Shown here: in pieces, positions 1-64,000 of the stretch
How the letters are laid out: each line of letters opens with the position of its first letter
Numbering within the stretch: the first letter of the stretch is position 1
Source of the DNA: a virus
Taxonomy: Duplodnaviria; Caudoviricetes
IMG/VR virus record: IMGVR_UViG_3300003316_000399
Coordinates: 1-64,000 of that record
Length of the DNA: 64,000 nucleotides
Strand: one strand, 5' to 3'
Position numbers and translations under genes: made by a program
The notes under the pieces: generated by a model
The model's database searches: none
What the model saw: only the letters and a program-made list of their open reading frames with translations
What the model was told of the DNA's origin: nothing

Positions 1-1329
1 CTAAGACGCCTCTTCCAGATCAACATATGCTTCATTGCTCTTGATCAAACCCTCCAGCTCATAGAAGATTTCAGATTTAGACTTTATAAATTCAACGCCG
101 CCGTCATTTGACTCGCAGCGCAATACAATACCCTCACGTATATGATTACCCAACTCATTCGCAGCATTAGTATAATATTTTACCATCTCACACATGCGAT
201 GATATGATTCTTCAGTTCCGTCGTAATACATTACTGTGTCGAGCGGCACAGGTGTTAAACCAAGTGATCGACAGGCTGCCACCATCTGAGACCATGATAA
301 ATCAAACGCATTACCATCAGGTCCCACCTGAGTGACGCGATATACAAACAGTTTTAATTCTCCAGGATCACAACCATACGTATATCGCATTGTATCGCCA
401 TAACGTTGCTTGAGACTAGGAAATTTATGCAGTGGTTGCGGCTCCATAATTAATTCTGTGCTATTATGATAACCTACCAGCTCATAATAAATCATCATTC
501 CTTTTGGTAACTTAATACCACGGAGAGAACTGGCACGAAATGTGTTATCCCCATAATATCCATTATATGGGTTCTTCATTACATCCTCTGCAGTACCGAG
601 GATAAGAGTGCGAGTCCCAATAATGTGTTTCCACACCATCGGAACATTATTAGCAATTCCTAGACATGATTGTAGCCATCGGACAAAGCGATTTTTAACG
701 TCGTTCAACAACGGCGCGTCAAATGGAATATTGCCAAAGCGCCCGCTTGTGCCATGCAGTTTGTGAGTGAATACAATCACACCAGGCTTAATCGCGCGTG
801 AATGTGCAAAGAAATGCTGACTCTTCACGTGATCAGGAAACATCGGGTGTGTAACACGCACGGCTTTGTATCGTGCTGCAATGGCTGCCAGGGTTGCTAG
901 TGTATGCCGCTTGCGAAAAATAGGGAAAAATTTCCCGTCATCTCGCTGCCATCCAGACCAGCTAAAATCATCTGCCGCGTTGCACCATTCACCCTGAGTA
1001 AGATTACGAGTTTGACAGTCATCAATGTAATCGAGATATTTTAATGGGCACCAAAATCCTGTGCTACGGACACCTCTGAAATTCTGTGCGCGAACACTTC
1101 CATTATCCTCAAAATAGCCACCTAAATCACGATAAAGCTTGTTAGCGGTGAGAAAATCTGCATGCAACTCTCCATCTGAGGGGAAAAAGATTCCTACATC
1201 ACCATCCTGTGTGTCAAGACTTACAATAACCGTCGCGCTTAATGTATCGTTGTTAGGCACCGCGATTTTGATGCGATCTGCATTTGGATGCTGACGTGTT
1301 ACTACGGATGTAATATATGCTTTGTACAT
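1..1329 (-). CDS. ATP-dependent RNA ligase (DRB0094/Rnl2-like) with N-terminal OB-like domain
   Basis: Nucleotidyltransferase motif I KLHGT, motif IV REGIVLR and motif V FIKSKS; N-terminal HPNADRI typical of the DRB0094 family; near Pnkp. Confidence 0.88.
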   Translation of the reverse strand: MYKAYITSVVTRQHPNADRIKIAVPNNDTLSATVIVSLDTQDGDVGIFFPSDGELHADFLTANKLYRDLGGYFEDNGSVRAQNFRGVRSTGFWCPLKYLDYIDDCQTRNLTQGEWCNAADDFSWSGWQRDDGKFFPIFRKRHTLATLAAIAARYKAVRVTHPMFPDHVKSQHFFAHSRAIKPGVIVFTHKLHGTSGRFGNIPFDAPLLNDVKNRFVRWLQSCLGIANNVPMVWKHIIGTRTLILGTAEDVMKNPYNGYYGDNTFRASSLRGIKLPKGMMIYYELVGYHNSTELIMEPQPLHKFPSLKQRYGDTMRYTYGCDPGELKLFVYRVTQVGPDGNAFDLSWSQMVAACRSLGLTPVPLDTVMYYDGTEESYHRMCEMVKYYTNAANELGNHIREGIVLRCESNDGGVEFIKSKSEIFYELEGLIKSNEAYVDLEEAS

Positions 1330-1339
1330 TCTAGGTCCC

Positions 1340-1618
1340 CTATCTTGTAATAGAACTATCTTGTAGCGAAATTCGTTCCGCTAAAATCGCCGCAACATCA
1401 TCTCTCGGTATTGTACGCAGTACTAGCTCGTCTCGCAAAATACCAATCACAATTTCAGCGCGTTTATCCGCATTATACAGAGGCACCCACGCGGATCTGA
1501 GTACATGATGTGAGAATTCTGGCCTGAGATCACAATAAATATAAACTTTGACGTAGATTTCACGATTTATTATTCTCGGCTCTTCAGCTTCACAGGATAC
1601 GATGGTTGCTTCTGCCAT
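1340..1618 (-). CDS. hypothetical protein
   Basis: ORF tightly packed in the minus-strand operon. Confidence 0.6.
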   Translation of the reverse strand: MAEATIVSCEAEEPRIINREIYVKVYIYCDLRPEFSHHVLRSAWVPLYNADKRAEIVIGILRDELVLRTIPRDDVAAILAERISLQDSSITR

Positions 1619-1619
1619 T

Positions 1620-1970
1620 TTAATCTAAACACTCAATAAGAAACCATCCACAGACATTGCCGGATTTCGTCTGTCCATGGATAATCGAATGTACGGTACG
1701 CGAGGACACGTGGAACATCTCCGCAGCTTCTTGCACATTGCCAATAAATTCAGCACCGTTTTCGTGCATAAAACGATAACGCACTGGCCGCCTCTCGGTC
1801 AGCTGCATTACAAATTCCCATCCGTGCGGCTTTAACAAACCTTTAAGCATAAGAAAAACTGCGTGATGACTTATGTTCAAGTGCAATGAAATTTGTGCTT
1901 TAGTACCGTCGAATGTTCCTTCTTCAGGATGCCAGATACGATACGTGGACGGAACTTGTCGCTGTCGCAT
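1620..1970 (-). CDS. NUMOD1-like small DNA-binding protein (two helix-turn-helix-like repeats)
   Basis: Two similar units (GTFDGTKAQISLHLNIS... and GAEFIGNVQEAAEMFHVS...GW) resembling homing-endonuclease-associated DNA-binding repeats; no nuclease motif. Confidence 0.5.
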   Translation of the reverse strand: MRQRQVPSTYRIWHPEEGTFDGTKAQISLHLNISHHAVFLMLKGLLKPHGWEFVMQLTERRPVRYRFMHENGAEFIGNVQEAAEMFHVSSRTVHSIIHGQTKSGNVCGWFLIECLD

Positions 1971-2009
1971 TGTTCTCCTCCATATCTGTGATAACTGTAA
2001 TATAAATAT

Positions 2010-2303
2010 TTACTGCCAATTTGGTGATGTTGAGCGCACGTATCGAATTCCTCCCCCGTTCTCGGTTTTACCAGTTATAAGAACACTGCATTGATAATTA
2101 CCGTCTTTGCGACATCCTGTAACACTACCAGTACCTGCACCACTGTAGCCATTGCGCCACATTTCAGCCGCGTATCGAGTTTCACGTGCGATTAACTCTG
2201 TTACTGATACATCGGTCCAGAGAGGTACACACAATATGGCTTGCATATCAGTGACCTCAATTTCAACCTTCCTCACATCGCGATATTGAATCGTGACAAG
2301 CAT
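2010..2303 (-). CDS. hypothetical protein
   Basis: ORF with AAGGAG RBS upstream. Confidence 0.6.
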   Translation of the reverse strand: MLVTIQYRDVRKVEIEVTDMQAILCVPLWTDVSVTELIARETRYAAEMWRNGYSGAGTGSVTGCRKDGNYQCSVLITGKTENGGGIRYVRSTSPNWQ

Positions 2304-2347
2304 ATAGATCTCCTTATGTTGTGTAATCTATCGCTGGACAATATAAA

Positions 2348-2683
2348 TTACGGTATTTGCCGTGACCCAAATAGTAGACTCATACGTATCTTGCGCTCAG
2401 TATCACAAAAACCATCGGGCCAATATTTAAGATGTCCATTATTGTTGATGTGTAATTTTTGATCAACACCGTTCGCATCACAAAAATAAAGTTCAACATC
2501 ACTGCACGATAGTTTACCTTGGTGGACGGCTAGACGTATAGCACTCAGGATATTTGTTGTACTAAATGTAATGACGAATGGAATAACGTCCGCTGCTGCT
2601 TCACAAAGCTTTTGGACATAAGATAAAACCTCGCCATCGCGATACGGGTGACCTTTTACTGCATCATATATCAGAATGAGCAT
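2348..2683 (-). CDS. stand-alone DUF3696-like domain protein
   Basis: NILSAIRLAVHQGKLSCSDVELYF...LHINNNGHLKYWPDGFCD matches the C-terminal segment of AAA_15/AAA_21 ABC-type ATPases. Confidence 0.65.
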   Translation of the reverse strand: MLILIYDAVKGHPYRDGEVLSYVQKLCEAAADVIPFVITFSTTNILSAIRLAVHQGKLSCSDVELYFCDANGVDQKLHINNNGHLKYWPDGFCDTERKIRMSLLFGSRQIP

Positions 2684-2923
2684 TAATTTTTTCCTCCCGC
2701 GCTAAATACATCTCGATATCCATCATTAGACAAAGATATTTAGACGAGACACATGGACACCAATGACCTAAACTAATAATCTGAATAAATCCATCAGCGA
2801 TATTGACAATACCAGATATGAATATACTTACTCTGGAATCCGCTAAACAGCGGCGTATGACGGGATTTGATTTTAGGAGCTTAATACCAATAATTGTTAA
2901 CCCTAGATGCATACAATCCTCTT

Positions 2924-3832
2924 CTAAAAGTTCCCAGCAGCCACTTGACAACAACGAAGTCCAAGCGACCGCCACATATTCACAACACTATCCCGATCGT
3001 CAAAGACAAGCTTCACATCATACCACGGCTCAATACACCGACGGTAAATCTCTTCTTTTACAATGTGATCAGGTCGAAAATCATTAAACCCGCGCATGAA
3101 GAGTGATCGATATCCCCAGTCTTCATGACCATCCCATTCATAAATACCCGCGTTTTCCAGAGCTTGTTTAGTGTACCATCGCGCCTCGGCACGTCGGCCT
3201 GAGACAAGAATGATAGTGTGATCATTGATCCGATTGTACATATTGTAAAGATTGACAATCGGATCAATTGGCACATCGTCTAAAATTGCCTTCCCAAAGA
3301 AACCATCCCAATTCTTGGGAGATTGCTCAAGGAAATGCTTTCGATGTTCAATGTCAAACAACGTACCGTCGAGATCAAAAATAACTGCTGGGATCTTCTC
3401 ACTGCCGGGTGGAAGGGCAGGATATTTACCCGCGTCTTTGAACATCTTCTCAATGACACTAGCACCCACGGAATGTGTGCGTTTAGCATCTCGCTGGACA
3501 CATGTCTCAAAGTCCACGTGCCAGAAATCATGCTTTACTACAGTGTAATTATATTTCTCTGCTAGATTCTTCCATCTCTGGACTGTTCGAGGATTGGTGT
3601 TTGTGTTGTCGATGATTATATTCCAAATTCCATCCGCAAGCACGGCCTCAGCATAATCAAACATGTACTGCTGAACATACCGCTCATGCAATTCTGGATT
3701 CTTATAACGCAGCTCATCAGCATTCACGTATGCCCAAAATCCATCAGTAGGATTACCACTGTCCATCAATTGTTTACGGAATGTTGTTTTTCCTGAGGCG
3801 GGTGGTCCAATTAGGATACACATAATTGGCAT
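2924..3832 (-). CDS. pseT: polynucleotide 5'-kinase / 3'-phosphatase (T4 PseT-like)
   Basis: N-terminal P-loop GPPASGKTT and IIIDNTN; C-terminal HAD motifs FDLDGTL, LVSGR and VFDDR. Confidence 0.93.
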   Translation of the reverse strand: MPIMCILIGPPASGKTTFRKQLMDSGNPTDGFWAYVNADELRYKNPELHERYVQQYMFDYAEAVLADGIWNIIIDNTNTNPRTVQRWKNLAEKYNYTVVKHDFWHVDFETCVQRDAKRTHSVGASVIEKMFKDAGKYPALPPGSEKIPAVIFDLDGTLFDIEHRKHFLEQSPKNWDGFFGKAILDDVPIDPIVNLYNMYNRINDHTIILVSGRRAEARWYTKQALENAGIYEWDGHEDWGYRSLFMRGFNDFRPDHIVKEEIYRRCIEPWYDVKLVFDDRDSVVNMWRSLGLRCCQVAAGNF

Positions 3833-3891
3833 TGTGCGTTACTCCCTTTTTTAACACTTAGTCAGTCTGCCTGGATTACTCTCTAACAAAA

Positions 3892-4341
3892 TCAGTATAA
3901 AATTGAAAAATTATCACCGAATTCCTTACGAAAAAGCTGTTCAATATCATATGCCCACAAATACCACTCATCAATATCATTGCGATCTTCGTCTGTCAAA
4001 TAGACATATGATCCGCGCGTGGGGCCGTCGTAAGTGAATGCTCGATAAAAGCTCCTCTCCGGTTCGCGCCCAAAGTTTCTTTCATAGTGTATTTGTTCTT
4101 CCCAGTATGTCCGCTCTTCTGGAGACCATCTACCAAAGCTTACATTCAGATTCGGCTTCCAATCATCTTCAATGCCTAATTCCGCCCGCTTGGCGGCAAG
4201 ATACTCATCGTGTTTTTTATGCCATTCTTCATACGCCGCGCGATTGGAATCCTCAAGATCAATATTATATTTCTGCTCGATATATTTAGCACATTCATGG
4301 TAATCAAAGTATTCGTGATTTTTTGCTCTGGGTTTATCCAT
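3892..4341 (-). CDS. hypothetical protein
   Basis: Probable start MDKPRAK at 4341 after a GAGGA RBS; the longer track ORF overlaps the upstream gene. Confidence 0.6.
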   Translation of the reverse strand: MDKPRAKNHEYFDYHECAKYIEQKYNIDLEDSNRAAYEEWHKKHDEYLAAKRAELGIEDDWKPNLNVSFGRWSPEERTYWEEQIHYERNFGREPERSFYRAFTYDGPTRGSYVYLTDEDRNDIDEWYLWAYDIEQLFRKEFGDNFSILY

Positions 4342-4403
4342 TTTTAATTCTTTCCTCAAATGACAATGGGCGCGGATTCCGCGCCCATGTGCCATCAAAA
4401 TAG

Positions 4404-4694
4404 TTAAATAGTCTTCTTGTTGCCGCAACCAGTGCAGTACCAAATTGCGGCGCTTTCACCCTTCTTCTGCCGCCTGTTGTGTACACGCCGTCCGCCGCCA
4501 TTCTGCTTATCCTGGAATGGATTGCGACATTTCGCAGCGCATTCAAACACAGCAGTATTAACTTTCTTCTCAGTTCTACTCTTACCCTTGCCGGGTGATT
4601 CCTGGGCAGCAAGACTAGCCTGTTTCGCACGGGCCGCTTTATCTGCTTTTGCCTGGGTCTCCGCGCGGGAAACCTTCTTATTCTGTTTTGTCAT
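4404..4694 (-). CDS. small basic zinc-ribbon protein
   Basis: Start MTKQNKK; CAAKC...FQD...RVHN...CTGC pattern. Confidence 0.55.
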   Translation of the reverse strand: MTKQNKKVSRAETQAKADKAARAKQASLAAQESPGKGKSRTEKKVNTAVFECAAKCRNPFQDKQNGGGRRVHNRRQKKGESAAIWYCTGCGNKKTI

Positions 4695-5205
4695 TGTTCT
4701 TTTCCTTATCGTTCTTCCGACATGACCATTGATGCCGCAGCGCACGCAGTAGTGGCTGACTTACCACGCCACAGAGCGCCTCAACGGTGGCAAATTCACT
4801 ATCGGTAAAAGCATCAGAACAAGGGCTGCTGAGTAGCAACACTGCCAGTACTCGATCAGTGTTACTGATCGGTGCAAAAAGTTCGGATCGGATCTCTGGT
4901 ATATTCGACATTGCCCGAGGTCCAATATCTCGTAATAGAAGTATTCGATCTATTCGAGCTACCAAACCGGCAATGGCACGCTCCATACGCTGCGGTCTAT
5001 CACAGACGCCATATCCAAACGGTGATTGCTGATAGCCTTTGTAGACTTGTAGTTCCAGTGCTTGAGTCTGATGATTGACGAGAATAATTGCTCCAGACTC
5101 AACACTTACCGAGCTAAGTGCGTGATGTAGGATGTCATCGAGTAAGCTGCGGAGATCGAGCGATGACTTGTTTACATCGATTTCCGCCAAGTCACTGATT
5201 TTCAT
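4678..5205 (-). CDS. stand-alone GAF domain protein
   Basis: SLDLRSLLDDIL...ESGAIILV...IAGLVAR...IRSELFAPI...VLAVLLLSS...AFTDSE is the canonical GAF pattern; no output domain. Confidence 0.85.
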   Translation of the reverse strand: MKISDLAEIDVNKSSLDLRSLLDDILHHALSSVSVESGAIILVNHQTQALELQVYKGYQQSPFGYGVCDRPQRMERAIAGLVARIDRILLLRDIGPRAMSNIPEIRSELFAPISNTDRVLAVLLLSSPCSDAFTDSEFATVEALCGVVSQPLLRALRHQWSCRKNDKEKNNDKTE

Positions 5206-5221
5206 ACAGTCATTCCTCAGA

Positions 5222-5863
5222 TTAATCGACCTTCAATCGATCAAACTGCAGAAGCGATTCAATCACAACCACTTTGTCGAGCTTACTACCAGGGTTACGG
5301 GAATTCATGATGCGGAAACGCGTGTTCTCGACGAAAAGCTTACCTACCTCAGCATCATAATACACGCCACTGGTGTGGCGTCCTAGCCTGCTACGATCTG
5401 CTGTGATCTGCATCAGGCGTCGCTCACCGCCGTAAGAAAGTACAACGCGCCCGCGCGTCATTGTCTCGTGTTTAATTCCATTACGCCGGAGATAATCCAG
5501 TGTCGCGAACATCGCCGCGCCATATGCGGCTGTATTGGCGCCGAGCATGCCGCTGTCAATGGACATCACGTCATCGCCAGGCGTTTTTACAGGAGTAATC
5601 ACAACAGTTGTTACAATCTGTGTTTCCTGAATAATTACAGCCGCGCGCAATGCCTTTTGTGTTTCAAAGCGATTGCGCATACGCTCACGAGCCTCGCGCA
5701 CCAGACAACCACAAGATCGCGTACTACCGCCACGCAGGCATTGCGCGCTGGTTTCCTTCATCTCCCCACAATCGCATTTACACAACCAGTATTGGTTTAC
5801 CTTGGTAGACGGACTCAGGACTACAAGACGGCCAAACCGCTGGCCTGTAAGGTTTGTTGCCAT
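5222..5863 (-). CDS. protein with Cys-rich domain of the type found in AP2/HNH homing-endonuclease-related proteins
   Basis: NLTGQRFGRLVVL...WLCKCDCG...LRGGSTRSCGC; C-terminal half unassigned. Confidence 0.65.
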   Translation of the reverse strand: MATNLTGQRFGRLVVLSPSTKVNQYWLCKCDCGEMKETSAQCLRGGSTRSCGCLVREARERMRNRFETQKALRAAVIIQETQIVTTVVITPVKTPGDDVMSIDSGMLGANTAAYGAAMFATLDYLRRNGIKHETMTRGRVVLSYGGERRLMQITADRSRLGRHTSGVYYDAEVGKLFVENTRFRIMNSRNPGSKLDKVVVIESLLQFDRLKVD

Positions 5864-5920
5864 TATAGGGACTCCTTACCTTGCTATACGGCACCGGGCG
5901 GGTAATTGGTTAACACCATA

Positions 5921-5949
5921 AGTATACCACAGCTACAAACTATAGTCAA
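5921..5949 (-). promoter_or_regulatory. sigma70-type promoter with extended -10
   Basis: TTGACT-17nt-TATACT with TGTGG preceding the -10. Confidence 0.8.
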
Positions 5950-5955
5950 ACACAA

Positions 5956-6405
5956 TTAAAAATCGGGTAAAAGCTTCGTACAGTGATAATATCCACCTAC
6001 TATCGGGAAATTACATTCTACATCTCTGGCGTTATCTTCCCATCTGACATCTGCAATCACCATATCAGACATTGCACATCTGAGAGTCTCAATCTTTCCA
6101 ATGCGTCCACGTGCCCATCGAAATCTATCACCTACACTCCAGTTGAATGGCACATTGCGTGTGTGTTTCACTGTGGGAGATTTTTCTTCCTTCCAAGAAG
6201 GAATTAATAGATCAAAATATCTCAATATCTCGCGCAACTCCTCTTTTGAGATTATGCCATGATTCAGATACATATTTAGTGCTATATCAATGGTGGCACG
6301 TTCATCATAATTTAGGGTCCTCATTGTACGTATCTCCTCGATATGTAATTTTGCATCACAGGTTTTATGTATAAAACAAGCTTTTGATTCGGTAGCAGAT
6401 GTCAC
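5956..6405 (-). CDS. hypothetical protein (true start probably MRTLNY, internal)
   Basis: ORF in operon; GAGGAG RBS before the internal Met. Confidence 0.5.
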   Translation of the reverse strand: MTSATESKACFIHKTCDAKLHIEEIRTMRTLNYDERATIDIALNMYLNHGIISKEELREILRYFDLLIPSWKEEKSPTVKHTRNVPFNWSVGDRFRWARGRIGKIETLRCAMSDMVIADVRWEDNARDVECNFPIVGGYYHCTKLLPDF

Positions 6406-6670
6406 AGTAATAACCTACACCTGGCGCTCTACGCCTGCCACACACTTTACAGCGATGACGCACGAGATAGCGCGCGTAGTGCTTGAAGACGCGCTTACGT
6501 CGCCGCATCAAGTGTATAACGCACCAGCGCGCAAACTTGCGTGCGTCTTGAAAGCTAGACGACTCACCCATAAAGCGACCGTTTACGCGTACTTCATAAC
6601 CTGTCACTTCCCACGGTGCCCCGATTAGCTCAATTGTCCATCGGTATCTCATTGTATCTCCTTTATTCAC
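6365..6670 (-). CDS. hypothetical basic protein with CxxC...CxxC
   Basis: CKVC...CDIC. Confidence 0.5.
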   Translation of the reverse strand: MNKGDTMRYRWTIELIGAPWEVTGYEVRVNGRFMGESSSFQDARKFARWCVIHLMRRRKRVFKHYARYLVRHRCKVCGRRRAPGVGYYCDICYRIKSLFYT

Positions 6671-6992
6671 AGATACGGATTTTATAATCCGACGAGGGTA
6701 ATGGGAGCTTGTGTTTTTGTGCTATTTCCAAAATTGTTGATCTATCAAAATGGGAAATAGGCTCAAATTCTATATCTATCTCACCCAAGAAAAGCTCTGT
6801 CGGCAGATGATAAAATATCATATGAGGATCAAAAGCTTGTAGATTTTTCACGAGATTGTTAAAATAATAACGCGCGTCATAATCACGCTGATAAGAAAAT
6901 CGACATACATAAACACCATGTTCATCAAAAATATAGATAACTTTATAAAAGTCAAAACAAACGGCTGTTTTATAGGCATTACTCATATCCAC
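6663..6992 (-). CDS. hypothetical protein
   Basis: ORF overlapping its neighbours in the operon. Confidence 0.55.
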   Translation of the reverse strand: MDMSNAYKTAVCFDFYKVIYIFDEHGVYVCRFSYQRDYDARYYFNNLVKNLQAFDPHMIFYHLPTELFLGEIDIEFEPISHFDRSTILEIAQKHKLPLPSSDYKIRICE

Positions 6993-7374
6993 TACCTATC
7001 CATTCTTTTCTCAATGTAATACCATCATGGAAAACAACATAACGTATCTTTGCCTTAATTATCATGACGCGACACATTTTACACGGCTTACTTCTGAGAA
7101 AACCGTTATATTTTGCACTGTATAATGTAGCGGCACTGAGATCCGCACCACCACATTTTCGGATCGCGTTATGCTCGGCGTGTACACTGAGTAATGATCT
7201 TCCTATTAATCGTACATGTGCTGGATGTGTTTTAAGAGCATTGTTTGCCGTAACAAGAATTCTGTCGCCTTGCGCGATCACAACGCCGTGCTTTTGGTTG
7301 TGTAATGATTGTGCAGCAATACGCATCGCGTAATCAAATAAACGAACATCACGTGCATTGATTACATTGCTCAT
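6979..7374 (-). CDS. zinc-dependent cytidine/dCMP deaminase-family protein
   Basis: HAE...PCxxC (VHAEHNAI; SKPCKMC). Confidence 0.85.
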   Translation of the reverse strand: MSNVINARDVRLFDYAMRIAAQSLHNQKHGVVIAQGDRILVTANNALKTHPAHVRLIGRSLLSVHAEHNAIRKCGGADLSAATLYSAKYNGFLRSKPCKMCRVMIIKAKIRYVVFHDGITLRKEWIGSGYE

Positions 7375-7588
7375 ACTCTATGTAATAGTCTGGCTTTCCA
7401 TCCAGTTCTACCCATCTCACATCTTGATCAGATAATGATTCAATCAAATACGCGGGCGAGCCGCTAAAGCATTGAACACTCTCTCTAAAATCAATTATTC
7501 TCCATCTCCTGCCGTGTTCATGAATTTTATTCTTGCCCCGCCTTGTACGCGGTGAGAGGTAGATTGTTTTGAGAATATTCTCCCTCAA
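7349..7588 (-). CDS. hypothetical protein
   Basis: ORF in operon. Confidence 0.5.
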   Translation of the reverse strand: MRENILKTIYLSPRTRRGKNKIHEHGRRWRIIDFRESVQCFSGSPAYLIESLSDQDVRWVELDGKPDYYIEYEQCNQCT

Positions 7589-7760
7589 CAGTCGGACTCC
7601 AATTCTTAAATAACATTTTACACGCGTTACATGTCACAAGAGAGACATCACTTGATGCACGTGGGAAAACCTTATCACCGCGTTTCCACGACAGATTACA
7701 AGCACTTCTGCGCTCTTTCGGATCACGTGTCCATATGCGAAGATGAATCTCATTGTGCAT
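7527..7760 (-). CDS. small zinc-finger-like hypothetical protein
   Basis: H...C...VTCNAC pattern. Confidence 0.45.
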   Translation of the reverse strand: MHNEIHLRIWTRDPKERRSACNLSWKRGDKVFPRASSDVSLVTCNACKMLFKNWSPTVEGEYSQNNLPLTAYKAGQE

Positions 7761-8363
7761 TTACATATCTCCACGGGATGCTAGTTTCCCCGCTACTGAA
7801 TCGAACGCACTGTCGGACACACTAAACGCATTATTCGCCCCACTATCCGATGTGATAAAAAATCTATTACTGTGCCCCTCAGATATATGTTGTGCAATTA
7901 CATTGTGCAATTGTTCCTGTTGCGCACGTACAAACTCTTCCTGCGTATACACATTGACAGGACATTCTCGGGGTGGCTCTTGTGCAGGGTAGTCAAGATT
8001 GCAAAATCTTTTCGCGGATTCCCATCCAAATTCAATCTGAACATTCTGTCGAATATGCAACTCCTGGTGACGATCCTGTACAACATCCGTAGTCCTGCAC
8101 AATTCGTAATGTCCAGTTTTTACTGCTTCAACATAGTACCACTGGTCAAGTGAACTTGTGCGCTCCACAATCATGCAATCGACAATCGGCATTCCACGAT
8201 ATTGAGAAACGCGCTCCATAACGCCTACGCCATAATGTGCGGCGTAGCCGCTGTTGAATGGTACCATATCTGGAGGCAGCGGAATCTCTGGAGCGGACAG
8301 CATTTTAACGATCATTAATCCTGCTACAAACTTGTTAAATAAACTAAATAAAATCATATACAT
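7761..8363 (-). CDS. exported RlpA/double-psi-barrel-like protein
   Basis: Hydrophobic N-terminus; GYAAHYGVGVMERV...C...TDV...IEF pattern. Confidence 0.5.
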   Translation of the reverse strand: MYMILFSLFNKFVAGLMIVKMLSAPEIPLPPDMVPFNSGYAAHYGVGVMERVSQYRGMPIVDCMIVERTSSLDQWYYVEAVKTGHYELCRTTDVVQDRHQELHIRQNVQIEFGWESAKRFCNLDYPAQEPPRECPVNVYTQEEFVRAQQEQLHNVIAQHISEGHSNRFFITSDSGANNAFSVSDSAFDSVAGKLASRGDM

Positions 8364-8599
8364 CCTTTCAACGAACTGAGTAAAATTTCACAACCCAAAA
8401 ACTTTTACGGAGAATCAGCGATTGCTTAACAACGCTTTGAAAAACTCTAAATTACAACAAAAATAGATTAGTAGAATCGGAATAGCCAGAAGAAAAACCC
8501 GAACAAAATTAAATAGATCACCTATTGGATCAACATTATCACTTCCGTAATCATTCGTAACCGTTTCAATATCTTCATCAAATCTACTAGGCATAGTAA

Positions 8600-8953
8600 C
8601 TATGCTCCTTCCAATTGTGTGATTCGCATCTCAACCAATTCTTCTCTGATAATGCGCTTTGCCAAACCGCGCGCGCTGCCTTTGCGATGTCTTTGGCTAA
8701 TGTGACGAGTGCGCGCATTAGTATTTCTATATCTGTCGCGCGGATATTTATCGTGGCCGGGACAGCATCCCTGATCTGCCCATCGAACTCCATATGGACG
8801 CATCTTTCTGTTTTTGCGGTAAGGAAAAATTGGCATCTCCTGTTTATCTATCCCGTAGATAATGCCTCCCTGTTTTCTGATACGCCGCAAAATCTTCCGC
8901 GCAATCCGGCATTTTTCCGCAAAGATTTCTCGTTGTTTCTTTGTCTTAAACAT
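8600..8953 (-). CDS. basic hypothetical protein
   Basis: Start MFKTKK at 8953 with AGGAG RBS; MRPYG...CCPGHDKYP...KGSAR motif. Confidence 0.6.
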   Translation of the reverse strand: MFKTKKQREIFAEKCRIARKILRRIRKQGGIIYGIDKQEMPIFPYRKNRKMRPYGVRWADQGCCPGHDKYPRDRYRNTNARTRHISQRHRKGSARGLAKRIIREELVEMRITQLEGA

Positions 8954-8994
8954 ATCAAACGATCTCCTAATATAGGCATCGCATTGAATTGCAG

Positions 8995-9070
8995 TGGCGT
9001 GCCTGAAGGGACTTGAACCCCTGACCATCCGCTTAGAAGGCGGGTGCTCTATCCACTGAGCTACAGGCAC
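8995..9070 (-). tRNA. tRNA-Arg(UCU)
   Basis: Cloverleaf with GTGCCTG/CAGGCAC acceptor, CT-TCT-AA loop, GGTTCAAGTCC T arm and encoded CCA. Confidence 0.95.
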
Positions 9071-9138
9071 ATACAATTGTGCTACTATGTAGCACAATGG
9101 GTTACAATTCATTAATTACGCAGGTAAACCAATATTCA

Positions 9139-9558
9139 TTATTGAGGGTAAAAACGAGTATCATTTTCAATAGTAAAAATTGTGGCATTAATACTTTGCG
9201 GAAATTCATCTACCATGATTGTGTTTATGTCTTGCCGCGCGATATACTCATCACGTTTCGCACGCACCACACGGCAAGCCTGCTCGTATGCACGGAATGC
9301 TTCACGTGACGCCTGACGTTCCTCATCGGAGGGTGTATAACCATTATATGTCGCAAAGGAATGGCGAAACACAGCACCGTGTGTAAATGGTGGATACGGC
9401 TCATACATGTCAGATTGTCGCCATAGAATATCTTTAATACATCGATTTACTGACATTTTCAAATTCTTAATCGATGTAAATACACGCGGACTTCTGCTCC
9501 ATTCCATACGACCATTCCAATAAAGCATCGTAGCGTTATGTTGTAGCACAAATGCCAT
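9139..9558 (-). CDS. hypothetical protein
   Basis: ORF with AAGGAG RBS. Confidence 0.6.
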   Translation of the reverse strand: MAFVLQHNATMLYWNGRMEWSRSPRVFTSIKNLKMSVNRCIKDILWRQSDMYEPYPPFTHGAVFRHSFATYNGYTPSDEERQASREAFRAYEQACRVVRAKRDEYIARQDINTIMVDEFPQSINATIFTIENDTRFYPQ

Positions 9559-9584
9559 AGTTTTCTCCTTGTCACGAGTAGCGA

Positions 9585-10004
9585 TTATGCGAACAAGCCA
9601 TAGCCGCCGATAAATAGTTCTGTATCCGCGCTTGACAATCGTTTGTACACAAAATTTGAATCGCCAGCTCGAACAATGGTTAAAAATAAATCTACAAATT
9701 CATCAGCTGTAATGAATGGTGTTTGACCACGCCCCCAATCCTCCTTGAACTCTTGCCACCAATACATATTCTGTACGCGGTATCCGATGCGCCGCATCGC
9801 AAACAGCTGTGTGGCGGAAAGACTGCAATCTTCATAATCCTCAGCAACAGTAGTTAAACATCCCGCGTCAAACTCAGATAGCGCACGGGTGTACGCAGCC
9901 TGGATTTCTTCTCGACTAAGGTTCGATTCAATAACATATGTATCTCTCTTACCATGACCATCATCAGATTCATCACCAATGATCAATGATAATATGTGGC
10001 TCAT
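9585..10004 (-). CDS. conserved phage hypothetical protein
   Basis: IGDESDDGHGK...IGGYGLF pattern; RBS. Confidence 0.6.
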   Translation of the reverse strand: MSHILSLIIGDESDDGHGKRDTYVIESNLSREEIQAAYTRALSEFDAGCLTTVAEDYEDCSLSATQLFAMRRIGYRVQNMYWWQEFKEDWGRGQTPFITADEFVDLFLTIVRAGDSNFVYKRLSSADTELFIGGYGLFA

Positions 10005-10048
10005 TGCTTCTCCAAATTCTCAATCGCTTATCCTAAAAGAATACATGT

Positions 10049-10345
10049 CTAAAGAGTACACACTTTATTCAACGCGAGATCAATTTCGTACAAATGCATA
10101 CTATAATAGCCATTAGTGTCTGTAACAGTCCAGGTTACAATCCAATAACACTCATTTCCATCGTATTCAACAACAACGTCTCTGAATTCTCGTCTGCCTG
10201 CGTAATATTCCCCCAAATACCATAAAACAATTTCATCAATAGAATCCAAATCGGTCTGAAAAACACTTCTATCATCTTCATTCAGAGCAATGAAGGTGCA
10301 GATGCGCATTGTGAAAAACTCCTTATGTTCTATGAAAAATTTCAC
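10049..10345 (-). CDS. hypothetical protein
   Basis: ORF; probable internal start MRICTF. Confidence 0.5.
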   Translation of the reverse strand: MKFFIEHKEFFTMRICTFIALNEDDRSVFQTDLDSIDEIVLWYLGEYYAGRREFRDVVVEYDGNECYWIVTWTVTDTNGYYSMHLYEIDLALNKVCTL

Positions 10346-10366
10346 TAAGATCGATAAACAACGTAT

Positions 10367-10603
10367 TTAATCATCTTCACATTTCTTGTACATTAAATCT
10401 TCAATAAAGGAGAGAAAACAATGCACAAGTATAGTACCTGCGCCGAGACCGGCGGTTAAAAATACCAGTGCAAACACACCGGCTATGTCAAAAGCAAAAT
10501 ATGGCAGCATCTCTTTCACAAACCACATCATAGATGCAATGGTGAAGCTTGCGCCAATTATCGAGCTGATCAGCAAGACAATTTTAGTCAAATATGCTGC
10601 CAT
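10367..10603 (-). CDS. small membrane protein (2 TM)
   Basis: Two hydrophobic segments; AAGGAGG RBS. Confidence 0.6.
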   Translation of the reverse strand: MAAYLTKIVLLISSIIGASFTIASMMWFVKEMLPYFAFDIAGVFALVFLTAGLGAGTILVHCFLSFIEDLMYKKCEDD

Positions 10604-10651
10604 ATTTAATCTCCTCCTTTTCGGGAATATCGATTGTTTAATCCTCTGTAC

Positions 10652-10921
10652 CTAATCCTCTGTGCCAGGATCATAATTCGGGTTCGGTTCACCAATCCTC
10701 CCGGCATGAGCGTTACTTCCACATATTGGACAAGCCTCAACACCTGTATAACTATAACGACAACGACAATCCAAGCACATTACAATTACTGGTAGATATG
10801 GACCAGAGCCTGGCTCACGTGGCCTTGTTTCACGCTCGTGTAGACGACGTGCCTCACGCTCCCAGGCCCGGCCAGCGCACCAATTATCCCACTTTTCCCA
10901 CAACCATCTGATAAAATTCAT
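10652..10921 (-). CDS. small zinc-ribbon protein
   Basis: CLDC...CPICG; RBS and its own promoter. Confidence 0.6.
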   Translation of the reverse strand: MNFIRWLWEKWDNWCAGRAWEREARRLHERETRPREPGSGPYLPVIVMCLDCRCRYSYTGVEACPICGSNAHAGRIGEPNPNYDPGTED

Positions 10922-10953
10922 TGTAAAACTCCTCTAGTTTCCGTCCTATACAT

Positions 10954-10982
10954 AGTGTAACACAGTTTTACACGATTTTCAA
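10954..10982 (-). promoter_or_regulatory. sigma70-type promoter
   Basis: TTGAAA-17nt-TACACT with TGTGT extended -10. Confidence 0.7.
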
Positions 10983-11004
10983 CTCGTGTAAGCCATCAAC
11001 TATT

Positions 11005-11211
11005 CTAGCGACCCAATAACAATAGATCATACCAAACCATCGAAAGAATGATGCTAAGAATAATAGAAATCCATCCACTGATATGAATTAAATTACGCCA
11101 TCCCGTCCATCCCCGCCATGTACTGATTACAGACACAACGCCAAAAATAAATGTAACAATCGCAGCAATTCCTATAACATCCTTGCTGAGAGAGTGTAAA
11201 AACTTTACCAT
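11005..11211 (-). CDS. small membrane protein
   Basis: Two hydrophobic segments; GGAGG RBS. Confidence 0.55.
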   Translation of the reverse strand: MVKFLHSLSKDVIGIAAIVTFIFGVVSVISTWRGWTGWRNLIHISGWISIILSIILSMVWYDLLLLGR

Positions 11212-11426
11212 ATTTTATCCTCCCCACAGTTTAGTTGATGATTCTAAAAACAATGAGAATATATATAAAGATGAACAATCTAAAAATCACTTTTTCCATT
11301 CTTTTTCTGTTCTTTCATCCACATCTACCGCATCTTCCCCCGCACTCGTTTCCCCTGATTTAACAACAATATTATAAACGGTATTAAATTATTATGCAAA
11401 TTTACTACGTACATCATTCGCGATAG

Positions 11427-11687
11427 TTAATAATCAATAGTATTGTCAATATAAGCTATACCGCGTTCACACGCTGCGAGACAGCGATAATGTCTCATCG
11501 CCGGGCTTGTGAACCCATCGTTACGGAATATTTCTAACGCGTCGGCTTCGTTTTCAGCAAAGATATAAACCAGAGTATAATCAGAAGTAAAACCAGCCTC
11601 ATCAAGATCATAGCAGTAGAACAAAAACAATTTTAGCTCCCTTGTAGGAGCTACTATGTGGTCGGGGTCATATTTTGTATCAGCCAT
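11427..11687 (-). CDS. hypothetical protein
   Basis: ORF with AAGGAG RBS. Confidence 0.55.
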   Translation of the reverse strand: MADTKYDPDHIVAPTRELKLFLFYCYDLDEAGFTSDYTLVYIFAENEADALEIFRNDGFTSPAMRHYRCLAACERGIAYIDNTIDY

Positions 11688-11883
11688 CTGTAAAACTCCT
11701 TAAAAATGTCGTCGTCCATCGATCTATACTCGTTGTTGACAATAATATTGTGTACAGTCCCCCATCTCCTACCGAATGAGTCATGATACACTGTATTAAG
11801 CAGTGTACGTGACATGGAGGGAAGGCGACGAAACATATGAACTTCAGAAAGAGTGCGTCGTAGGTTGAGCATCGCACATACTC

Positions 11884-12264
11884 CTAGAAATTATATTGGA
11901 TATAGTCTGCGATCTCCAGAAAAGAATATGGCCTGCGATCTATTTCATAAGGATCTCCAATATCATTGCGGAGATCAACCTGCGCTAAATCTTCCAAACT
12001 CACATTAGCCCAGTTACACACTACTGACGGAGCTACCGCAAAACCAATTTGAGATGATGCTGAAAAACACATTTGATCAAAACGCGGATTTGGTCTACAC
12101 CAAGAAGAATCCTTGTGATCTTTTATGTATAAATCACACAACACACCCACTGCACAAAATGATCTGTTACCATCGGAATCCTCTACACAGAGCCAGCCGC
12201 GTGTTTGTGCATAATTTCCACTGCACAACGCCGCGATCCATCGTTCTTTGATTGATCGATCCAT
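11884..12264 (-). CDS. conserved phage hypothetical protein
   Basis: KERWIAALxSGxYxQ...FCAVGVLCD...SFxEIADYI pattern. Confidence 0.65.
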   Translation of the reverse strand: MDRSIKERWIAALCSGNYAQTRGWLCVEDSDGNRSFCAVGVLCDLYIKDHKDSSWCRPNPRFDQMCFSASSQIGFAVAPSVVCNWANVSLEDLAQVDLRNDIGDPYEIDRRPYSFLEIADYIQYNF

Positions 12265-12511
12265 TTAACCCTCCTGATCAAGTTCTTGACCTGTAATACG
12301 GACAACGTATCCAGCGCGATCGTAGTGATGTCGCAAATGAATATCATTAGAGTATAATGCTGCGCGCATAGTATCTTCACCAACACAGGAATATGGCGAG
12401 TAAACAAATCTCGCAACTGCTATTGCTACCAAAGCTAAATCACAAAATCGTCATCCATGGTTCTCTCCTCATTGATGTTTATCTATTGATTATCATTCGA
12501 TAATCCTGAAA

Positions 12512-12733
12512 TCACCGCTGCTCTATATAAGTCCAACGAACGACATTTTTTGTAGGTATAAACTGATTATATGTGCGCCAAGACTGCAGTTTGTAATAAT
12601 ACATACCCACATCAAATATTTTCTTCCATCCACGTGGCGTATATATTCTTAACTCAAGAAGAACAGTAACAGATACTGTTTCACCATCTGTAGGTTTAGG
12701 TAAAGACCCATCAGTAACCCAATCTAAACACAT
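12512..12733 (-). CDS. DUF551-like small hypothetical protein
   Basis: WVTDGSLP...VVRWT pattern. Confidence 0.4.
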   Translation of the reverse strand: MCLDWVTDGSLPKPTDGETVSVTVLLELRIYTPRGWKKIFDVGMYYYKLQSWRTYNQFIPTKNVVRWTYIEQR

Positions 12734-12874
12734 AAAAGATTACCCCCATTCAATTTTGCAAGGCCGGTGAGGTATCCAATCTTAGTATACACCAGATTTG
12801 CCCATTCTCCGTTTACTTTCCTTGCCTTGCAAGGGCTGATCAGGCCCTATAATCCATTCGATCGGTAGGACTAC

Positions 12875-12949
12875 TGGTACGCCTGACAGGAGTCGAACCT
12901 GCAACACTCGGCTTAAAAGGCCGCTGCGCTACCATTGCGCCACAGGCGT
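12875..12949 (-). tRNA. tRNA-Lys(UUU)
   Basis: ACGCCTG/CAGGCGT acceptor, CT-TTT-AA loop, GGTTCGACTCC T arm and encoded CCA. Confidence 0.93.
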
Positions 12950-12961
12950 GCAATAGCTAAA

Positions 12962-13032
12962 TGCATCTTGCGAGACTCGAACTCGCAACACCTGCTTGGA
13001 AGGCAGGCATGTTGCCATTACACCAAAGATGC
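12962..13032 (-). tRNA. tRNA-Gly(UCC), no encoded CCA
   Basis: GCATCTT/AAGATGC acceptor, CCTGC-CTTCCAA-GCAGG anticodon arm, TTCGAGT T loop; discriminator A. Confidence 0.9.
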
Positions 13033-13044
13033 ACATTAAAAAGG

Positions 13045-13109
13045 ACCGACCAGCTACAACATTGTAGGCGAATTGTGTACGACGCGGTAAAGACAATTCT
13101 CTGGTCGGT
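13045..13109 (-). ncRNA. putative structured small RNA (three-way junction)
   Basis: 9-bp closing stem ACCGACCAG/CTGGTCGGT enclosing hairpins GAATTGT/ACAATTC and CTACA/TGTAG; lies between tRNA genes. Confidence 0.5.
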
Positions 13110-13124
13110 AAGGAATAAATTAGC

Positions 13125-13228
13125 CACAGCCAGTAGGATTTGCACCTACAACAGTATTTCGGAGTGTGCATTCCCCGCTTTATCGGCTTATAAAAGCCGC
13201 CGTTTTTACTAATTAAACTATGGCTGTG
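13125..13228 (-). ncRNA. atypical tRNA-like RNA (8-nt anticodon loop, extra-long variable region)
   Basis: ACAGCCA/TGGCTGT acceptor, GTTT/AAAC D stem, CGGC-TTTTATAA-GCCG, extra hairpin CGGGG/CTCCG, GTAGG-TGCAAAT-CCTAC T arm. Confidence 0.7.
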
Positions 13229-13232
13229 ATAA

Positions 13233-13321
13233 TGGAGCGCAGCGGAATTGAACCGCTCTGCCGTCCACGAAGACGGCATATATGGCCCTGGCGTAAGGCC
13301 GGATCTTCCAGATCGCGCCCC
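13233..13321 (-). ncRNA. atypical tRNA-like RNA with alanine identity (G3:U70, A73)
   Basis: GGGGCGC/GCGCTCC-A acceptor, AGCGG-TTCAATT-CCGCT T arm, 7-bp extra arm TGCCGTC/GACGGCA, non-canonical D and anticodon arms. Confidence 0.7.
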
Positions 13322-13476
13322 ACAATATTAGATATTGTGTATGCCTGTCTCTCTGCTTTACTTGCGCTTACAGGCAACACCTTACGGTAAAAGGCAAGTT
13401 TTAAGGCTGCAGAGCTACCCACAGTCATTATAATTTCACGGTGTACGTCAGACTACGAATTAAGTACATCCGCACT

Positions 13477-13551
13477 TGGGAATGAGGACGGAATCGAACC
13501 GTCTCCGTGCGCTATCGCCGCACTACATCTACCAATGATGTTACGATTCCC
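13477..13551 (-). ncRNA. degenerate or atypical tRNA-like RNA (GAT at the anticodon position)
   Basis: ACATC/GATGT D stem, GTGCG-GCGATAG-CGCAC, GACGG-TTCGATT-CCGTC T arm, bulged GGGAAT/ATTCCC acceptor. Confidence 0.6.
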
Positions 13552-13553
13552 AA

Positions 13554-13629
13554 TGGTACGGGCGGAGGGACTCGAACCCCCGACGCGCTGTATATAAGAC
13601 AGCCGCTCTCACCTCTGAGCTACGCCCGT
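13554..13629 (-). tRNA. tRNA-Ile(UAU)
   Basis: ACGGGCG/CGCCCGT acceptor, GCTGT-CTTATAT-ACAGC anticodon arm, TTCGAGT T loop, A73 and encoded CCA. Confidence 0.9.
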
Positions 13630-13664
13630 ATTGAAAAATAAAAACGTAACAAAAACACAACTAA

Positions 13665-13693
13665 ATTGTAACACAGTGTACCATATTTGTCAA
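13665..13693 (-). promoter_or_regulatory. sigma70-type promoter of the tRNA/small-RNA cluster
   Basis: TTGACA-17nt-TACAAT with TGTGT extended -10, about 35 nt upstream of tRNA-Ile. Confidence 0.85.
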
Positions 13694-13821
13694 GCGGTTT
13701 TATAACCAGCCGGTAAAATCAGCCAATCTTTATTTATATCGATATCCATTTTACCCACTGGCCGCATCCAGCCGAAATTCATGTGAGCGGTAATCCTCTT
13801 GCGCAGTGGGCGACCACGATC

Positions 13822-14091
13822 TTATAATTCGGTGTCGTCTTTCCAGGCTAGGAGACTTTTAACAAAACCATCAATCACGTCAACAGGCCATAACAAAATA
13901 TAATAAAGATATTGGAGTACACTGAGATCGAGCATCAAACTTGTGCCATATGCATAGAAGCAACCCTTAATGATGTACAGAACAACAAATACGAATACAA
14001 GTACACGAAATATATCATTTGCCCACAGCATATTAAATAAGGACTCTTGCATTCCAATCCTCCTCAGATGATTCCACGAATGGATGGTCAA
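13822..14091 (-). CDS. small membrane protein
   Basis: Hydrophobic segments; probable start MQESLF. Confidence 0.5.
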   Translation of the reverse strand: MTIHSWNHLRRIGMQESLFNMLWANDIFRVLVFVFVVLYIIKGCFYAYGTSLMLDLSVLQYLYYILLWPVDVIDGFVKSLLAWKDDTEL

Positions 14092-14545
14092 AATGTCCAG
14101 CTACTGCAATAAATCTTTGTATCGTAGGATCAATTTCCCAGTTAGGTGTTTTATCTTTGTTATATACCCATCTACGTGTTTCCAGAAGATAGGGTACTAA
14201 CTCTTCTAAATACATATAATCAACTTCCTCGGAATAATATCCATTTGATTCACCAATCCATTTTACTGTAACAGTACCGCGTACTGTTGAGAAAGTGTAA
14301 AATGTGTACGTTACGTGTGAGACACGAGTGAAACTTTCTGCTTGAAGCAAAGGCACGCCGATGAGATTCTTTAAATCTCCTACAATATCGTCAATCATCA
14401 CATGCTCGCAACAACTCTGGTCGTGGTAAAAACGATGAAAACCGTTCCCAGTCACAAAAATAAGCTCTTCATTATCTCTTTGTTTAAGAATTACTGTAAT
14501 AACCTGGTCAAGCATTTTATCAAATACAACGATTTCTTCTGCCAT
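14033..14545 (-). CDS. conserved phage hypothetical protein
   Basis: YHDQSCCEHV...GDL...TFY...GESNGYYSE motif common in phage genomes. Confidence 0.7.
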   Translation of the reverse strand: MAEEIVVFDKMLDQVITVILKQRDNEELIFVTGNGFHRFYHDQSCCEHVMIDDIVGDLKNLIGVPLLQAESFTRVSHVTYTFYTFSTVRGTVTVKWIGESNGYYSEEVDYMYLEELVPYLLETRRWVYNKDKTPNWEIDPTIQRFIAVAGHFDHPFVESSEEDWNARVLI

Positions 14546-14585
14546 TTACATTCCTTCCGTATATTACTCATGTGGCTACGCGTGC

Positions 14586-14861
14586 TTAATATTTGCGATC
14601 CCAGTAAGTAGATATTACTACGTGAAACCAATACTCGGTTGTGTAGGATGACATTGCTCCTTGCCGAACCCGAGCTGCTCTCGATAAAACAGCATTAACA
14701 GATTTATGATCCATTGTATCACAAACTAAAAGAATATTGAGAAGATTATTTGCGCAAATCCAATAACAAAAAGCCTGCTCTCCTTTCGGTTCACCAATCT
14801 CATCAATGATTGATCGAATATCTTCAACGATGCATTTAACTTCATGAGTGATATGTTCCAT
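14586..14861 (-). CDS. hypothetical protein
   Basis: ORF with GGAGG RBS. Confidence 0.55.
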   Translation of the reverse strand: MEHITHEVKCIVEDIRSIIDEIGEPKGEQAFCYWICANNLLNILLVCDTMDHKSVNAVLSRAARVRQGAMSSYTTEYWFHVVISTYWDRKY

Positions 14862-14884
14862 TGAGCCTCCTAATAAAATCGAAA

Positions 14885-15268
14885 TTAAAGCTTATTTGTA
14901 GGACCCTCATATTTCTTTTTCAGCCGCTCATATAGCGCCAATTCCTTTGCCTCTTTATCGGCAGCAGTTTCGGCAGCTCGTCGCGCAATTTCCGAGAGAC
15001 GAATATCCCATTCCTCATCTGTCTCTGGACGAGTTCCCTGAATATAAAAGCGAGGAGTGATCTCTCGGTAATATCCTTCCTCATAATCCAATCTAACGCA
15101 AATACGTTCAATCCTTTCAGATTTTGCCCTCTTCTGAATCTCAGAAATATCTTGAACAAGCTTGTCAAAATCCATCCCATACGGTGTTGCTGGATATAGC
15201 ATTACAGTCACAATATTTCTTGGATGTTGTTTGCGCAAATAATCGAGATCTTTACTCAGATTGCTCAT
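14885..15268 (-). CDS. hypothetical protein, paralogue of 15252..15647
   Basis: KQHPR...RIERI...RPETDEEWDIRL...YERLK. Confidence 0.65.
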   Translation of the reverse strand: MSNLSKDLDYLRKQHPRNIVTVMLYPATPYGMDFDKLVQDISEIQKRAKSERIERICVRLDYEEGYYREITPRFYIQGTRPETDEEWDIRLSEIARRAAETAADKEAKELALYERLKKKYEGPTNKL

Positions 15269-15647
15269 TCTCGAACTCCTGTTTCAAACGCTCATAATCC
15301 TCACGACGCCTACCTTTGTTCCAAATATCATACGCCAATATATTACGAAGGCGGGCTTCCCATTGGGCATCACTTTCAGGAACATATCCCTCTAATGCAG
15401 CAGATCGATCCTCACGCGGATATCCTTCTGCGTCAACATGACATTCAATTGTTACATGAATTCGTTCAATCCGATCACGAACGGCGCGAGCGCGAACTCG
15501 ATTAATCACGTCTTGTAGCGTATCAATTGTCATATCCTCATAAATACTGTCAAGGTATATGGGCATAAAACCGCGCGGGTGTTTAATACGTAACGCATCG
15601 GTTACTTCTACCGCGTCATAGGCTTGCTGATAATTCTTATAAACCAT
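15252..15647 (-). CDS. hypothetical protein, paralogue of 14885..15268
   Basis: IKHPR...RIERI...VPESDAQWEARL...YERLK. Confidence 0.65.
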   Translation of the reverse strand: MVYKNYQQAYDAVEVTDALRIKHPRGFMPIYLDSIYEDMTIDTLQDVINRVRARAVRDRIERIHVTIECHVDAEGYPREDRSAALEGYVPESDAQWEARLRNILAYDIWNKGRRREDYERLKQEFENEQSE

Positions 15648-15649
15648 TT

Positions 15650-15973
15650 TTACATCCTTATCTTTGAAACAGGAACAGCGAACAATTTCATTGCAATAAA
15701 CTTTGCAATGTTACCAGACCAACTCTGCACGAAAAGCGATTGCCCTTCGCGAGTTTTTTGTATTACTTCTATGGCATTCGCATCACAAAATAACCAAACA
15801 CGATGCCACACTGCTTGCAATTCGTCTCCATCAGCACTAATAGCGTACAGATCATGTGTATCTTTGTATCGCTGTACAAGATCTGGTAACGATACATTAT
15901 CGCTAACGCGCCAATGAGCAATAAAATTAAGACATGTATCATGATTTTTTGCCATGAACTCGATAATCATCAC
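15650..15973 (-). CDS. hypothetical protein
   Basis: ORF with AAGGAG RBS. Confidence 0.55.
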   Translation of the reverse strand: MMIIEFMAKNHDTCLNFIAHWRVSDNVSLPDLVQRYKDTHDLYAISADGDELQAVWHRVWLFCDANAIEVIQKTREGQSLFVQSWSGNIAKFIAMKLFAVPVSKIRM

Positions 15974-16005
15974 AATGAGTTCTCCTTATGCGACTCTTGA
16001 TATTT

Positions 16006-16091
16006 TGGTACCAGGGACGGGACTCGAACCCGTACGGGGTTGCCCCCAGCAGTTTTTAAGACTGTTGCGTCTGCCATTTCGCCACCCTGGC
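16006..16091 (-). tRNA. tRNA-Leu(UAA)
   Basis: GCCAGGG acceptor, TGGCGAAATGGCAGACGC D arm, CT-TAA-AA loop, class II variable arm GGGG-CAA-CCCC and encoded CCA. Confidence 0.95.
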
Positions 16092-16152
16092 CTAAATCGC
16101 CCGTATCGACCGTATCGACCGGGCGATGCGTTGATCAATGCGTAACAATATA

Positions 16153-16181
16153 ACTGTACCACAGTTACACACATAATGCAA
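16153..16181 (-). promoter_or_regulatory. sigma70-type promoter upstream of tRNA-Leu
   Basis: TTGCAT-17nt-TACAGT with TGTGG extended -10. Confidence 0.65.
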
Positions 16182-16191
16182 CTTTACAAAA

Positions 16192-16476
16192 TTACCCACG
16201 CAAGAAATCTTGTGTGCAATCAATACCATTCAGCCGAACATATAACCGTCTTTGAACAGCATTAAGTGTCGTTTTGGATAAAAACTCTTGTATCTTATCT
16301 GACGACAATCGATAGGCAAAAATACTGTTGACCCAATCGTGGTATTTATTATAACGACCATCCACCATCAACACAATGTTATGGTTTGGAATAACAACAA
16401 TATCATCGTCGTACCCACGATATGTATCGGCATCATAACCATCTCCTGAGTCTCGTATAATGATAATGTCTGACAT
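16192..16476 (-). CDS. hypothetical protein
   Basis: ORF with GGAGG RBS. Confidence 0.6.
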   Translation of the reverse strand: MSDIIIIRDSGDGYDADTYRGYDDDIVVIPNHNIVLMVDGRYNKYHDWVNSIFAYRLSSDKIQEFLSKTTLNAVQRRLYVRLNGIDCTQDFLRG

Positions 16477-16484
16477 AGCCTCCC

Positions 16485-16994
16485 CTATGTATTGCTATCT
16501 AACAGCTCTGGAGTAACATTGGCTAAAATATTATGCACCCAATAGCAGATTAGCACCTCTACAATAAGCCTGGCGTTAACAGTAGCCGATAAGAAATCGA
16601 CCACATATCCAGTCTCTTTAAACCATCCCAGAGCAATTCCTGCGTATAAAAGACCAAAAAAATCTAACCGCTTATCTAGTTTATGCATCTCATAACGCAG
16701 GGCGTTGCTTCGCACTTTGCGCACACTTGTCGTGAGCACAAATTGTAAAATCATAGCAATGATCATAACTAATGCATATGACATGTTTGACAGAGGTGCA
16801 TTATTTAACCACTGAATCCCTGCCGAGATCGCTAAAGCATTAAGTGAAGATTGCGTTATCCATAAAAGAGCAGCACCAATATTTGAGGAGGCATACCACG
16901 GCTTCTGAACAGAAGTATTCTTTCTACGATTATTATTATCACTGTTCTGAGTGTTAGTCTGATTCTGCTGGTTCTGCTGATTATTGTCAGCCAC
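16485..16994 (-). CDS. multi-pass membrane protein with N/Q-rich N-terminus
   Basis: NNQQNQQNQ low-complexity head followed by about four hydrophobic segments. Confidence 0.65.
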   Translation of the reverse strand: MADNNQQNQQNQTNTQNSDNNNRRKNTSVQKPWYASSNIGAALLWITQSSLNALAISAGIQWLNNAPLSNMSYALVMIIAMILQFVLTTSVRKVRSNALRYEMHKLDKRLDFFGLLYAGIALGWFKETGYVVDFLSATVNARLIVEVLICYWVHNILANVTPELLDSNT

Positions 16995-17020
16995 GATATG
17001 CCTCCTCTTTATGAGTTTAT

Positions 17021-17521
17021 TTACTCATTCAATGTTTTACCCCATAATCCAATGTTATAATTAAAAATAGAGACGGGGAAAACTGCAAATTTTGCCCATC
17101 CAAATTTTTCCAGAATATGATGTTGTACATGATTTGCCTCATGTACGAAACACTGAGCAAACGAATACCCAGCATCACGCGCCAGACGCAGGCGAAGTTT
17201 ATGCATTAGTTGACCAATACCGATATTCCTGAGATTTTTTCCACCGCGCGGTGTGCCGGTAAACACATTACAAAACAATACAACACTGTCTGTGTTTCCG
17301 ATTTCATGCATTTCAAATTCGGCAATATCTGGACCGAAATCACAGCGGAATCTAACGTAAAGTCCTCGCTCATCGGCAGAATATGAATACTTAACCGGCG
17401 GCTTTTCAACTACCGCTGGTGCTGAAAGGAGGATATTTTCCAGATCCCGGCATGCCTCCGCCATCAAATGATCAACATAAGTACCGCGATCACAAATGAG
17501 CCATTGTAGACGACTCGCCAT
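17021..17521 (-). CDS. GNAT-family N-acetyltransferase
   Basis: Acetyl-CoA motif RNIGIG followed by V..AN...ILEKFGW. Confidence 0.75.
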   Translation of the reverse strand: MASRLQWLICDRGTYVDHLMAEACRDLENILLSAPAVVEKPPVKYSYSADERGLYVRFRCDFGPDIAEFEMHEIGNTDSVVLFCNVFTGTPRGGKNLRNIGIGQLMHKLRLRLARDAGYSFAQCFVHEANHVQHHILEKFGWAKFAVFPVSIFNYNIGLWGKTLNE

Positions 17522-17533
17522 TTCTTGCCTCCT

Positions 17534-18058
17534 CTAAAAAATGTTTGACCAATCGAAATCCGATTGATCATTAACCGTTCGCGTTGTATCTGATTGAATC
17601 AACCCCGATTCAGGAATTAACGTTTTACTCGTCTTCGTAACACCATCAATCTGTCCTTGAGCAGATGACGGAGCAGACTCTGGAGTAGATGTCGGAACAG
17701 ATGTTTTCTTATTTTTACTGCCTGGTGGGCGACCGCGCTTACGGCTAGTGGAAATCGCTGACCTCAAATCGTCAAGTGACGTTGTGTCTACATCAACTGA
17801 TTTCTCTTCATAGCCGCCATCTATATCAATAGATGGAATCTCTGCTTTAGGAACACTACCAGTGTCTTTGCGAAGCTCATTACGCTCCGCGACAAACGTG
17901 ATTGGTGTTGACATTCCGTCTAACCGCACATGAACATATGTTAATGGACCGGCGGTACCAATGCGAACTACTATGCCGGTTTGTCCAGCATAGTCTCCTT
18001 GCTCGCAGCGCACCCGATCGTGTGTTTTGAATTCACACGCAATCTGCTGTGATCGCAT
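17534..18058 (-). CDS. KOW-motif protein with AT-hook and disordered C-terminus
   Basis: DRVRCEQGDYAGQTGIVVRI (KOW); RKRGRPPGSKNK (AT-hook). Confidence 0.7.
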   Translation of the reverse strand: MRSQQIACEFKTHDRVRCEQGDYAGQTGIVVRIGTAGPLTYVHVRLDGMSTPITFVAERNELRKDTGSVPKAEIPSIDIDGGYEEKSVDVDTTSLDDLRSAISTSRKRGRPPGSKNKKTSVPTSTPESAPSSAQGQIDGVTKTSKTLIPESGLIQSDTTRTVNDQSDFDWSNIF

Positions 18059-18087
18059 CCCCTACCTTCTTCTTTGTAACATTTCAA

Positions 18088-18116
18088 AGTATAACACATT
18101 AAGTTATGTTTGTCAA
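18088..18116 (-). promoter_or_regulatory. sigma70-type promoter
   Basis: TTGACA-17nt-TATACT with TGTGT extended -10. Confidence 0.85.
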
Positions 18117-18248
18117 TACATATTTATCAGCACATATTTACTGACGCTATGCGGATTAAAATTGATAAAATCGAATAAGCTTCAGATATTTACCCACACG
18201 CCGAACAAACTTCTGCTTCATAAAACTTCTCCTATTAGTCCACAAAGC

Positions 18249-18566
18249 TCATAGCGCGCTCTCAATGATTACAAATTTACGAAGCAACTCGCGCTCGACA
18301 AAGCGCGGTAAAACACTTGTCGGATAATCAGTATCCCGGACCACCACACGATTAACAGATCCACCCGCGCCTGTAGGGAATTTAACCACAATAACACTTT
18401 GTATCTCGCGTGTAATAGGATCAATATATATTAGACGCCATCGGCGCTTTTCCCCCTCCGGTTGTAGCCGCGAAATTGTAATATAATCCAGAAGAATTGG
18501 TATGGTTAGATCATCACGCGGTAAATCATTGTCTGTTTCTGAACTGCTTATTTCTGGCGGGCACAT
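18249..18566 (-). CDS. hypothetical protein
   Basis: Last ORF of the amidoligase operon. Confidence 0.55.
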   Translation of the reverse strand: MCPPEISSSETDNDLPRDDLTIPILLDYITISRLQPEGEKRRWRLIYIDPITREIQSVIVVKFPTGAGGSVNRVVVRDTDYPTSVLPRFVERELLRKFVIIESAL

Positions 18567-18813
18567 TATTCTCCTCCTTGTATCCGAAATATTGATGTAG
18601 AATCTGTCGATACAGGGCTACTTGCGCCTCCAGATAAATAATGCGAGATTGCTGTTCGGTTAAAACACCATGATCCTGCAACGATTTTTCAATTAATTGA
18701 TTATGATGCTTACTCAGATTGTGTAGTGTAATGTGTGTTACTAGCCATCCAGACCAAGAAATTAATGACATAATCAACAACACTATAATTAAATCGTTTA
18801 TTACATTATTCAT
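18526..18813 (-). CDS. membrane-anchored coiled-coil protein
   Basis: N-terminal TM helix followed by a heptad-like segment. Confidence 0.55.
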   Translation of the reverse strand: MNNVINDLIIVLLIMSLISWSGWLVTHITLHNLSKHHNQLIEKSLQDHGVLTEQQSRIIYLEAQVALYRQILHQYFGYKEENNVPARNKQFRNRQ

Positions 18814-19657
18814 TAGATGACCATTCTTCTTCTCGATGAAAAAACGAAAATGTCGAAACAGGTGATGGATGCTTCATAACAGGGCGCCAAGGACTATTGT
18901 CGAGACGATTCCCAGCAATACGGACGATAGTAAACTCCCCAATGGCATCTATCATCAAATCATTCTTCTTCCGCGTATCTGGGGAAAATCTTTCTAGATT
19001 ATAATAATTCCAGACATTTGTTGTGTCAGCAAAAGTCAGCGCGTTCATAAGAATATTAGCGCTTGTGTTGAATAACCAAGTTCCATTAATATTCACACGA
19101 TACATTGGACGATTGCCGCGTATTACAATAAGTCCACGGCGATCCTGTAACATAAACGAGAATTCACTTGTTGATTCAAATTGATTAATCCAGGTATGAA
19201 TAATACTATCAGTAATAATTGGAGATCCAGAATGCAACATAATATATCGCAAAAGTAGCATTGCCTGATAACTATCTGTTTTAGGTTCGGTATCAAGCAG
19301 AGTATCATGTGTGAAATGATCAGAACGCACAAAGCCGTTGTGCGCTCCGACAAACATCCAATGACCGTTGGAATCTGTCATAATATATGGATGGTTATCA
19401 ACATGATCATCATTACGCAATCCACGCGACGCTGCACGTGTATGCAGCAACCAGCTAGAATTATGATCTAGTCGGGACAGCGGATTATATCCCGTATCGT
19501 CCACTGTTCTCGATGTTTTCCAAACCATATTACCATCAGAGATTCCGTATCCATCATTGTTACCCTCCGTCTCGGCGCCAGTTAGCATCAGCGCTGCAAA
19601 CATCCTTCGTAGATCTGGATTCATACCGCCATTTGTGATGGCCGCTAATCTGCACAT
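18806..19657 (-). CDS. class II (Ntn) glutamine amidotransferase
   Basis: N-terminal M-C nucleophile; DGYG, HTRAAS, HPY, AHNG and TDS motifs. Confidence 0.9.
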   Translation of the reverse strand: MCRLAAITNGGMNPDLRRMFAALMLTGAETEGNNDGYGISDGNMVWKTSRTVDDTGYNPLSRLDHNSSWLLHTRAASRGLRNDDHVDNHPYIMTDSNGHWMFVGAHNGFVRSDHFTHDTLLDTEPKTDSYQAMLLLRYIMLHSGSPIITDSIIHTWINQFESTSEFSFMLQDRRGLIVIRGNRPMYRVNINGTWLFNTSANILMNALTFADTTNVWNYYNLERFSPDTRKKNDLMIDAIGEFTIVRIAGNRLDNSPWRPVMKHPSPVSTFSFFHREEEWSSNE

Positions 19658-19695
19658 GCTTAACTCCTTTTTGCTGCTTCGTCTTGTGGTAAGAA

Positions 19696-20094
19696 TTAAA
19701 ATGAATAACCACCGGTATTAATGAATAATGGCAACCGGGAAAGCCGATTTTGTGCAACATCCGACATCTCGCTGCTATAGACAGGTACGTTGCCCCATGG
19801 AACCTTTATTGTGTACTGCGCGTCGGCTTCTCCGGTAATAGCGCACATTAGTACAGGAGTATAGTCAGAAGGCGGGCCGCTGTGTTTACAATTCGAGCAA
19901 ACCCATGTCGCAGATTTATTTGTGCGCTCTATTTCCATTCCTGGCTTAACCACCGCCCGACATACCGCCGGGCTAACTGCGCGAATAATATGCGTCATTG
20001 GATCGATCGATACAGTTTGCTCACTGTATACTGTCCATGCCCTGACAGTTATTTCAGTGAGCACTGCTTTGCAGGCACAACATCGGAATCCCAT
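19696..20094 (-). CDS. Cys-rich putative zinc-binding protein
   Basis: Probable start MGFRCCAC after AGAGAGG; CSNC and CAITG. Confidence 0.55.
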   Translation of the reverse strand: MGFRCCACKAVLTEITVRAWTVYSEQTVSIDPMTHIIRAVSPAVCRAVVKPGMEIERTNKSATWVCSNCKHSGPPSDYTPVLMCAITGEADAQYTIKVPWGNVPVYSSEMSDVAQNRLSRLPLFINTGGYSF

Positions 20095-20756
20095 TAAACA
20101 CCTCTCTTTTTCTGCTGGGGCTGGGGCTGCGATTGTACATATCCGCAGATGCTGCAAACACCAATCTGCGGCGGGATGGCTTTCAAGGAACAGTTGTGGC
20201 AATAAGCATTCAAGTCACTTAACCGACTCTCAACAAAATCAATTAACTCTGACAAAGAACCCTGGCGCATTACGCCAACATTACCGCTCATGATTCTATT
20301 GATCGTGTTAACAGAATTGCCTAGATCAGATCGTCCAATAACTGGAATCTGATTACGTATGAACTGCCGCACCGATCCACTAATCGATCTAGTAAACCAT
20401 TGAGACATTACCACGGGATTAATGATCTTCCACTCACTAGCCTCTAGTGCAGATACATCTGAATCGGGCAATGAACAGATAAAGCGCATATAAATAGTAA
20501 TAACATCGCGCGGGAAACTGCTTCCAGCTACAAAATTCCTCATCTGCTCTTCGCTATATACTGTAAAATCATGATCTCGCGTAACATAATCTTCGTTGTT
20601 CACGCGGCTCACATACCAGGCCTGTTCAAGCGGAACGCGTAGTGAGAAGTACTTTTTTTCTAGAGATGTCATGTCTTTACTGATTGCGAAATATCTAACA
20701 AACTGCTTAACGCGCGATTCTATCGCGCTTCGGTCTGCTGAGTTTAATGTAATCAC
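20094..20756 (-). CDS. hypothetical protein with C-terminal zinc ribbon
   Basis: CHNC...CSICG near the C-terminus. Confidence 0.65.
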   Translation of the reverse strand: MITLNSADRSAIESRVKQFVRYFAISKDMTSLEKKYFSLRVPLEQAWYVSRVNNEDYVTRDHDFTVYSEEQMRNFVAGSSFPRDVITIYMRFICSLPDSDVSALEASEWKIINPVVMSQWFTRSISGSVRQFIRNQIPVIGRSDLGNSVNTINRIMSGNVGVMRQGSLSELIDFVESRLSDLNAYCHNCSLKAIPPQIGVCSICGYVQSQPQPQQKKRGV

Positions 20757-20764
20757 AATCCCTC

Positions 20765-21805
20765 CTAAATCGCAATCACGCGATTGTTTGATTCATTTGA
20801 CATCTGTGAAAAATTAAGCAGTGCAGAAATCGATGCAGATAATCCATTATGATCAACTGCCTGGATCATATCTCGCAAAAACGAAAGACAACGATTAGAA
20901 TCGTGATCGTTAATCGCGCGTTGACACTCAAGTATTACAGGAACATTGCCTAATAAGTCCAGCAGATAGTCGCGTCGATTATCTGCTGGTAGCTGTTGAA
21001 TATAATTAGCCACAGCTTGTGCAGCTGTAAACACTGCAGTTGTCATCTCCGGCGACGTTAACAACACTGCGTTTGGGGGAGTACGATATTCCAGACGGCC
21101 ATTACTTGGCTCCTCACAACGAATCCATCCGGCCTTGCCATAAAGTGCTTTGCGCTCACGAGCCTCTGCTGAAGCATCAATCCAAGTAGAAAAACATCCG
21201 ATAATGCGATCGAGAAACGCGACAAACAGCTGTCGCATAGGACGCTCAATAATTAGATTACGGATATTGCCGAAATGGATATGTCCTCCGCCCGTTCTGT
21301 ATAGGTATGTTGATGCCTCTGGTCTCTCAGCCTCGTCACCATAAACAGATACATCGGGTCGGCAACCAAACGCCTGAAGTGAGAACTTATTAGCCGCGTC
21401 GCGAGGAAAACGATTGACTGGAAGATCCTGCACAAACCAAGGATGTACAGGCACTCTTGGCGCTGCGGAGAGGACAACATCAAAATCTGGTAACTTAGAA
21501 CACACAATATTGCGGGCATCGTGCAGATTTACCCACACACGGCTAGAAAGTGCCTTCGGATCATTCGTTGGCGTTACTGTAAATTCGAGGGCGAGGCCAT
21601 CACCCTCTAGATAACCATGTGACAATAGGTAATGCAATCTATCATCACAACCGAGCGCGTAGTATGCTGGGAGATATGTAGGACACTCTACTGGAAATCT
21701 CACAGCTTTGTTCACCGCGCGAGCCAGGACAAAAAATTCAGGATCTGTACCTAGAGTTGTTGGTCCATCAATCATTGCTATCCCCCTGTGGTTGAAACGC
21801 ACCAC
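20765..21805 (-). CDS. phiEco32-like COOH-NH2 ligase type 2 (glutamine-synthetase/GCS fold)
   Basis: LGTDPEFF, DGLALEF, FGCRPD, GGGHIHFG, R+xLYGKAG and LEYRTP motifs. Confidence 0.9.
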   Translation of the reverse strand: MVRFNHRGIAMIDGPTTLGTDPEFFVLARAVNKAVRFPVECPTYLPAYYALGCDDRLHYLLSHGYLEGDGLALEFTVTPTNDPKALSSRVWVNLHDARNIVCSKLPDFDVVLSAAPRVPVHPWFVQDLPVNRFPRDAANKFSLQAFGCRPDVSVYGDEAERPEASTYLYRTGGGHIHFGNIRNLIIERPMRQLFVAFLDRIIGCFSTWIDASAEARERKALYGKAGWIRCEEPSNGRLEYRTPPNAVLLTSPEMTTAVFTAAQAVANYIQQLPADNRRDYLLDLLGNVPVILECQRAINDHDSNRCLSFLRDMIQAVDHNGLSASISALLNFSQMSNESNNRVIAI

Positions 21806-21832
21806 AATTGTGAAAGATTTTGACTTGCCTAT

Positions 21833-21861
21833 AGTATACCACAGATATACATGTGATGCAA
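21833..21861 (-). promoter_or_regulatory. sigma70-type promoter internal to the amidoligase cluster
   Basis: TTGCAT-17nt-TATACT with TGTGG extended -10. Confidence 0.75.
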
Positions 21862-21894
21862 GTGATTGTCAAGTAATTGTCAAGTAATTGTCAA
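21856..21894 (-). repeat. 11-bp tandem repeat of -35-like boxes
   Basis: Minus strand reads TTGACAATTAC TTGACAATTAC TTGACAATCAC TTGCAT. Confidence 0.9.
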
Positions 21895-21909
21895 ACGATA
21901 TTTACATCA

Positions 21910-23541
21910 TTAAACTAACGTCAACTCCCTGGATTTCGCATCTTGTTGCTTGCATTGTTGTAACAATGACACAAGCTTATTAATAGTGATATCAAAATTA
22001 GTGTGTTTGTTGTCTACCCAAACAGGCTGATGCCAAATTGGACGGCACCCCAGCCATTTAATATGAAAATCAAGTCTGTTCTTCCTCACAGTACTCTGAA
22101 ACACATTTACCACGCGTCGAGCAGCGGGTGATAAGATGAGAATCTCTTTGTCCGGTTCCAGAGCTTGCAATTTATCAAGATTTAGCTGTTCATCAAACTC
22201 TGCCACCGACACGGATGTAATTGAATCAAATATACTGCGCCACGAGGGAAATAATTCGATCTCATGTCCATTAAGATTGTACCACGTTTCAAACATAAGT
22301 AATTCATTACACATTGGACGAAATACTTTATTCAGTCTGCGCCACACATTTTGATATGTGTGGAGACCAATATATGGACCATTGTGCTTAACCACATGCA
22401 TACCAGAATATTTATTATTGTAACGTCCTATTGCGCTCACGCTCCTGTCGCGCGCGTCGCTTGCGTTCCCGTTTACTAATACGTCTATCTCCCGGCCATC
22501 CACCAGCGTGATCTTCGTTGTCTGATTGCTCTTCGGTGCCGATATTACAGGTGTCGCTGGTGCCGGGAGTAACATCAATTGTTGCTCTGGCTTCCCAATA
22601 CCTTTGTATACTGTCCCATTCGTCGATGTCCCATTCATCTCCTGGGCCATCTCGATTGGCTCCGCAGTTCTGGCACCATCGTCCGTACCAAACATCACTG
22701 CCACAGTGCCAGCAGAATCTGGCCTCCATCCCGCGCTGCTCGGTGTGGCGGGGCGCTGCAGCGCGGGCTCTTTTTTTTCGTGATAGTATGGATTCAGAAT
22801 GATATCGACACGATAACTATCTGGCTCGGCTTGTCCCGGTCTAAATCGCAGCACATCTCCAACACCAAGCTCAATCATCGCGCCGCACGAGATGCCGTAA
22901 TGCATCTGTAGTAGTTGTGATACACGCGTCACAATTTTTGTAGATGTGTTAATAAACCATCCGTCATCGCCAATTGGCAAAATATTTAATGGCTTTTCCG
23001 GCCCACGCAGAGCCCAAACATCACCCGATACTTGATCCGTGATCAGAGTACTAAATGTTGATCCAGTAGTATATCGACCTAACCATTCCTGGAAAACGTC
23101 GGAATTGATTTCACTCCTCTGACTAAGCAACGCGAATAAATCCTGAAATGCTCGATAACTATCAGTATCAGGCACATCTGTTGCTCTATCGGTAGCCTTT
23201 GTTCCGTAAAAGGTACCGTTATGCGCCATTACTAATCCTCCAAGATCCGATTTAAATTGGTATGGATGTGCTTCTAGAACTGTTTTACCAGTATTATAAC
23301 TCGCACTTCTTACATGCGAGCAGAGCGAATATGTGTCTCTGCTTCCCTCAACAAACACATCCCAAAACGATTCCAAGTTTGATTCTAGGTATGAGCCAGA
23401 ACATTTATTAATCAGATCACTGGTCCATGCACCATATCCATGAACATTGTTCTCCGACGCACCAAGAATCATGGCGTAATCCATGATCGCGGTTTTTGTT
23501 CCTAGTGGAATGCTGCCTAACACGGCGCATAGTCTACACAT
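21910..23541 (-). CDS. class II glutamine amidotransferase with long C-terminal extension
   Basis: True start MCRLCAV at 23541 (GAGGAGG RBS) gives the Cys1 nucleophile; HGYG, HVRSAS, HPY, AHNGT and TDS motifs. Confidence 0.88.
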   Translation of the reverse strand: MCRLCAVLGSIPLGTKTAIMDYAMILGASENNVHGYGAWTSDLINKCSGSYLESNLESFWDVFVEGSRDTYSLCSHVRSASYNTGKTVLEAHPYQFKSDLGGLVMAHNGTFYGTKATDRATDVPDTDSYRAFQDLFALLSQRSEINSDVFQEWLGRYTTGSTFSTLITDQVSGDVWALRGPEKPLNILPIGDDGWFINTSTKIVTRVSQLLQMHYGISCGAMIELGVGDVLRFRPGQAEPDSYRVDIILNPYYHEKKEPALQRPATPSSAGWRPDSAGTVAVMFGTDDGARTAEPIEMAQEMNGTSTNGTVYKGIGKPEQQLMLLPAPATPVISAPKSNQTTKITLVDGREIDVLVNGNASDARDRSVSAIGRYNNKYSGMHVVKHNGPYIGLHTYQNVWRRLNKVFRPMCNELLMFETWYNLNGHEIELFPSWRSIFDSITSVSVAEFDEQLNLDKLQALEPDKEILILSPAARRVVNVFQSTVRKNRLDFHIKWLGCRPIWHQPVWVDNKHTNFDITINKLVSLLQQCKQQDAKSRELTLV

Positions 23542-24847
23542 CCTCATCCTCCTCAAAATAAGCTTCATCTTCGTCATAGCTACTGAGCTGAGATGTATCA
23601 GTAAGTCCAAGATCATGTCCATACATTTCTAAAGAATGAGATACTGTGTATTGATTTTGTAATGTCTGATTCTCTCGAAGTTCTGGTACGATCACCGCAC
23701 CAGAAACCAAAAAATTAGATGGGAGATTAAATATTTCAGATATCGGGTTCGACGCAGCGGAAGATTCTCGAACCGGCGGTGTAGCCTTTTTTGATGATCG
23801 GTACAGGGAAAAATCATCAGTATCGTCATCCTTATGATTATAATTATCAGACACCCTCACCACTGGACGTTCCGAAATCAGTGGTGAGTTCCAACTACCG
23901 CTGTAATGACTCTGTCTATAAATATCAACAACACCAGGTTGCCAATCTGAACCCCAAATTGATCTCAAATCTACACCCAATATATCTGAGATTTCAGATA
24001 CATTAATCTCGGGTTTTGATCCCAAGAGAAAAGGGGATTTAAAAATATCCTGTGGACGGCGATGCTGTGCAATATTATGAACAGCACAAATAAGCTGAAA
24101 GAAATGATTCATTTTATCATACACGCCGTCGAATAGGCGCCATTCAAACGATCCTTGGCGCAGTACAGAATATAAATTCACGCCCATAAGTCTGTGCGGA
24201 ACATAATGTGGCATACGCTGCTCGGATAGAAAGAACATATCCAGACGACCCCACGAAGCAAGAAATTCACTCGCGCTATTAGCTCTTAGGAGTCGATCAA
24301 TATCTACTAATGGTCTCCTGTTAATACAAATACTCGCAGACAGTGGACGGCAATACATATAATCAACCGGTGAGCCGCGACTTGTACGTGCTCCTCGATG
24401 CACGCGGCCAGCCGAAGAACATCGATACAAAATCGCTTCCAGATAATAACACCACGCTAGAAGATTTTGAACATACCTCCAGGATTGATCTGACACATCT
24501 ACATGAAAATGAATAGATGCGCGCGGCGTCTGTGGTGTATTGCGGAGGAAGAGTGACATCTTTTGTGTAAATAGATGCATCTCCTCATAAGACGCGACAT
24601 CAGTAATTACCTCCAGACCAATTCTCTCTGCTTCGCGGACACCTGTCGGTAGAATTTTTCCATTTTTCGTTGATATAGGAATAATGGTTAAATTATCAAC
24701 AGAAAATACTGGATTTCTGATAGAACCATCGTCGCCAAGACGACAACGAATAATACCAAAGTCATTAATATTATCAAGGAGTGTTCGACCAGCTCCCTCG
24801 ATTTCAATCTCCAGTCCGTATCGCACTGGTCCATTATTGTTGTACAC
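23534..24847 (-). CDS. putative amidoligase (Amidoligase_2 / COOH-NH2 ligase family)
   Basis: YGLEIEIE, DDGSIR, LEVIT, SIHFHVD and FEWRLFDG motifs; acidic C-terminal tail. Confidence 0.85.
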   Translation of the reverse strand: MYNNNGPVRYGLEIEIEGAGRTLLDNINDFGIIRCRLGDDGSIRNPVFSVDNLTIIPISTKNGKILPTGVREAERIGLEVITDVASYEEMHLFTQKMSLFLRNTPQTPRASIHFHVDVSDQSWRYVQNLLAWCYYLEAILYRCSSAGRVHRGARTSRGSPVDYMYCRPLSASICINRRPLVDIDRLLRANSASEFLASWGRLDMFFLSEQRMPHYVPHRLMGVNLYSVLRQGSFEWRLFDGVYDKMNHFFQLICAVHNIAQHRRPQDIFKSPFLLGSKPEINVSEISDILGVDLRSIWGSDWQPGVVDIYRQSHYSGSWNSPLISERPVVRVSDNYNHKDDDTDDFSLYRSSKKATPPVRESSAASNPISEIFNLPSNFLVSGAVIVPELRENQTLQNQYTVSHSLEMYGHDLGLTDTSQLSSYDEDEAYFEEDEDV

Positions 24848-24849
24848 AG

Positions 24850-25584
24850 TTATTCCATCTCTACTGCAGAGAAATCTGCAGGGATTTGAAACGCGATTGA
24901 TGCGCTCTGTGACATATTCATACGAGAATGAAGCGATCTTGTTACAAAATTACTCACAAAATAGTCAAACAGCGCGCGATGGCCCATTAGTTCTGGATGC
25001 CATTGCACCGTTAACGCATCGTCGTAGATCAAACCCTCTACTACATTGTCAGTTGAACATCGTGCAATGACTCTGGCATTTTGTGGAACTACATTCACCG
25101 CCTGATGGTGTAGGGAGTTAACACGGTTCCGTATTCCCAGCATTGCCGCTATAAAACCTTCATCCCCTGTACACATTACATCATGCCTTCCGTCATGGTC
25201 TGTACCTGCCTCATCCAGATCCTGGTACAGATTGCCACCGCGCAACGCTGCCAAGAGTTGATGGCCGCGACAGATTCCCATAATCGGAATACCAAGCTCT
25301 TCTGCAACTTTAACTTGCAATATCTCTCTAGCATCCCGAAAATCATTAAACCATGACCGTCGATTCTCTTGATTATAAATCTTTGGATTAATATCCGCCC
25401 CGCCTTCTAGAAGGAGAAAGCATGGTTTGTCAAGATACGCCGACATTGTGGCTCGGATATAATCCTCGTCGTGTGACGCCGTGTCAATGTGTACAATATG
25501 AGGAAAGTTAAAAGTCATACAGCCATTATTGGAGTCGAAAATATAAATTGGGGTTGTCATTAGAAAATGCTCCTTATTCAACAA
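24850..25584 (-). CDS. peptidase C26 / gamma-glutamyl hydrolase (class I amidotransferase, PuuD-like)
   Basis: GGADI, GICRGHQ (catalytic Cys), LYQD, VNSLHHQ and QWHPE. Confidence 0.92.
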   Translation of the reverse strand: MLNKEHFLMTTPIYIFDSNNGCMTFNFPHIVHIDTASHDEDYIRATMSAYLDKPCFLLLEGGADINPKIYNQENRRSWFNDFRDAREILQVKVAEELGIPIMGICRGHQLLAALRGGNLYQDLDEAGTDHDGRHDVMCTGDEGFIAAMLGIRNRVNSLHHQAVNVVPQNARVIARCSTDNVVEGLIYDDALTVQWHPELMGHRALFDYFVSNFVTRSLHSRMNMSQSASIAFQIPADFSAVEME

Positions 25585-26350
25585 ACTCTCGAAAGGCTGA
25601 TTTATAAAGATCGTACAGAGTTGGTGTTCGTAAAGCTGGGGCAGTATTTATCTCTAGAATATACATTGCACGATTACCGTCGCTATCCAGAACTAGCATC
25701 AAATCCACCGCTCCGAAATCACAACCTACAGCAGCTACAGCGCGGATTGACATGTCAACAGCTTCTGCATGTCGTGATTCGCGCAAACCCATTGTATTAG
25801 TACTCAACTCAAATGTACATCCGCCTTGTGCGTAATTATGAATAGGTGTGTGACAATTATTAGGAATAATTTTTTGTTGCTGTGCGAGTACGCGGCCTTG
25901 AAAAACATGGATTCGGTATTCTCGATGTACATTCAAAAGCGGTGTGTAAAAATCCGCATTGGGAATCTCACCGTCGGCCTCGCAGATCTGAATACCATCT
26001 CCACCGGATAACCCATCTCGCCGTGCCAAAAAACGCGTTGCGTTGAATCGCTGGCACAACGCCTGAATATTAGATGAATTTGTGGTAAACGGTGGACATC
26101 TAATATTAGCGTCCGTAAATGCCCGAAATGAACGTCGCTTGGACACAGCGACGTTAATGTTTCTATTTAAGATATTACGACCTTGTACATCGCGTAATGT
26201 TGTAAAATCCGACCGGCATCCCCAATTCACACAAATACTCATTCGATGATTGCCGGGCTTTGATCTAAAACGCGGAAGAGACGCCCATGAAACATCTAAT
26301 TCACGCGCCATTCTTCGCAGCGCGTTTGATCTATTGTATAGTAGGAACAT
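25574..26350 (-). CDS. ATP-grasp peptide ligase (RimK/YheCD-like)
   Basis: VNWG, GGDGI, EYRIHVF, DFGAVD and LEINTAP. Confidence 0.9.
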   Translation of the reverse strand: MFLLYNRSNALRRMARELDVSWASLPRFRSKPGNHRMSICVNWGCRSDFTTLRDVQGRNILNRNINVAVSKRRSFRAFTDANIRCPPFTTNSSNIQALCQRFNATRFLARRDGLSGGDGIQICEADGEIPNADFYTPLLNVHREYRIHVFQGRVLAQQQKIIPNNCHTPIHNYAQGGCTFELSTNTMGLRESRHAEAVDMSIRAVAAVGCDFGAVDLMLVLDSDGNRAMYILEINTAPALRTPTLYDLYKSAFREFVE

Positions 26351-27437
26351 TTAATTCTCTTTCAACATGACACAACCAATTTCTTATAATTTCACAAAAC
26401 TGAGTTTTAAACAAACTGTTGCTAGTTGCAATAAAATAGTCAACACACCGCGTGTGGTCTTGCACGATTCCAATATTCAAAATCTCTTGGACAAAAGATT
26501 TAAAATCCTCCATTCCTGAAGATTTAGCACGATACATAATATTGTATACAAATTCTAAGAGCTGCTCGACAAGATTCATAAAAACTTTACTACGCATTGC
26601 ATATGTGATGCGCGAATCGATGCTCAAAAGCGGAATCTCGGAACGGAGTCCATCCATGATCCCATGTTCAGCTAGAATTAAAGTTGCATCCATTGAATGC
26701 CATTCTTCTTCCCATACACTCCAATAATACTGAAAATAAGGACTTGATGAGAGATAATTAAAATAATTCAAATCAGTGTTAATACTGCCCAATACATTAA
26801 ACCAATCATTATTTGAACACACAATATTTATAAGAGCGCGATATGCTGGCACAATCCACCAATACGCCTTTATAGCATTATCAAATGATGCATAAATAGA
26901 TATATTATATCGATCACCGGAGATCTTAAACAAGGATTCATTAACATCTTTGTGCATATGTCCAGTGATTGAGTAAATATTGTCAATGCGGCTTTTGAAC
27001 AACGAGAAACTGTGTTGTAAGAACGCATTGAATACTTCGGGCGGCAAAATGTGAGTTACTTCAAAAGATATATCAAACACCACATCTCCTATATCCGCAG
27101 GGCTATAGGAACGGTAATTATGATTCTCGGCAGAAAACATTCTGAATAATTGCTTGGTATCATTATGATTAACTACAGAATCAGCCACCTGCAAAGCAAA
27201 ACCCGTAAGGCTTAAACCATCATTACTGTAATGACTTAAAAAATTCAGATCATAAGCAGTATCAAGTTTATACGTAATATTATTGAGAAAATTATCAGCT
27301 GTATAAACTGAAGATTTCGCGCCATCCTGTAAATCGCTGTCGATCGCGCGTAGAGCAAGCTCACGACAGCTGAGGTTATCTCTCTGAAAAATACATTTTC
27401 CGAATGTGTTTTTAATAGAGAGTGAATAGTTTACCAT
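26331..27437 (-). CDS. uncharacterised protein of the amidoligase operon (CRE motif)
   Basis: 368-aa ORF overlapping the ATP-grasp start; DNLSCREL. Confidence 0.75.
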   Translation of the reverse strand: MVNYSLSIKNTFGKCIFQRDNLSCRELALRAIDSDLQDGAKSSVYTADNFLNNITYKLDTAYDLNFLSHYSNDGLSLTGFALQVADSVVNHNDTKQLFRMFSAENHNYRSYSPADIGDVVFDISFEVTHILPPEVFNAFLQHSFSLFKSRIDNIYSITGHMHKDVNESLFKISGDRYNISIYASFDNAIKAYWWIVPAYRALINIVCSNNDWFNVLGSINTDLNYFNYLSSSPYFQYYWSVWEEEWHSMDATLILAEHGIMDGLRSEIPLLSIDSRITYAMRSKVFMNLVEQLLEFVYNIMYRAKSSGMEDFKSFVQEILNIGIVQDHTRCVDYFIATSNSLFKTQFCEIIRNWLCHVERELNVPTIQ

Positions 27438-27465
27438 CGATCGGCTCCCTCTCGTCTATTTCGAT

Positions 27466-28356
27466 CTACAGATAGAGACCCGCGCGCATCAAAGGTTTTA
27501 TCTCCGTATCATATTCAGAGAAATAGCTATCCCAATAATCCATTTCATCAAATACATAGAACCATCTTTTCATAAAAGGACGATCGCTGAGCCACAAACC
27601 CATAGACCCATCTCCGTACATATATAACATTGGATCGATGTTTGTGTCTAGCCCAGAGGACCACCGAGCTAATCTCGCGGTCCATGCAGTGACGTGCCGT
27701 TCTGCATCACATGGTAGATACCACAATGATCCGGTTTGTGTATAACTTTTCATCAATTCCAAGATATTTGTGAGCGGCGGGGAATTAGAGCTTGATATTG
27801 AATTACTGTAATCTGCCAGACGCACGTACAAAATTGACCACAACGCACAATCATAAGCATCGATACCGCTGAAACGAAATTGATAAATGTTGGAGTTTGG
27901 ATTAGAGTTTGGGCTAAAAATATCATCACTACCAGTGTTCTCTACAGAAACAGAGGATTTAAAATAACTGTTTACAAAATGTGGTAGATTATCATTTGCT
28001 ACTGTGTTACTAACAGCGCTGGTAAATTTTACAGTAAAATCATATGTATAAAATTTCTTCATCACATAATACATCAATAACATATCCGACATTGTAATGG
28101 AAGTACTATTAGTATACGCGTAATAATAGTCATAAGCGTCTTGGTTTACAAGATCAGCCTTAAGCCTGTCCACAGCCTTTTTCAACTCTGGACTCTGTTT
28201 AATCGCAAACTGAGTTGCGCAGAACAACCTATTAATACCTGCAATATTTTGCGACATTACTTCTCGACATACAAGATCAGAAAAATGAAACGACTGGCAG
28301 ATTGATCCATTCTGCATATCAATCAAACGAATGGTAGCAGAAAAATTCCTTGGCAT
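27466..28356 (-). CDS. uncharacterised protein of the amidoligase operon (CRE motif)
   Basis: 296-aa first gene of the operon; SDLVCREV; GGAGG RBS. Confidence 0.75.
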   Translation of the reverse strand: MPRNFSATIRLIDMQNGSICQSFHFSDLVCREVMSQNIAGINRLFCATQFAIKQSPELKKAVDRLKADLVNQDAYDYYYAYTNSTSITMSDMLLMYYVMKKFYTYDFTVKFTSAVSNTVANDNLPHFVNSYFKSSVSVENTGSDDIFSPNSNPNSNIYQFRFSGIDAYDCALWSILYVRLADYSNSISSSNSPPLTNILELMKSYTQTGSLWYLPCDAERHVTAWTARLARWSSGLDTNIDPMLYMYGDGSMGLWLSDRPFMKRWFYVFDEMDYWDSYFSEYDTEIKPLMRAGLYL

Positions 28357-28400
28357 TTCTAGCCTCCTCTGTACGACCCGCCGTTCGTAAACATACGTGT

Positions 28401-28445
28401 ATTATACATCAGACACATATATAATGCAAACTATATGCAAACTAT
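28401..28445 (-). promoter_or_regulatory. sigma70-type promoter with duplicated -35 (11-bp repeat)
   Basis: TTGCAT-17nt-TATAAT; plus-strand ATGCAAACTAT occurs twice, at 28424-28434 and 28435-28445. Confidence 0.8.
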
Positions 28446-28462
28446 GAAATAGCCACTGTGAC

Positions 28463-28507
28463 AAAAAGAAAACCTTCAGATAAAGAATTACATCTGAAGG
28501 TTTTCTT
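28463..28507 (-). terminator. intrinsic terminator
   Basis: 16-bp inverted repeat AAGAAAACCTTCAGAT/ATCTGAAGGTTTTCTT ending in a T run. Confidence 0.8.
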
Positions 28508-28528
28508 CTGCGCAAAGCAGAAATAAGA

Positions 28529-29491
28529 TTAAAATATATTAGTTTTATATGACCATTGAGACATTGGATAAGAAATATATTCTGCAGAAATAGAGATAAT
28601 ATTTTTATCCGCAAACGCAACGCGGCAGATCCAGCCGCCGAGATCGCATACTAATCTCTTCTTACGCATAAACGGTGTCTGCTCTTGTGTTGTTGCTGTC
28701 TGTATCAGCCAAACACCACGATAGTTTGGCACAAACGATGCTTTGTGATAATGACCATATGCAAGAATCTGAGGCAATTCCTCAGATCGATAACCATCAA
28801 TGATCTTCTGCCCTGTATACGATAATGAATAAGCAGAACCTCCTCCGGGATGGAGTACACGAAGTATACCAGCTCGATTTTCCCGATCGATGTACACATC
28901 GCGTTCCATGTACCCAAGATATACTAAGTCATTTCTCCCCTCGCGAATGGCTTTTGATTCAACATATTCACCAATGACGATGCCTTCTCGCTGAGTGTAC
29001 CACCCCTCATGATCGTCACCATCAATATAATATGTTGTAATTCCTTCGCGCTGAGGGTATGTGCGAACGAAATAGGCAGCCTGATTATCAAGACCATGTA
29101 CGTGAACATCGTGCATATTATATTTACTCTCACCATCAATATAATTACCAGTGTGAAACACTGAACACACGCCTGCTCGGGAGAAACGATCATATAGATC
29201 ATTTAACATATCAATTCGCTCATAGTTAGAGCAAAGATGAGTATCACCGAGCAAGCCAATAACCACTTCGCGTTCTACTGAGGGGGTGTTATTTATTTCG
29301 ACAGCATTTCTTCCGATTTGTCTCCGATATCGACGAACGGCGGACCGTAATTGCTCACTGGAAATAGAGGTTTTCCAATGTGATGATAATTCTTGTGCAG
29401 ACCGAGACCATGCTCCTGCATCATCAATAGCGCGTTGATCATCGTAAACTGAAATTGCATATTCTATTTTGTTTTTATCCCACACAATCAT
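28529..29491 (-). CDS. calcineurin-like metallophosphoesterase with N-terminal helical/HTH-like region
   Basis: GDTH, HTGNYIDG, GDDHE, LHPGGG and GHYH motifs. Confidence 0.85.
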   Translation of the reverse strand: MIVWDKNKIEYAISVYDDQRAIDDAGAWSRSAQELSSHWKTSISSEQLRSAVRRYRRQIGRNAVEINNTPSVEREVVIGLLGDTHLCSNYERIDMLNDLYDRFSRAGVCSVFHTGNYIDGESKYNMHDVHVHGLDNQAAYFVRTYPQREGITTYYIDGDDHEGWYTQREGIVIGEYVESKAIREGRNDLVYLGYMERDVYIDRENRAGILRVLHPGGGSAYSLSYTGQKIIDGYRSEELPQILAYGHYHKASFVPNYRGVWLIQTATTQEQTPFMRKKRLVCDLGGWICRVAFADKNIISISAEYISYPMSQWSYKTNIF

Positions 29492-29512
29492 GTGTAAACT
29501 CCTTATATGTTG

Positions 29513-30004
29513 TTACGGTTGTAAACTAACAATTTTTCCATCTTTTATACGAATAAAATAAATAGATTTGTTTTTCAGGCTGCGTGCGTAATTGATACAG
29601 TTTGCAGTTCCTCCACTTGTGCCATCCCAAACCGCGACTAGCATATCAGCATGATCAACCATAAATTTATTACGAATCTGCATCTTTTCTGCTGAATAAC
29701 CTCCATCACTCACTACAATAACTGAAGATGCTTCTTTCAAAAGATCTCTATAATGATTTTGACTCTGTGCAGGCCATCGGCTTTCCTGACCAACAAAAGG
29801 AATGGCTGCGATATATGGAATTTTACACTCAAGACATATCTCTGCAGCAATGGTATCAACACCTAATGCCATTCCGGTGATAATATAATCTGGTTTATAG
29901 GTTAAAAATATATTTTTAATCACAGCGCGTAGAGAGGTTATTAGTAATGTTTCTCCGTAACCACCTAATTTATTCGGCCTGTGTCCGGTAAATGCAATAA
30001 TCAT
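29513..30004 (-). CDS. SLOG/YspA (DUF1273) family protein
   Basis: AFTGHRP, TGMALGVD, RNKFMVD and WDGTSGGTANC. Confidence 0.9.
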   Translation of the reverse strand: MIIAFTGHRPNKLGGYGETLLITSLRAVIKNIFLTYKPDYIITGMALGVDTIAAEICLECKIPYIAAIPFVGQESRWPAQSQNHYRDLLKEASSVIVVSDGGYSAEKMQIRNKFMVDHADMLVAVWDGTSGGTANCINYARSLKNKSIYFIRIKDGKIVSLQP

Positions 30005-30609
30005 AAAATTCCAGCTTCTTCCACAAGCTTAATGATAATAAGCTCATTAAATCTCTCAATAAAGTTTAGCATAGCTACGTCGGGTGACCATCCCATGATT
30101 TCAACATCTGGCAATGGTGTTAACTTATCCATATTATGCCAAATGAATTTTGGCTCATGCATCACAACACAGCGCTCATTAAGTAAAATTCTGTTATCAA
30201 TCTCATGAACCTCTCTCGGTATAGGATAATCTAGATTATAACGCCGTGCAATGGTTCGCAATATCGCCTCATCGGCCTCTTTATATCTTTTATAAAAATC
30301 ACCCATTGCTATTTTAACAGGTCTTGGAAGATCTACAAGTCCTAAACCTTCTGGTGCATCGTGCAGTAAACCCCACAATGCATTTTCAGGAGAACAAGAT
30401 AATGATACGTGGTAACAATGCTCGGCCACACTGTAAAAGCGACGCGTGTGACCTCCGTATCGACACAAATTACTAAGCGCGTGAGCAATGTCTACAATAC
30501 TGAAACTTCCATTTTCTGGATTAAGCGGCCAAAACGGCTTACCAGAAAATAATTGGATAGCGTTCTCCGTGTTCAATTGAAATATCTCCTCAATGTTATG
30601 CCGTTCCAT
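30001..30609 (-). CDS. HD-domain phosphohydrolase (5'-deoxynucleotidase YfbR-like)
   Basis: DIAHALSNLCRYGGH, YSVAEH, LLHDAPE and DLPRPVK. Confidence 0.88.
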   Translation of the reverse strand: MERHNIEEIFQLNTENAIQLFSGKPFWPLNPENGSFSIVDIAHALSNLCRYGGHTRRFYSVAEHCYHVSLSCSPENALWGLLHDAPEGLGLVDLPRPVKIAMGDFYKRYKEADEAILRTIARRYNLDYPIPREVHEIDNRILLNERCVVMHEPKFIWHNMDKLTPLPDVEIMGWSPDVAMLNFIERFNELIIIKLVEEAGIL

Positions 30610-30628
30610 TTTTCGTTATTCAATTTTG

Positions 30629-31000
30629 CTATTCAAAAATTCTTCCATATCGAATTATTCTTCTCTGATACGCGCGGGCATTCGCTATGTATTTTGGATA
30701 TTTTTTAAAGGCTGAATTTAGAAATTGTTCATCTTTATAGCCAGATTTATCCTCTATTAACCCCAACGCCGCGATGAGTAATTCTTTCGCAGCGGGGAAT
30801 CTTAAATTCAGTTCGTTAACCGAATAACCACTATAATAATACCACAAACATAATATTTGGTCAAATGTTAGTTGCCCAGATCGGTACAATGCTGTTATTG
30901 TACCTATTAAATCAACACGGGTGTGTATATCACATTTTTCGTCAAAAACATCATGTAACAATTCCTTTATATATCCAGCCATTTTATTATTATCCCTCAA
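30629..31000 (-). CDS. hypothetical protein, possible sigma-region-4-like HTH
   Basis: LTFDQILCLWYYYSGYSVNEL resembles a sigma4 helix-turn-helix. Confidence 0.4.
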   Translation of the reverse strand: MRDNNKMAGYIKELLHDVFDEKCDIHTRVDLIGTITALYRSGQLTFDQILCLWYYYSGYSVNELNLRFPAAKELLIAALGLIEDKSGYKDEQFLNSAFKKYPKYIANARAYQRRIIRYGRIFE

Positions 31001-31002
31001 TA

Positions 31003-31710
31003 CTAATCAGAGCGTCCCAGACATGGCTCTCTGTATGAACAATAGGAACAGACCATACCAATATTTTTATCATAAATACCTGTTATTTCCGCGTCGAGTA
31101 TTCGTTCCACTAGCCGTGTTACATTATCAATTTTTTCTTCAGATATAACATCAGCAAAAATATCTTTTGATGTTCGTAAATGATGCCAATAAACCACTTC
31201 TGGATCATAGCCCATTAATTGTTTAAACGCCTGCGCATATACAATAAACTGCGGATCGTTGTTTAGAACACCCTGTTTCGGCTGAAATTTACCCGTCTTT
31301 AAATCAATAAAACCATTCTCGTATACCTGATCGATAAATCCACGTATTTGACACAGCGCATTATTTGGGCTAGGGAATGGAATAATAAATTCTAGCTCAT
31401 TCTCAACCGGCCTACGTTTTTCATAATCATAACCCGTTACCATTTTAATACCACATCCATACTCCCGCGTATCGGGCAATAAATTATTCTCCTCATGTTC
31501 CTTATTCCAGGTATCGATAAACACATCAAGAGGGTTAGCATCCTCTTTGTAGTACTTTTCAATCGATCGATGTACTGCAGTTCCTAAAATAAGTGCTGTG
31601 GTTTTCGGTGATTCTCGTTTATCCACATACGAATAATAGAACTGTTTTGGACATGCTGAAAATACTTTAATCTTACTCGCGGAGAGAGTTATCAATGACG
31701 ACTCGCTCAT
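31003..31710 (-). CDS. PD-(D/E)XK exonuclease (Cas4/RecB-like)
   Basis: LSASKI...CP, GTAVH, E, GFID, IDLKTG, Q..VY and C-terminal CSYCSYREPC. Confidence 0.88.
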   Translation of the reverse strand: MSESSLITLSASKIKVFSACPKQFYYSYVDKRESPKTTALILGTAVHRSIEKYYKEDANPLDVFIDTWNKEHEENNLLPDTREYGCGIKMVTGYDYEKRRPVENELEFIIPFPSPNNALCQIRGFIDQVYENGFIDLKTGKFQPKQGVLNNDPQFIVYAQAFKQLMGYDPEVVYWHHLRTSKDIFADVISEEKIDNVTRLVERILDAEITGIYDKNIGMVCSYCSYREPCLGRSD

Positions 31711-32044
31711 CTGTTACTAAACCTCCCACACTATCGTGACCATAACAATCTATTTTCTCATCAAAATTTGGTTTGCGAAAAGCTTTAAAATCATAACCTT
31801 TAATTATGCCTTTACCATGAAGATATTCAACTGCTTGCATAAATCCTTTAATGCGGTCTTGAATATGGTTGTGATAAAAATCTCCTTCCATCACAATTTC
31901 CCCATCTATTAAAAGTTCCACACGCACCGCGTCTTCACCGCACAGTGCATCTGGATAATAGCTGTTTACAATGATGTTCATAGTTATCTCTGTTGGTATG
32001 TGGCAGTGCGTGCCATGTCTTTCCAATAATCTAGAAACTTGCAC
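31673..32044 (-). CDS. hypothetical protein (probable start MNIIVN)
   Basis: ORF in operon. Confidence 0.5.
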   Translation of the reverse strand: MQVSRLLERHGTHCHIPTEITMNIIVNSYYPDALCGEDAVRVELLIDGEIVMEGDFYHNHIQDRIKGFMQAVEYLHGKGIIKGYDFKAFRKPNFDEKIDCYGHDSVGGLVTDERVVIDNSLRE

Positions 32045-32292
32045 TCCGCTTCTAAGATATTGTAATTACGTTGTGCATTGATTTCAGCATCAAATAACTG
32101 CTCTAGTTCTCTAGAGGATGTTTCATCATACCCAATAATACGCGACGCAGTGTCACGAGGCCGTTCTTTCTTAATTCGCTCCTGAACTCTTTGTAACTCA
32201 AGCTGAGCAATCTTGAGCTGGGTTTTAGCTTCGGCAAAAGCTAGAATTTTTTCACGCGCTTCGAGGGGGTCTGGTAATTCTAACCAATTCAT
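31984..32292 (-). CDS. helical protein, possible UvsY-like recombination mediator
   Basis: Coiled-coil character and position beside recA and the exonuclease; functional call is weak. Confidence 0.35.
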   Translation of the reverse strand: MNWLELPDPLEAREKILAFAEAKTQLKIAQLELQRVQERIKKERPRDTASRIIGYDETSSRELEQLFDAEINAQRNYNILEAECKFLDYWKDMARTATYQQR

Positions 32293-32310
32293 ATACTCTC
32301 CTCAAATTAA

Positions 32311-32568
32311 TTATCCATGACATCTCTGATTTACTTCTTCCTGAATTATATTTTCCATATTTAAGAATCGATTTAGCTCTTCTTCACTAAGAAATTTCAT
32401 AAAATTGTATTGGTCTCTGCTATAATCGAAATAATTATAACGTTGCGAAATATCATTTAAACTGTCCACACTTTCTTGTGCTTGTGAAAAAACTTGACGA
32501 AGGATGTATAAATCATTATTGGACAGATTCTTAACTAAATCAACAAAATTATCAGCAAGTACTGTCAT
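32311..32568 (-). CDS. hypothetical protein
   Basis: ORF overlapping the recA stop. Confidence 0.55.
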   Translation of the reverse strand: MTVLADNFVDLVKNLSNNDLYILRQVFSQAQESVDSLNDISQRYNYFDYSRDQYNFMKFLSEEELNRFLNMENIIQEEVNQRCHG

Positions 32569-33511
32569 TTTTAACTCTTTCTAGTACTAAACTGTAAATC
32601 TCCTCAATTGGAAAAATATTTCCAGCATTATCTACACCTTGCGCTTTGAGATCATTATAACGATACCATGATCCGCTTTTTGCAATGATATCATAACGCA
32701 ACGCCAGTGCTAGAATATCGGATTTGTGATCCACTCCAGTTCCGTAAGTAATAAAGAATTCCGCGCGATTGCGCGATGACCCGCCACTTTTATTCTTCCG
32801 CGTTGTGGCTTGAATTATTACTTTATCATCCTCTGTTTTGATTTTTACAGTGTCGATGCGATATGACGGGTAATACTCTACTGCGAATCCACCAGCTGGC
32901 TTTTTTGTTTCAGGAGATAATGTATTCATATTTGCGCGATACTGATTGATAAGAACTAAGAAACCATCATTATTGTCCAGAAATGGATTAATGTTGCGCA
33001 TCATGCGGCCAACGATATATGCAGTGGAAGCCATCTTCTGATTGTCAGAAAAACCCTTACCAAGTTCACTAGAGGGTACAGCAGCGGGAACACTATCAAT
33101 AATAATAAGTTTCCCCACCTCTTCAGCAATAAATGTCATTGCAATGTCAAAGCCCTGCTCTGTTGTGTCAGGTCGCGCGACGATTAAATTTTCCAGATTT
33201 ATTCCATTTATTGCTGCATATTCTGGTGTAAAAGTTCGCTCGAAGTCAACGTACAATTGATATTCATCTGGAGATAACGCTTGTCGCGCGCGTATGAAGT
33301 TAAGAGCAACAGTAGACTTACCAGATCCAGTATCACCAACAAGCTGTACAATTCTACCACTTGGTAATCCATCAATCTCTTCTAAAGCAATATCTAATGA
33401 CAATATACCGGTTGGAAAACGCGATCTTTCACGATCGCGGTAGCGAGGATGCGGCTTATCCGCCGCGTCTAGTACATCCTTGAATTTTTTAAGTAAAAGC
33501 TCTTTACTCAA
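32552..33511 (-). CDS. recA: RecA/UvsX recombinase
   Basis: PTGILSLDIAL, Walker A GDTGSGKST, IIIDSV, LINQYR and KSGSWY. Confidence 0.93.
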   Translation of the reverse strand: MSKELLLKKFKDVLDAADKPHPRYRDRERSRFPTGILSLDIALEEIDGLPSGRIVQLVGDTGSGKSTVALNFIRARQALSPDEYQLYVDFERTFTPEYAAINGINLENLIVARPDTTEQGFDIAMTFIAEEVGKLIIIDSVPAAVPSSELGKGFSDNQKMASTAYIVGRMMRNINPFLDNNDGFLVLINQYRANMNTLSPETKKPAGGFAVEYYPSYRIDTVKIKTEDDKVIIQATTRKNKSGGSSRNRAEFFITYGTGVDHKSDILALALRYDIIAKSGSWYRYNDLKAQGVDNAGNIFPIEEIYSLVLERVKNDSTC

Positions 33512-33827
33512 TGTAATCCCTCCGTGAAATATCGCAGAAAATAGATCTCGTATAAATCTTATTACTTTGCATTATATATGTCAGATCAAAACTAAGTGGC
33601 CCGGTGCGTATTAATTTTGTACAAATACATTTATCCTCTTTAGAAGGCGGTACAAAAAATAAACCTTTTTTAACATACGCGCGCACGAAACTCTTACACA
33701 TATCCTTTACTAATCTACGCGTTGCGTAATATAAAGAATCTCCCATATACATGAAGGCTATAGGCTCGGGTGTACAATGAGCTGCATTTGGCTCTTTAAT
33801 AATACGGAACTTATAAAATGCTCGCAT
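33504..33827 (-). CDS. hypothetical protein
   Basis: ORF in operon with RBS. Confidence 0.55.
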   Translation of the reverse strand: MRAFYKFRIIKEPNAAHCTPEPIAFMYMGDSLYYATRRLVKDMCKSFVRAYVKKGLFFVPPSKEDKCICTKLIRTGPLSFDLTYIMQSNKIYTRSIFCDISRRDYIE

Positions 33828-33836
33828 TTTTCTCCC

Positions 33837-34055
33837 CTATGCAAGATATTTTGATGAGTGAAATGTGCTAAATGTAACAAGGATATCATCACCCTCGTCG
33901 GATGATGTTGGAATTTGACACACAACGTTAATCATTGAACTGGGAGAAAATGGAAATCCTCCCATTTTACATTTGAGACCATACCATTCACAAATCTGTT
34001 TAATAAATAAATCTGCTTCCTCGACATTCTTCACAGTACGCGTGACAATTACCAT
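33837..34055 (-). CDS. hypothetical protein
   Basis: ORF with AAGGAG RBS downstream of a promoter. Confidence 0.55.
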   Translation of the reverse strand: MVIVTRTVKNVEEADLFIKQICEWYGLKCKMGGFPFSPSSMINVVCQIPTSSDEGDDILVTFSTFHSSKYLA

Positions 34056-34090
34056 ATATACTCCTTTTTATATCCCTTTATTTATATAAA

Positions 34091-34119
34091 ATTGTAACAT
34101 AATGCAGCTTATTTGTCAA
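34091..34119 (-). promoter_or_regulatory. sigma70-type promoter
   Basis: TTGACA-17nt-TACAAT with TG extended -10. Confidence 0.8.
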
Positions 34120-34128
34120 TACTCTGGC

Positions 34129-36096
34129 TTATTTGTCGTAACGCGTGCTGATTTTTGGAGAGGCTTTGATCATTCCAATAGGAAGATCTGGAAATAGTGT
34201 ATAACCAGCCTCTTCCATACCTTCACCGGTGATCTTTGCAGCCTCTTCCACATATTCGTCACGCGCTTCTACAATAATTTCATCATGCACAACTGCCACA
34301 ATGTGCGCATACCGACTGTCCAAGCGGCTGTCTACGATATATTCAGCAAGTTTCGTCATATCAGCTGAACTGCTCTGAATAGGCTGATTCTTACCCTCTC
34401 GCTGTGCAGCGAACAATCGTTTCTTACTCAAGCGAATATCTGGAGTCCATCTTCGTCTGCGACCTATAACGCTTTCAGTATAATATTGTGTAATGGCTTT
34501 ACGAGCATTAGAATCTAGAAACTGTCCTGTTTTTGGAAACAATCGTGTAAGCCAATCATTGACCCATCTATCTGCGTCATTCCGCGTGATTTGCATGCCA
34601 ACTGTATACAATGGAAGGGCACAAGTTTTGTATAAATTAAATCCAGTACTTCCATATACCACGCCGTAACTGACGCGCTTAAATTCGTTCCTAATAAGCT
34701 TACCGGGCATGATTTCCTTAGTCTCTTTATTAAGTAAATCACCAACTATATCAATAATTTTTTCCCGCTCTAAACTATTGCCCACAAAGCTGTGAATATC
34801 GCCATGCATGATTTGTTCACGAAGATTCTCATCTCCAGACCAAGCCGCAAGAATGACAAGCTCGATACCAGAATAATCCGAGATAATAAACTTGGAACCT
34901 TTCGGCGCCACAAACATTGAGCGAATATCATAGTTACCAAGTCCAAGATTTGTAAGCTTATCTTTATTTGGCATATTTTGAAAATTAGGATTTGAAGATG
35001 AGCGCCTACCCGTTGCTACTGCACCACATTGACTAAATCTCGGATGAATTTTTCCTGTCACTGGATTGATCTTTTCCAGAATACCGAGTAGATATGTACC
35101 ACGAATCTTATTCGCGGCTTTAAACACCGAGTAAAGTTTTAAGAACGGGTGCGCATAGCCGAGATGTAGCTCTTCGTCGCCCTCATTAAATTCATCCTCG
35201 ATGAACATATCATCTACAACTTTATCCTTATTGCTGAGTGCCCAATTTCCATCCCAACTCGTCAAATCTTTTTTGTCCAATGTTTCAACATCAATGCCCA
35301 TTCCATTAACAATGGACAGCATTTGTGGTTGACTGTTTGGGTTTACAGCAATAATACCATCTCGACAAAACAAAATTCCATCCGCCAATCCATTTCTAAT
35401 AACAGTATTTTGTATTGCTTGGAATGATCGATCGATAAGATTATTAATTGGAGGAATAGCAGATTCCATACGTTCGCGATCAACACAAATCCCATTATAT
35501 TCCATACGCGCGGTGATGGGAATGTTTCCGCATTCTAACTCAATTACACGTTCTTGTTTCTCCTGTTTAATTTCCTTCAACTGCTGTGAGTAAATCTCTT
35601 TAAGAACCTCTGTATCTCGCGATGCGTAGACAAGCATGTCTTCTGAAAGCTTCTCCCCGGAGATAAATTTATCACGCACGGTTTTATCCAGCTCGACGCC
35701 TATACGGCGGTACGTTACGTCGGCAAGGCTAAAGCCATAATCACTGATACCGGCTTTCAACACCTGTTCAGCTATCATCGTACAATAAACTCGCGGCATT
35801 GCTACACCGAGGTGATGATATACTTGCTGCCAATCAAATGTCATGTTATGTGCAACAATTGGCCCTTCGTCTTTAGTACGAATCAACCTCTCAGCTAACA
35901 CTTGTAATTGCGCGCGATTGAATTTGCTACAATCAACAATATATGAGGTATCATCAAAATATAGTTGTAGTAATGTTAATGTATTTGTGTAGGGATCAAG
36001 ACCTGTTGTCTCAGTATCAAAAAATACAGGACCTCCGTAAAAGAATAAATGATCAGCACAATCGTATAACTTATTTATATCGTCAATCAAAATCAT
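34129..36096 (-). CDS. polA: DNA polymerase family A with 3'-5' exonuclease
   Basis: DTET and HNMTFD exonuclease motifs; TGRRSSSNPNFQN, DYSGIEL, KRVSYGVVYG, NQPIQ and VHDE. Confidence 0.96.
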   Translation of the reverse strand: MILIDDINKLYDCADHLFFYGGPVFFDTETTGLDPYTNTLTLLQLYFDDTSYIVDCSKFNRAQLQVLAERLIRTKDEGPIVAHNMTFDWQQVYHHLGVAMPRVYCTMIAEQVLKAGISDYGFSLADVTYRRIGVELDKTVRDKFISGEKLSEDMLVYASRDTEVLKEIYSQQLKEIKQEKQERVIELECGNIPITARMEYNGICVDRERMESAIPPINNLIDRSFQAIQNTVIRNGLADGILFCRDGIIAVNPNSQPQMLSIVNGMGIDVETLDKKDLTSWDGNWALSNKDKVVDDMFIEDEFNEGDEELHLGYAHPFLKLYSVFKAANKIRGTYLLGILEKINPVTGKIHPRFSQCGAVATGRRSSSNPNFQNMPNKDKLTNLGLGNYDIRSMFVAPKGSKFIISDYSGIELVILAAWSGDENLREQIMHGDIHSFVGNSLEREKIIDIVGDLLNKETKEIMPGKLIRNEFKRVSYGVVYGSTGFNLYKTCALPLYTVGMQITRNDADRWVNDWLTRLFPKTGQFLDSNARKAITQYYTESVIGRRRRWTPDIRLSKKRLFAAQREGKNQPIQSSSADMTKLAEYIVDSRLDSRYAHIVAVVHDEIIVEARDEYVEEAAKITGEGMEEAGYTLFPDLPIGMIKASPKISTRYDK

Positions 36097-36108
36097 CTTT
36101 CGATCCTT

Positions 36109-36453
36109 CTACACTTCAGAAAATGAAATGCGTGTGCCACCGATCACCAGCGCAACACCCCCAACATAAATTTTAGAATCTAATATATCTTCAATCACGA
36201 AGAACAATAAACCATCGTCACACCCAATTTCAATAAATGGGGGCGTGTATTGTTTACCATTCTCATCAGTACGTTTATTTGCTTCTAAAAATTTCGTTAC
36301 ACTGTGAACTCCTCCCTTCCCCAACCGTACATGGTTAAGCACTGTAGTGAACACAATTTCCTTATAACGCACTTCCACTTTCTTGTTTAACAATCCTGCA
36401 AACATATTCTCATAATATGAGGCTTTTTCTTTTAAACCTTTTCGCACGCTCAT
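36109..36453 (-). CDS. hypothetical protein
   Basis: ORF in the replication operon. Confidence 0.6.
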   Translation of the reverse strand: MSVRKGLKEKASYYENMFAGLLNKKVEVRYKEIVFTTVLNHVRLGKGGVHSVTKFLEANKRTDENGKQYTPPFIEIGCDDGLLFFVIEDILDSKIYVGGVALVIGGTRISFSEV

Positions 36454-36471
36454 TAACTTATTCCTCGTTGA

Positions 36472-37227
36472 TTAACTTGTAATAAATTCAATATCGCATT
36501 CAACACGATCGATTTCCGAACGTATACGTGCTACCGCCATATTATAATACTTTTCACTTATTTCGCAACCCGAGAAATTGCGTCCGGTTCTGAGACAGGC
36601 AATAGCTGTTGTGGCAGTACCAGCGTAAGGATCAACAACAAGACCATCAGCGCGGCAGTGTGTTGTGACATGTGCTTGAACGATAGACAATGGTTTCTGT
36701 GAAGGATGACGAACACCATTTTCGTCAGAGATTCGCTCTTTACCTCCTGTAATGGGATGTTTCCAGATATTCTTCATATCTTCCTGGCGTCCAAAAGTGA
36801 AATTATTACCCATTTTATTTGTCTTTGATGCCCACATAGCTATCTCAGTTGCCTGCCGGTACGCGGTTTTTCTGAATTGAGGAATGGGATTGGTTTTTTC
36901 CCATACAAGCATTTGTTTTGGACACATATTTTCGCCGGCCCATTTTCGATACACTCCATATAATTCTTCGCTGGTCCAAACAATAAGGCTTCCAAACTGG
37001 TTTAATATACGCGGTACGTGTGCGAGAAATAACGAGGGGTCATAATTATAATCCCATTCACCAAAATCTAGACTGATATACCGCTTTACACCGTTGTCGA
37101 TGGTCACAAGCTTTGAACCCTTTCTTGAAACATTGTACGGTGGATCTGTAAGTACCAGATCCACCGTCTCATTTCCACGTGTTTCAAGAAATTCTACTGC
37201 ATCACTCAGATAGAGTTCTATACGCAT
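36472..37227 (-). CDS. DNA N6-adenine/N4-cytosine methyltransferase (beta class)
   Basis: DPPY precedes HPSQKP and DPYAGTATT; start MRIELY at 37227 with GAGGAG RBS. Confidence 0.92.
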   Translation of the reverse strand: MRIELYLSDAVEFLETRGNETVDLVLTDPPYNVSRKGSKLVTIDNGVKRYISLDFGEWDYNYDPSLFLAHVPRILNQFGSLIVWTSEELYGVYRKWAGENMCPKQMLVWEKTNPIPQFRKTAYRQATEIAMWASKTNKMGNNFTFGRQEDMKNIWKHPITGGKERISDENGVRHPSQKPLSIVQAHVTTHCRADGLVVDPYAGTATTAIACLRTGRNFSGCEISEKYYNMAVARIRSEIDRVECDIEFITS

Positions 37228-37780
37228 ATTTCTCCTCAAGCCATTCGTTAAAAACTCGATGATCACAAATAACAAACCGTCCCATATCTGTTGCTAACAC
37301 GAGAGCATCAGCACTTTTTAAAATATCTACAAGCTTATTCTTCTTCAATAAGTAACTCCGTTTATCAGGATATGAAATCTCATGATAAATCTTTACCGCA
37401 TCTGTAGCAAATAACTCCCAGGGAAGTATAAAATAATAATCACGACTTCCGAGGAATTGAATCACCACCGCGCCAAATTCTGCATTTAATTGCACAGCTT
37501 CATCAGTAATCTTACGTATCCATTTAAATGGAAAAGAAATTCTTGGCACTCCATCAGAAATCTGTGAGCTTATTTTACATTCTACTAAATAAAACCTTCG
37601 GTCAAAACCATCGGCTGTAATAGGAACACGCACATCTCCTTTATCCACACCTGCTCCAGAATATGGCTGACGGCGTCCGCGCAATAACTTTGCAATATTA
37701 CGCTCCATGGTCTTTGCACGCGCTCTATTCTGCGCGTTTCTCATACGAATTGCCTGTTTACGATCTTCCTCAAATGACAT
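37202..37780 (-). CDS. Holliday junction resolvase (PD-(D/E)XK)
   Basis: ERNIAK...SGAG...KGDV...LVECK. Confidence 0.75.
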   Translation of the reverse strand: MSFEEDRKQAIRMRNAQNRARAKTMERNIAKLLRGRRQPYSGAGVDKGDVRVPITADGFDRRFYLVECKISSQISDGVPRISFPFKWIRKITDEAVQLNAEFGAVVIQFLGSRDYYFILPWELFATDAVKIYHEISYPDKRSYLLKKNKLVDILKSADALVLATDMGRFVICDHRVFNEWLEEKYAYRTLSE

Positions 37781-37791
37781 CCTTCCCCTCC

Positions 37792-38490
37792 TTAAATATT
37801 AAATGGTGTATTGTATGTTTCGTGGCCTGAGCGTCCTCCCCATTTTGCAATATAATACTGTTCTTGTAAACCGTGGTGGCAGTAATTTGCGCGTTGATTC
37901 ACAACACTGGATTTCTTTAATGTGTTTGATCCGCCGTTCATATGCTCAATATCAGCACCAAGACCGCTGTCTAACGTTGAAAATCCTGCTAATCTCACGC
38001 GATGATACCAATCGTTATCAGCGAAATATTGGTACAATCTTTGATCCCACGGACCAACAGCACGAACTGCATGCATATTCACACCACATAAAATATCATA
38101 AAATGTGAACACAACACCCCAGGATTGCCGGTCCTCAATATTATGTATGTATTCGACTAATCTCGATGCCGCATTGTTTTTCACAAGACAGTCACTGTGA
38201 GCCCACAGGTAAAAATCTAAATGATCCATTTCTGCATTTTGCTGTAACACATTCATTACACAAGAAAATGGTAATGAAACGTTATAACAAGCTTCCCAGC
38301 AATAACTCTGACGCCTGATCCACTCAAGTGTAAAACTATTAAGATATTCCTTGCGATTCTCTGGACCACCATTATAAACAATCTCAATATTACGCGGATC
38401 AATGTCGTCAGCAATGCTATTATAACATTTTAGAAATGTATCGAAATCATTTGTATACGGTATATATAATCGCCAATTCATTGTACTCAT
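37792..38490 (-). CDS. glycosyltransferase family 2 (GT-A fold)
   Basis: HSD (DxD-like), AVGPWDQR..YFADNDWYHR and IEH..GS. Confidence 0.8.
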   Translation of the reverse strand: MSTMNWRLYIPYTNDFDTFLKCYNSIADDIDPRNIEIVYNGGPENRKEYLNSFTLEWIRRQSYCWEACYNVSLPFSCVMNVLQQNAEMDHLDFYLWAHSDCLVKNNAASRLVEYIHNIEDRQSWGVVFTFYDILCGVNMHAVRAVGPWDQRLYQYFADNDWYHRVRLAGFSTLDSGLGADIEHMNGGSNTLKKSSVVNQRANYCHHGLQEQYYIAKWGGRSGHETYNTPFNI

Positions 38491-39050
38491 CTTATCACAT
38501 ATCTTTCTGGAGTGGTTTCGATTCCATCTGCATATTGATACACATATACATTATCTGGTAAAATCTTAGCAAGTATATTAAGCACTGGAGTTACCTCTAA
38601 CCTTCCTAATCCAACACCAGGAACCGGCATAGCAAATGTCATAGAAGTATTGTCTGAAGCAAAACTCGCTAAACATTTTGCGCTGTATTCTATCAGTAGC
38701 ATTGATGAAGACTCTCGCCAATGATATTTGGTTTGAAACAAGCCAATATAAGATTCGCTTTCTTCAACAGGAAGTGCAAAAAATCCATATTCATATACAT
38801 CAATAAAATGCGGTTTATAATTTACATGAATATAGCTTCCAGCACGTCTTGAAAGCTCTGGATATTTATCAACAGCCTGTTTTGCAGTACCCTTCCCCAT
38901 AACTAATTCATAATAGCAATTATGACGCGTGCCACCCCGAGCATCGTTGTGTGTACTGATTATCCTCTCTCGCACCACACCATTTGTCATAACTATAAAA
39001 CAACTAGCATCACTATTCCAAATATCCCCATATGCGTAGTACATCCACAA
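38487..39050 (-). CDS. macrodomain (ADP-ribose processing, Poa1p/DarG-like)
   Basis: GDIW, TN, VMGKGTA, TKYHWR and MPVPGVGLGRL. Confidence 0.82.
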   Translation of the reverse strand: MWMYYAYGDIWNSDASCFIVMTNGVVRERIISTHNDARGGTRHNCYYELVMGKGTAKQAVDKYPELSRRAGSYIHVNYKPHFIDVYEYGFFALPVEESESYIGLFQTKYHWRESSSMLLIEYSAKCLASFASDNTSMTFAMPVPGVGLGRLEVTPVLNILAKILPDNVYVYQYADGIETTPERYVIR

Positions 39051-39056
39051 TCTCCT

Positions 39057-40226
39057 TTAATAATAACGTAAATAACGCGGCTCATAAATCGCTGGATAAT
39101 TTCCGAGGGGACCATCACGATTTTTAGAAAATCTAAATGTACAATTACGCATCTCATCACGAATATCATTCTGATCCATTTCGATAATCACAAATGTATC
39201 AACCACTTGCTCTACTTCTGAAGACCAAAATACACCATTCTGATCATTCAGTTGTACCAGCATAATAACTGCTAAATCTAGCTCTTTAGCAGCATCTCTA
39301 AGATCACGGCACACATCTGCCCATCCAATACTTCGATTCTCACCAGAGAAAGCAATGATTTGTAGATAATCAACAAACACCGCCTTAATACCGTATAACT
39401 CCTTATGGATATAAATTTGACGCACCATTTCATCAACGTTAATACGTGTTCGATCGATGATGTAAATGGGCAGTGTTTGTATATCCGAAATAGCTTCGTT
39501 AATTTTCTCTAATTGCTGAGGGGTTACTTTTCCTGTACGTAAATCCATGTTATTGGTGTCAGTAGAAGCTGCGGCCATGCGTGACACCAAGCGCTCTGCT
39601 GGCATTTCGATAGAGAAAATCAATACAGGATGTTCATTCCGAGCTAATCCAAGCGCACTCTGAATCAAGAATGCTGTTTTCCCTCCGCCTCGTCTTCCAC
39701 CAATTACAGTTACAGCTTTCCGAGGGTATTCTTTACCGAAAGGCGTTTCTAAAAAGGGAATACCCGTTCCAATAAATTCATACTGACCGCGTATTTTCCT
39801 GTGTAGATCTGCTGCAAAGAGTGAGACGCCATTTACAATACTACTATCTTCTTCAACAGTAATTGGATTAATATTAATAATAGAATCAACATCTGCGCGA
39901 GTGAATGAGTCTGAATTTGCCAGTTGCGCAGCCTTTTCTGCAACATCAGCAAGCTGTCTCTTGCGTGCTAAATTGACTAATTTATCCAGTAATGCATTCG
40001 CACTCGCCACACCACGAGCTGCCTCTAAAGCACCCGGTAATGAACGCTTATAAAAAGATTCTATCCCCTCACTACTCAGTTCTCCATATTTAATATACGC
40101 CTCACGCATTGAAATGAATAATTGTCTGCGATCACCTGTAAATAAAACCGCGTTTATTTTGAACACGTATCCTGGATGATCTAGGATATATCCGAGCAAG
40201 CGATATTCCGCAGCCTCATCATACAT
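39057..40226 (-). CDS. dnaB: DnaB-like replicative helicase
   Basis: GGRRGGGKT, FSIEM, VDYLQII, QLN and KNRDG. Confidence 0.93.
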   Translation of the reverse strand: MYDEAAEYRLLGYILDHPGYVFKINAVLFTGDRRQLFISMREAYIKYGELSSEGIESFYKRSLPGALEAARGVASANALLDKLVNLARKRQLADVAEKAAQLANSDSFTRADVDSIININPITVEEDSSIVNGVSLFAADLHRKIRGQYEFIGTGIPFLETPFGKEYPRKAVTVIGGRRGGGKTAFLIQSALGLARNEHPVLIFSIEMPAERLVSRMAAASTDTNNMDLRTGKVTPQQLEKINEAISDIQTLPIYIIDRTRINVDEMVRQIYIHKELYGIKAVFVDYLQIIAFSGENRSIGWADVCRDLRDAAKELDLAVIMLVQLNDQNGVFWSSEVEQVVDTFVIIEMDQNDIRDEMRNCTFRFSKNRDGPLGNYPAIYEPRYLRYY

Positions 40227-40232
40227 AGTAAT

Positions 40233-40772
40233 TTAATCCTTTAAAAAATCAAACTTCTTTTTCAACATATCAAATGTTTTTATTTTAACATAATCAATAT
40301 AATCCGACAAGTTATCACTTTTATAAGTACCAGTTATTGGCTGTTCAACAGATCTATATTCATCAAATTCATGTGTCAGCTTATCTGCCAAAATTATAAG
40401 CCAATTTGGCATTAGGACAAAACTATATTTATCAGGCCAGTATAATTCAGAAAGCGCATCTCCATATTTATCAGCATAACGTTTTGAGTGATGCAGTGAA
40501 AAATTCTTCCAAGTATCTTGTTTATATATTCCATTCTCGCACGGATCGAAAAGACGCTGCATAATATATGCACCTAATTCAGGATGTGTTTCTCCTTCAG
40601 CGCCGTCCATGTCGCACTTTCCCCAATATCCCCAATCATGTACAATGATTCCGCACAGCTCTTTAAAAGAGGGCCATCGATTGTATAACTTCTTCCAAGC
40701 CATTGTAACAAAAATTGGATGTAGAATAAACTGATGATAACCAAATAACAAACTTTTAGTCCCTATTCTCAT
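40233..40772 (-). CDS. conserved phage protein with HD-like motif
   Basis: GTKSLLFGYHQFILHP...IVHDWGYWG...HP. Confidence 0.65.
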   Translation of the reverse strand: MRIGTKSLLFGYHQFILHPIFVTMAWKKLYNRWPSFKELCGIIVHDWGYWGKCDMDGAEGETHPELGAYIMQRLFDPCENGIYKQDTWKNFSLHHSKRYADKYGDALSELYWPDKYSFVLMPNWLIILADKLTHEFDEYRSVEQPITGTYKSDNLSDYIDYVKIKTFDMLKKKFDFLKD

Positions 40773-41050
40773 ACGCTCACCTCTTCGTAATCATTGTCTT
40801 CAATGTAATCGAGCCATCTCTCTTCTAAATCGTTGGATTTATTACGTAAAAAATCTTGAAGTTTTATATTTTTAATATCGTCTGACAATTCTTGATCAAT
40901 AATTATATTAACTATCTCTTTGTAATCATTCAAAGAGCTTTCAAAAATATAATGATTATCCTTATACAAAACTTCTCTATCACACAAGTCACAATATTTC
41001 TGATACTTATCAAGAAGATCAATTAAATCATTTGTGATAATGAATTGCAT
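40769..41050 (-). CDS. hypothetical protein
   Basis: ORF in operon. Confidence 0.55.
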   Translation of the reverse strand: MQFIITNDLIDLLDKYQKYCDLCDREVLYKDNHYIFESSLNDYKEIVNIIIDQELSDDIKNIKLQDFLRNKSNDLEERWLDYIEDNDYEEVSV

Positions 41051-41082
41051 TTTTACACTCCGTTGTTAATTTATGAAGTTTT

Positions 41083-41310
41083 CTATATGATAGAATCAAA
41101 TAACTCTTCGACAATTTGTGAAAGAACTACACACTTCTGCTCAAAATTTTTATCCGTGCAGGCCAAAAGATCTAGTACGCGTCGCTGGGCCTGCCAAATA
41201 ACAAAATCGAGATGGCTCAACGTGTCCTCATCGCTGCGATCTCCAGACCAAACTACGCGATTGCAAAATGTATTAAACTGTGCTAGTAAAATTCGCAGTT
41301 CCTCATTCAT
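41083..41310 (-). CDS. hypothetical protein
   Basis: ORF abutting the primase stop. Confidence 0.55.
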   Translation of the reverse strand: MNEELRILLAQFNTFCNRVVWSGDRSDEDTLSHLDFVIWQAQRRVLDLLACTDKNFEQKCVVLSQIVEELFDSII

Positions 41311-42273
41311 TTAAAATTTCCTTATCTGTCGATATAGAGATAAATCAATTGAATTATCAATAATACTCTTTAGTCTGTTAAATCCACCCCTGGGATGGAG
41401 AATAAAAGCATCGATATCCATTTTGTTTTCATCGAAAAGTGGCAACGTGCCAACGCGACTGTTTGTTCCTAATTTTAACCCGAGTTGTATAATTGCACGA
41501 TCAACACGTGATCGTTGTATAGGATCACGATCTGAATCAAAAATGATAATAGGCACAATGTGAGAAGGTAATATTAAACCGGGGCGATTTGATTTAATAC
41601 CTGGCAATGCAACGATGGGTATATCATGTACATCGGCAAGTATTGCCTTGATCTCGCCCTCGGTAATAACGATATAACTTTTATCCATTGCTTTATTCAG
41701 CCCGCGTGACCAGTTAAACGGATATATTGCACCCCTATCCGACGCGCGATTACTTGGGCTTTTATATTTGAACTCCTCAGTACTGAGGAGCGTGCGCGCT
41801 CGTAGGTCAACAACAGTGCCATCATTAATATATGGAAAAGTAATATGATCTGAAAATTTAGGTTGCCCACTCCATGTGGCGATTCCAGCATCCTTTGCGA
41901 TTGCCTGTTGATAAATGGGCAATCCTGTGGATGGACAATAACCAAGCTTAAAAATATTTATTATATTATCATCCATACCGCGATTGTGTAAATAATCGCG
42001 CGAGGTAATATTCAGGTTTTCAACATAATAGTTTGTAAGTGATGTATATACATCACGTATTCCATTGATATCTAACTCTCTCGATGATTGATAATCCCTC
42101 GGCGTATCTCCTAGAAATGCAAATAAACCACATTCATAACAGTACGCTTTCATATTATGCTCAGTTACACCGAGATCATTGCCAAAACATTCTGGACACC
42201 GACATTTATACCAAGCCCCACCACTCCGTTTTGTTATATTTGCACGACAATATTCCAGTGTAATTACAGACAT
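41311..42273 (-). CDS. DNA primase (zinc finger + TOPRIM)
   Basis: CPEC...CYEC, YLHNRG, LGY, ITEGEIKA and IFDSD; probable start MSVITL at 42273. Confidence 0.9.
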   Translation of the reverse strand: MSVITLEYCRANITKRSGGAWYKCRCPECFGNDLGVTEHNMKAYCYECGLFAFLGDTPRDYQSSRELDINGIRDVYTSLTNYYVENLNITSRDYLHNRGMDDNIINIFKLGYCPSTGLPIYQQAIAKDAGIATWSGQPKFSDHITFPYINDGTVVDLRARTLLSTEEFKYKSPSNRASDRGAIYPFNWSRGLNKAMDKSYIVITEGEIKAILADVHDIPIVALPGIKSNRPGLILPSHIVPIIIFDSDRDPIQRSRVDRAIIQLGLKLGTNSRVGTLPLFDENKMDIDAFILHPRGGFNRLKSIIDNSIDLSLYRQIRKF

Positions 42274-42317
42274 ATTTACCTCAGCTTGTACATATAACAA
42301 AATAAATTATATAACAA

Positions 42318-42680
42318 TTACGCCGCGTTGTCAATTTTAGATATAAAATTCATACCCACTATTCTATCAATCATTGCTCTAGTCTCAGCAATATTATCAC
42401 AGGTTTTCTGTATATGTAATAATAATTCCCCCTCACTATCCACAATACAAGATTTAGAAAAATGGCTCACATCTTCTGCATCTCTAAATTCAATGGTATA
42501 TTTAGCTTGATATCTCGGTGTATTGAATATCAACAGCTTTCTTATACTCAAAGCTGTTACTCTGAATGTTCTACCCTCAGTGTTTGGTATCTCGTGATTC
42601 TCACGATGTAAATCGAATTCACGGCATGGATTAAAATCTACCATAACCTCCAGCTCGTCTGCAATATCGACTCTCGACAT
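42318..42680 (-). CDS. hypothetical protein
   Basis: ORF with GGAGG RBS. Confidence 0.6.
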   Translation of the reverse strand: MSRVDIADELEVMVDFNPCREFDLHRENHEIPNTEGRTFRVTALSIRKLLIFNTPRYQAKYTIEFRDAEDVSHFSKSCIVDSEGELLLHIQKTCDNIAETRAMIDRIVGMNFISKIDNAA

Positions 42681-42694
42681 TTTGATTCCTCCAT

Positions 42695-42740
42695 AAAAAA
42701 AAAAAGAGATGGGAGCACATATTTAAAATATATACTCCCA
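42695..42740 (-). terminator. probable intrinsic terminator
   Basis: TGGGAG/CTCCCA stem followed on the minus strand by an 11-T run. Confidence 0.6.
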
Positions 42741-42747
42741 AACCTTT

Positions 42748-43065
42748 TTAGGATTCCAATGCAATCGTTTTGTAAAGAAACTCCTGTTGTAGAGACAACA
42801 TTTCTGCAGTTACATCTTTTCTGTTCGAGTTAAATTTCATAGATGTTTTGGCTGTGTCACACATCTCTGCAACTAACTCCTCCCTCGTATCAAACTCCAC
42901 ATTCTTGGAGCGGCAAAATCGTGTCTGGTGTGAAGCATCTGGGTCATCAAACCAACCAAGAACATAGTCAGCAGTATATTGCTTTTTCTCCCCAGCTTTA
43001 ATGACAATAGCTTGGACACTAAACACTTTCGCAGTCTTCTTTTCAGAGTTCATATTTTGACCCAT
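42748..43065 (-). CDS. hypothetical protein
   Basis: ORF downstream of the putative SSB. Confidence 0.6.
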   Translation of the reverse strand: MGQNMNSEKKTAKVFSVQAIVIKAGEKKQYTADYVLGWFDDPDASHQTRFCRSKNVEFDTREELVAEMCDTAKTSMKFNSNRKDVTAEMLSLQQEFLYKTIALES

Positions 43066-43073
43066 TTTTTCTT

Positions 43074-43805
43074 TTATGTCCAGAGTGGACGAACGGGTTC
43101 CCAGTTCAAAGTCTTCATTACCTCTGTATAATCCTCACCATCGAGTAACGCCTGTTGCGCATCATGCGGCATTGGACGAATAACGCGTGACATGTTATAA
43201 CGCGGTAACATTTCTAACTCAGAGGGTAGAGGGTCCATGTCGTAATCAGGACGTGCTTGGTACTTAGTTGATCTTCCAGTACCATATGAACTGATAAGAA
43301 CATCGAATCTCTGAATTGGGAGAAAATCACTATACGAGCTGTCAGGGAACCGCTTCCGCGTCTTTTCATGAAGAAGCGCAAACTGCTCCATAAGCATTGG
43401 ACCCTGCTTTAAAATATATGGACGATTTAGAACACGAGGAACGCCGCGTACACTAAACTGCCCATCCTGGTTTGGTCTATGAACCACTCCATCAATTTCA
43501 ATAACTGGAGTTCTGTCAAGAACATTTAATGCCCACTGCTTAGAACCAAATTTGAAATCAGGGTGATCTTCACCAAGAGATCGCATATACTGGTCGATGG
43601 GTCCATCCCATCCCTCAACAACAATAGGGCGATCTTCACGAACACCGTTTCCAATATTTACTGGAATCCAATATTGTCTAAATTTATACTCTTCATCATC
43701 GCGAATACGAATAGTGGTTTGTGTGCCTGCAAGCTTTAAAAATGGGCTCTCAAGTGGCCGTGCCTCTGCCTTAACAGGCTTCTTTAAACTATCTCCAAAC
43801 GCCAT
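43074..43805 (-). CDS. putative single-stranded DNA-binding protein (gp32-like)
   Basis: FLKL..TQTTIRI...WALNVLDR...DVLI...GTGRSTKY pattern; first gene of the replication operon. Confidence 0.6.
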   Translation of the reverse strand: MAFGDSLKKPVKAEARPLESPFLKLAGTQTTIRIRDDEEYKFRQYWIPVNIGNGVREDRPIVVEGWDGPIDQYMRSLGEDHPDFKFGSKQWALNVLDRTPVIEIDGVVHRPNQDGQFSVRGVPRVLNRPYILKQGPMLMEQFALLHEKTRKRFPDSSYSDFLPIQRFDVLISSYGTGRSTKYQARPDYDMDPLPSELEMLPRYNMSRVIRPMPHDAQQALLDGEDYTEVMKTLNWEPVRPLWT

Positions 43806-43870
43806 TTCTTTTCTCTTCTTTATTCAATTTTTAAATTTTATACATATGACTCTTAACGAATCACAAATAT

Positions 43871-43899
43871 ATTATACAGGATCTCGATATATTTGTCAA
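43871..43899 (-). promoter_or_regulatory. consensus sigma70 promoter of the replication module
   Basis: TTGACA-17nt-TATAAT. Confidence 0.88.
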
Positions 43900-43923
43900 T
43901 TACCAATTTTCCAATCGGCGGAA

Positions 43924-46900
43924 CTATAACCCAGATGGTGCAACTGGAAGTATACCAGACGGCGTTACGTCGCGTTCTACAATATCCCAACTACTCCAAA
44001 CTGTTTCTCCCTCTTGCGTAAAATCTCCGTCAACCCAGCCAGATGGATTAGGTACAAATCCCCAGGATAATCCGTCATTTGTTACATAAAATCCATCTAT
44101 GGAAGAGATGGTTTTCACATACGCGCCAACATTTTTTCTGTAACCCCTCCCAGATCTCATATTATACACAATCTTCAATGGATAAATTGCTGGTAGAAAT
44201 TCCATAGTTAAATTATCAGATTCAGTATTTTTAAACAGTCCGGCTTCTTCTGGCACAAGTCCTTCTGATGCTAAATACATACCATGTTCAGCAATTTGTA
44301 TAGAACGCAGGAATCCTAATCCTGTATTCTCTGGATTCTTTGGCTCCTTTGTATAACTATTGCCTGCTGAGTAATCTCTTCCCTCTGTCCAGAATGGAAG
44401 CGTATTTCCAAGACCCTGATTCTCTATGTTAGGGTTAACCGACATGCTCCGCGCACCGAGGCCGACAAAGGCATTTTCATTTGGACTAAACATTTGTAAT
44501 GTCTCTAATTTAACATCTCCAAATCTACCGGCTGCAAATGATCTAGATTCTCCAAGATCTACTCTGTTACGTGGTGTAGTCCATGTATAATTACTCGACC
44601 ATGATGGCAAAATAAACCATCCGCCATATGTGTTGGTTCCGGCATTGTCACCCTCTAAAATGTAAATTTTACTACCCTCTCCAAGAAATATATTATGTAT
44701 TTGACCAACATTGGAATCTTCTGTCGCATCATCTGGTAATGGACCAGTTGCTAACAGCCTTGCAGCAAAGAAATCAGTACCAGGAGTACGAACCCATAAT
44801 GTACCATTTGAGTTTACATCTTCTTTACCACTCACACCAAACAAATAAATAGTACCATCTTCAGCTATTTCCATACCCATAACGGTTGCAAGTGTGAATA
44901 TTGGTTCAGACGACGACCAAGGATTAAACGCGGGAAAATTAAACGCCAGCTCCTGCCATGTTCCTCCTGCGTCAAGCGTCTCATAAATATGTAAATTGGT
45001 TGGTGGAAAAGGAATATCATCCAATCTCCTAGAGCCACTTGTACCGAGAATGACCCAATGATCAGGGCTTTTAGGACGACCGCGAACTATCTGCCATTTA
45101 ATGTCTGGTAGGGGTGGCGTTTTTTTCAACCAAGCACCATCTTTATAATGCCAAATACCGTCGCGAGTATTTTCTGCTGAAGCGGTACCAACAATAATTT
45201 CAGCCTTTACACGCCTGCCAGGAGTACCATCATATCCAACCATATAACCAACTTCACCTGGTAAGCATTCTTTCATCACAATACCGCTTCCCATTAATGG
45301 GAAATATTTAACTAAGCCACCATTGGTAGCGACATACACAATATCTAACTCGGGATCGCGTATTGCATGATTTGCTACATTATTTGGATATTCTCCCGGC
45401 AAGAAACAACTGAATCTTGCGTCACCACCAACAACAGGACAAATCCATACACCGCCACGATCGTCAAAAACATATAATTCAGGACGATTGATTGCCATTG
45501 TCATAGCAGTAATTGATGATACATCATATAAACCACTGGGTGAAGCATTTTGTGAGAAGAATATAGAATCTCCTTCTACGCTTCTTACAACCGCGCCAGA
45601 TGTGACACCTGTAAAAGATACCCAATGTTTATCCTGTCCAGATGTGTAATAACTAGCTATTGATCCCAACGGACCCGCTAAAACTTCGTCCCAAGCTTCA
45701 CCACTAGTAGTTGACCAGTATACTTTATTACCAACAAGAATTTCAAAATTACCCGGCAGTGTTGGATTCTCAAGGACGAATGAAACCTCCCCCGGCGCTT
45801 CAATCGGTATCCAACTGGAACCTGCGTTCTCAGTTAAAATTATCTCGTTACCAAGTGCTAACATCACACGTTCAGGAAATCCTTCATTCTGCCAAATAAA
45901 TTGTATTGTGTTGATTGGATCTGTATATTTTATATCAAGAAATGATGTTTGCAAATAATCATTCGATGTATATAATATCCCACCAAACGCGCCACCATTT
46001 GCCATTAAACCAATACCACCATCTGTAAAAATACCTGACGGGGGTTCAGGACGAAGCGTATTGTTTGTTGGGCCTATCGGGGGTACCACTGTTGTTGATT
46101 CTAATTCAGCAGAATTCCAAGTATATCCAGCATCGGGAGAAACATACCAAGAAGTACCCGCTGCAAATGATAGGATACGCGCACCCGCGTATGCAGCACC
46201 ACTGATAAGCACTTGTTGTGTAATGGTTCCCGACGCACCGAGTTCATCAGTGACATATAATGTCACATCCATACCAGATGGTGCTGGGTTAAAGAACATC
46301 ATTGCTGATTGACCAGACGCGGTTTGTGAATCGTAGTTATTAGTCCATAAATAACTTGTAACCGGCGCAGAAGAAAATACATTAGACGCGTCTAGAAACA
46401 ACTCAGCAATTTGTATACCGCTCGTGATTGTTTCTAATGATACATTATATGTGAATGTAGGAGTAACGGTGCCATAATCAATTCTATCATCCGGCGAAAC
46501 ATCTCCTGGGTATGTTGTTAAGGTCATCTGCATTGTATAACCATTTTCAGAGGACATAGAAGTACTAATTTCTTCGATAACATAATAACCATCAGCGACG
46601 CTGGAATCTATACTAACTGTTAATGCTGGCACTAAGAAAGGATTACCGTCCGCCTCCATAGAAACTGTTTCTTTCAAACGATTTAGATCTGTCAAAACCC
46701 GTCTCGCTGTATAACTTGCCATTTCAGGAGTATCAATCAGCTCATTAGAAATTAACACACCGCGATATGGCGTGTTCCCAATATATGGTGAAGTTGATCT
46801 AGCAACGAACCGAATTCCTGACGCGCCACGTACTTCAACATAATTTCTCAGATCAGTATTAGTTCTTTCTTTTGAAATACTGTGAATATTTCCATCATCC

Positions 46901-47643
46901 CCATCCTCAAAATATGACCAATATACTTTAGAACTCCTATTCCTAGGCCGCTGTGTAAAATGAACTGTTCCACCAGGATCAGCATATACTCTCCAACCAA
47001 TAAGTTCACATATTTGCTGAATAGCATCATAAACATTTGTTAAATGAAATGTTACTGGTGATATATCTCCAATAAAGAAATTAGTTGGATTAACTTGTAT
47101 CTCTGAACCTTCTCTTAATCCAGTCATTACAAGCATCCATTGCACCACTGCTTCTGCCTTCACACCTTCATTTGTATAATTTCCATTAGTCTCTGGATGA
47201 CTTGAATTCAATGCCGCTAGTGAAGAATATTCATGTATTGTAAATGTACCACCATCAATATTACTATACGTACTATAGTAATAGGTTTCGGTATTTATGT
47301 CAAGGCCAAATTTGATTTCCTGGACAAGATATGTATCCATAGCTTTTTTCAGCACATCTCGCGCACGAATTGTTACAACGCGTTCACCAGCATCAGATCC
47401 ATTTGCATCAATAAATCCAGTGAAAGTTGTGTTTGTTGATCCATCATATCCCTGGCGCACGACAATTTTGTCCTCTGGATTTATTGATCGCGTATCCATA
47501 TACGTAACTGTACATTCACTTAAACTATCCTGTATTGAATGGCTTATTTCGACACTTAATACATTATTTATCTTTTTTCCATTAATTTCAACTACATAGG
47601 TAGGAGATTTTTCATAAGCATTAATACTATCTTTTAGGCTCAT
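43924..47643 (-). CDS. tail tip protein: baseplate-hub N-terminus, PKD-like domain, and BNR/Asp-box beta-propeller region
   Basis: Hub-like GY..FTGFID..ARD and DAIQQICELIG; SPDAGYTW, TENAGSSW, STTSGEAW, TLDAGGTW and TNDGLSW Asp-boxes; downstream of the tape measure. Confidence 0.8.
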   Translation of the reverse strand: MSLKDSINAYEKSPTYVVEINGKKINNVLSVEISHSIQDSLSECTVTYMDTRSINPEDKIVVRQGYDGSTNTTFTGFIDANGSDAGERVVTIRARDVLKKAMDTYLVQEIKFGLDINTETYYYSTYSNIDGGTFTIHEYSSLAALNSSHPETNGNYTNEGVKAEAVVQWMLVMTGLREGSEIQVNPTNFFIGDISPVTFHLTNVYDAIQQICELIGWRVYADPGGTVHFTQRPRNRSSKVYWSYFEDGDDGNIHSISKERTNTDLRNYVEVRGASGIRFVARSTSPYIGNTPYRGVLISNELIDTPEMASYTARRVLTDLNRLKETVSMEADGNPFLVPALTVSIDSSVADGYYVIEEISTSMSSENGYTMQMTLTTYPGDVSPDDRIDYGTVTPTFTYNVSLETITSGIQIAELFLDASNVFSSAPVTSYLWTNNYDSQTASGQSAMMFFNPAPSGMDVTLYVTDELGASGTITQQVLISGAAYAGARILSFAAGTSWYVSPDAGYTWNSAELESTTVVPPIGPTNNTLRPEPPSGIFTDGGIGLMANGGAFGGILYTSNDYLQTSFLDIKYTDPINTIQFIWQNEGFPERVMLALGNEIILTENAGSSWIPIEAPGEVSFVLENPTLPGNFEILVGNKVYWSTTSGEAWDEVLAGPLGSIASYYTSGQDKHWVSFTGVTSGAVVRSVEGDSIFFSQNASPSGLYDVSSITAMTMAINRPELYVFDDRGGVWICPVVGGDARFSCFLPGEYPNNVANHAIRDPELDIVYVATNGGLVKYFPLMGSGIVMKECLPGEVGYMVGYDGTPGRRVKAEIIVGTASAENTRDGIWHYKDGAWLKKTPPLPDIKWQIVRGRPKSPDHWVILGTSGSRRLDDIPFPPTNLHIYETLDAGGTWQELAFNFPAFNPWSSSEPIFTLATVMGMEIAEDGTIYLFGVSGKEDVNSNGTLWVRTPGTDFFAARLLATGPLPDDATEDSNVGQIHNIFLGEGSKIYILEGDNAGTNTYGGWFILPSWSSNYTWTTPRNRVDLGESRSFAAGRFGDVKLETLQMFSPNENAFVGLGARSMSVNPNIENQGLGNTLPFWTEGRDYSAGNSYTKEPKNPENTGLGFLRSIQIAEHGMYLASEGLVPEEAGLFKNTESDNLTMEFLPAIYPLKIVYNMRSGRGYRKNVGAYVKTISSIDGFYVTNDGLSWGFVPNPSGWVDGDFTQEGETVWSSWDIVERDVTPSGILPVAPSGL

Positions 47644-47655
47644 AATAAATATCTC

Positions 47656-48030
47656 CTATTTCATTTCGATAAACTCAGCATCATAATGCCAAGATGGTCT
47701 ACCAGCTAGAAAATCTGAGCGATTCATAATTAGTTCGGCTTTAAATCGAACTAATCTAGCACGCTTACTCATACCATGATGATCTATTAATGTTGAAACT
47801 TTACCATTTGTAAACCAACTATTTAATTTTACAAACAGCGCTGGACCATCAACACCAATCATATAACCACTTATTTGTCGGCGTGCTGATTTCGCGCCAA
47901 CATCGTGCAAGACAGATATTGTACTGCCAATGGGATTTTTCTCGACAAGTAATAATTCTTTATCCCATCCGCTATCGGTAGATGGATTAATGGGCCAATC
48001 GTAATTATCAAATTTCCATGCAATACGCAT
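47656..48030 (-). CDS. distal tail protein-like
   Basis: Position between tape measure and hub; WPINP motif. Confidence 0.55.
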   Translation of the reverse strand: MRIAWKFDNYDWPINPSTDSGWDKELLLVEKNPIGSTISVLHDVGAKSARRQISGYMIGVDGPALFVKLNSWFTNGKVSTLIDHHGMSKRARLVRFKAELIMNRSDFLAGRPSWHYDAEFIEMK

Positions 48031-48053
48031 TTAATAAAGCTCCTTGTTATACT

Positions 48054-48096
48054 AAAAAAGTCGGGATCAGAAACATCGATTTTCTGATCCCGACTT
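48054..48096 (-). terminator. intrinsic terminator after the tape measure gene
   Basis: 16-bp stem AAGTCGGGATCAGAAA/TTTCTGATCCCGACTT plus a T run. Confidence 0.8.
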
Positions 48097-48099
48097 CAC

Positions 48100-51000
48100 C
48101 TAAACTTGTCTATCCCTTAATGATCTTCCTGCTTTTAATCCTTGACCACCAGTGCTTTGCGCCTTACCAACACTAGCTCCTGGTGAAACAATATTACCCG
48201 GTTTACCATTTATCATTGCTTTCGCAGCACTGCCACCTTGATTAGCTTGTCCATTTACAATTATCTGCAGGGCAATCGGAGTAGCTGCTAGTAACGCAGC
48301 GAGATCAAATTTTCCTAACGCGGCTGCCGCAGTTCCAAGAGCTGTGGAAAAACTCGATATAGATTTTACATCTAGATTTTCTTTAGCAAAAGTTGACATA
48401 CGCACCGCAGCTGTTGCCGACACTTTTGCTAACATACCGAGTTCATTGTTCGATTGATTTGCTCTCTGTCCTAAATCTTGTAAACTATTTTTAACTGGCT
48501 TGCTACTGTTAGATAAATCTTCTAACCAACCTCGTCCACCGCCACCACCGCCACCACCTGACCGTTGCGCGGCTTGCTCCCGCATTGCGATGCTTTTAGC
48601 ATCTATTCGCTTTGATGTATTAACATCTCGATAGCTATATAAATCATATTCTTCTTCAATATTTCGAGGTGGTGCTGGCATTGAAGGTCTAAGATTTTCT
48701 AAAGCTTCATCGATAAATGGTAGATCTGGCTCAGTGATAACACGACCTGGAGTTCCTGGTGTTGGGTATCCCATTGGAGCCGCACCCGGCATAATAGTAT
48801 TACCAAGCGCAGCGAGATTTGGCGCCTCTTTTGTTGAACCTTGCTGACCTTGTAGAATTGCTTCTGCCAGCTGTTTAGCAAAGTCCATAGTTACCATGCC
48901 CTCTTTGCCCATTTCTGGAGATACATAGTTTACACTACCAGTTTCTTTTCCTCCTGCATTATAATAATCCCACACGGTTGGTGCGCGGTAATTTCCTGGC
49001 AAGTTATAGTGACCGCGTAACTGATCATTGCTTTCCGTATTCTCGTCTATTGCCATGCGCAAATACTCTTGACTTAAACCTGTTTGCATAAGTAAATCGT
49101 TATTCTTGCGCATGATCAATAAGCGTTCATCACTGTATTTCTCAGCTAAATCCGGTGCTAGATTTACAGCCTGGCTTTGTAGCTGTTGCGCGCGCTGAAT
49201 AATTTTTTGTGTTTGCTCAGGAGTATATTCAGAAAGATCAACGGTTTCCGGTGCTTTCAGTTGTTGTCGTTTCTGTTGTTGCTGTTGCAAATATTCATTC
49301 ACAAAACCCTGATTTATTCCAGCAACTGATTTATAAGAATCTCCGCTGCTCATCAGAAACTGCTGTTTTGAAAACTCATTACCCCAGGCCGGAAACATAC
49401 TTGTTAGATCACTTTGCTTTTGCCGTGCGTAATCCAACGCGGCGGATAAATCCTCAGTTTTATAATCTGAAACATCAAAAATATTAGGCGCTTGGAATTG
49501 TGCCGGTGTCCCTGCGATAACAGTTGTTTTCCTTGCGTCTTTTTGTGATTTGATCAAACCTAACGATTTCATAAGTGTATCTGGCTCTTGCTTAACCATT
49601 GCCAGGTATGCACGATATTCTACAGCAAGCATCTGCCGCGCCTGTAGCTGCTTTTGAACCGCGTCGTAACTTTGCGTTGCTTTAGTATGTTCTTCACTGG
49701 AGGTATCTATATATTCCGGCGTCTTTGCAATAGCAGTTGCCTGTTCTTGTAATGCGCTATATTCCTCCATAAAATTCTGCATCTCAACAAGTTGGGAAAG
49801 CTGTTGCTGGAACTCATTTTGACCTTCAGAGCCAATCTGATATAGCATCTTGTTCATGCCGGAAGTATCTTGACCAAGTTTTCTAGCAAGAGGATCAGCA
49901 ATCGCTAATGTATTTGGCAAAGCTTCCAATGAAGATCTTGCAGTTTGGTACTGTGACATTACATCTTCAGCTGCCTGACCAGTAATACGACCTGAACTTA
50001 TGTCGTTAAACTTGCTACTAAATACAGTGTTTAAACGCTGTGTTTGTCGTCCAAACGTGCCAAACTCAGTTAAGCCTGTTGGTACTTTATAGGTGTATTG
50101 TGATAACTCCCGCATATCGGACATCTTTGTTCTAATAGAATCAAGTGTTTCATTGATTCCACCAAAAATATCGCGCCCTTTTGACGTTTCTGAATTCTGA
50201 CTCTGCTGCAAATCGCGTATGGCTTGCTGGACTTGCTCTTGTTCTTTGATCTTTGCAGTAATTTCAGTATTCTCATCTTTTGCCTGCGTGAGCAGGTTAA
50301 GAAATTCTTTAGGATCTGATATACCAGAGTTCTGATAAAGTGATTTAAGATCGGGAGAACCCTCTAGCTTATTATAAAAATTCTCTACATTACCCAATGC
50401 ACCAACCCGGTAATTTGCTAAGAAAAAGTTATCTTGTATCGAGGAAGGATCACCGGCATTGGCAATCAGTCTTTCGTAATTCTTTAAATTCTCGGATGAC
50501 ACGGCAGTACTTGGTCCTGAAATTGGTGATTGTGAAAGAATTTCCTTTAATGCGTCGGCTTGCTCATAGACATTTTCTATACCGCCGGTTGATTTTGCCT
50601 CGGCATAAGCTGATGCGAATTTCTCTTGTTCCCGTCCACTAGTGCCCAAAAATGTTCCATATACATCAAAATACTCTGATACACCTTTACCAATCATATA
50701 TCCAACTTGGGCACCAAGAGGACCTCCAACAAATGCACCTGCAAACCCACCCGCAATACCGGCTCCAACATTCATCATATTCTCGCCACTAAAACCCCCC
50801 ATTGCAACATCCATACCGATGGGTAAAGCGAGATCTCCAAGTGTTCTACCAGTTTGTCCTAGAATTTTACCTGCTCTGGTATTCATGAAACCAGATACAC
50901 CAACTGCAGTTGGTTTGTCAGTCACACCTTTTAGAAAACTGTTTACTGCACCTAATCCCTGAACATTTGCAGTAGCAATTTTACCAACCTCAGCAACCTG

Positions 51001-54000
51001 CATTAAATCAACACTTAATGCTTTTGCAGCTGAGCCCAAGACCGATAGTGATTTTGAACCAGAAGCCTCCATGCTGGTAAAAATTTGCGCCAGGGCACGT
51101 CCTGCACCTGTTGCTGGTTGTAAAATTGCACGTAAGCCTAGTGTTAACTGTGATGTAAAACTGCGCACAGTGGTTGCCGCCATATTTATTACTTTAGCTA
51201 TCCCGGAAAAAGCATTCATCCCTGCCGTAAATACACCAAGGAATCCTATAATAACGGCTTGTAATGCTTGTTTTATCGTCTGAATAACTTGTGGATTTCC
51301 TTTTGCGGCGTCTGCAATTTCACGCATACTATCAGCGACACGTGTTAACGCGTTGCCAATATCATCCATCAATCCACTACCGAACAAAATTTCCTGTAAA
51401 AAGAGTGCAAAAGAACCTTGTAACTTATTTAGTGCTCCGGCGAAAACTTCACTTTTTCTTTTCAGAACTACATCAAATTCCTCACCGGTCATCTTTCCGC
51501 CCTCGGATGTGGGTTGCAGGGTTTGCTGAATTCGATCTACTTCAGGAATTGATTCGATTAACTTTTTAGCCTCGTTTGCCCGCGCACGACCGCCGAATGC
51601 CTGTGTAATCTCTTTGGATTTATATGGCATGTCATTCATCAAAGTATATGAATCTTTTAAAATATCATACCAAGATCTAAATCCAATGGTACCATCCTCA
51701 TTTACCTGCCGAACAGCGATTCCCAGCTTCTCTAAATCATCACGGCCCTCTCCATATGTACGTTCCATCAATGCTTTAATTGAGTTAGATGTTTCAACTG
51801 GAGATTTATTTAACTTGACCGCCGATGCAGCAGTAATTGCTAACAATCTATCTTGTGATAGACCAGCATCGCCTGCACTAGCGGCAAGCTGGGCATAAAC
51901 TTGAATCAGATCACTTCCTGCAGCTCCAGATTCCCTTTGGGCAACAACTAGTTTACTCATCAAGTTATTAAGTTCACTGACCGCAGCGGCGGCTCTAGCC
52001 GATGGATCGGTAATGCTTTCATCAATAGAGTCTCTGAGTTGTGCAAAAATAGCTGGTATTGATTCTAGAGATTCTTCTAATGAAATTCCGAATACAGTCT
52101 GTGACCCTAGCTGCGTTCTTGACAACGCGTTGCTGATCTCTTGCCGTTCACGCATATCTTGAATGGGCGCTAAAACTTTGAAATTTTGTATATTGGTCTG
52201 CACACCTTCGGTGAATCCCTGACCAGTTTCCACGGCGGTATCAATACTGTTGTATAAGAAATCCGATCCTGCTCTCTTTGTGGTACTAATATCAATTGTA
52301 CCGCTTGAGCTTTCTAAGAGTGTGCCTATCTCTGCAAGCTCATCTTGCATATCAACAATTTGTCCAACTAATTCTTGTAATTTGAAGATAAGATTCTCAA
52401 CGAATTCATCAGTAATTTGACGCGGTATTTCAATTGCCACCTGTTCTAAGAATTTTGAAAGTGGATTTTCTTTTGGTGTATCAAGAACTAAATTATTAAA
52501 TTCATCAATTTTTCCATTGAGTTGCACCATTGCGCCGGATGTTGTTTTTGCACTAATCGAAACGCGGTTGATCCCTTCATTAAAATCATAGACATACTCT
52601 GTATTGAAGCTTTCTCTATCCAGACCTTCACCAGATTTTTGCATCAATTTGAAATTAACTTCATCATATAAATCTAGTTGTTTGTTGGGAGATACTGCAC
52701 GACCAGCCGAGTAGGCTGCCATATTTATAAATCTGTCTTTTAAACCGCCAAACATGCCACTACGCGGCTTTGAAAAGTATTCAAAAGAAGGGCCAATGCG
52801 ATCTGGTAGAATTCCAGCCACTACATTACCAAGAGACAATGGGTTCTCTGGATCAGAGATCATTGTTTTGATCTGATTTGATAATATAGCCTGCATTGCG
52901 GCTTCAGAAGCGCGTATTGCTTTCTGTTTCATGCTGCTATTATTTGTAGAAACATTAGGATCTGGAATTCGCATTTCTTCGTAAGCGGCGGATAAAGCAC
53001 TTCCTATATCCGAACCCAAGATGCTAGAAATATACTCTGGTATATTACTAGTGAATTGATTCTTAAACGATGTGAATGATGTTTTAACTCTTTGCACCCA
53101 ACTCTGTTTTGTCGTGGATTTTAAAGCCGATGGTGCTTCATTAGAAACTGGAGTGGAAGTAACGCCGGGCATCTGTGTAGATGTTTTATCACTGTTAAAC
53201 GAAGGATCATAGAAAGCATATCCCTGAACCTGTGATGCAGCTCGATCCAATTCTTCACCGCTGGCGTTAATAGCAATTCCAATCGATTTATTTAGCTCCT
53301 CAACGCGTTCTCGCAATAGAACAATACCTTCTTTGCTGTACGTGTCGGGTGAGATTTCTTTAAGCGTTTTTGTAGCAATATCAAATAGCTCATTACCATA
53401 TAAACGTCTAAAGAAATTTATAAATTCGGCCTTTCCTGAAATTAATGCTTGTGAAACATTTGATAAAACTTCACCGCTTTTGAAATAGTAATCTTGATCC
53501 TTAAGAGCACCGCCCAAATCCTGCATCTGATTTTGGTCAAGAATATTGCTCGCAACGCGCATTGCTTGTTGTTGATTACCAGGTGTTGTGAGATATGCAC
53601 GTCTTTTAGCAATGGATTTCTCAAGATCAGTATTTTTAAGAGCTTTATCTCCAGCTGAAAATGTTAAACCGTGTGTTAATTCGTGAATAATAATATCAGT
53701 ATCATCCATGTATGTTAACGCGGTGCGATCGTCTCTATTTGTAAAGCCAAACGCTGTTTTCCGTCCGGTATTTCTATCGGTGTACGGTAACGATGCGCCA
53801 CTATAGCCACCGGCTTGTTTTGCAATTTCTGGAGCAACGCCCATGCCTTCCATTGTTGATACCATTCCCGAAGATGACAAGACCGCATAACCGGAAGCCA
53901 AACCCTTCTGAAAACTTGTGCCCTCAGAAAAATTCATAATTCCGGTTTCAATAATCTTCATGCGCTTAATATCTTCGGGAGACATTGTCTTTAACGCCTC

Positions 54001-56592
54001 GCGGCGCTGGTAATCTGCTAGTGGATCTCCAGTGCTTAAATCACCTGCGAAATCCTTGTTAATATTGGATTGCTTTGCTGTTTTTGATCCTGTTTCATAC
54101 CCAGCAATATTTCTATCCAACGCGTTGAGAATTCTTAATGCTTGTTCTTGCTGCTTCTCATTTAGAAAATCTTTATTGTTACTATACTGTTCCTGTAAAA
54201 CTTCGTAACCCGCACGTGTAAGATTATTAACTTTGGTCTGTACACCTTTTGGTAAAAATGGCATTACATTGTTGTTAAGGAAGCTCACACCAGCTTCACC
54301 AAAACTAAGCATAGTATCAGCACGTCGAGCAAATGCACCTTTATCAAAATCCTTAAATTTATTTGTTCCAAGGATTCGATCCATATTTAACACAGCGCGC
54401 CAAATATTTGTCAGTGCATAACCGATGTCAACAAAGGTACCAGGATTAAGCTGTCTAATAGATTCATCAAAAATCTCAAGTGCGTTAACAATTGCACCAA
54501 GCTGATTTGTAGCACCTACAAATTTTGCAACGCGTTGTGCTATTTTATTGACTAGACTGTCTCCGGTATCAGATTGCTTTAAAGTTTGCTCCAATCGGCG
54601 TTTTGTTTCTTCAACACGATTCGGTGTATAGCCCTGAGTAGGAGCCTGTCCTGAACGTCTGTAACTACGCGCCGCTTCTGGAGATTCAGCACTTATGTTT
54701 GGAGTTTCATCCGATGAAAGAAATTTAGCAAACTTTGTGACATTATTGAATAAACCTTTTGCTTTATCAACAAATGTTGAAGATGGATCTTTCACAGGAC
54801 CAAGCGCTGTTTTAATAGCATTGGCAATTTTTGATGATAAACCTTCCTCATTAATATATGCTGTATTACTTGAGTTTTCATCGCCGGATTGCTCACCAAT
54901 AAACGCGACTAATTTATCAAAAAATGCGCCAAGGTTCTGGTTTTGTGTAAATGATCCTACAGTATGAAGATCTTTAGCAACCTCTACTCCATTTGTTGAT
55001 CTTTTAGACTCATATACACCACCCATGCCAATAGAATCAAAAGCTGTAGGTCTAATATTTTTATTAATCTGATCAAATAGCAATCTAAAACCATCAGAAA
55101 CGCGTTTTGTAAAAGCATCAATGACTCTCTGAAATCCAGAATTAATTGTATTACCAAATTGATTTATAGAGGAAAGACTATTGGCAGATATAGTATTAAA
55201 AATACTCTTACCCATATCTAATAACTTTGAAAAACTATTAGCTGGATTTATTGATGCAAACTCATCGCGTACTTTATCAGACAATCGAGTTGAAAGCGGG
55301 GCACGCATTGCTGCAGGTGAATTTTCATCATCTCCAGGATTAATGTTTCTGCCTAAACCAAGATTGATTGCATCTCGAAATCTATCATTGTTATACTCAA
55401 TACCTAAATTCTGTTTAAAGTTATAGTTCAGTGTTCTAAAATCTGGTAATGATACGTTTCTGATATCAGAAGCAGCATTCGGATCTTTTGCTAATAGAGA
55501 TCCAATACTTCTAAGTTGCGCGATACGATCGTTGGACAACACCTGTCCGGTTTTTTGAGATGCTTTGATGTAATCATCAACAATCTTATTTGCAATACGC
55601 CGACGCTCAATCAGCATTGTTTTTACACGTTGATAAACTTCACTATCAACAGCAGCTGCTCGATCAATATTTTCCTGCTCAATCTGTATCTGATCAGCGG
55701 GACTAACAGCCGCAGCCTTCGGCTTTCGTGTTCTCTTGGGTTTTGGTATACTCTCCTGAACCTTTGCTTCGGGTGCCTGTTCTTCAATATCGCGGCGTAT
55801 TTCCTGTGCAACCTGTTGCTCACGGGAGACATCTGTACCAGCGGGTGTTTTTTGCTCAGGATTTGCTGGGTTTATACCTGTAATATTTAAATTTCCAGCA
55901 GCTTGCAAACGCACGAGCATTTGCTCCAATGGCTTTAGATGTGTAACAAGATCATCAATACTCTTAAAATTCTTACTGTCTATTTCAATTTTAAATGAAT
56001 TAACAGCCTGTTTTAAGGTATTGATATCCTTAGCAAGTTGCTTAAAATCTGTACTGGATGCATTTGATAAAGATTTTGAGAACGATGTAAAATCATTTAT
56101 AAATTTGTTAAAACCTGTATCATTCTCATTTATATTTGGAGCACTAAAATTAGTTAATTTTTGTTTTATTGAATCTAACTCGTTACCCACGTCTTTAAGT
56201 TCATTAGCTAGTGTTGACACTTCAACACGCGTTTTCTGGAATGAGTTAGCAATGCTTTGATTTGTAGATGACAATCTTTCTAAAACACTCGCTTGGCGCT
56301 CTAGAGCGTCGGTTAGCGATGTTAAACTACCCGAATCTAATCCTTTTAATACATCGCGTAATGCGCGCATATCCTGCTGCATCTGTTGAACATTCTCAGG
56401 CTTTAATTTTCCAAGACTGATCTGTATACGGTTGATAGCATCAACAAGTTGGCTCGCGTCTTTCGCCTCGGCAACAAGAGCACTAAAACGCGAGCCAAAC
56501 TTCTCAAGTCTGTCGTCAGCAGAGCTAATAACGCCGAGGAGGTCAAGTAGAACATTTTGTATTTCAGCCACTCGATTATCAAAATCTGACAT
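48100..56592 (-). CDS. tail tape measure protein (2830 aa) with internal HExxH motif
   Basis: Long helical protein after tail tube and chaperones; TMP core LEKLGIAVR...FRSWYDIL; Gly/Ala-rich hydrophobic segments; HELTH at 53671-53685. Confidence 0.9.
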   Translation of the reverse strand: MSDFDNRVAEIQNVLLDLLGVISSADDRLEKFGSRFSALVAEAKDASQLVDAINRIQISLGKLKPENVQQMQQDMRALRDVLKGLDSGSLTSLTDALERQASVLERLSSTNQSIANSFQKTRVEVSTLANELKDVGNELDSIKQKLTNFSAPNINENDTGFNKFINDFTSFSKSLSNASSTDFKQLAKDINTLKQAVNSFKIEIDSKNFKSIDDLVTHLKPLEQMLVRLQAAGNLNITGINPANPEQKTPAGTDVSREQQVAQEIRRDIEEQAPEAKVQESIPKPKRTRKPKAAAVSPADQIQIEQENIDRAAAVDSEVYQRVKTMLIERRRIANKIVDDYIKASQKTGQVLSNDRIAQLRSIGSLLAKDPNAASDIRNVSLPDFRTLNYNFKQNLGIEYNNDRFRDAINLGLGRNINPGDDENSPAAMRAPLSTRLSDKVRDEFASINPANSFSKLLDMGKSIFNTISANSLSSINQFGNTINSGFQRVIDAFTKRVSDGFRLLFDQINKNIRPTAFDSIGMGGVYESKRSTNGVEVAKDLHTVGSFTQNQNLGAFFDKLVAFIGEQSGDENSSNTAYINEEGLSSKIANAIKTALGPVKDPSSTFVDKAKGLFNNVTKFAKFLSSDETPNISAESPEAARSYRRSGQAPTQGYTPNRVEETKRRLEQTLKQSDTGDSLVNKIAQRVAKFVGATNQLGAIVNALEIFDESIRQLNPGTFVDIGYALTNIWRAVLNMDRILGTNKFKDFDKGAFARRADTMLSFGEAGVSFLNNNVMPFLPKGVQTKVNNLTRAGYEVLQEQYSNNKDFLNEKQQEQALRILNALDRNIAGYETGSKTAKQSNINKDFAGDLSTGDPLADYQRREALKTMSPEDIKRMKIIETGIMNFSEGTSFQKGLASGYAVLSSSGMVSTMEGMGVAPEIAKQAGGYSGASLPYTDRNTGRKTAFGFTNRDDRTALTYMDDTDIIIHELTHGLTFSAGDKALKNTDLEKSIAKRRAYLTTPGNQQQAMRVASNILDQNQMQDLGGALKDQDYYFKSGEVLSNVSQALISGKAEFINFFRRLYGNELFDIATKTLKEISPDTYSKEGIVLLRERVEELNKSIGIAINASGEELDRAASQVQGYAFYDPSFNSDKTSTQMPGVTSTPVSNEAPSALKSTTKQSWVQRVKTSFTSFKNQFTSNIPEYISSILGSDIGSALSAAYEEMRIPDPNVSTNNSSMKQKAIRASEAAMQAILSNQIKTMISDPENPLSLGNVVAGILPDRIGPSFEYFSKPRSGMFGGLKDRFINMAAYSAGRAVSPNKQLDLYDEVNFKLMQKSGEGLDRESFNTEYVYDFNEGINRVSISAKTTSGAMVQLNGKIDEFNNLVLDTPKENPLSKFLEQVAIEIPRQITDEFVENLIFKLQELVGQIVDMQDELAEIGTLLESSSGTIDISTTKRAGSDFLYNSIDTAVETGQGFTEGVQTNIQNFKVLAPIQDMRERQEISNALSRTQLGSQTVFGISLEESLESIPAIFAQLRDSIDESITDPSARAAAAVSELNNLMSKLVVAQRESGAAGSDLIQVYAQLAASAGDAGLSQDRLLAITAASAVKLNKSPVETSNSIKALMERTYGEGRDDLEKLGIAVRQVNEDGTIGFRSWYDILKDSYTLMNDMPYKSKEITQAFGGRARANEAKKLIESIPEVDRIQQTLQPTSEGGKMTGEEFDVVLKRKSEVFAGALNKLQGSFALFLQEILFGSGLMDDIGNALTRVADSMREIADAAKGNPQVIQTIKQALQAVIIGFLGVFTAGMNAFSGIAKVINMAATTVRSFTSQLTLGLRAILQPATGAGRALAQIFTSMEASGSKSLSVLGSAAKALSVDLMQVAEVGKIATANVQGLGAVNSFLKGVTDKPTAVGVSGFMNTRAGKILGQTGRTLGDLALPIGMDVAMGGFSGENMMNVGAGIAGGFAGAFVGGPLGAQVGYMIGKGVSEYFDVYGTFLGTSGREQEKFASAYAEAKSTGGIENVYEQADALKEILSQSPISGPSTAVSSENLKNYERLIANAGDPSSIQDNFFLANYRVGALGNVENFYNKLEGSPDLKSLYQNSGISDPKEFLNLLTQAKDENTEITAKIKEQEQVQQAIRDLQQSQNSETSKGRDIFGGINETLDSIRTKMSDMRELSQYTYKVPTGLTEFGTFGRQTQRLNTVFSSKFNDISSGRITGQAAEDVMSQYQTARSSLEALPNTLAIADPLARKLGQDTSGMNKMLYQIGSEGQNEFQQQLSQLVEMQNFMEEYSALQEQATAIAKTPEYIDTSSEEHTKATQSYDAVQKQLQARQMLAVEYRAYLAMVKQEPDTLMKSLGLIKSQKDARKTTVIAGTPAQFQAPNIFDVSDYKTEDLSAALDYARQKQSDLTSMFPAWGNEFSKQQFLMSSGDSYKSVAGINQGFVNEYLQQQQQKRQQLKAPETVDLSEYTPEQTQKIIQRAQQLQSQAVNLAPDLAEKYSDERLLIMRKNNDLLMQTGLSQEYLRMAIDENTESNDQLRGHYNLPGNYRAPTVWDYYNAGGKETGSVNYVSPEMGKEGMVTMDFAKQLAEAILQGQQGSTKEAPNLAALGNTIMPGAAPMGYPTPGTPGRVITEPDLPFIDEALENLRPSMPAPPRNIEEEYDLYSYRDVNTSKRIDAKSIAMREQAAQRSGGGGGGGGRGWLEDLSNSSKPVKNSLQDLGQRANQSNNELGMLAKVSATAAVRMSTFAKENLDVKSISSFSTALGTAAAALGKFDLAALLAATPIALQIIVNGQANQGGSAAKAMINGKPGNIVSPGASVGKAQSTGGQGLKAGRSLRDRQV

Positions 56593-56610
56593 GAAATATT
56601 TCCTCCTCTT

Positions 56611-56877
56611 TTAATCTTCTATATCTTCTATATCGACGGTCGCAGTCGTTCCTGTGGAAGATTTATTACTACTTAGTGATGGGTAAAGTTTATCAACATG
56701 CGCGCGCACGAATTGTGGATAATCCCAATATTCTTCTGGCACTGGTTCAATAAGTTCCAAATACGAATCATATCTTTGTCTCAACATAACCGCGTATGTA
56801 ATAGTGTGCGGCCAATCCCAGACTGATAACAAATCTTCATGCAGCGGCCTTCCTGTAGTTTTAGCAATATTCCACAT
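56611..56877 (-). CDS. tail assembly chaperone, C-terminal (gpT-like) part reached by -1 frameshift
   Basis: In the -1 frame relative to the upstream gene, with an open bridge LAKTAQFSI from the slippery site. Confidence 0.8.
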   Translation of the reverse strand: MWNIAKTTGRPLHEDLLSVWDWPHTITYAVMLRQRYDSYLELIEPVPEEYWDYPQFVRAHVDKLYPSLSSNKSSTGTTATVDIEDIED

Positions 56878-56900
56878 TATTGAAAACTGCGCCGTCTTTG

Positions 56901-57578
56901 CTAGTTTTTTATGTCTTCAGTACCCACAGTGAGTTGCTCATATTCATTTTTTAGGAAATCTCTCAGCGCTGTGGGGAACTGTTTATATTCTTCCAATGTA
57001 CACAGACGACGGTTATATTTCTCATCCTCATACAGACTTGCAGCAACCACGCGATCCTCAAACTCTTTTTGGTAAATCTCTTCACAAACGCGATCTACAC
57101 GATGAGATCTGTACATATTTTTTACAAAGTCCTCAGACTGTGTTGTTAATTGTGCCTTGAAATCCTCAGCCCATCTCTTTGCGTATTCTTGCATATTGTC
57201 AAGATATTCTTCCTCGCGTGCGTCCTTCGCCGCTTCATATTCCTCCTGCTCTTCCTGAGATGGAAAATCGCCTAACTTTGGAAGAATAGGACGTGGGTTC
57301 TGTGTAATATATTCCTGTATGAACCGGCGCGATGATAATAAGATAATCTCTTCGATCAAAGAATCCTTCGTGATATCTTGTATAAAATCAAGATATAGAA
57401 GATATTCATCACTTTCTGTATTACGAAGTTTTGTACGCAGCTTGCGTGACTCTAAAAGTGCTTGCTTACGTGATTCCTCAATATCCTGATCAGTAACAAT
57501 GCGGATATAAAAAGTAATATCATCATATGTTACAGATTTCCGCCATTTTAGTAACTTTTGTAAAAGTTCTCTGGACAT
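56901..57578 (-). CDS. tail assembly chaperone (gpG-like)
   Basis: Between tail tube and TMP; start MSRELL at 57578 with AGGAG RBS; ends in A AAA AAC TAG. Confidence 0.8.
   Translation of the reverse strand: MSRELLQKLLKWRKSVTYDDITFYIRIVTDQDIEESRKQALLESRKLRTKLRNTESDEYLLYLDFIQDITKDSLIEEIILLSSRRFIQEYITQNPRPILPKLGDFPSQEEQEEYEAAKDAREEEYLDNMQEYAKRWAEDFKAQLTTQSEDFVKNMYRSHRVDRVCEEIYQKEFEDRVVAASLYEDEKYNRRLCTLEEYKQFPTALRDFLKNEYEQLTVGTEDIKN
56904..56910 (-). other. -1 programmed ribosomal frameshift slippery heptamer A AAA AAC
   Basis: X XXY YYZ heptamer immediately before the stop; the -1 frame runs into 56611..56877. Confidence 0.85.
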
Positions 57579-57604
57579 ATTTAACTCCTGATCCTCTTTC
57601 AAAT

Positions 57605-57660
57605 AAAAAAAAGTATGGGGATTACGCAGTGCGGGTATGCAAAACGTAATCCCCATACTT
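57605..57660 (-). terminator. intrinsic terminator after the tail tube gene
   Basis: 16-bp stem AAGTATGGGGATTACG/CGTAATCCCCATACTT plus a T run. Confidence 0.85.
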
Positions 57661-57681
57661 CATCCCTTAGCCGCACTGAAA

Positions 57682-58926
57682 TTAAGCCGACTTTTCACCC
57701 TTATAGAAATAAATCTTATTGCTACGCGAAGCAAAGTTATAAGTTACTCGTGCGTCCTGACCAACCTGTGTATTGTTCTGCTCCTGCGTAATATCCAGTT
57801 TTGGAATCCAAATGGTCTCCTCGGGTCCAACAACATTTCGGTCAACGCCGCGCCGGAAAACTCGGATTTCTAGACCCCAATTTGTACTGTCACCAAGATC
57901 ATTCGGTGTCCAGTTATCACCATCTACATCGTTCGCGGACAACTGCTTCTGAATCTTAAAATCATGCAGCAGAAGTTCTAGAGTACCAGTGATCTCAGGA
58001 ATTGAATCCATGTAACCAACAACCTCTTCTGAACCGAGTTCATTGATACGTGTGTTGGGGAACTGACCCTGTACTGTACAAGTCTGAACACGATACACAC
58101 GATCCTCAACTCCAGAAGCAGTATCTACCAGCCAAATTTCCACACCCCAACCCCGCACTCCAACCGGCTGATCAGGAAGTGGAGTTGCACCGTATGCAAC
58201 ATGCGGAAACTCATATGTATAATCCCACTGATTACTCAGATCAGCATGATACATAACAGTTACAGGCGTATCGTCAGCCACGGTCTCAGTATCAAAGGTA
58301 ACACTAGTAGAAGTAGACGATGTGATAGCCTCACGTGGCAAATAGCCTAAACCACTTGCAAACGCGGAAAGGACGTATGAACCATTCTTCAGCACGCGCG
58401 CGACAGGTGATGTGAAAGTAAACAGGCCAGTCTCGTCAACCGTACCGCTCGCAACTGCCACATCATACTTTAGAAAATATCTATTGGTTGCATTAAAACT
58501 AAACTCTTCAGTGCTATCACCACCAACTGAATAGTTTAATGAGAATCGCTCCAGCTTTGCACCAGGAACGAAAAGAGTGCCTACAATCTCGTCACTATCA
58601 CGCGCGGCCTTGAAAGGCTGCTCAAGACAAACATAATCAATATCCTGAGCTTCAACAGAACTGCCTGACGGAACAGCAGTCCAATCTACGCCAGCTAGGG
58701 CAAACTTTGTCCTAACACCAACATCCATAGAAGAAACTGTTACAGTGACTTCAGGAAGATCAAAGATACGACCAGCAATCTGATCAGAACCAAGCTCCTG
58801 CACCGGAGTGGTAGGAAGGTTTGCACCGATCTCAGCTCGCTGTACACGACCGAGACGAGTCTTACCAAGTCCATTAATGGCGTTGATTGCAGTCTCTTTG
58901 AAATTAATTGAGACTCTTGATCCCAT
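57682..58926 (-). CDS. major tail (tube) protein
   Basis: Beta-rich with two internally similar halves (RVQ...QELGS...PEVT and RVQ...NELGS...PEIT); followed by a terminator and the chaperones. Confidence 0.75.
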   Translation of the reverse strand: MGSRVSINFKETAINAINGLGKTRLGRVQRAEIGANLPTTPVQELGSDQIAGRIFDLPEVTVTVSSMDVGVRTKFALAGVDWTAVPSGSSVEAQDIDYVCLEQPFKAARDSDEIVGTLFVPGAKLERFSLNYSVGGDSTEEFSFNATNRYFLKYDVAVASGTVDETGLFTFTSPVARVLKNGSYVLSAFASGLGYLPREAITSSTSTSVTFDTETVADDTPVTVMYHADLSNQWDYTYEFPHVAYGATPLPDQPVGVRGWGVEIWLVDTASGVEDRVYRVQTCTVQGQFPNTRINELGSEEVVGYMDSIPEITGTLELLLHDFKIQKQLSANDVDGDNWTPNDLGDSTNWGLEIRVFRRGVDRNVVGPEETIWIPKLDITQEQNNTQVGQDARVTYNFASRSNKIYFYKGEKSA

Positions 58927-58947
58927 ATAAATCTCCTAAAAAAAAAA

Positions 58948-59409
58948 TTAAATACCGATTACATGTAAGTCAGTAAATATTACGCCTACCCAAAAGAATT
59001 TCTCATTCTCGGTATCAAAATTTGGTAATGATTGTATTTTCATATAATCACCAAATTGACATGTATATTCTACATATGAGCCACTGGCAGGTATATTACC
59101 AGAGTAGTTTGAATATATTTGTACAGAAGATGTATGTAATCCTTCATATAATGCAGATAAAATTGCGTCGCGTTGCATTCTTGACTTTGCACTTATATTA
59201 TATATACACGGAATTGATGTACCGAAAGAACCAAGTTCGATGTTCATAGTCTCTACATCACCTAATGATACCGCAATGGCTGGATTCTTGAACGACGGAT
59301 CGTCAAATCTTACACCATAACTTTCTCCAGCCATAACCTCGATACCAGACGGTGCTATATCTACCGCGTTCTGTATAACTGCCCTATATACCTTTTCTAA
59401 AAAATACAT
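58948..59409 (-). CDS. tail terminator/completion protein
   Basis: PAIAV...IELGS...ISAKSRMQRD; position before the tail tube; start MYFLEK. Confidence 0.6.
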   Translation of the reverse strand: MYFLEKVYRAVIQNAVDIAPSGIEVMAGESYGVRFDDPSFKNPAIAVSLGDVETMNIELGSFGTSIPCIYNISAKSRMQRDAILSALYEGLHTSSVQIYSNYSGNIPASGSYVEYTCQFGDYMKIQSLPNFDTENEKFFWVGVIFTDLHVIGI

Positions 59410-59416
59410 ATTATTC

Positions 59417-60250
59417 CTAAAATGGTAATCCAAAAGACAATTCGCGAGCATAATCCTCGATAGAAATATACTCTTCATGTTTTGGGCGTTTTGCAGATAC
59501 CCAATTTAATAAATTTCCATACACATCGCTAGATGTAGATTTATTATTTATGAATGTGTCAAGTAAATATTCATCCAGCCAAGCGCGTCCGATTCTCAGC
59601 CAGTTCGATAAACTACGCTCCGCATCCTCAATAAAATGCAAACCCGGAACATTAGGATACCCTGGCCTTGATCCAAAACTAGTACCGTAATTAAATGGCA
59701 TTAAAAATGGAACTAACTCCACAACTTCAGCGAATCTAGAATTGCGATCATAAATCACATCTTCGTAGGTTACAATTTTACCATGCCGTCTAACGCGATC
59801 TAGAACCTTGATTCTGTAATGTGGTTTCGACATCACATCTTCACTTTTTGACGGAACACGTTTCGCAATGATTGGCTGGCTTTCATCAAAAATAGCTTGC
59901 CAATAGACCAACCGCGTTCTATAATTGTTAGCTGTTCTGCGTGTACGATAACCAGATTCTTGCCAAGACTGTAATAATCTATTACTGCCGCTTAATACAA
60001 GATCATCAAATATGCGATTCTGCGACAGTGATACATGCCTTGTAACAAATCTTGTAAAATGCCCAACAATAGCATAGCGCAGGCTCGGAGCGCGTATGGC
60101 TTCTGGATGATTAGACATCCTCGTATCAGCCAACCGAATCATTGTGTTATACGCAATTAGTAAGCAGACAGCTTTTATATAATTACTAATATTCGGTAAT
60201 TCTCTAATTATATCATTTGTTTTGATGCGTAGATTCTTAAACTCGGCCAT
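59417..60250 (-). CDS. neck/head-tail region protein
   Basis: NYGT...PGLHFIE reminiscent of HK97 gp10-like proteins; position. Confidence 0.5.
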   Translation of the reverse strand: MAEFKNLRIKTNDIIRELPNISNYIKAVCLLIAYNTMIRLADTRMSNHPEAIRAPSLRYAIVGHFTRFVTRHVSLSQNRIFDDLVLSGSNRLLQSWQESGYRTRRTANNYRTRLVYWQAIFDESQPIIAKRVPSKSEDVMSKPHYRIKVLDRVRRHGKIVTYEDVIYDRNSRFAEVVELVPFLMPFNYGTSFGSRPGYPNVPGLHFIEDAERSLSNWLRIGRAWLDEYLLDTFINNKSTSSDVYGNLLNWVSAKRPKHEEYISIEDYARELSFGLPF

Positions 60251-60271
60251 AACACATCTCTTTTGACTTTA

Positions 60272-60541
60272 CTATTCCTCTATAGTAAGACCAACACGCC
60301 GCTCAATTTCTCTACGAAGATCGTTATATCCATCTAAAACAGCTTTCCGAACCTCTCGAAATATCTCGGGAGGAAGATTTAAGCTTTCTAACCGACTAAG
60401 TGTATGTTTTGTATGCTTTCCAGTTGCATGATCTAGCATTTCTAACATATTTAGTAAGTCTGGAACGGAGTATGTTTTTGTCATAATTATTTTTTCCTCA
60501 TCTCCTTTGTTAACTAACCCTATAACCTCCTGTATTTTCAA
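60272..60541 (-). CDS. hypothetical protein
   Basis: VRKAVLDGYNDL helix; structural operon. Confidence 0.55.
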   Translation of the reverse strand: MKIQEVIGLVNKGDEEKIIMTKTYSVPDLLNMLEMLDHATGKHTKHTLSRLESLNLPPEIFREVRKAVLDGYNDLRREIERRVGLTIEE

Positions 60542-60968
60542 TCTCTATAAGATTCAAATACACATGTGTAATTTCAGATAATCCTGAATATGCCCAATTT
60601 TTAACGCTACAAATACGATTGTCTACCTTTACTGTAACAATTTTGTTAAGTATATCATCAATGATTGTATTAGTAGCAATGATGATACTACAATCACCAT
60701 CTACAGCTTGACCCATAGGTGTATATAACTTGGTGTCACTGATAGCCCATCGTATTTCCGCATTATAGACCATTGTAGTTTCTACACGTATAACGCCATT
60801 GCCATTGCATGTTGGACAAAATGGATCAACATCATCACCACACGTTGGACAAATTTCTTGTGATGCCTGAAGCGTTAGAAGAACTGGTCTTCCAACAGCA
60901 TCAATAATCCCAGCAATAACTTCTTGTTGTATTTTAATATCAGGCTTTTGAATTTGAATCGCGCTCAT
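60510..60968 (-). CDS. head-closure-like protein with zinc-finger insertion
   Basis: CPTC...CPTCNGNG; position in the head-tail module. Confidence 0.55.
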   Translation of the reverse strand: MSAIQIQKPDIKIQQEVIAGIIDAVGRPVLLTLQASQEICPTCGDDVDPFCPTCNGNGVIRVETTMVYNAEIRWAISDTKLYTPMGQAVDGDCSIIIATNTIIDDILNKIVTVKVDNRICSVKNWAYSGLSEITHVYLNLIEIENTGGYRVS

Positions 60969-62139
60969 TTATAACCGCCGTCAATAATTCTGAAAATTCA
61001 TTGGCTACGTTTTTCCAAACGTAATCCTCACGGTTAACTAATTCGTAACCTTTTATACCAATCTCTTTTCGATAATTTGCATCTACATACAAAAGATTTA
61101 ATGCCTGAACAAAAGCTTGTTTATCAGCAATACCACCAATTGTGTTAATACCTCCGGGACGAACCTCAGTTGTATAACAAGGGATTGCAATACCGCCATC
61201 TGCTGCCCACTCACCCAATGCAGACCAATTTGGAAAAACCTGAGGTACCGCACAAGCCATTCCTTCCATCTGACACAAACCCCATCCCTCACCATTAGTA
61301 GTGGAGATCTGCACATCCAGCGTGCTGTAAATAAATTTCATCTGTTCCTTACTCACGCCATTGAGAGAAGTTATTGCTGGTGAAGTAACAATTAAACGAT
61401 TTTTCACGCCGTAATAATCCATAAGATCAGGAATATCCCAACCAACATCATTTAATGAACCATGAAATAAAAACTTTACAGTCTCTGGTTTATGCTCTGC
61501 AAACTCTGCAAAGTATTCAATAGCAAGATCAAGTCTCTTTCGTGGCTGGTTTCTGTTCACTGATCCAACAATAAACAAATCTTCAGCTAAACCACCCACT
61601 TTGCGCGCAACAGCGCGCTCAACTGGGCTAAAAATAGATCGATCAAATCCGTGTGGAATAACCTGTAATTTCGTAGTCATACCTGCATTTAAAAACTGAT
61701 TTTTCCCGAATTCTGTATAAGCGATAGCGACATCAAGCCAATTAAGACCTTCTCCAAATCGACGTTGGATGTTTAATCCATCAACTGGCATATACGCGGC
61801 TTTGATTCCATCATAATTTGCTAAATCAAATGCTTCCTTATAACGGATAACAACCCATGGATCATTTACCATCAATACCGCATCTGGTTTGATGGTATGT
61901 AGTAAGCCAGGTAATCTATTAACTCCGTGCATATCGCCGCCGGTTAAACTTGGATAAATTGGATAATTAAATGAATGCGGATCACCTCGATAGTTAATAC
62001 CAAGAATATGAATATTCCATTGTTTTGATAAATTATCCGCAATCCCATGAACAACTGTTGCAAAACCTGTATGACCTACTGCATCCCCTACAATAAGAAG
62101 TGATGGCTTTGATGGTACTGAACGTCCCCTCATAATCAA
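60940..62139 (-). CDS. glycosyltransferase family 4 (GT-B)
   Basis: TGFATV, VIPHG, NRNQPRKR and EGWGLCQMEGMACAVP. Confidence 0.92.
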   Translation of the reverse strand: MIMRGRSVPSKPSLLIVGDAVGHTGFATVVHGIADNLSKQWNIHILGINYRGDPHSFNYPIYPSLTGGDMHGVNRLPGLLHTIKPDAVLMVNDPWVVIRYKEAFDLANYDGIKAAYMPVDGLNIQRRFGEGLNWLDVAIAYTEFGKNQFLNAGMTTKLQVIPHGFDRSIFSPVERAVARKVGGLAEDLFIVGSVNRNQPRKRLDLAIEYFAEFAEHKPETVKFLFHGSLNDVGWDIPDLMDYYGVKNRLIVTSPAITSLNGVSKEQMKFIYSTLDVQISTTNGEGWGLCQMEGMACAVPQVFPNWSALGEWAADGGIAIPCYTTEVRPGGINTIGGIADKQAFVQALNLLYVDANYRKEIGIKGYELVNREDYVWKNVANEFSELLTAVINERDSNSKA

Positions 62140-62148
62140 ATTCTCCTT

Positions 62149-62769
62149 TTAAAATCGCATTACAATGTAAGGGAACGAAGACTTTGTTCCCCCTGCTAAT
62201 TTGCCTTTAAAAAACGCATTGAGTTCATTAAATGCGTTCTCATAAATTTGACTCAAAACTCTGCTCTTTTCCAAATTGGAAAATGTATAATCTCGTGTAG
62301 ACCAGTGTTGAAATGATTCTGCACTGGATGTTAAAATCATTCGTTGAAGTGCTAGAACAGCGGCTAGTATTACAATATATTGATCATATTCTGAGATAAC
62401 GGGCTGATCATCTGTGAATGTATGACGCGGGTTTCTTACAACATCCCCGTTATCCAATCCACTTGGAACTGAGGTGTAAGAATTATCTATTTTCACATAC
62501 TCATATCCAGATGGAACAATAGTGATAACACCATCGGTATCTGTAACATCTTCATACCAATAATAAACATTCTCAGGAAGAGGATGTATCGATGTAACAG
62601 ATTGACCAGTAACATATTTCCTATCCCATCGTCGTTCCAGCATAATAATCCCAGCAATTAATGCTGTTCTAAGAATAATATCAGAAAATCTGGTCCCATC
62701 GTAATCTCCAATATGAAAGCGGAGCTGCGGAATTAGATAATCGATATTTGTAGGATACTGTACTAACAT
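62149..62769 (-). CDS. head-tail adaptor-like protein
   Basis: LIPQLRFHIGD...FSD pattern; position. Confidence 0.6.
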   Translation of the reverse strand: MLVQYPTNIDYLIPQLRFHIGDYDGTRFSDIILRTALIAGIIMLERRWDRKYVTGQSVTSIHPLPENVYYWYEDVTDTDGVITIVPSGYEYVKIDNSYTSVPSGLDNGDVVRNPRHTFTDDQPVISEYDQYIVILAAVLALQRMILTSSAESFQHWSTRDYTFSNLEKSRVLSQIYENAFNELNAFFKGKLAGGTKSSFPYIVMRF

Positions 62770-62771
62770 AA

Positions 62772-63002
62772 TTATCCACTATTCCGCGAGGCGCGTAGTG
62801 CAATATATTTCTCAAGATCCTCATCAGTTAATGTGGATAGAATTTCACTAATATCTTGATTTCTACGTTTTTCAATATCTGTTTCTACGATTTTAACTGT
62901 AGCTGACAAAGTTTCATGAAGACTTTGTAAATCCTTTGATGAGAATGATTGACCGATAAACTGCACCCAGCCCTCGACAGATATAAAAATACCATTTAAC
63001 AT
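62772..63002 (-). CDS. hypothetical protein
   Basis: ORF in the structural operon. Confidence 0.5.
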   Translation of the reverse strand: MLNGIFISVEGWVQFIGQSFSSKDLQSLHETLSATVKIVETDIEKRRNQDISEILSTLTDEDLEKYIALRASRNSG

Positions 63003-63011
63003 ATTATTTTT

Positions 63012-63272
63012 TTACTCTCGTACAACATTGAGATTGGTTCCATGACCAGCGTTAAGTAATGTAATTAATGCATTCTTAGTTGTTGAAACCACTGCCACAA
63101 CTTTATTGGCATCTAAATCGCTATTACTTCCTTCAAAAGCTTCTGCATCAAGCCAACCAGAACCCCCGTTATAAGTAAGCTCTCGCTCCATAGCATCAAG
63201 TGCATCGATAGCTTCAAGCAAACGAGTCGCGTTATAGCGAGTAAGTGTGACATAATCCTGTTTACGTGACAT
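63012..63272 (-). CDS. hypothetical protein
   Basis: ORF with GGAG RBS. Confidence 0.6.
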   Translation of the reverse strand: MSRKQDYVTLTRYNATRLLEAIDALDAMERELTYNGGSGWLDAEAFEGSNSDLDANKVVAVVSTTKNALITLLNAGHGTNLNVVRE

Positions 63273-63294
63273 AGTTTATCTCCCATCTCTTTCA

Positions 63295-63906
63295 CTAAGT
63301 AATAAGCCCAAAATTCCTAGCCGCTGTCCAAACTCTATTTAACATAGTTTGTTCATTAGAACCATACGTTGCAGCAGCTGTCAATGCTCCTCCTGTTTGT
63401 CGAGCAACCGCCGCTGCGCCTAGGAAACCAATCATTGCTTGTGTACCGTCAGATTCTAATTGTAACACTGTTCTAGCTGCTGTATCATGAATAAAAATAG
63501 TAGATCTGGCAGCACGTGTGGAATCTGTTGCACTGGACCATACTGTGCGTAAGGTTAACGCAGTTCTATTTGTAGTAGTGCTTGATTGTAATCTCAAAAC
63601 AATATCACTACCAAAGTTTGCAGCAGGTGTTCCAGAACTTGCATTTCTATCAACCGTGAGTACAGTGGCGTTTGCGGTAGACGCGGGGGATGATTGATGA
63701 ACTACGCGCATCGGTAAACTTGAAGTAACCTGCGTAGACGTTGAAATAAGTGCTGAATTACTCAAAATACCACTTGCTGTAAATACAGGTACAGAATCTA
63801 CAGTTCCGCTGCCGGTTATGGCATCGCCTTGCTCTAAAAATTCGTTCGTATTTTGTTTGATGAAAATACGACCTCCGGTACTGTAAAGAATGAGACCTTT
63901 TTGCAT
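63295..63906 (-). CDS. Ser/Thr/Ala-rich fibre- or decoration-like virion protein
   Basis: Beta-rich composition; C-terminal IGFLGAAAVARQ...FGLI typical of fibre/decoration ends. Confidence 0.55.
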   Translation of the reverse strand: MQKGLILYSTGGRIFIKQNTNEFLEQGDAITGSGTVDSVPVFTASGILSNSALISTSTQVTSSLPMRVVHQSSPASTANATVLTVDRNASSGTPAANFGSDIVLRLQSSTTTNRTALTLRTVWSSATDSTRAARSTIFIHDTAARTVLQLESDGTQAMIGFLGAAAVARQTGGALTAAATYGSNEQTMLNRVWTAARNFGLIT

Positions 63907-63918
63907 GGTATTTTCCTT

Positions 63919-63999
63919 TTATGCAATAATTTCAATACCTGGAGTAAAACTTACAGTTACATACGTGCCACCAACATTAATAATATCACCCACTGATTG
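63919..63999 (-). CDS. 3' end of a gene truncated by the window edge (...QSVGDIINVGGTYVTVSFTPGIEIIA)
   Basis: Open frame from the window end to TAA at 63919-63921. Confidence 0.5.
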   Translation of the reverse strand, partial: QSVGDIINVGGTYVTVSFTPGIEIIA

Positions 64000-64000
64000 A

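Follow-up and report, generated by a model that had tools for sequence, protein, structure and literature searches.

A GT4 Glycosyltransferase Gene in the Head-Tail Operon and Probable P-S-G Turn Words in the Virion Proteins of an Uncultured Siphovirus

On balance, the evidence favors a two-part account of the phage genome studied here: a GT4 glycosyltransferase belongs invariably to the head-tail operon and likely glycosylates the virion and, separately, the P-S-G words of the virion proteins are β-turn motifs, not a glycosylation sequon. The window, i.e., the whole stretch of DNA analyzed, is 64,000 nt long and covers positions 1 to 64,000 of the 91.6-kb IMG/VR record IMGVR_UViG_3300003316_000399. 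In the proposed mechanism, this phage and its relatives would transcribe the GT4 gene, its catalytic motifs intact, together with their late genes, and the enzyme would add a sugar to at least one virion component during assembly, which we infer to be its most likely job. The hydrophobic-[P/A]-S-G-hydrophobic words would form β-turns of all-β virion proteins, with Pro, a small polar residue and Gly at positions i+1, i+2 and i+3, respectively; they run about twofold over the composition expectation in the virion proteins of any phage sampled. The extra PSG of this genome, mainly six unconserved sites in the distal tail tip, would reflect lineage-specific structure and post-hoc motif selection.

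The GT4 Gene and Its Neighborhood

The genes considered here are the following:

63295..63906, (-) strand, 203-aa Ser/Thr/Ala-rich protein with TASG
62149..62769, (-) strand, 206-aa head-to-tail adaptor candidate (fold matches and gene order), immediately upstream of GT4, with VPSGY (86-88) and VPSGL (102-104)
60940..62139, (-) strand, GT4 (GT-B fold) glycosyltransferase, 399 aa, TTG start (PF00534, PF13692 and phrog_2170 matches)
60510..60968, (-) strand, 152-aa neck protein candidate (ORF list), overlapping the GT4 stop by 29 nt
58948..59478, (-) strand, 176-aa protein with APSG and PASG, earlier called 'tail terminator' (gene order only)
57682..58926, (-) strand, 414-aa major tail (tube) candidate, preceding two ORFs of chaperone size and the tape measure, with PSG86, ASG159, ASG190 and ASG270
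48100..56592, (-) strand, 2830-aa tape measure protein with 27 SG and no PSG
43924..47643, (-) strand, 1239-aa tail tip protein (phrog_1887) with six PSG, all within residues 455-1239
37792..38490, (-) strand, 232-aa second glycosyltransferase candidate, among replication genes (phrog_29879, BLASTP)

Judged by its sequence, the GT4 gene is real and its catalytic motif is intact. The product exceeds the Pfam gathering scores of PF00534 (33.5 bits vs. a cut-off of 26.4) and PF13692 (29.7 vs. 27), matches phrog_2170 at E 8e-39, and is the single PF00534 match in the 91.6-kb record. In alignments, its C-terminal domain contains the E-x7-E motif and basic phosphate-binding residues; H163, G164, R196, K201, E284 and E292 are invariant across eight orthologues. 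The gene is tightly packed into the head-tail joining operon, with a 9-nt gap to the upstream gene and the 29-nt overlap with the downstream one, and no terminator beyond chance lies between it and its flanking genes. The sequence-only reading, which had placed a GT4 gene in the structural operon, is thus borne out.

The AlphaFold2 model of the 206-aa protein (pLDDT 89.4) best matches, at modest scores, chains of phage portal-tail adaptors (Foldseek E 8e-3; VIA Z ~7, rmsd 5-7 Å, residues 7-206); the adaptor chains ranked highest by Foldseek and VIA come from KHP30, GP4, PhiM1, SU10, cyanophage A4 and T4 gp13/14. The position between head and tail genes fits this assignment, and the fold moderately supports the putative adaptor label. 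Gene order is the only basis for the labels 'head closure', 'tail terminator' and 'tail tube', and no family match was found for the 152-aa neck candidate, the tube candidate or the 203-aa protein. The tip protein matches phrog_1887 'tail protein' over residues 123-377 (E 2.5e-14); no internal repeats were found in it, and a search of 5.8 billion proteins found no homologue of its residues 400-1239.

The gene arrangement recurs in relatives, and every relative found carries GT4. In 8/8 loci, found by searching with the adaptor (a family of 115 representatives), GT4 lies directly downstream of the adaptor gene, and orthologues of the 152-aa neck candidate come after the GT4 gene in L013, L018, L019, L104 and L105. 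Relatives of GT4 are encoded on at least 562 IMG/VR contigs, and connector, Neck1, major-tail or chaperone genes, with several connector families represented, lie beside it in 61 of 80 sampled loci. Since the operon placement is conserved in relatives, a virion role is reasonable, and virion glycosylation by GT4 is plausible on these genomic grounds. A tentative extension is that the adaptor-GT4 pair, and more broadly the GT4 genes that hundreds of uncultured siphovirus contigs carry in neck or tail modules, mark a widespread virion glycosylation system outside actinobacteriophages. Its acceptors would evolve fast, and in this phage the PSG-hydrophobic turns of the distal tip might be among them. 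Contigs with relatives of the phage were binned with Arenicella and TM6 genomes, at most a hint of host range.

Comparison With Known Glycosylation Systems

The best solved-structure match to GT4 is B736L of chlorovirus NY-2A (PDB 3oy2, 3oy7), which aligns over its full length (residues 14-390 to 3-391 of 3oy2_A, E 3e-18), with E284-G-W-G-L-x3-E292 opposite EGFGLCSAEG. B736L is likewise a virus-encoded GT4 with the E-x7-E motif, but it comes from a eukaryotic giant virus and its sequence identity to GT4 is low. Chloroviruses glycosylate their own capsid protein with their own enzymes; we know of no established acceptor for B736L. A second GT4 precedent is GtfA/GtfB, which transfers O-GlcNAc to the serine-rich repeat adhesins of streptococci. 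In that case a soluble GT4 does O-glycosylate Ser/Thr of a protein in the cytoplasm, but its substrates are long Ser-rich repeats, whereas here the proposed sites are isolated P-S-G turns.

Virion glycosylation is documented in mycobacteriophages Che8, Corndog and Myrna (Freeman et al., 2023, as cited in PMC12363180 and PMC12619734), where, as summarized in PMC12619734, the glycans are on the C-termini of capsid and tail-tube subunits. As in that system, a siphovirus encodes a glycosyltransferase and its virion proteins are the proposed substrates. By contrast, the capsid and tube C-termini of this phage lack a Ser/Thr-rich extension and differ among orthologues. A tblastn search of 50,697 phage records with GT4 gave 10 records, with no mycobacteriophage at E 1e-5 or better. 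The closest named phage homologues belong to the Synechococcus phage S-CBS4 gp014-gp016 cluster (35.6% identity) and the Tetrasphaera phage TJE1 gp06 cluster (28.4%). In S-CBS4, GT4 lies among head genes and is followed by a 'galactosyl transferase' and a methyltransferase. Our phage has homologues or analogues of all three genes, but they are dispersed in its genome, and the gene that lies upstream of GT4 in S-CBS4 does not belong to the adaptor family (hhalign probability 0.2%). As in TJE1, a guanylate-kinase-like gene adjoins a methyltransferase gene in our phage.

In mycobacteriophages, sugar coats of the particle affect antibody recognition (Freeman et al., 2023, as cited in PMC12363180); phage sugar coats could also influence adsorption and stability. 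If neck-module GT4 enzymes do glycosylate virions, a large group of uncultured phages would share this biology.

Possible Acceptors Outside the Virion Proteins

GT4 could instead act late on a non-protein acceptor, e.g., a small molecule or a glycan that is lipid-linked or part of the cell envelope, with the head-tail boundary serving as a stable insertion site; we regard this as rather unlikely. In the GT4 tree, viral and cellular clades are intermixed, and cellular homologues with 34-45% identity, in Prosthecobacter and Acidobacteriota genomes, have a further GT4, a polysaccharide pyruvyl transferase and additional cellular genes as neighbors. The Verrucomicrobiota homologues are found in polysaccharide-type loci, so a non-protein acceptor is possible. 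The best NCBIfam matches of GT4, the small-molecule enzymes MshA and BshA, point the same way, albeit far below their cut-offs, as does the location of the second glycosyltransferase candidate and an FkbM methyltransferase outside the structural operon. The 232-aa candidate matches phrog_29879 'galactosyl transferase' (E 1.2e-10) and, by BLASTP, S-CBS4 gp015 (E 2e-7), and has no match in Pfam (PF00535 included) or NCBIfam. Against this alternative, GT4 strictly adjoins one adaptor family (8/8), keeps its neck/tail context next to several connector families, and lies tightly packed among late genes whose reading frames overlap. No integrase was found in the record, 53% complete by CheckV, and there is therefore no sign of a lysogenic-conversion role.

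It is very improbable that GT4 glycosylates phage DNA, creating hypermodified bases that evade restriction. DNA-modifying phage glycosyltransferases are well known (Pyle et al., 2024, as cited in PMC12619734), and this genome has genes for a guanylate-kinase-like P-loop kinase and for a DNA methylase. However, the GT4 gene lies among neck genes rather than replication genes, and its closest solved relative is the chlorovirus GT4. The record has no thymidylate-synthase-type hydroxymethylase either, weak evidence because CheckV estimates only 53% completeness.

P-S-G Words in Virion Proteins

From the same stretch of DNA it had been proposed that the phage GT4 recognizes [P/A]-S-G as its acceptor sequon, placed in exposed loops of otherwise unrelated outer virion proteins. 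The counts behind this proposal are reproduced. The 1239-aa tip protein, which ends TPSGILPVAPSGL, contains 6 PSG, 3 ASG and 5 TSG; the four SG of the 414-aa tube candidate are one PSG and three ASG, and both SG of the 206-aa adaptor candidate are VPSG. APSG and PASG are present in the 176-aa protein, together with a third SG (YSG), and TASG in the 203-aa protein, together with GSG and SSG. The lack of PSG in the tape measure, also correct, carries no weight because only 0.67 would be expected and lambda, SPP1, T5 and the relative G001 likewise have tape measures free of PSG.

Within this genome, the PSG excess survives composition correction, in keeping with a sequon: 20 virion-module proteins (tape measure and GT excluded) have 10 PSG against 1.31 expected (O/E 7.6), whereas non-structural proteins show no excess (3-4 observed vs. 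3.1-3.4 expected, whether or not the 1109-aa fibre is counted). No tripeptide of the virion set ranks above PSG, and a tripeptide as extreme appeared in 3 of 400 whole-set shuffles (family-wise p ~0.0075). A hydrophobic residue follows 9 of the 10 PSG.

Set against a biological baseline, the excess is smaller, since virion proteins in general contain PSG at ~2.0-2.3 times expectation. On this scale, the 10 PSG compare with ~2.8 (p ~6e-4 for the set) and the six of the tip protein alone with ~1.3 (p 0.002), both before allowing for the post-hoc choice of motif; the baseline does not fully explain the within-genome excess, which counts against the turn reading. Among 434 non-redundant proteins encoded next to GT4 homologues (96,000 residues), the O/E is 2.03 for PSG, 1.96 for PDG, an unglycosylatable analogue used as comparison, and 1.44 for SG. 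In the virion proteins of lambda, SPP1 and T5, stand-in GT-free controls, the values are 2.26 for PSG (pooled), 1.17-1.54 for SG and ~1 for GS. The 434 neighbors thus show no clade-wide PSG enrichment beyond PDG or beyond lambda/SPP1/T5. A further point against the turn reading is that, near GT4 homologues, 0/840 ORFs have more than two PSG, in loci that rarely reach tip or fibre genes. In G001, the non-structural proteins are enriched as well (9 vs. 2.7), which speaks against a sequon.

Conservation of the sites also argues against a sequon. Of 34 members of the adaptor family, 27 keep P86 and 28 keep G88, but only 16 keep S87 (replaced by Ala in 5, Asp in 3, Glu in 2 and Val in 2); at the second site, P102 is kept in 26 and S103 in 18 (replaced by Asp in 5, Asn in 3 and Glu in 2). 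Ser, the would-be acceptor, is the least conserved residue of the motif. Both motifs map to strand-turn-strand positions of the adaptor model, between or just after β-strands; a location at turns, usually exposed, is compatible with a sequon, but the turns look like ordinary β-turns. P-[S/T]-G is absent from 13 of 22 distinct adaptors with GT4 directly downstream, although the adaptors of G001 and P0003, the closest relatives, have four PSG each, having gained extra LPSGW and LPSGV copies.

The other proteins follow suit. None of the six PSG sites of the tip protein is kept in its nearest orthologue, that of the GT4-bearing G001, which has a single PSG, and neither site of the 176-aa protein is kept there. 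Tube orthologues are 55-66% identical, and Ser is kept in ~6 of 12 comparisons at the tube sites, no better than overall identity; ASG159 is the only position that all four retain, one of them with Thr in place of Ser. The sites fade at 54% identity, the L105 tube orthologue keeping one of four. Relatives keep the GT but do not keep the motif. With Ser variable, most GT4-linked adaptors motif-free, the tip sites lost and no clade-wide excess, the claim that [P/A]-S-G is the sequon of GT4 is not sustained and appears improbable. If GT4 does modify virion proteins, its acceptor may be fast-evolving and lineage-specific, to judge from these alignments. More generally, an enriched Ser-containing word in virion proteins is no evidence for a sequon until compared with β-turn baselines, a PDG-like non-acceptor and relatives that share the enzyme.

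Two further features were observed. The most S/T-rich 25-aa stretch of the module (13/25) is in the 203-aa protein. In favor of the turn reading, the 1109-aa fibre has five consecutive SG (residues 192-237) spaced 9-12 residues apart, as expected for solenoid turns.

The GT4 gene and its place in the virion module

The full virus record is 91,632 bp long, and the window covers its first 64 kb. Minus-strand genes between ~70 and 43 kb make up the head, neck and tail module; beyond the window, the plus strand encodes the portal and a fibre of 1109 aa. A Pfam/PHROG search returned no match for most structural proteins, so the gene names of the sequence-only reading are mostly positional. Features in the window include:

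48100-56592, minus strand: tape measure protein
60940-62139, minus strand: GT4, a 399-aa glycosyltransferase
62149-62769, minus strand: 206-aa adaptor protein
63295-63906, minus strand: 203-aa protein

The identification of GT4 is sound: the product scores above the PF00534 cut-off, matches phrog_2170 (E 8e-39) and aligns over its full length with B736L, a glycosyltransferase of chlorovirus NY-2A (3oy2; E 3e-18), the E-x7-E motif being in register. H163, G164, R196, K201, E284 and E292 are invariant across eight GT4 orthologues. The gene is tightly packed, starting 9 nt past the upstream gene and overlapping the downstream gene by 29 nt, and promoter- or terminator-like sites around it are no more frequent than in shuffled sequence. 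In G001, a complete relative genome in IMG/VR (105.9 kb), the module is syntenic with that in the window and a GT4 of 52% identity occupies the same slot.

PSG is in excess in the virion proteins of this genome

The sequence-only reading had proposed that [P/A]-S-G in outer virion proteins is the acceptor motif of GT4, and all its manual motif counts were reproduced. Among 20 virion-module proteins, a set that excludes the tape measure and GT4, PSG occurs 10 times against 1.31 expected from per-protein composition. It is the most enriched tripeptide of all (Poisson p 1.3e-6), closely followed by KIQ (2.9e-6), and only 3 of 400 whole-set shuffles yielded any tripeptide as extreme. Non-structural proteins contain 3-4 PSG against 3.1-3.4 expected, whether the 1109-aa fibre is counted or not. 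The enrichment in this genome thus does not vanish after composition correction. The lack of PSG in the tape measure, by contrast, is empty as evidence: its composition predicts just 0.67 PSG, and none occurs in the tape measures of G001, lambda, SPP1 or T5 either.

A structural baseline for Ser-Gly turns

Since shuffling ignores secondary structure, three phages that have no neck-module glycosyltransferase, lambda, SPP1 and T5, were taken as controls. Observed/expected (O/E) ratios for PSG in their virion proteins are 2.9, 1.5 and 2.2, respectively (pooled, 8 vs 3.54), with SG at 1.2-1.5 and GS at ~1; Ser-Gly followed by a hydrophobic residue is thus generic to β-rich virion proteins. Measured against a 2.1-fold baseline, the excess has p ~6e-4 for the window's set and 0.002 for the 1239-aa tail tip protein alone, values that do not discount the post-hoc choice of motif. 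The tip has no internal repeats that could explain its PSG sites, its distal part found no close homologue in a search of 5.8 billion proteins, and neither the tail tube nor the tip protein had a tblastn match among 50,697 phage records. Beyond the baseline there is still a modest surplus of PSG-hydrophobic turns, located in the distal, unique part of the tip protein.

The fibre (81903-85232 of the whole record, plus strand; L004:3903-7232 in the piece of the record that carries it) has 29 SG against 9.5 expected, only one of them PSG, and just 6 GS. Five consecutive SG fall within residues 192-237 at a spacing of 9-12 residues, which looks like a β-solenoid turn. Residues 688-718 weakly match Mtd_N.

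Conservation of the motif and its linkage to GT4

The adaptor, encoded directly upstream of GT4, is the most suggestive case for the motif: both of its SG dipeptides are VPSG, and all four in the G001 orthologue are flanked as hydrophobic-PSG-hydrophobic. A full HMMER search gave a family of 115 representatives, of which 34 full-length members were used for column counts.

Residue conservation at the adaptor motifs among 34 full-length family members
Column	Kept	Replaced by
P86	27/34
S87	16/34	Ala 5, Asp 3, Glu 2, Val 2
G88	28/34
P102	26/34
S103	18/34	Asp 5, Asn 3, Glu 2

Judged by these counts at columns 86-88 and 102-103, the motifs read as a Pro-x-Gly β-turn signature rather than that of a hydroxyl acceptor. 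Another serine of the family, S164, is at least 90% conserved and is one candidate for a hydroxyl residue that would track with GT4. In an AlphaFold2 model built on the 34-sequence alignment (pLDDT 89.4; a 3-sequence alignment gave 53, too poor to use), residues 86-88 link strand 83-85 to strand 89-94, and residues 102-104 come straight after strand 97-102. Portal-tail adaptor chains of phages make up most of the fold matches, which score modestly, so the predicted structure makes the name adaptor reasonable but not proven.

In G001, not one of the six PSG sites of the tip is conserved: the tip protein there has a single PSG, and the non-structural proteins show a PSG excess of their own (9 vs 2.7). 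The tube (414 aa) retains PSG86, ASG159 and ASG190 in the G001 orthologue at 65% identity; ASG159 is the sole survivor in the orthologue, at 54% identity, on L105, a contig with the same module binned with an Arenicella genome. Overall, the serine is kept in ~6 of 12 tube-site comparisons, no better than overall identity. L105 and two contigs binned as TM6 (L104 and L162) are short and carry the capsid-adaptor-GT4-neck-tube module as in the window; each is probably either a fragment of a prophage or a phage contig that fell into the bin of a possible host.

The adaptor and GT4 genes are tightly linked, as an IMG/VR search by adaptor found a GT4 homologue directly downstream in all 8 loci. Yet 13 of 22 distinct GT4-linked adaptors are without P-[S/T]-G, and in 6 the whole hairpin is missing. 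At least 562 viral contigs in IMG/VR were hit in a search with GT4; in 61 of 80 loci fetched, connector, Neck1, major-tail or chaperone genes adjoin GT4, with this adaptor family in 20 and other connector families in the rest. GT4 among neck and structural genes is a common arrangement. Across the neighbours of GT4 (434 non-redundant proteins, 96,288 residues), the PSG O/E of 2.03 is about that of PDG (1.96), a tripeptide not open to O-glycosylation, and about that of the three control phages; among 5,247 tripeptides PSG comes 20th, with at most two per ORF. By these ratios, the PSG signal in the clade sharing GT4 does not exceed the structural level. With a variable serine, motif-free linked adaptors, unconserved tip sites and a ratio equal to that of PDG, [P/A]-S-G is not supported as a GT4 sequon.

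What GT4 may do

The location of GT4 in the structural operon stands, and virion glycosylation would be a plausible hypothesis even with its sequon half unsupported: a role related to the virion is favoured by the fixed, overlapping slot that the gene occupies, across many lineages, among genes of late morphogenesis. There is one established precedent, the glycosylation of capsid and tail-tube C-termini in mycobacteriophages, as described in PMC12619734 and PMC12363180, which cite Freeman et al. (2023). Ser/Thr-rich tails of the kind reported for mycobacteriophages were sought, and neither capsid nor tube here has such a C-terminal extension. The richest Ser/Thr stretches lie in the 203-aa protein (13/25) and at tube residues 199-223 (12/25), and are only candidate acceptors.

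Evidence against a protein acceptor comes from cellular genes of Prosthecobacter and Acidobacteriota, whose products are 34-45% identical to GT4: these homologues adjoin another GT4 and a polysaccharide pyruvyl transferase, and viral and cellular clades intermix in a quick tree. The family is common to phage neck modules and bacterial loci of the envelope-glycan type. A Ser/Thr kinase gene also lies beside the homologue in Prosthecobacter fluviatilis (L123) and on an Acidobacteriota chromosome (L169). Glycosylation of phage DNA by GT4 is unlikely, as no hydroxymethylase was found in the record (53% complete) and GT4 sits with neck genes, not with replication genes.

The genome encodes a second glycosyltransferase candidate, homologous to gp015 of phage S-CBS4, and a guanylate-kinase-like gene that overlaps the 5′ end of an FkbM methyltransferase gene (71320-72544 of the record, plus strand; L003:9320-10544). 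These genes, all absent from G001, echo clusters in S-CBS4 and in the Tetrasphaera phage TJE1, where guanylate kinase, sugar epimerase, methyltransferase and a GT4 homologue form one cluster, but here they are dispersed. S-CBS4 gp013, upstream of the S-CBS4 GT4, was compared with the adaptor family and is not a member.

Other features of the record

IMG/VR labels the record a provirus, with 53% completeness (CheckV); no integrase was found in it. In the head module, adjacent minus-strand ORFs of 135 and 98 aa (64469-64876 and 64870-65166; L003:2469-2876 and 2870-3166) overlap by 7 nt and match the same single 233-aa G001 ORF, and could represent a split gene or a frameshift, whether programmed or introduced by sequencing. 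The 135-aa ORF and a neighbouring 178-aa, Ser/Thr-rich protein both match phrog_4368. The tape measure is very long (2830 aa; 3742 aa in G001) and from residue 2678 onward has SG and then a seven-Gly run near its C-terminus (QRSGGGGGGGRGW). Upstream of the portal, an 860-aa ORF (77776-80358, plus strand; L003:15776-18358) with LAGLIDADG and intein-splicing domains has a G001 orthologue of 518 aa and is probably the large terminase interrupted by an intein.
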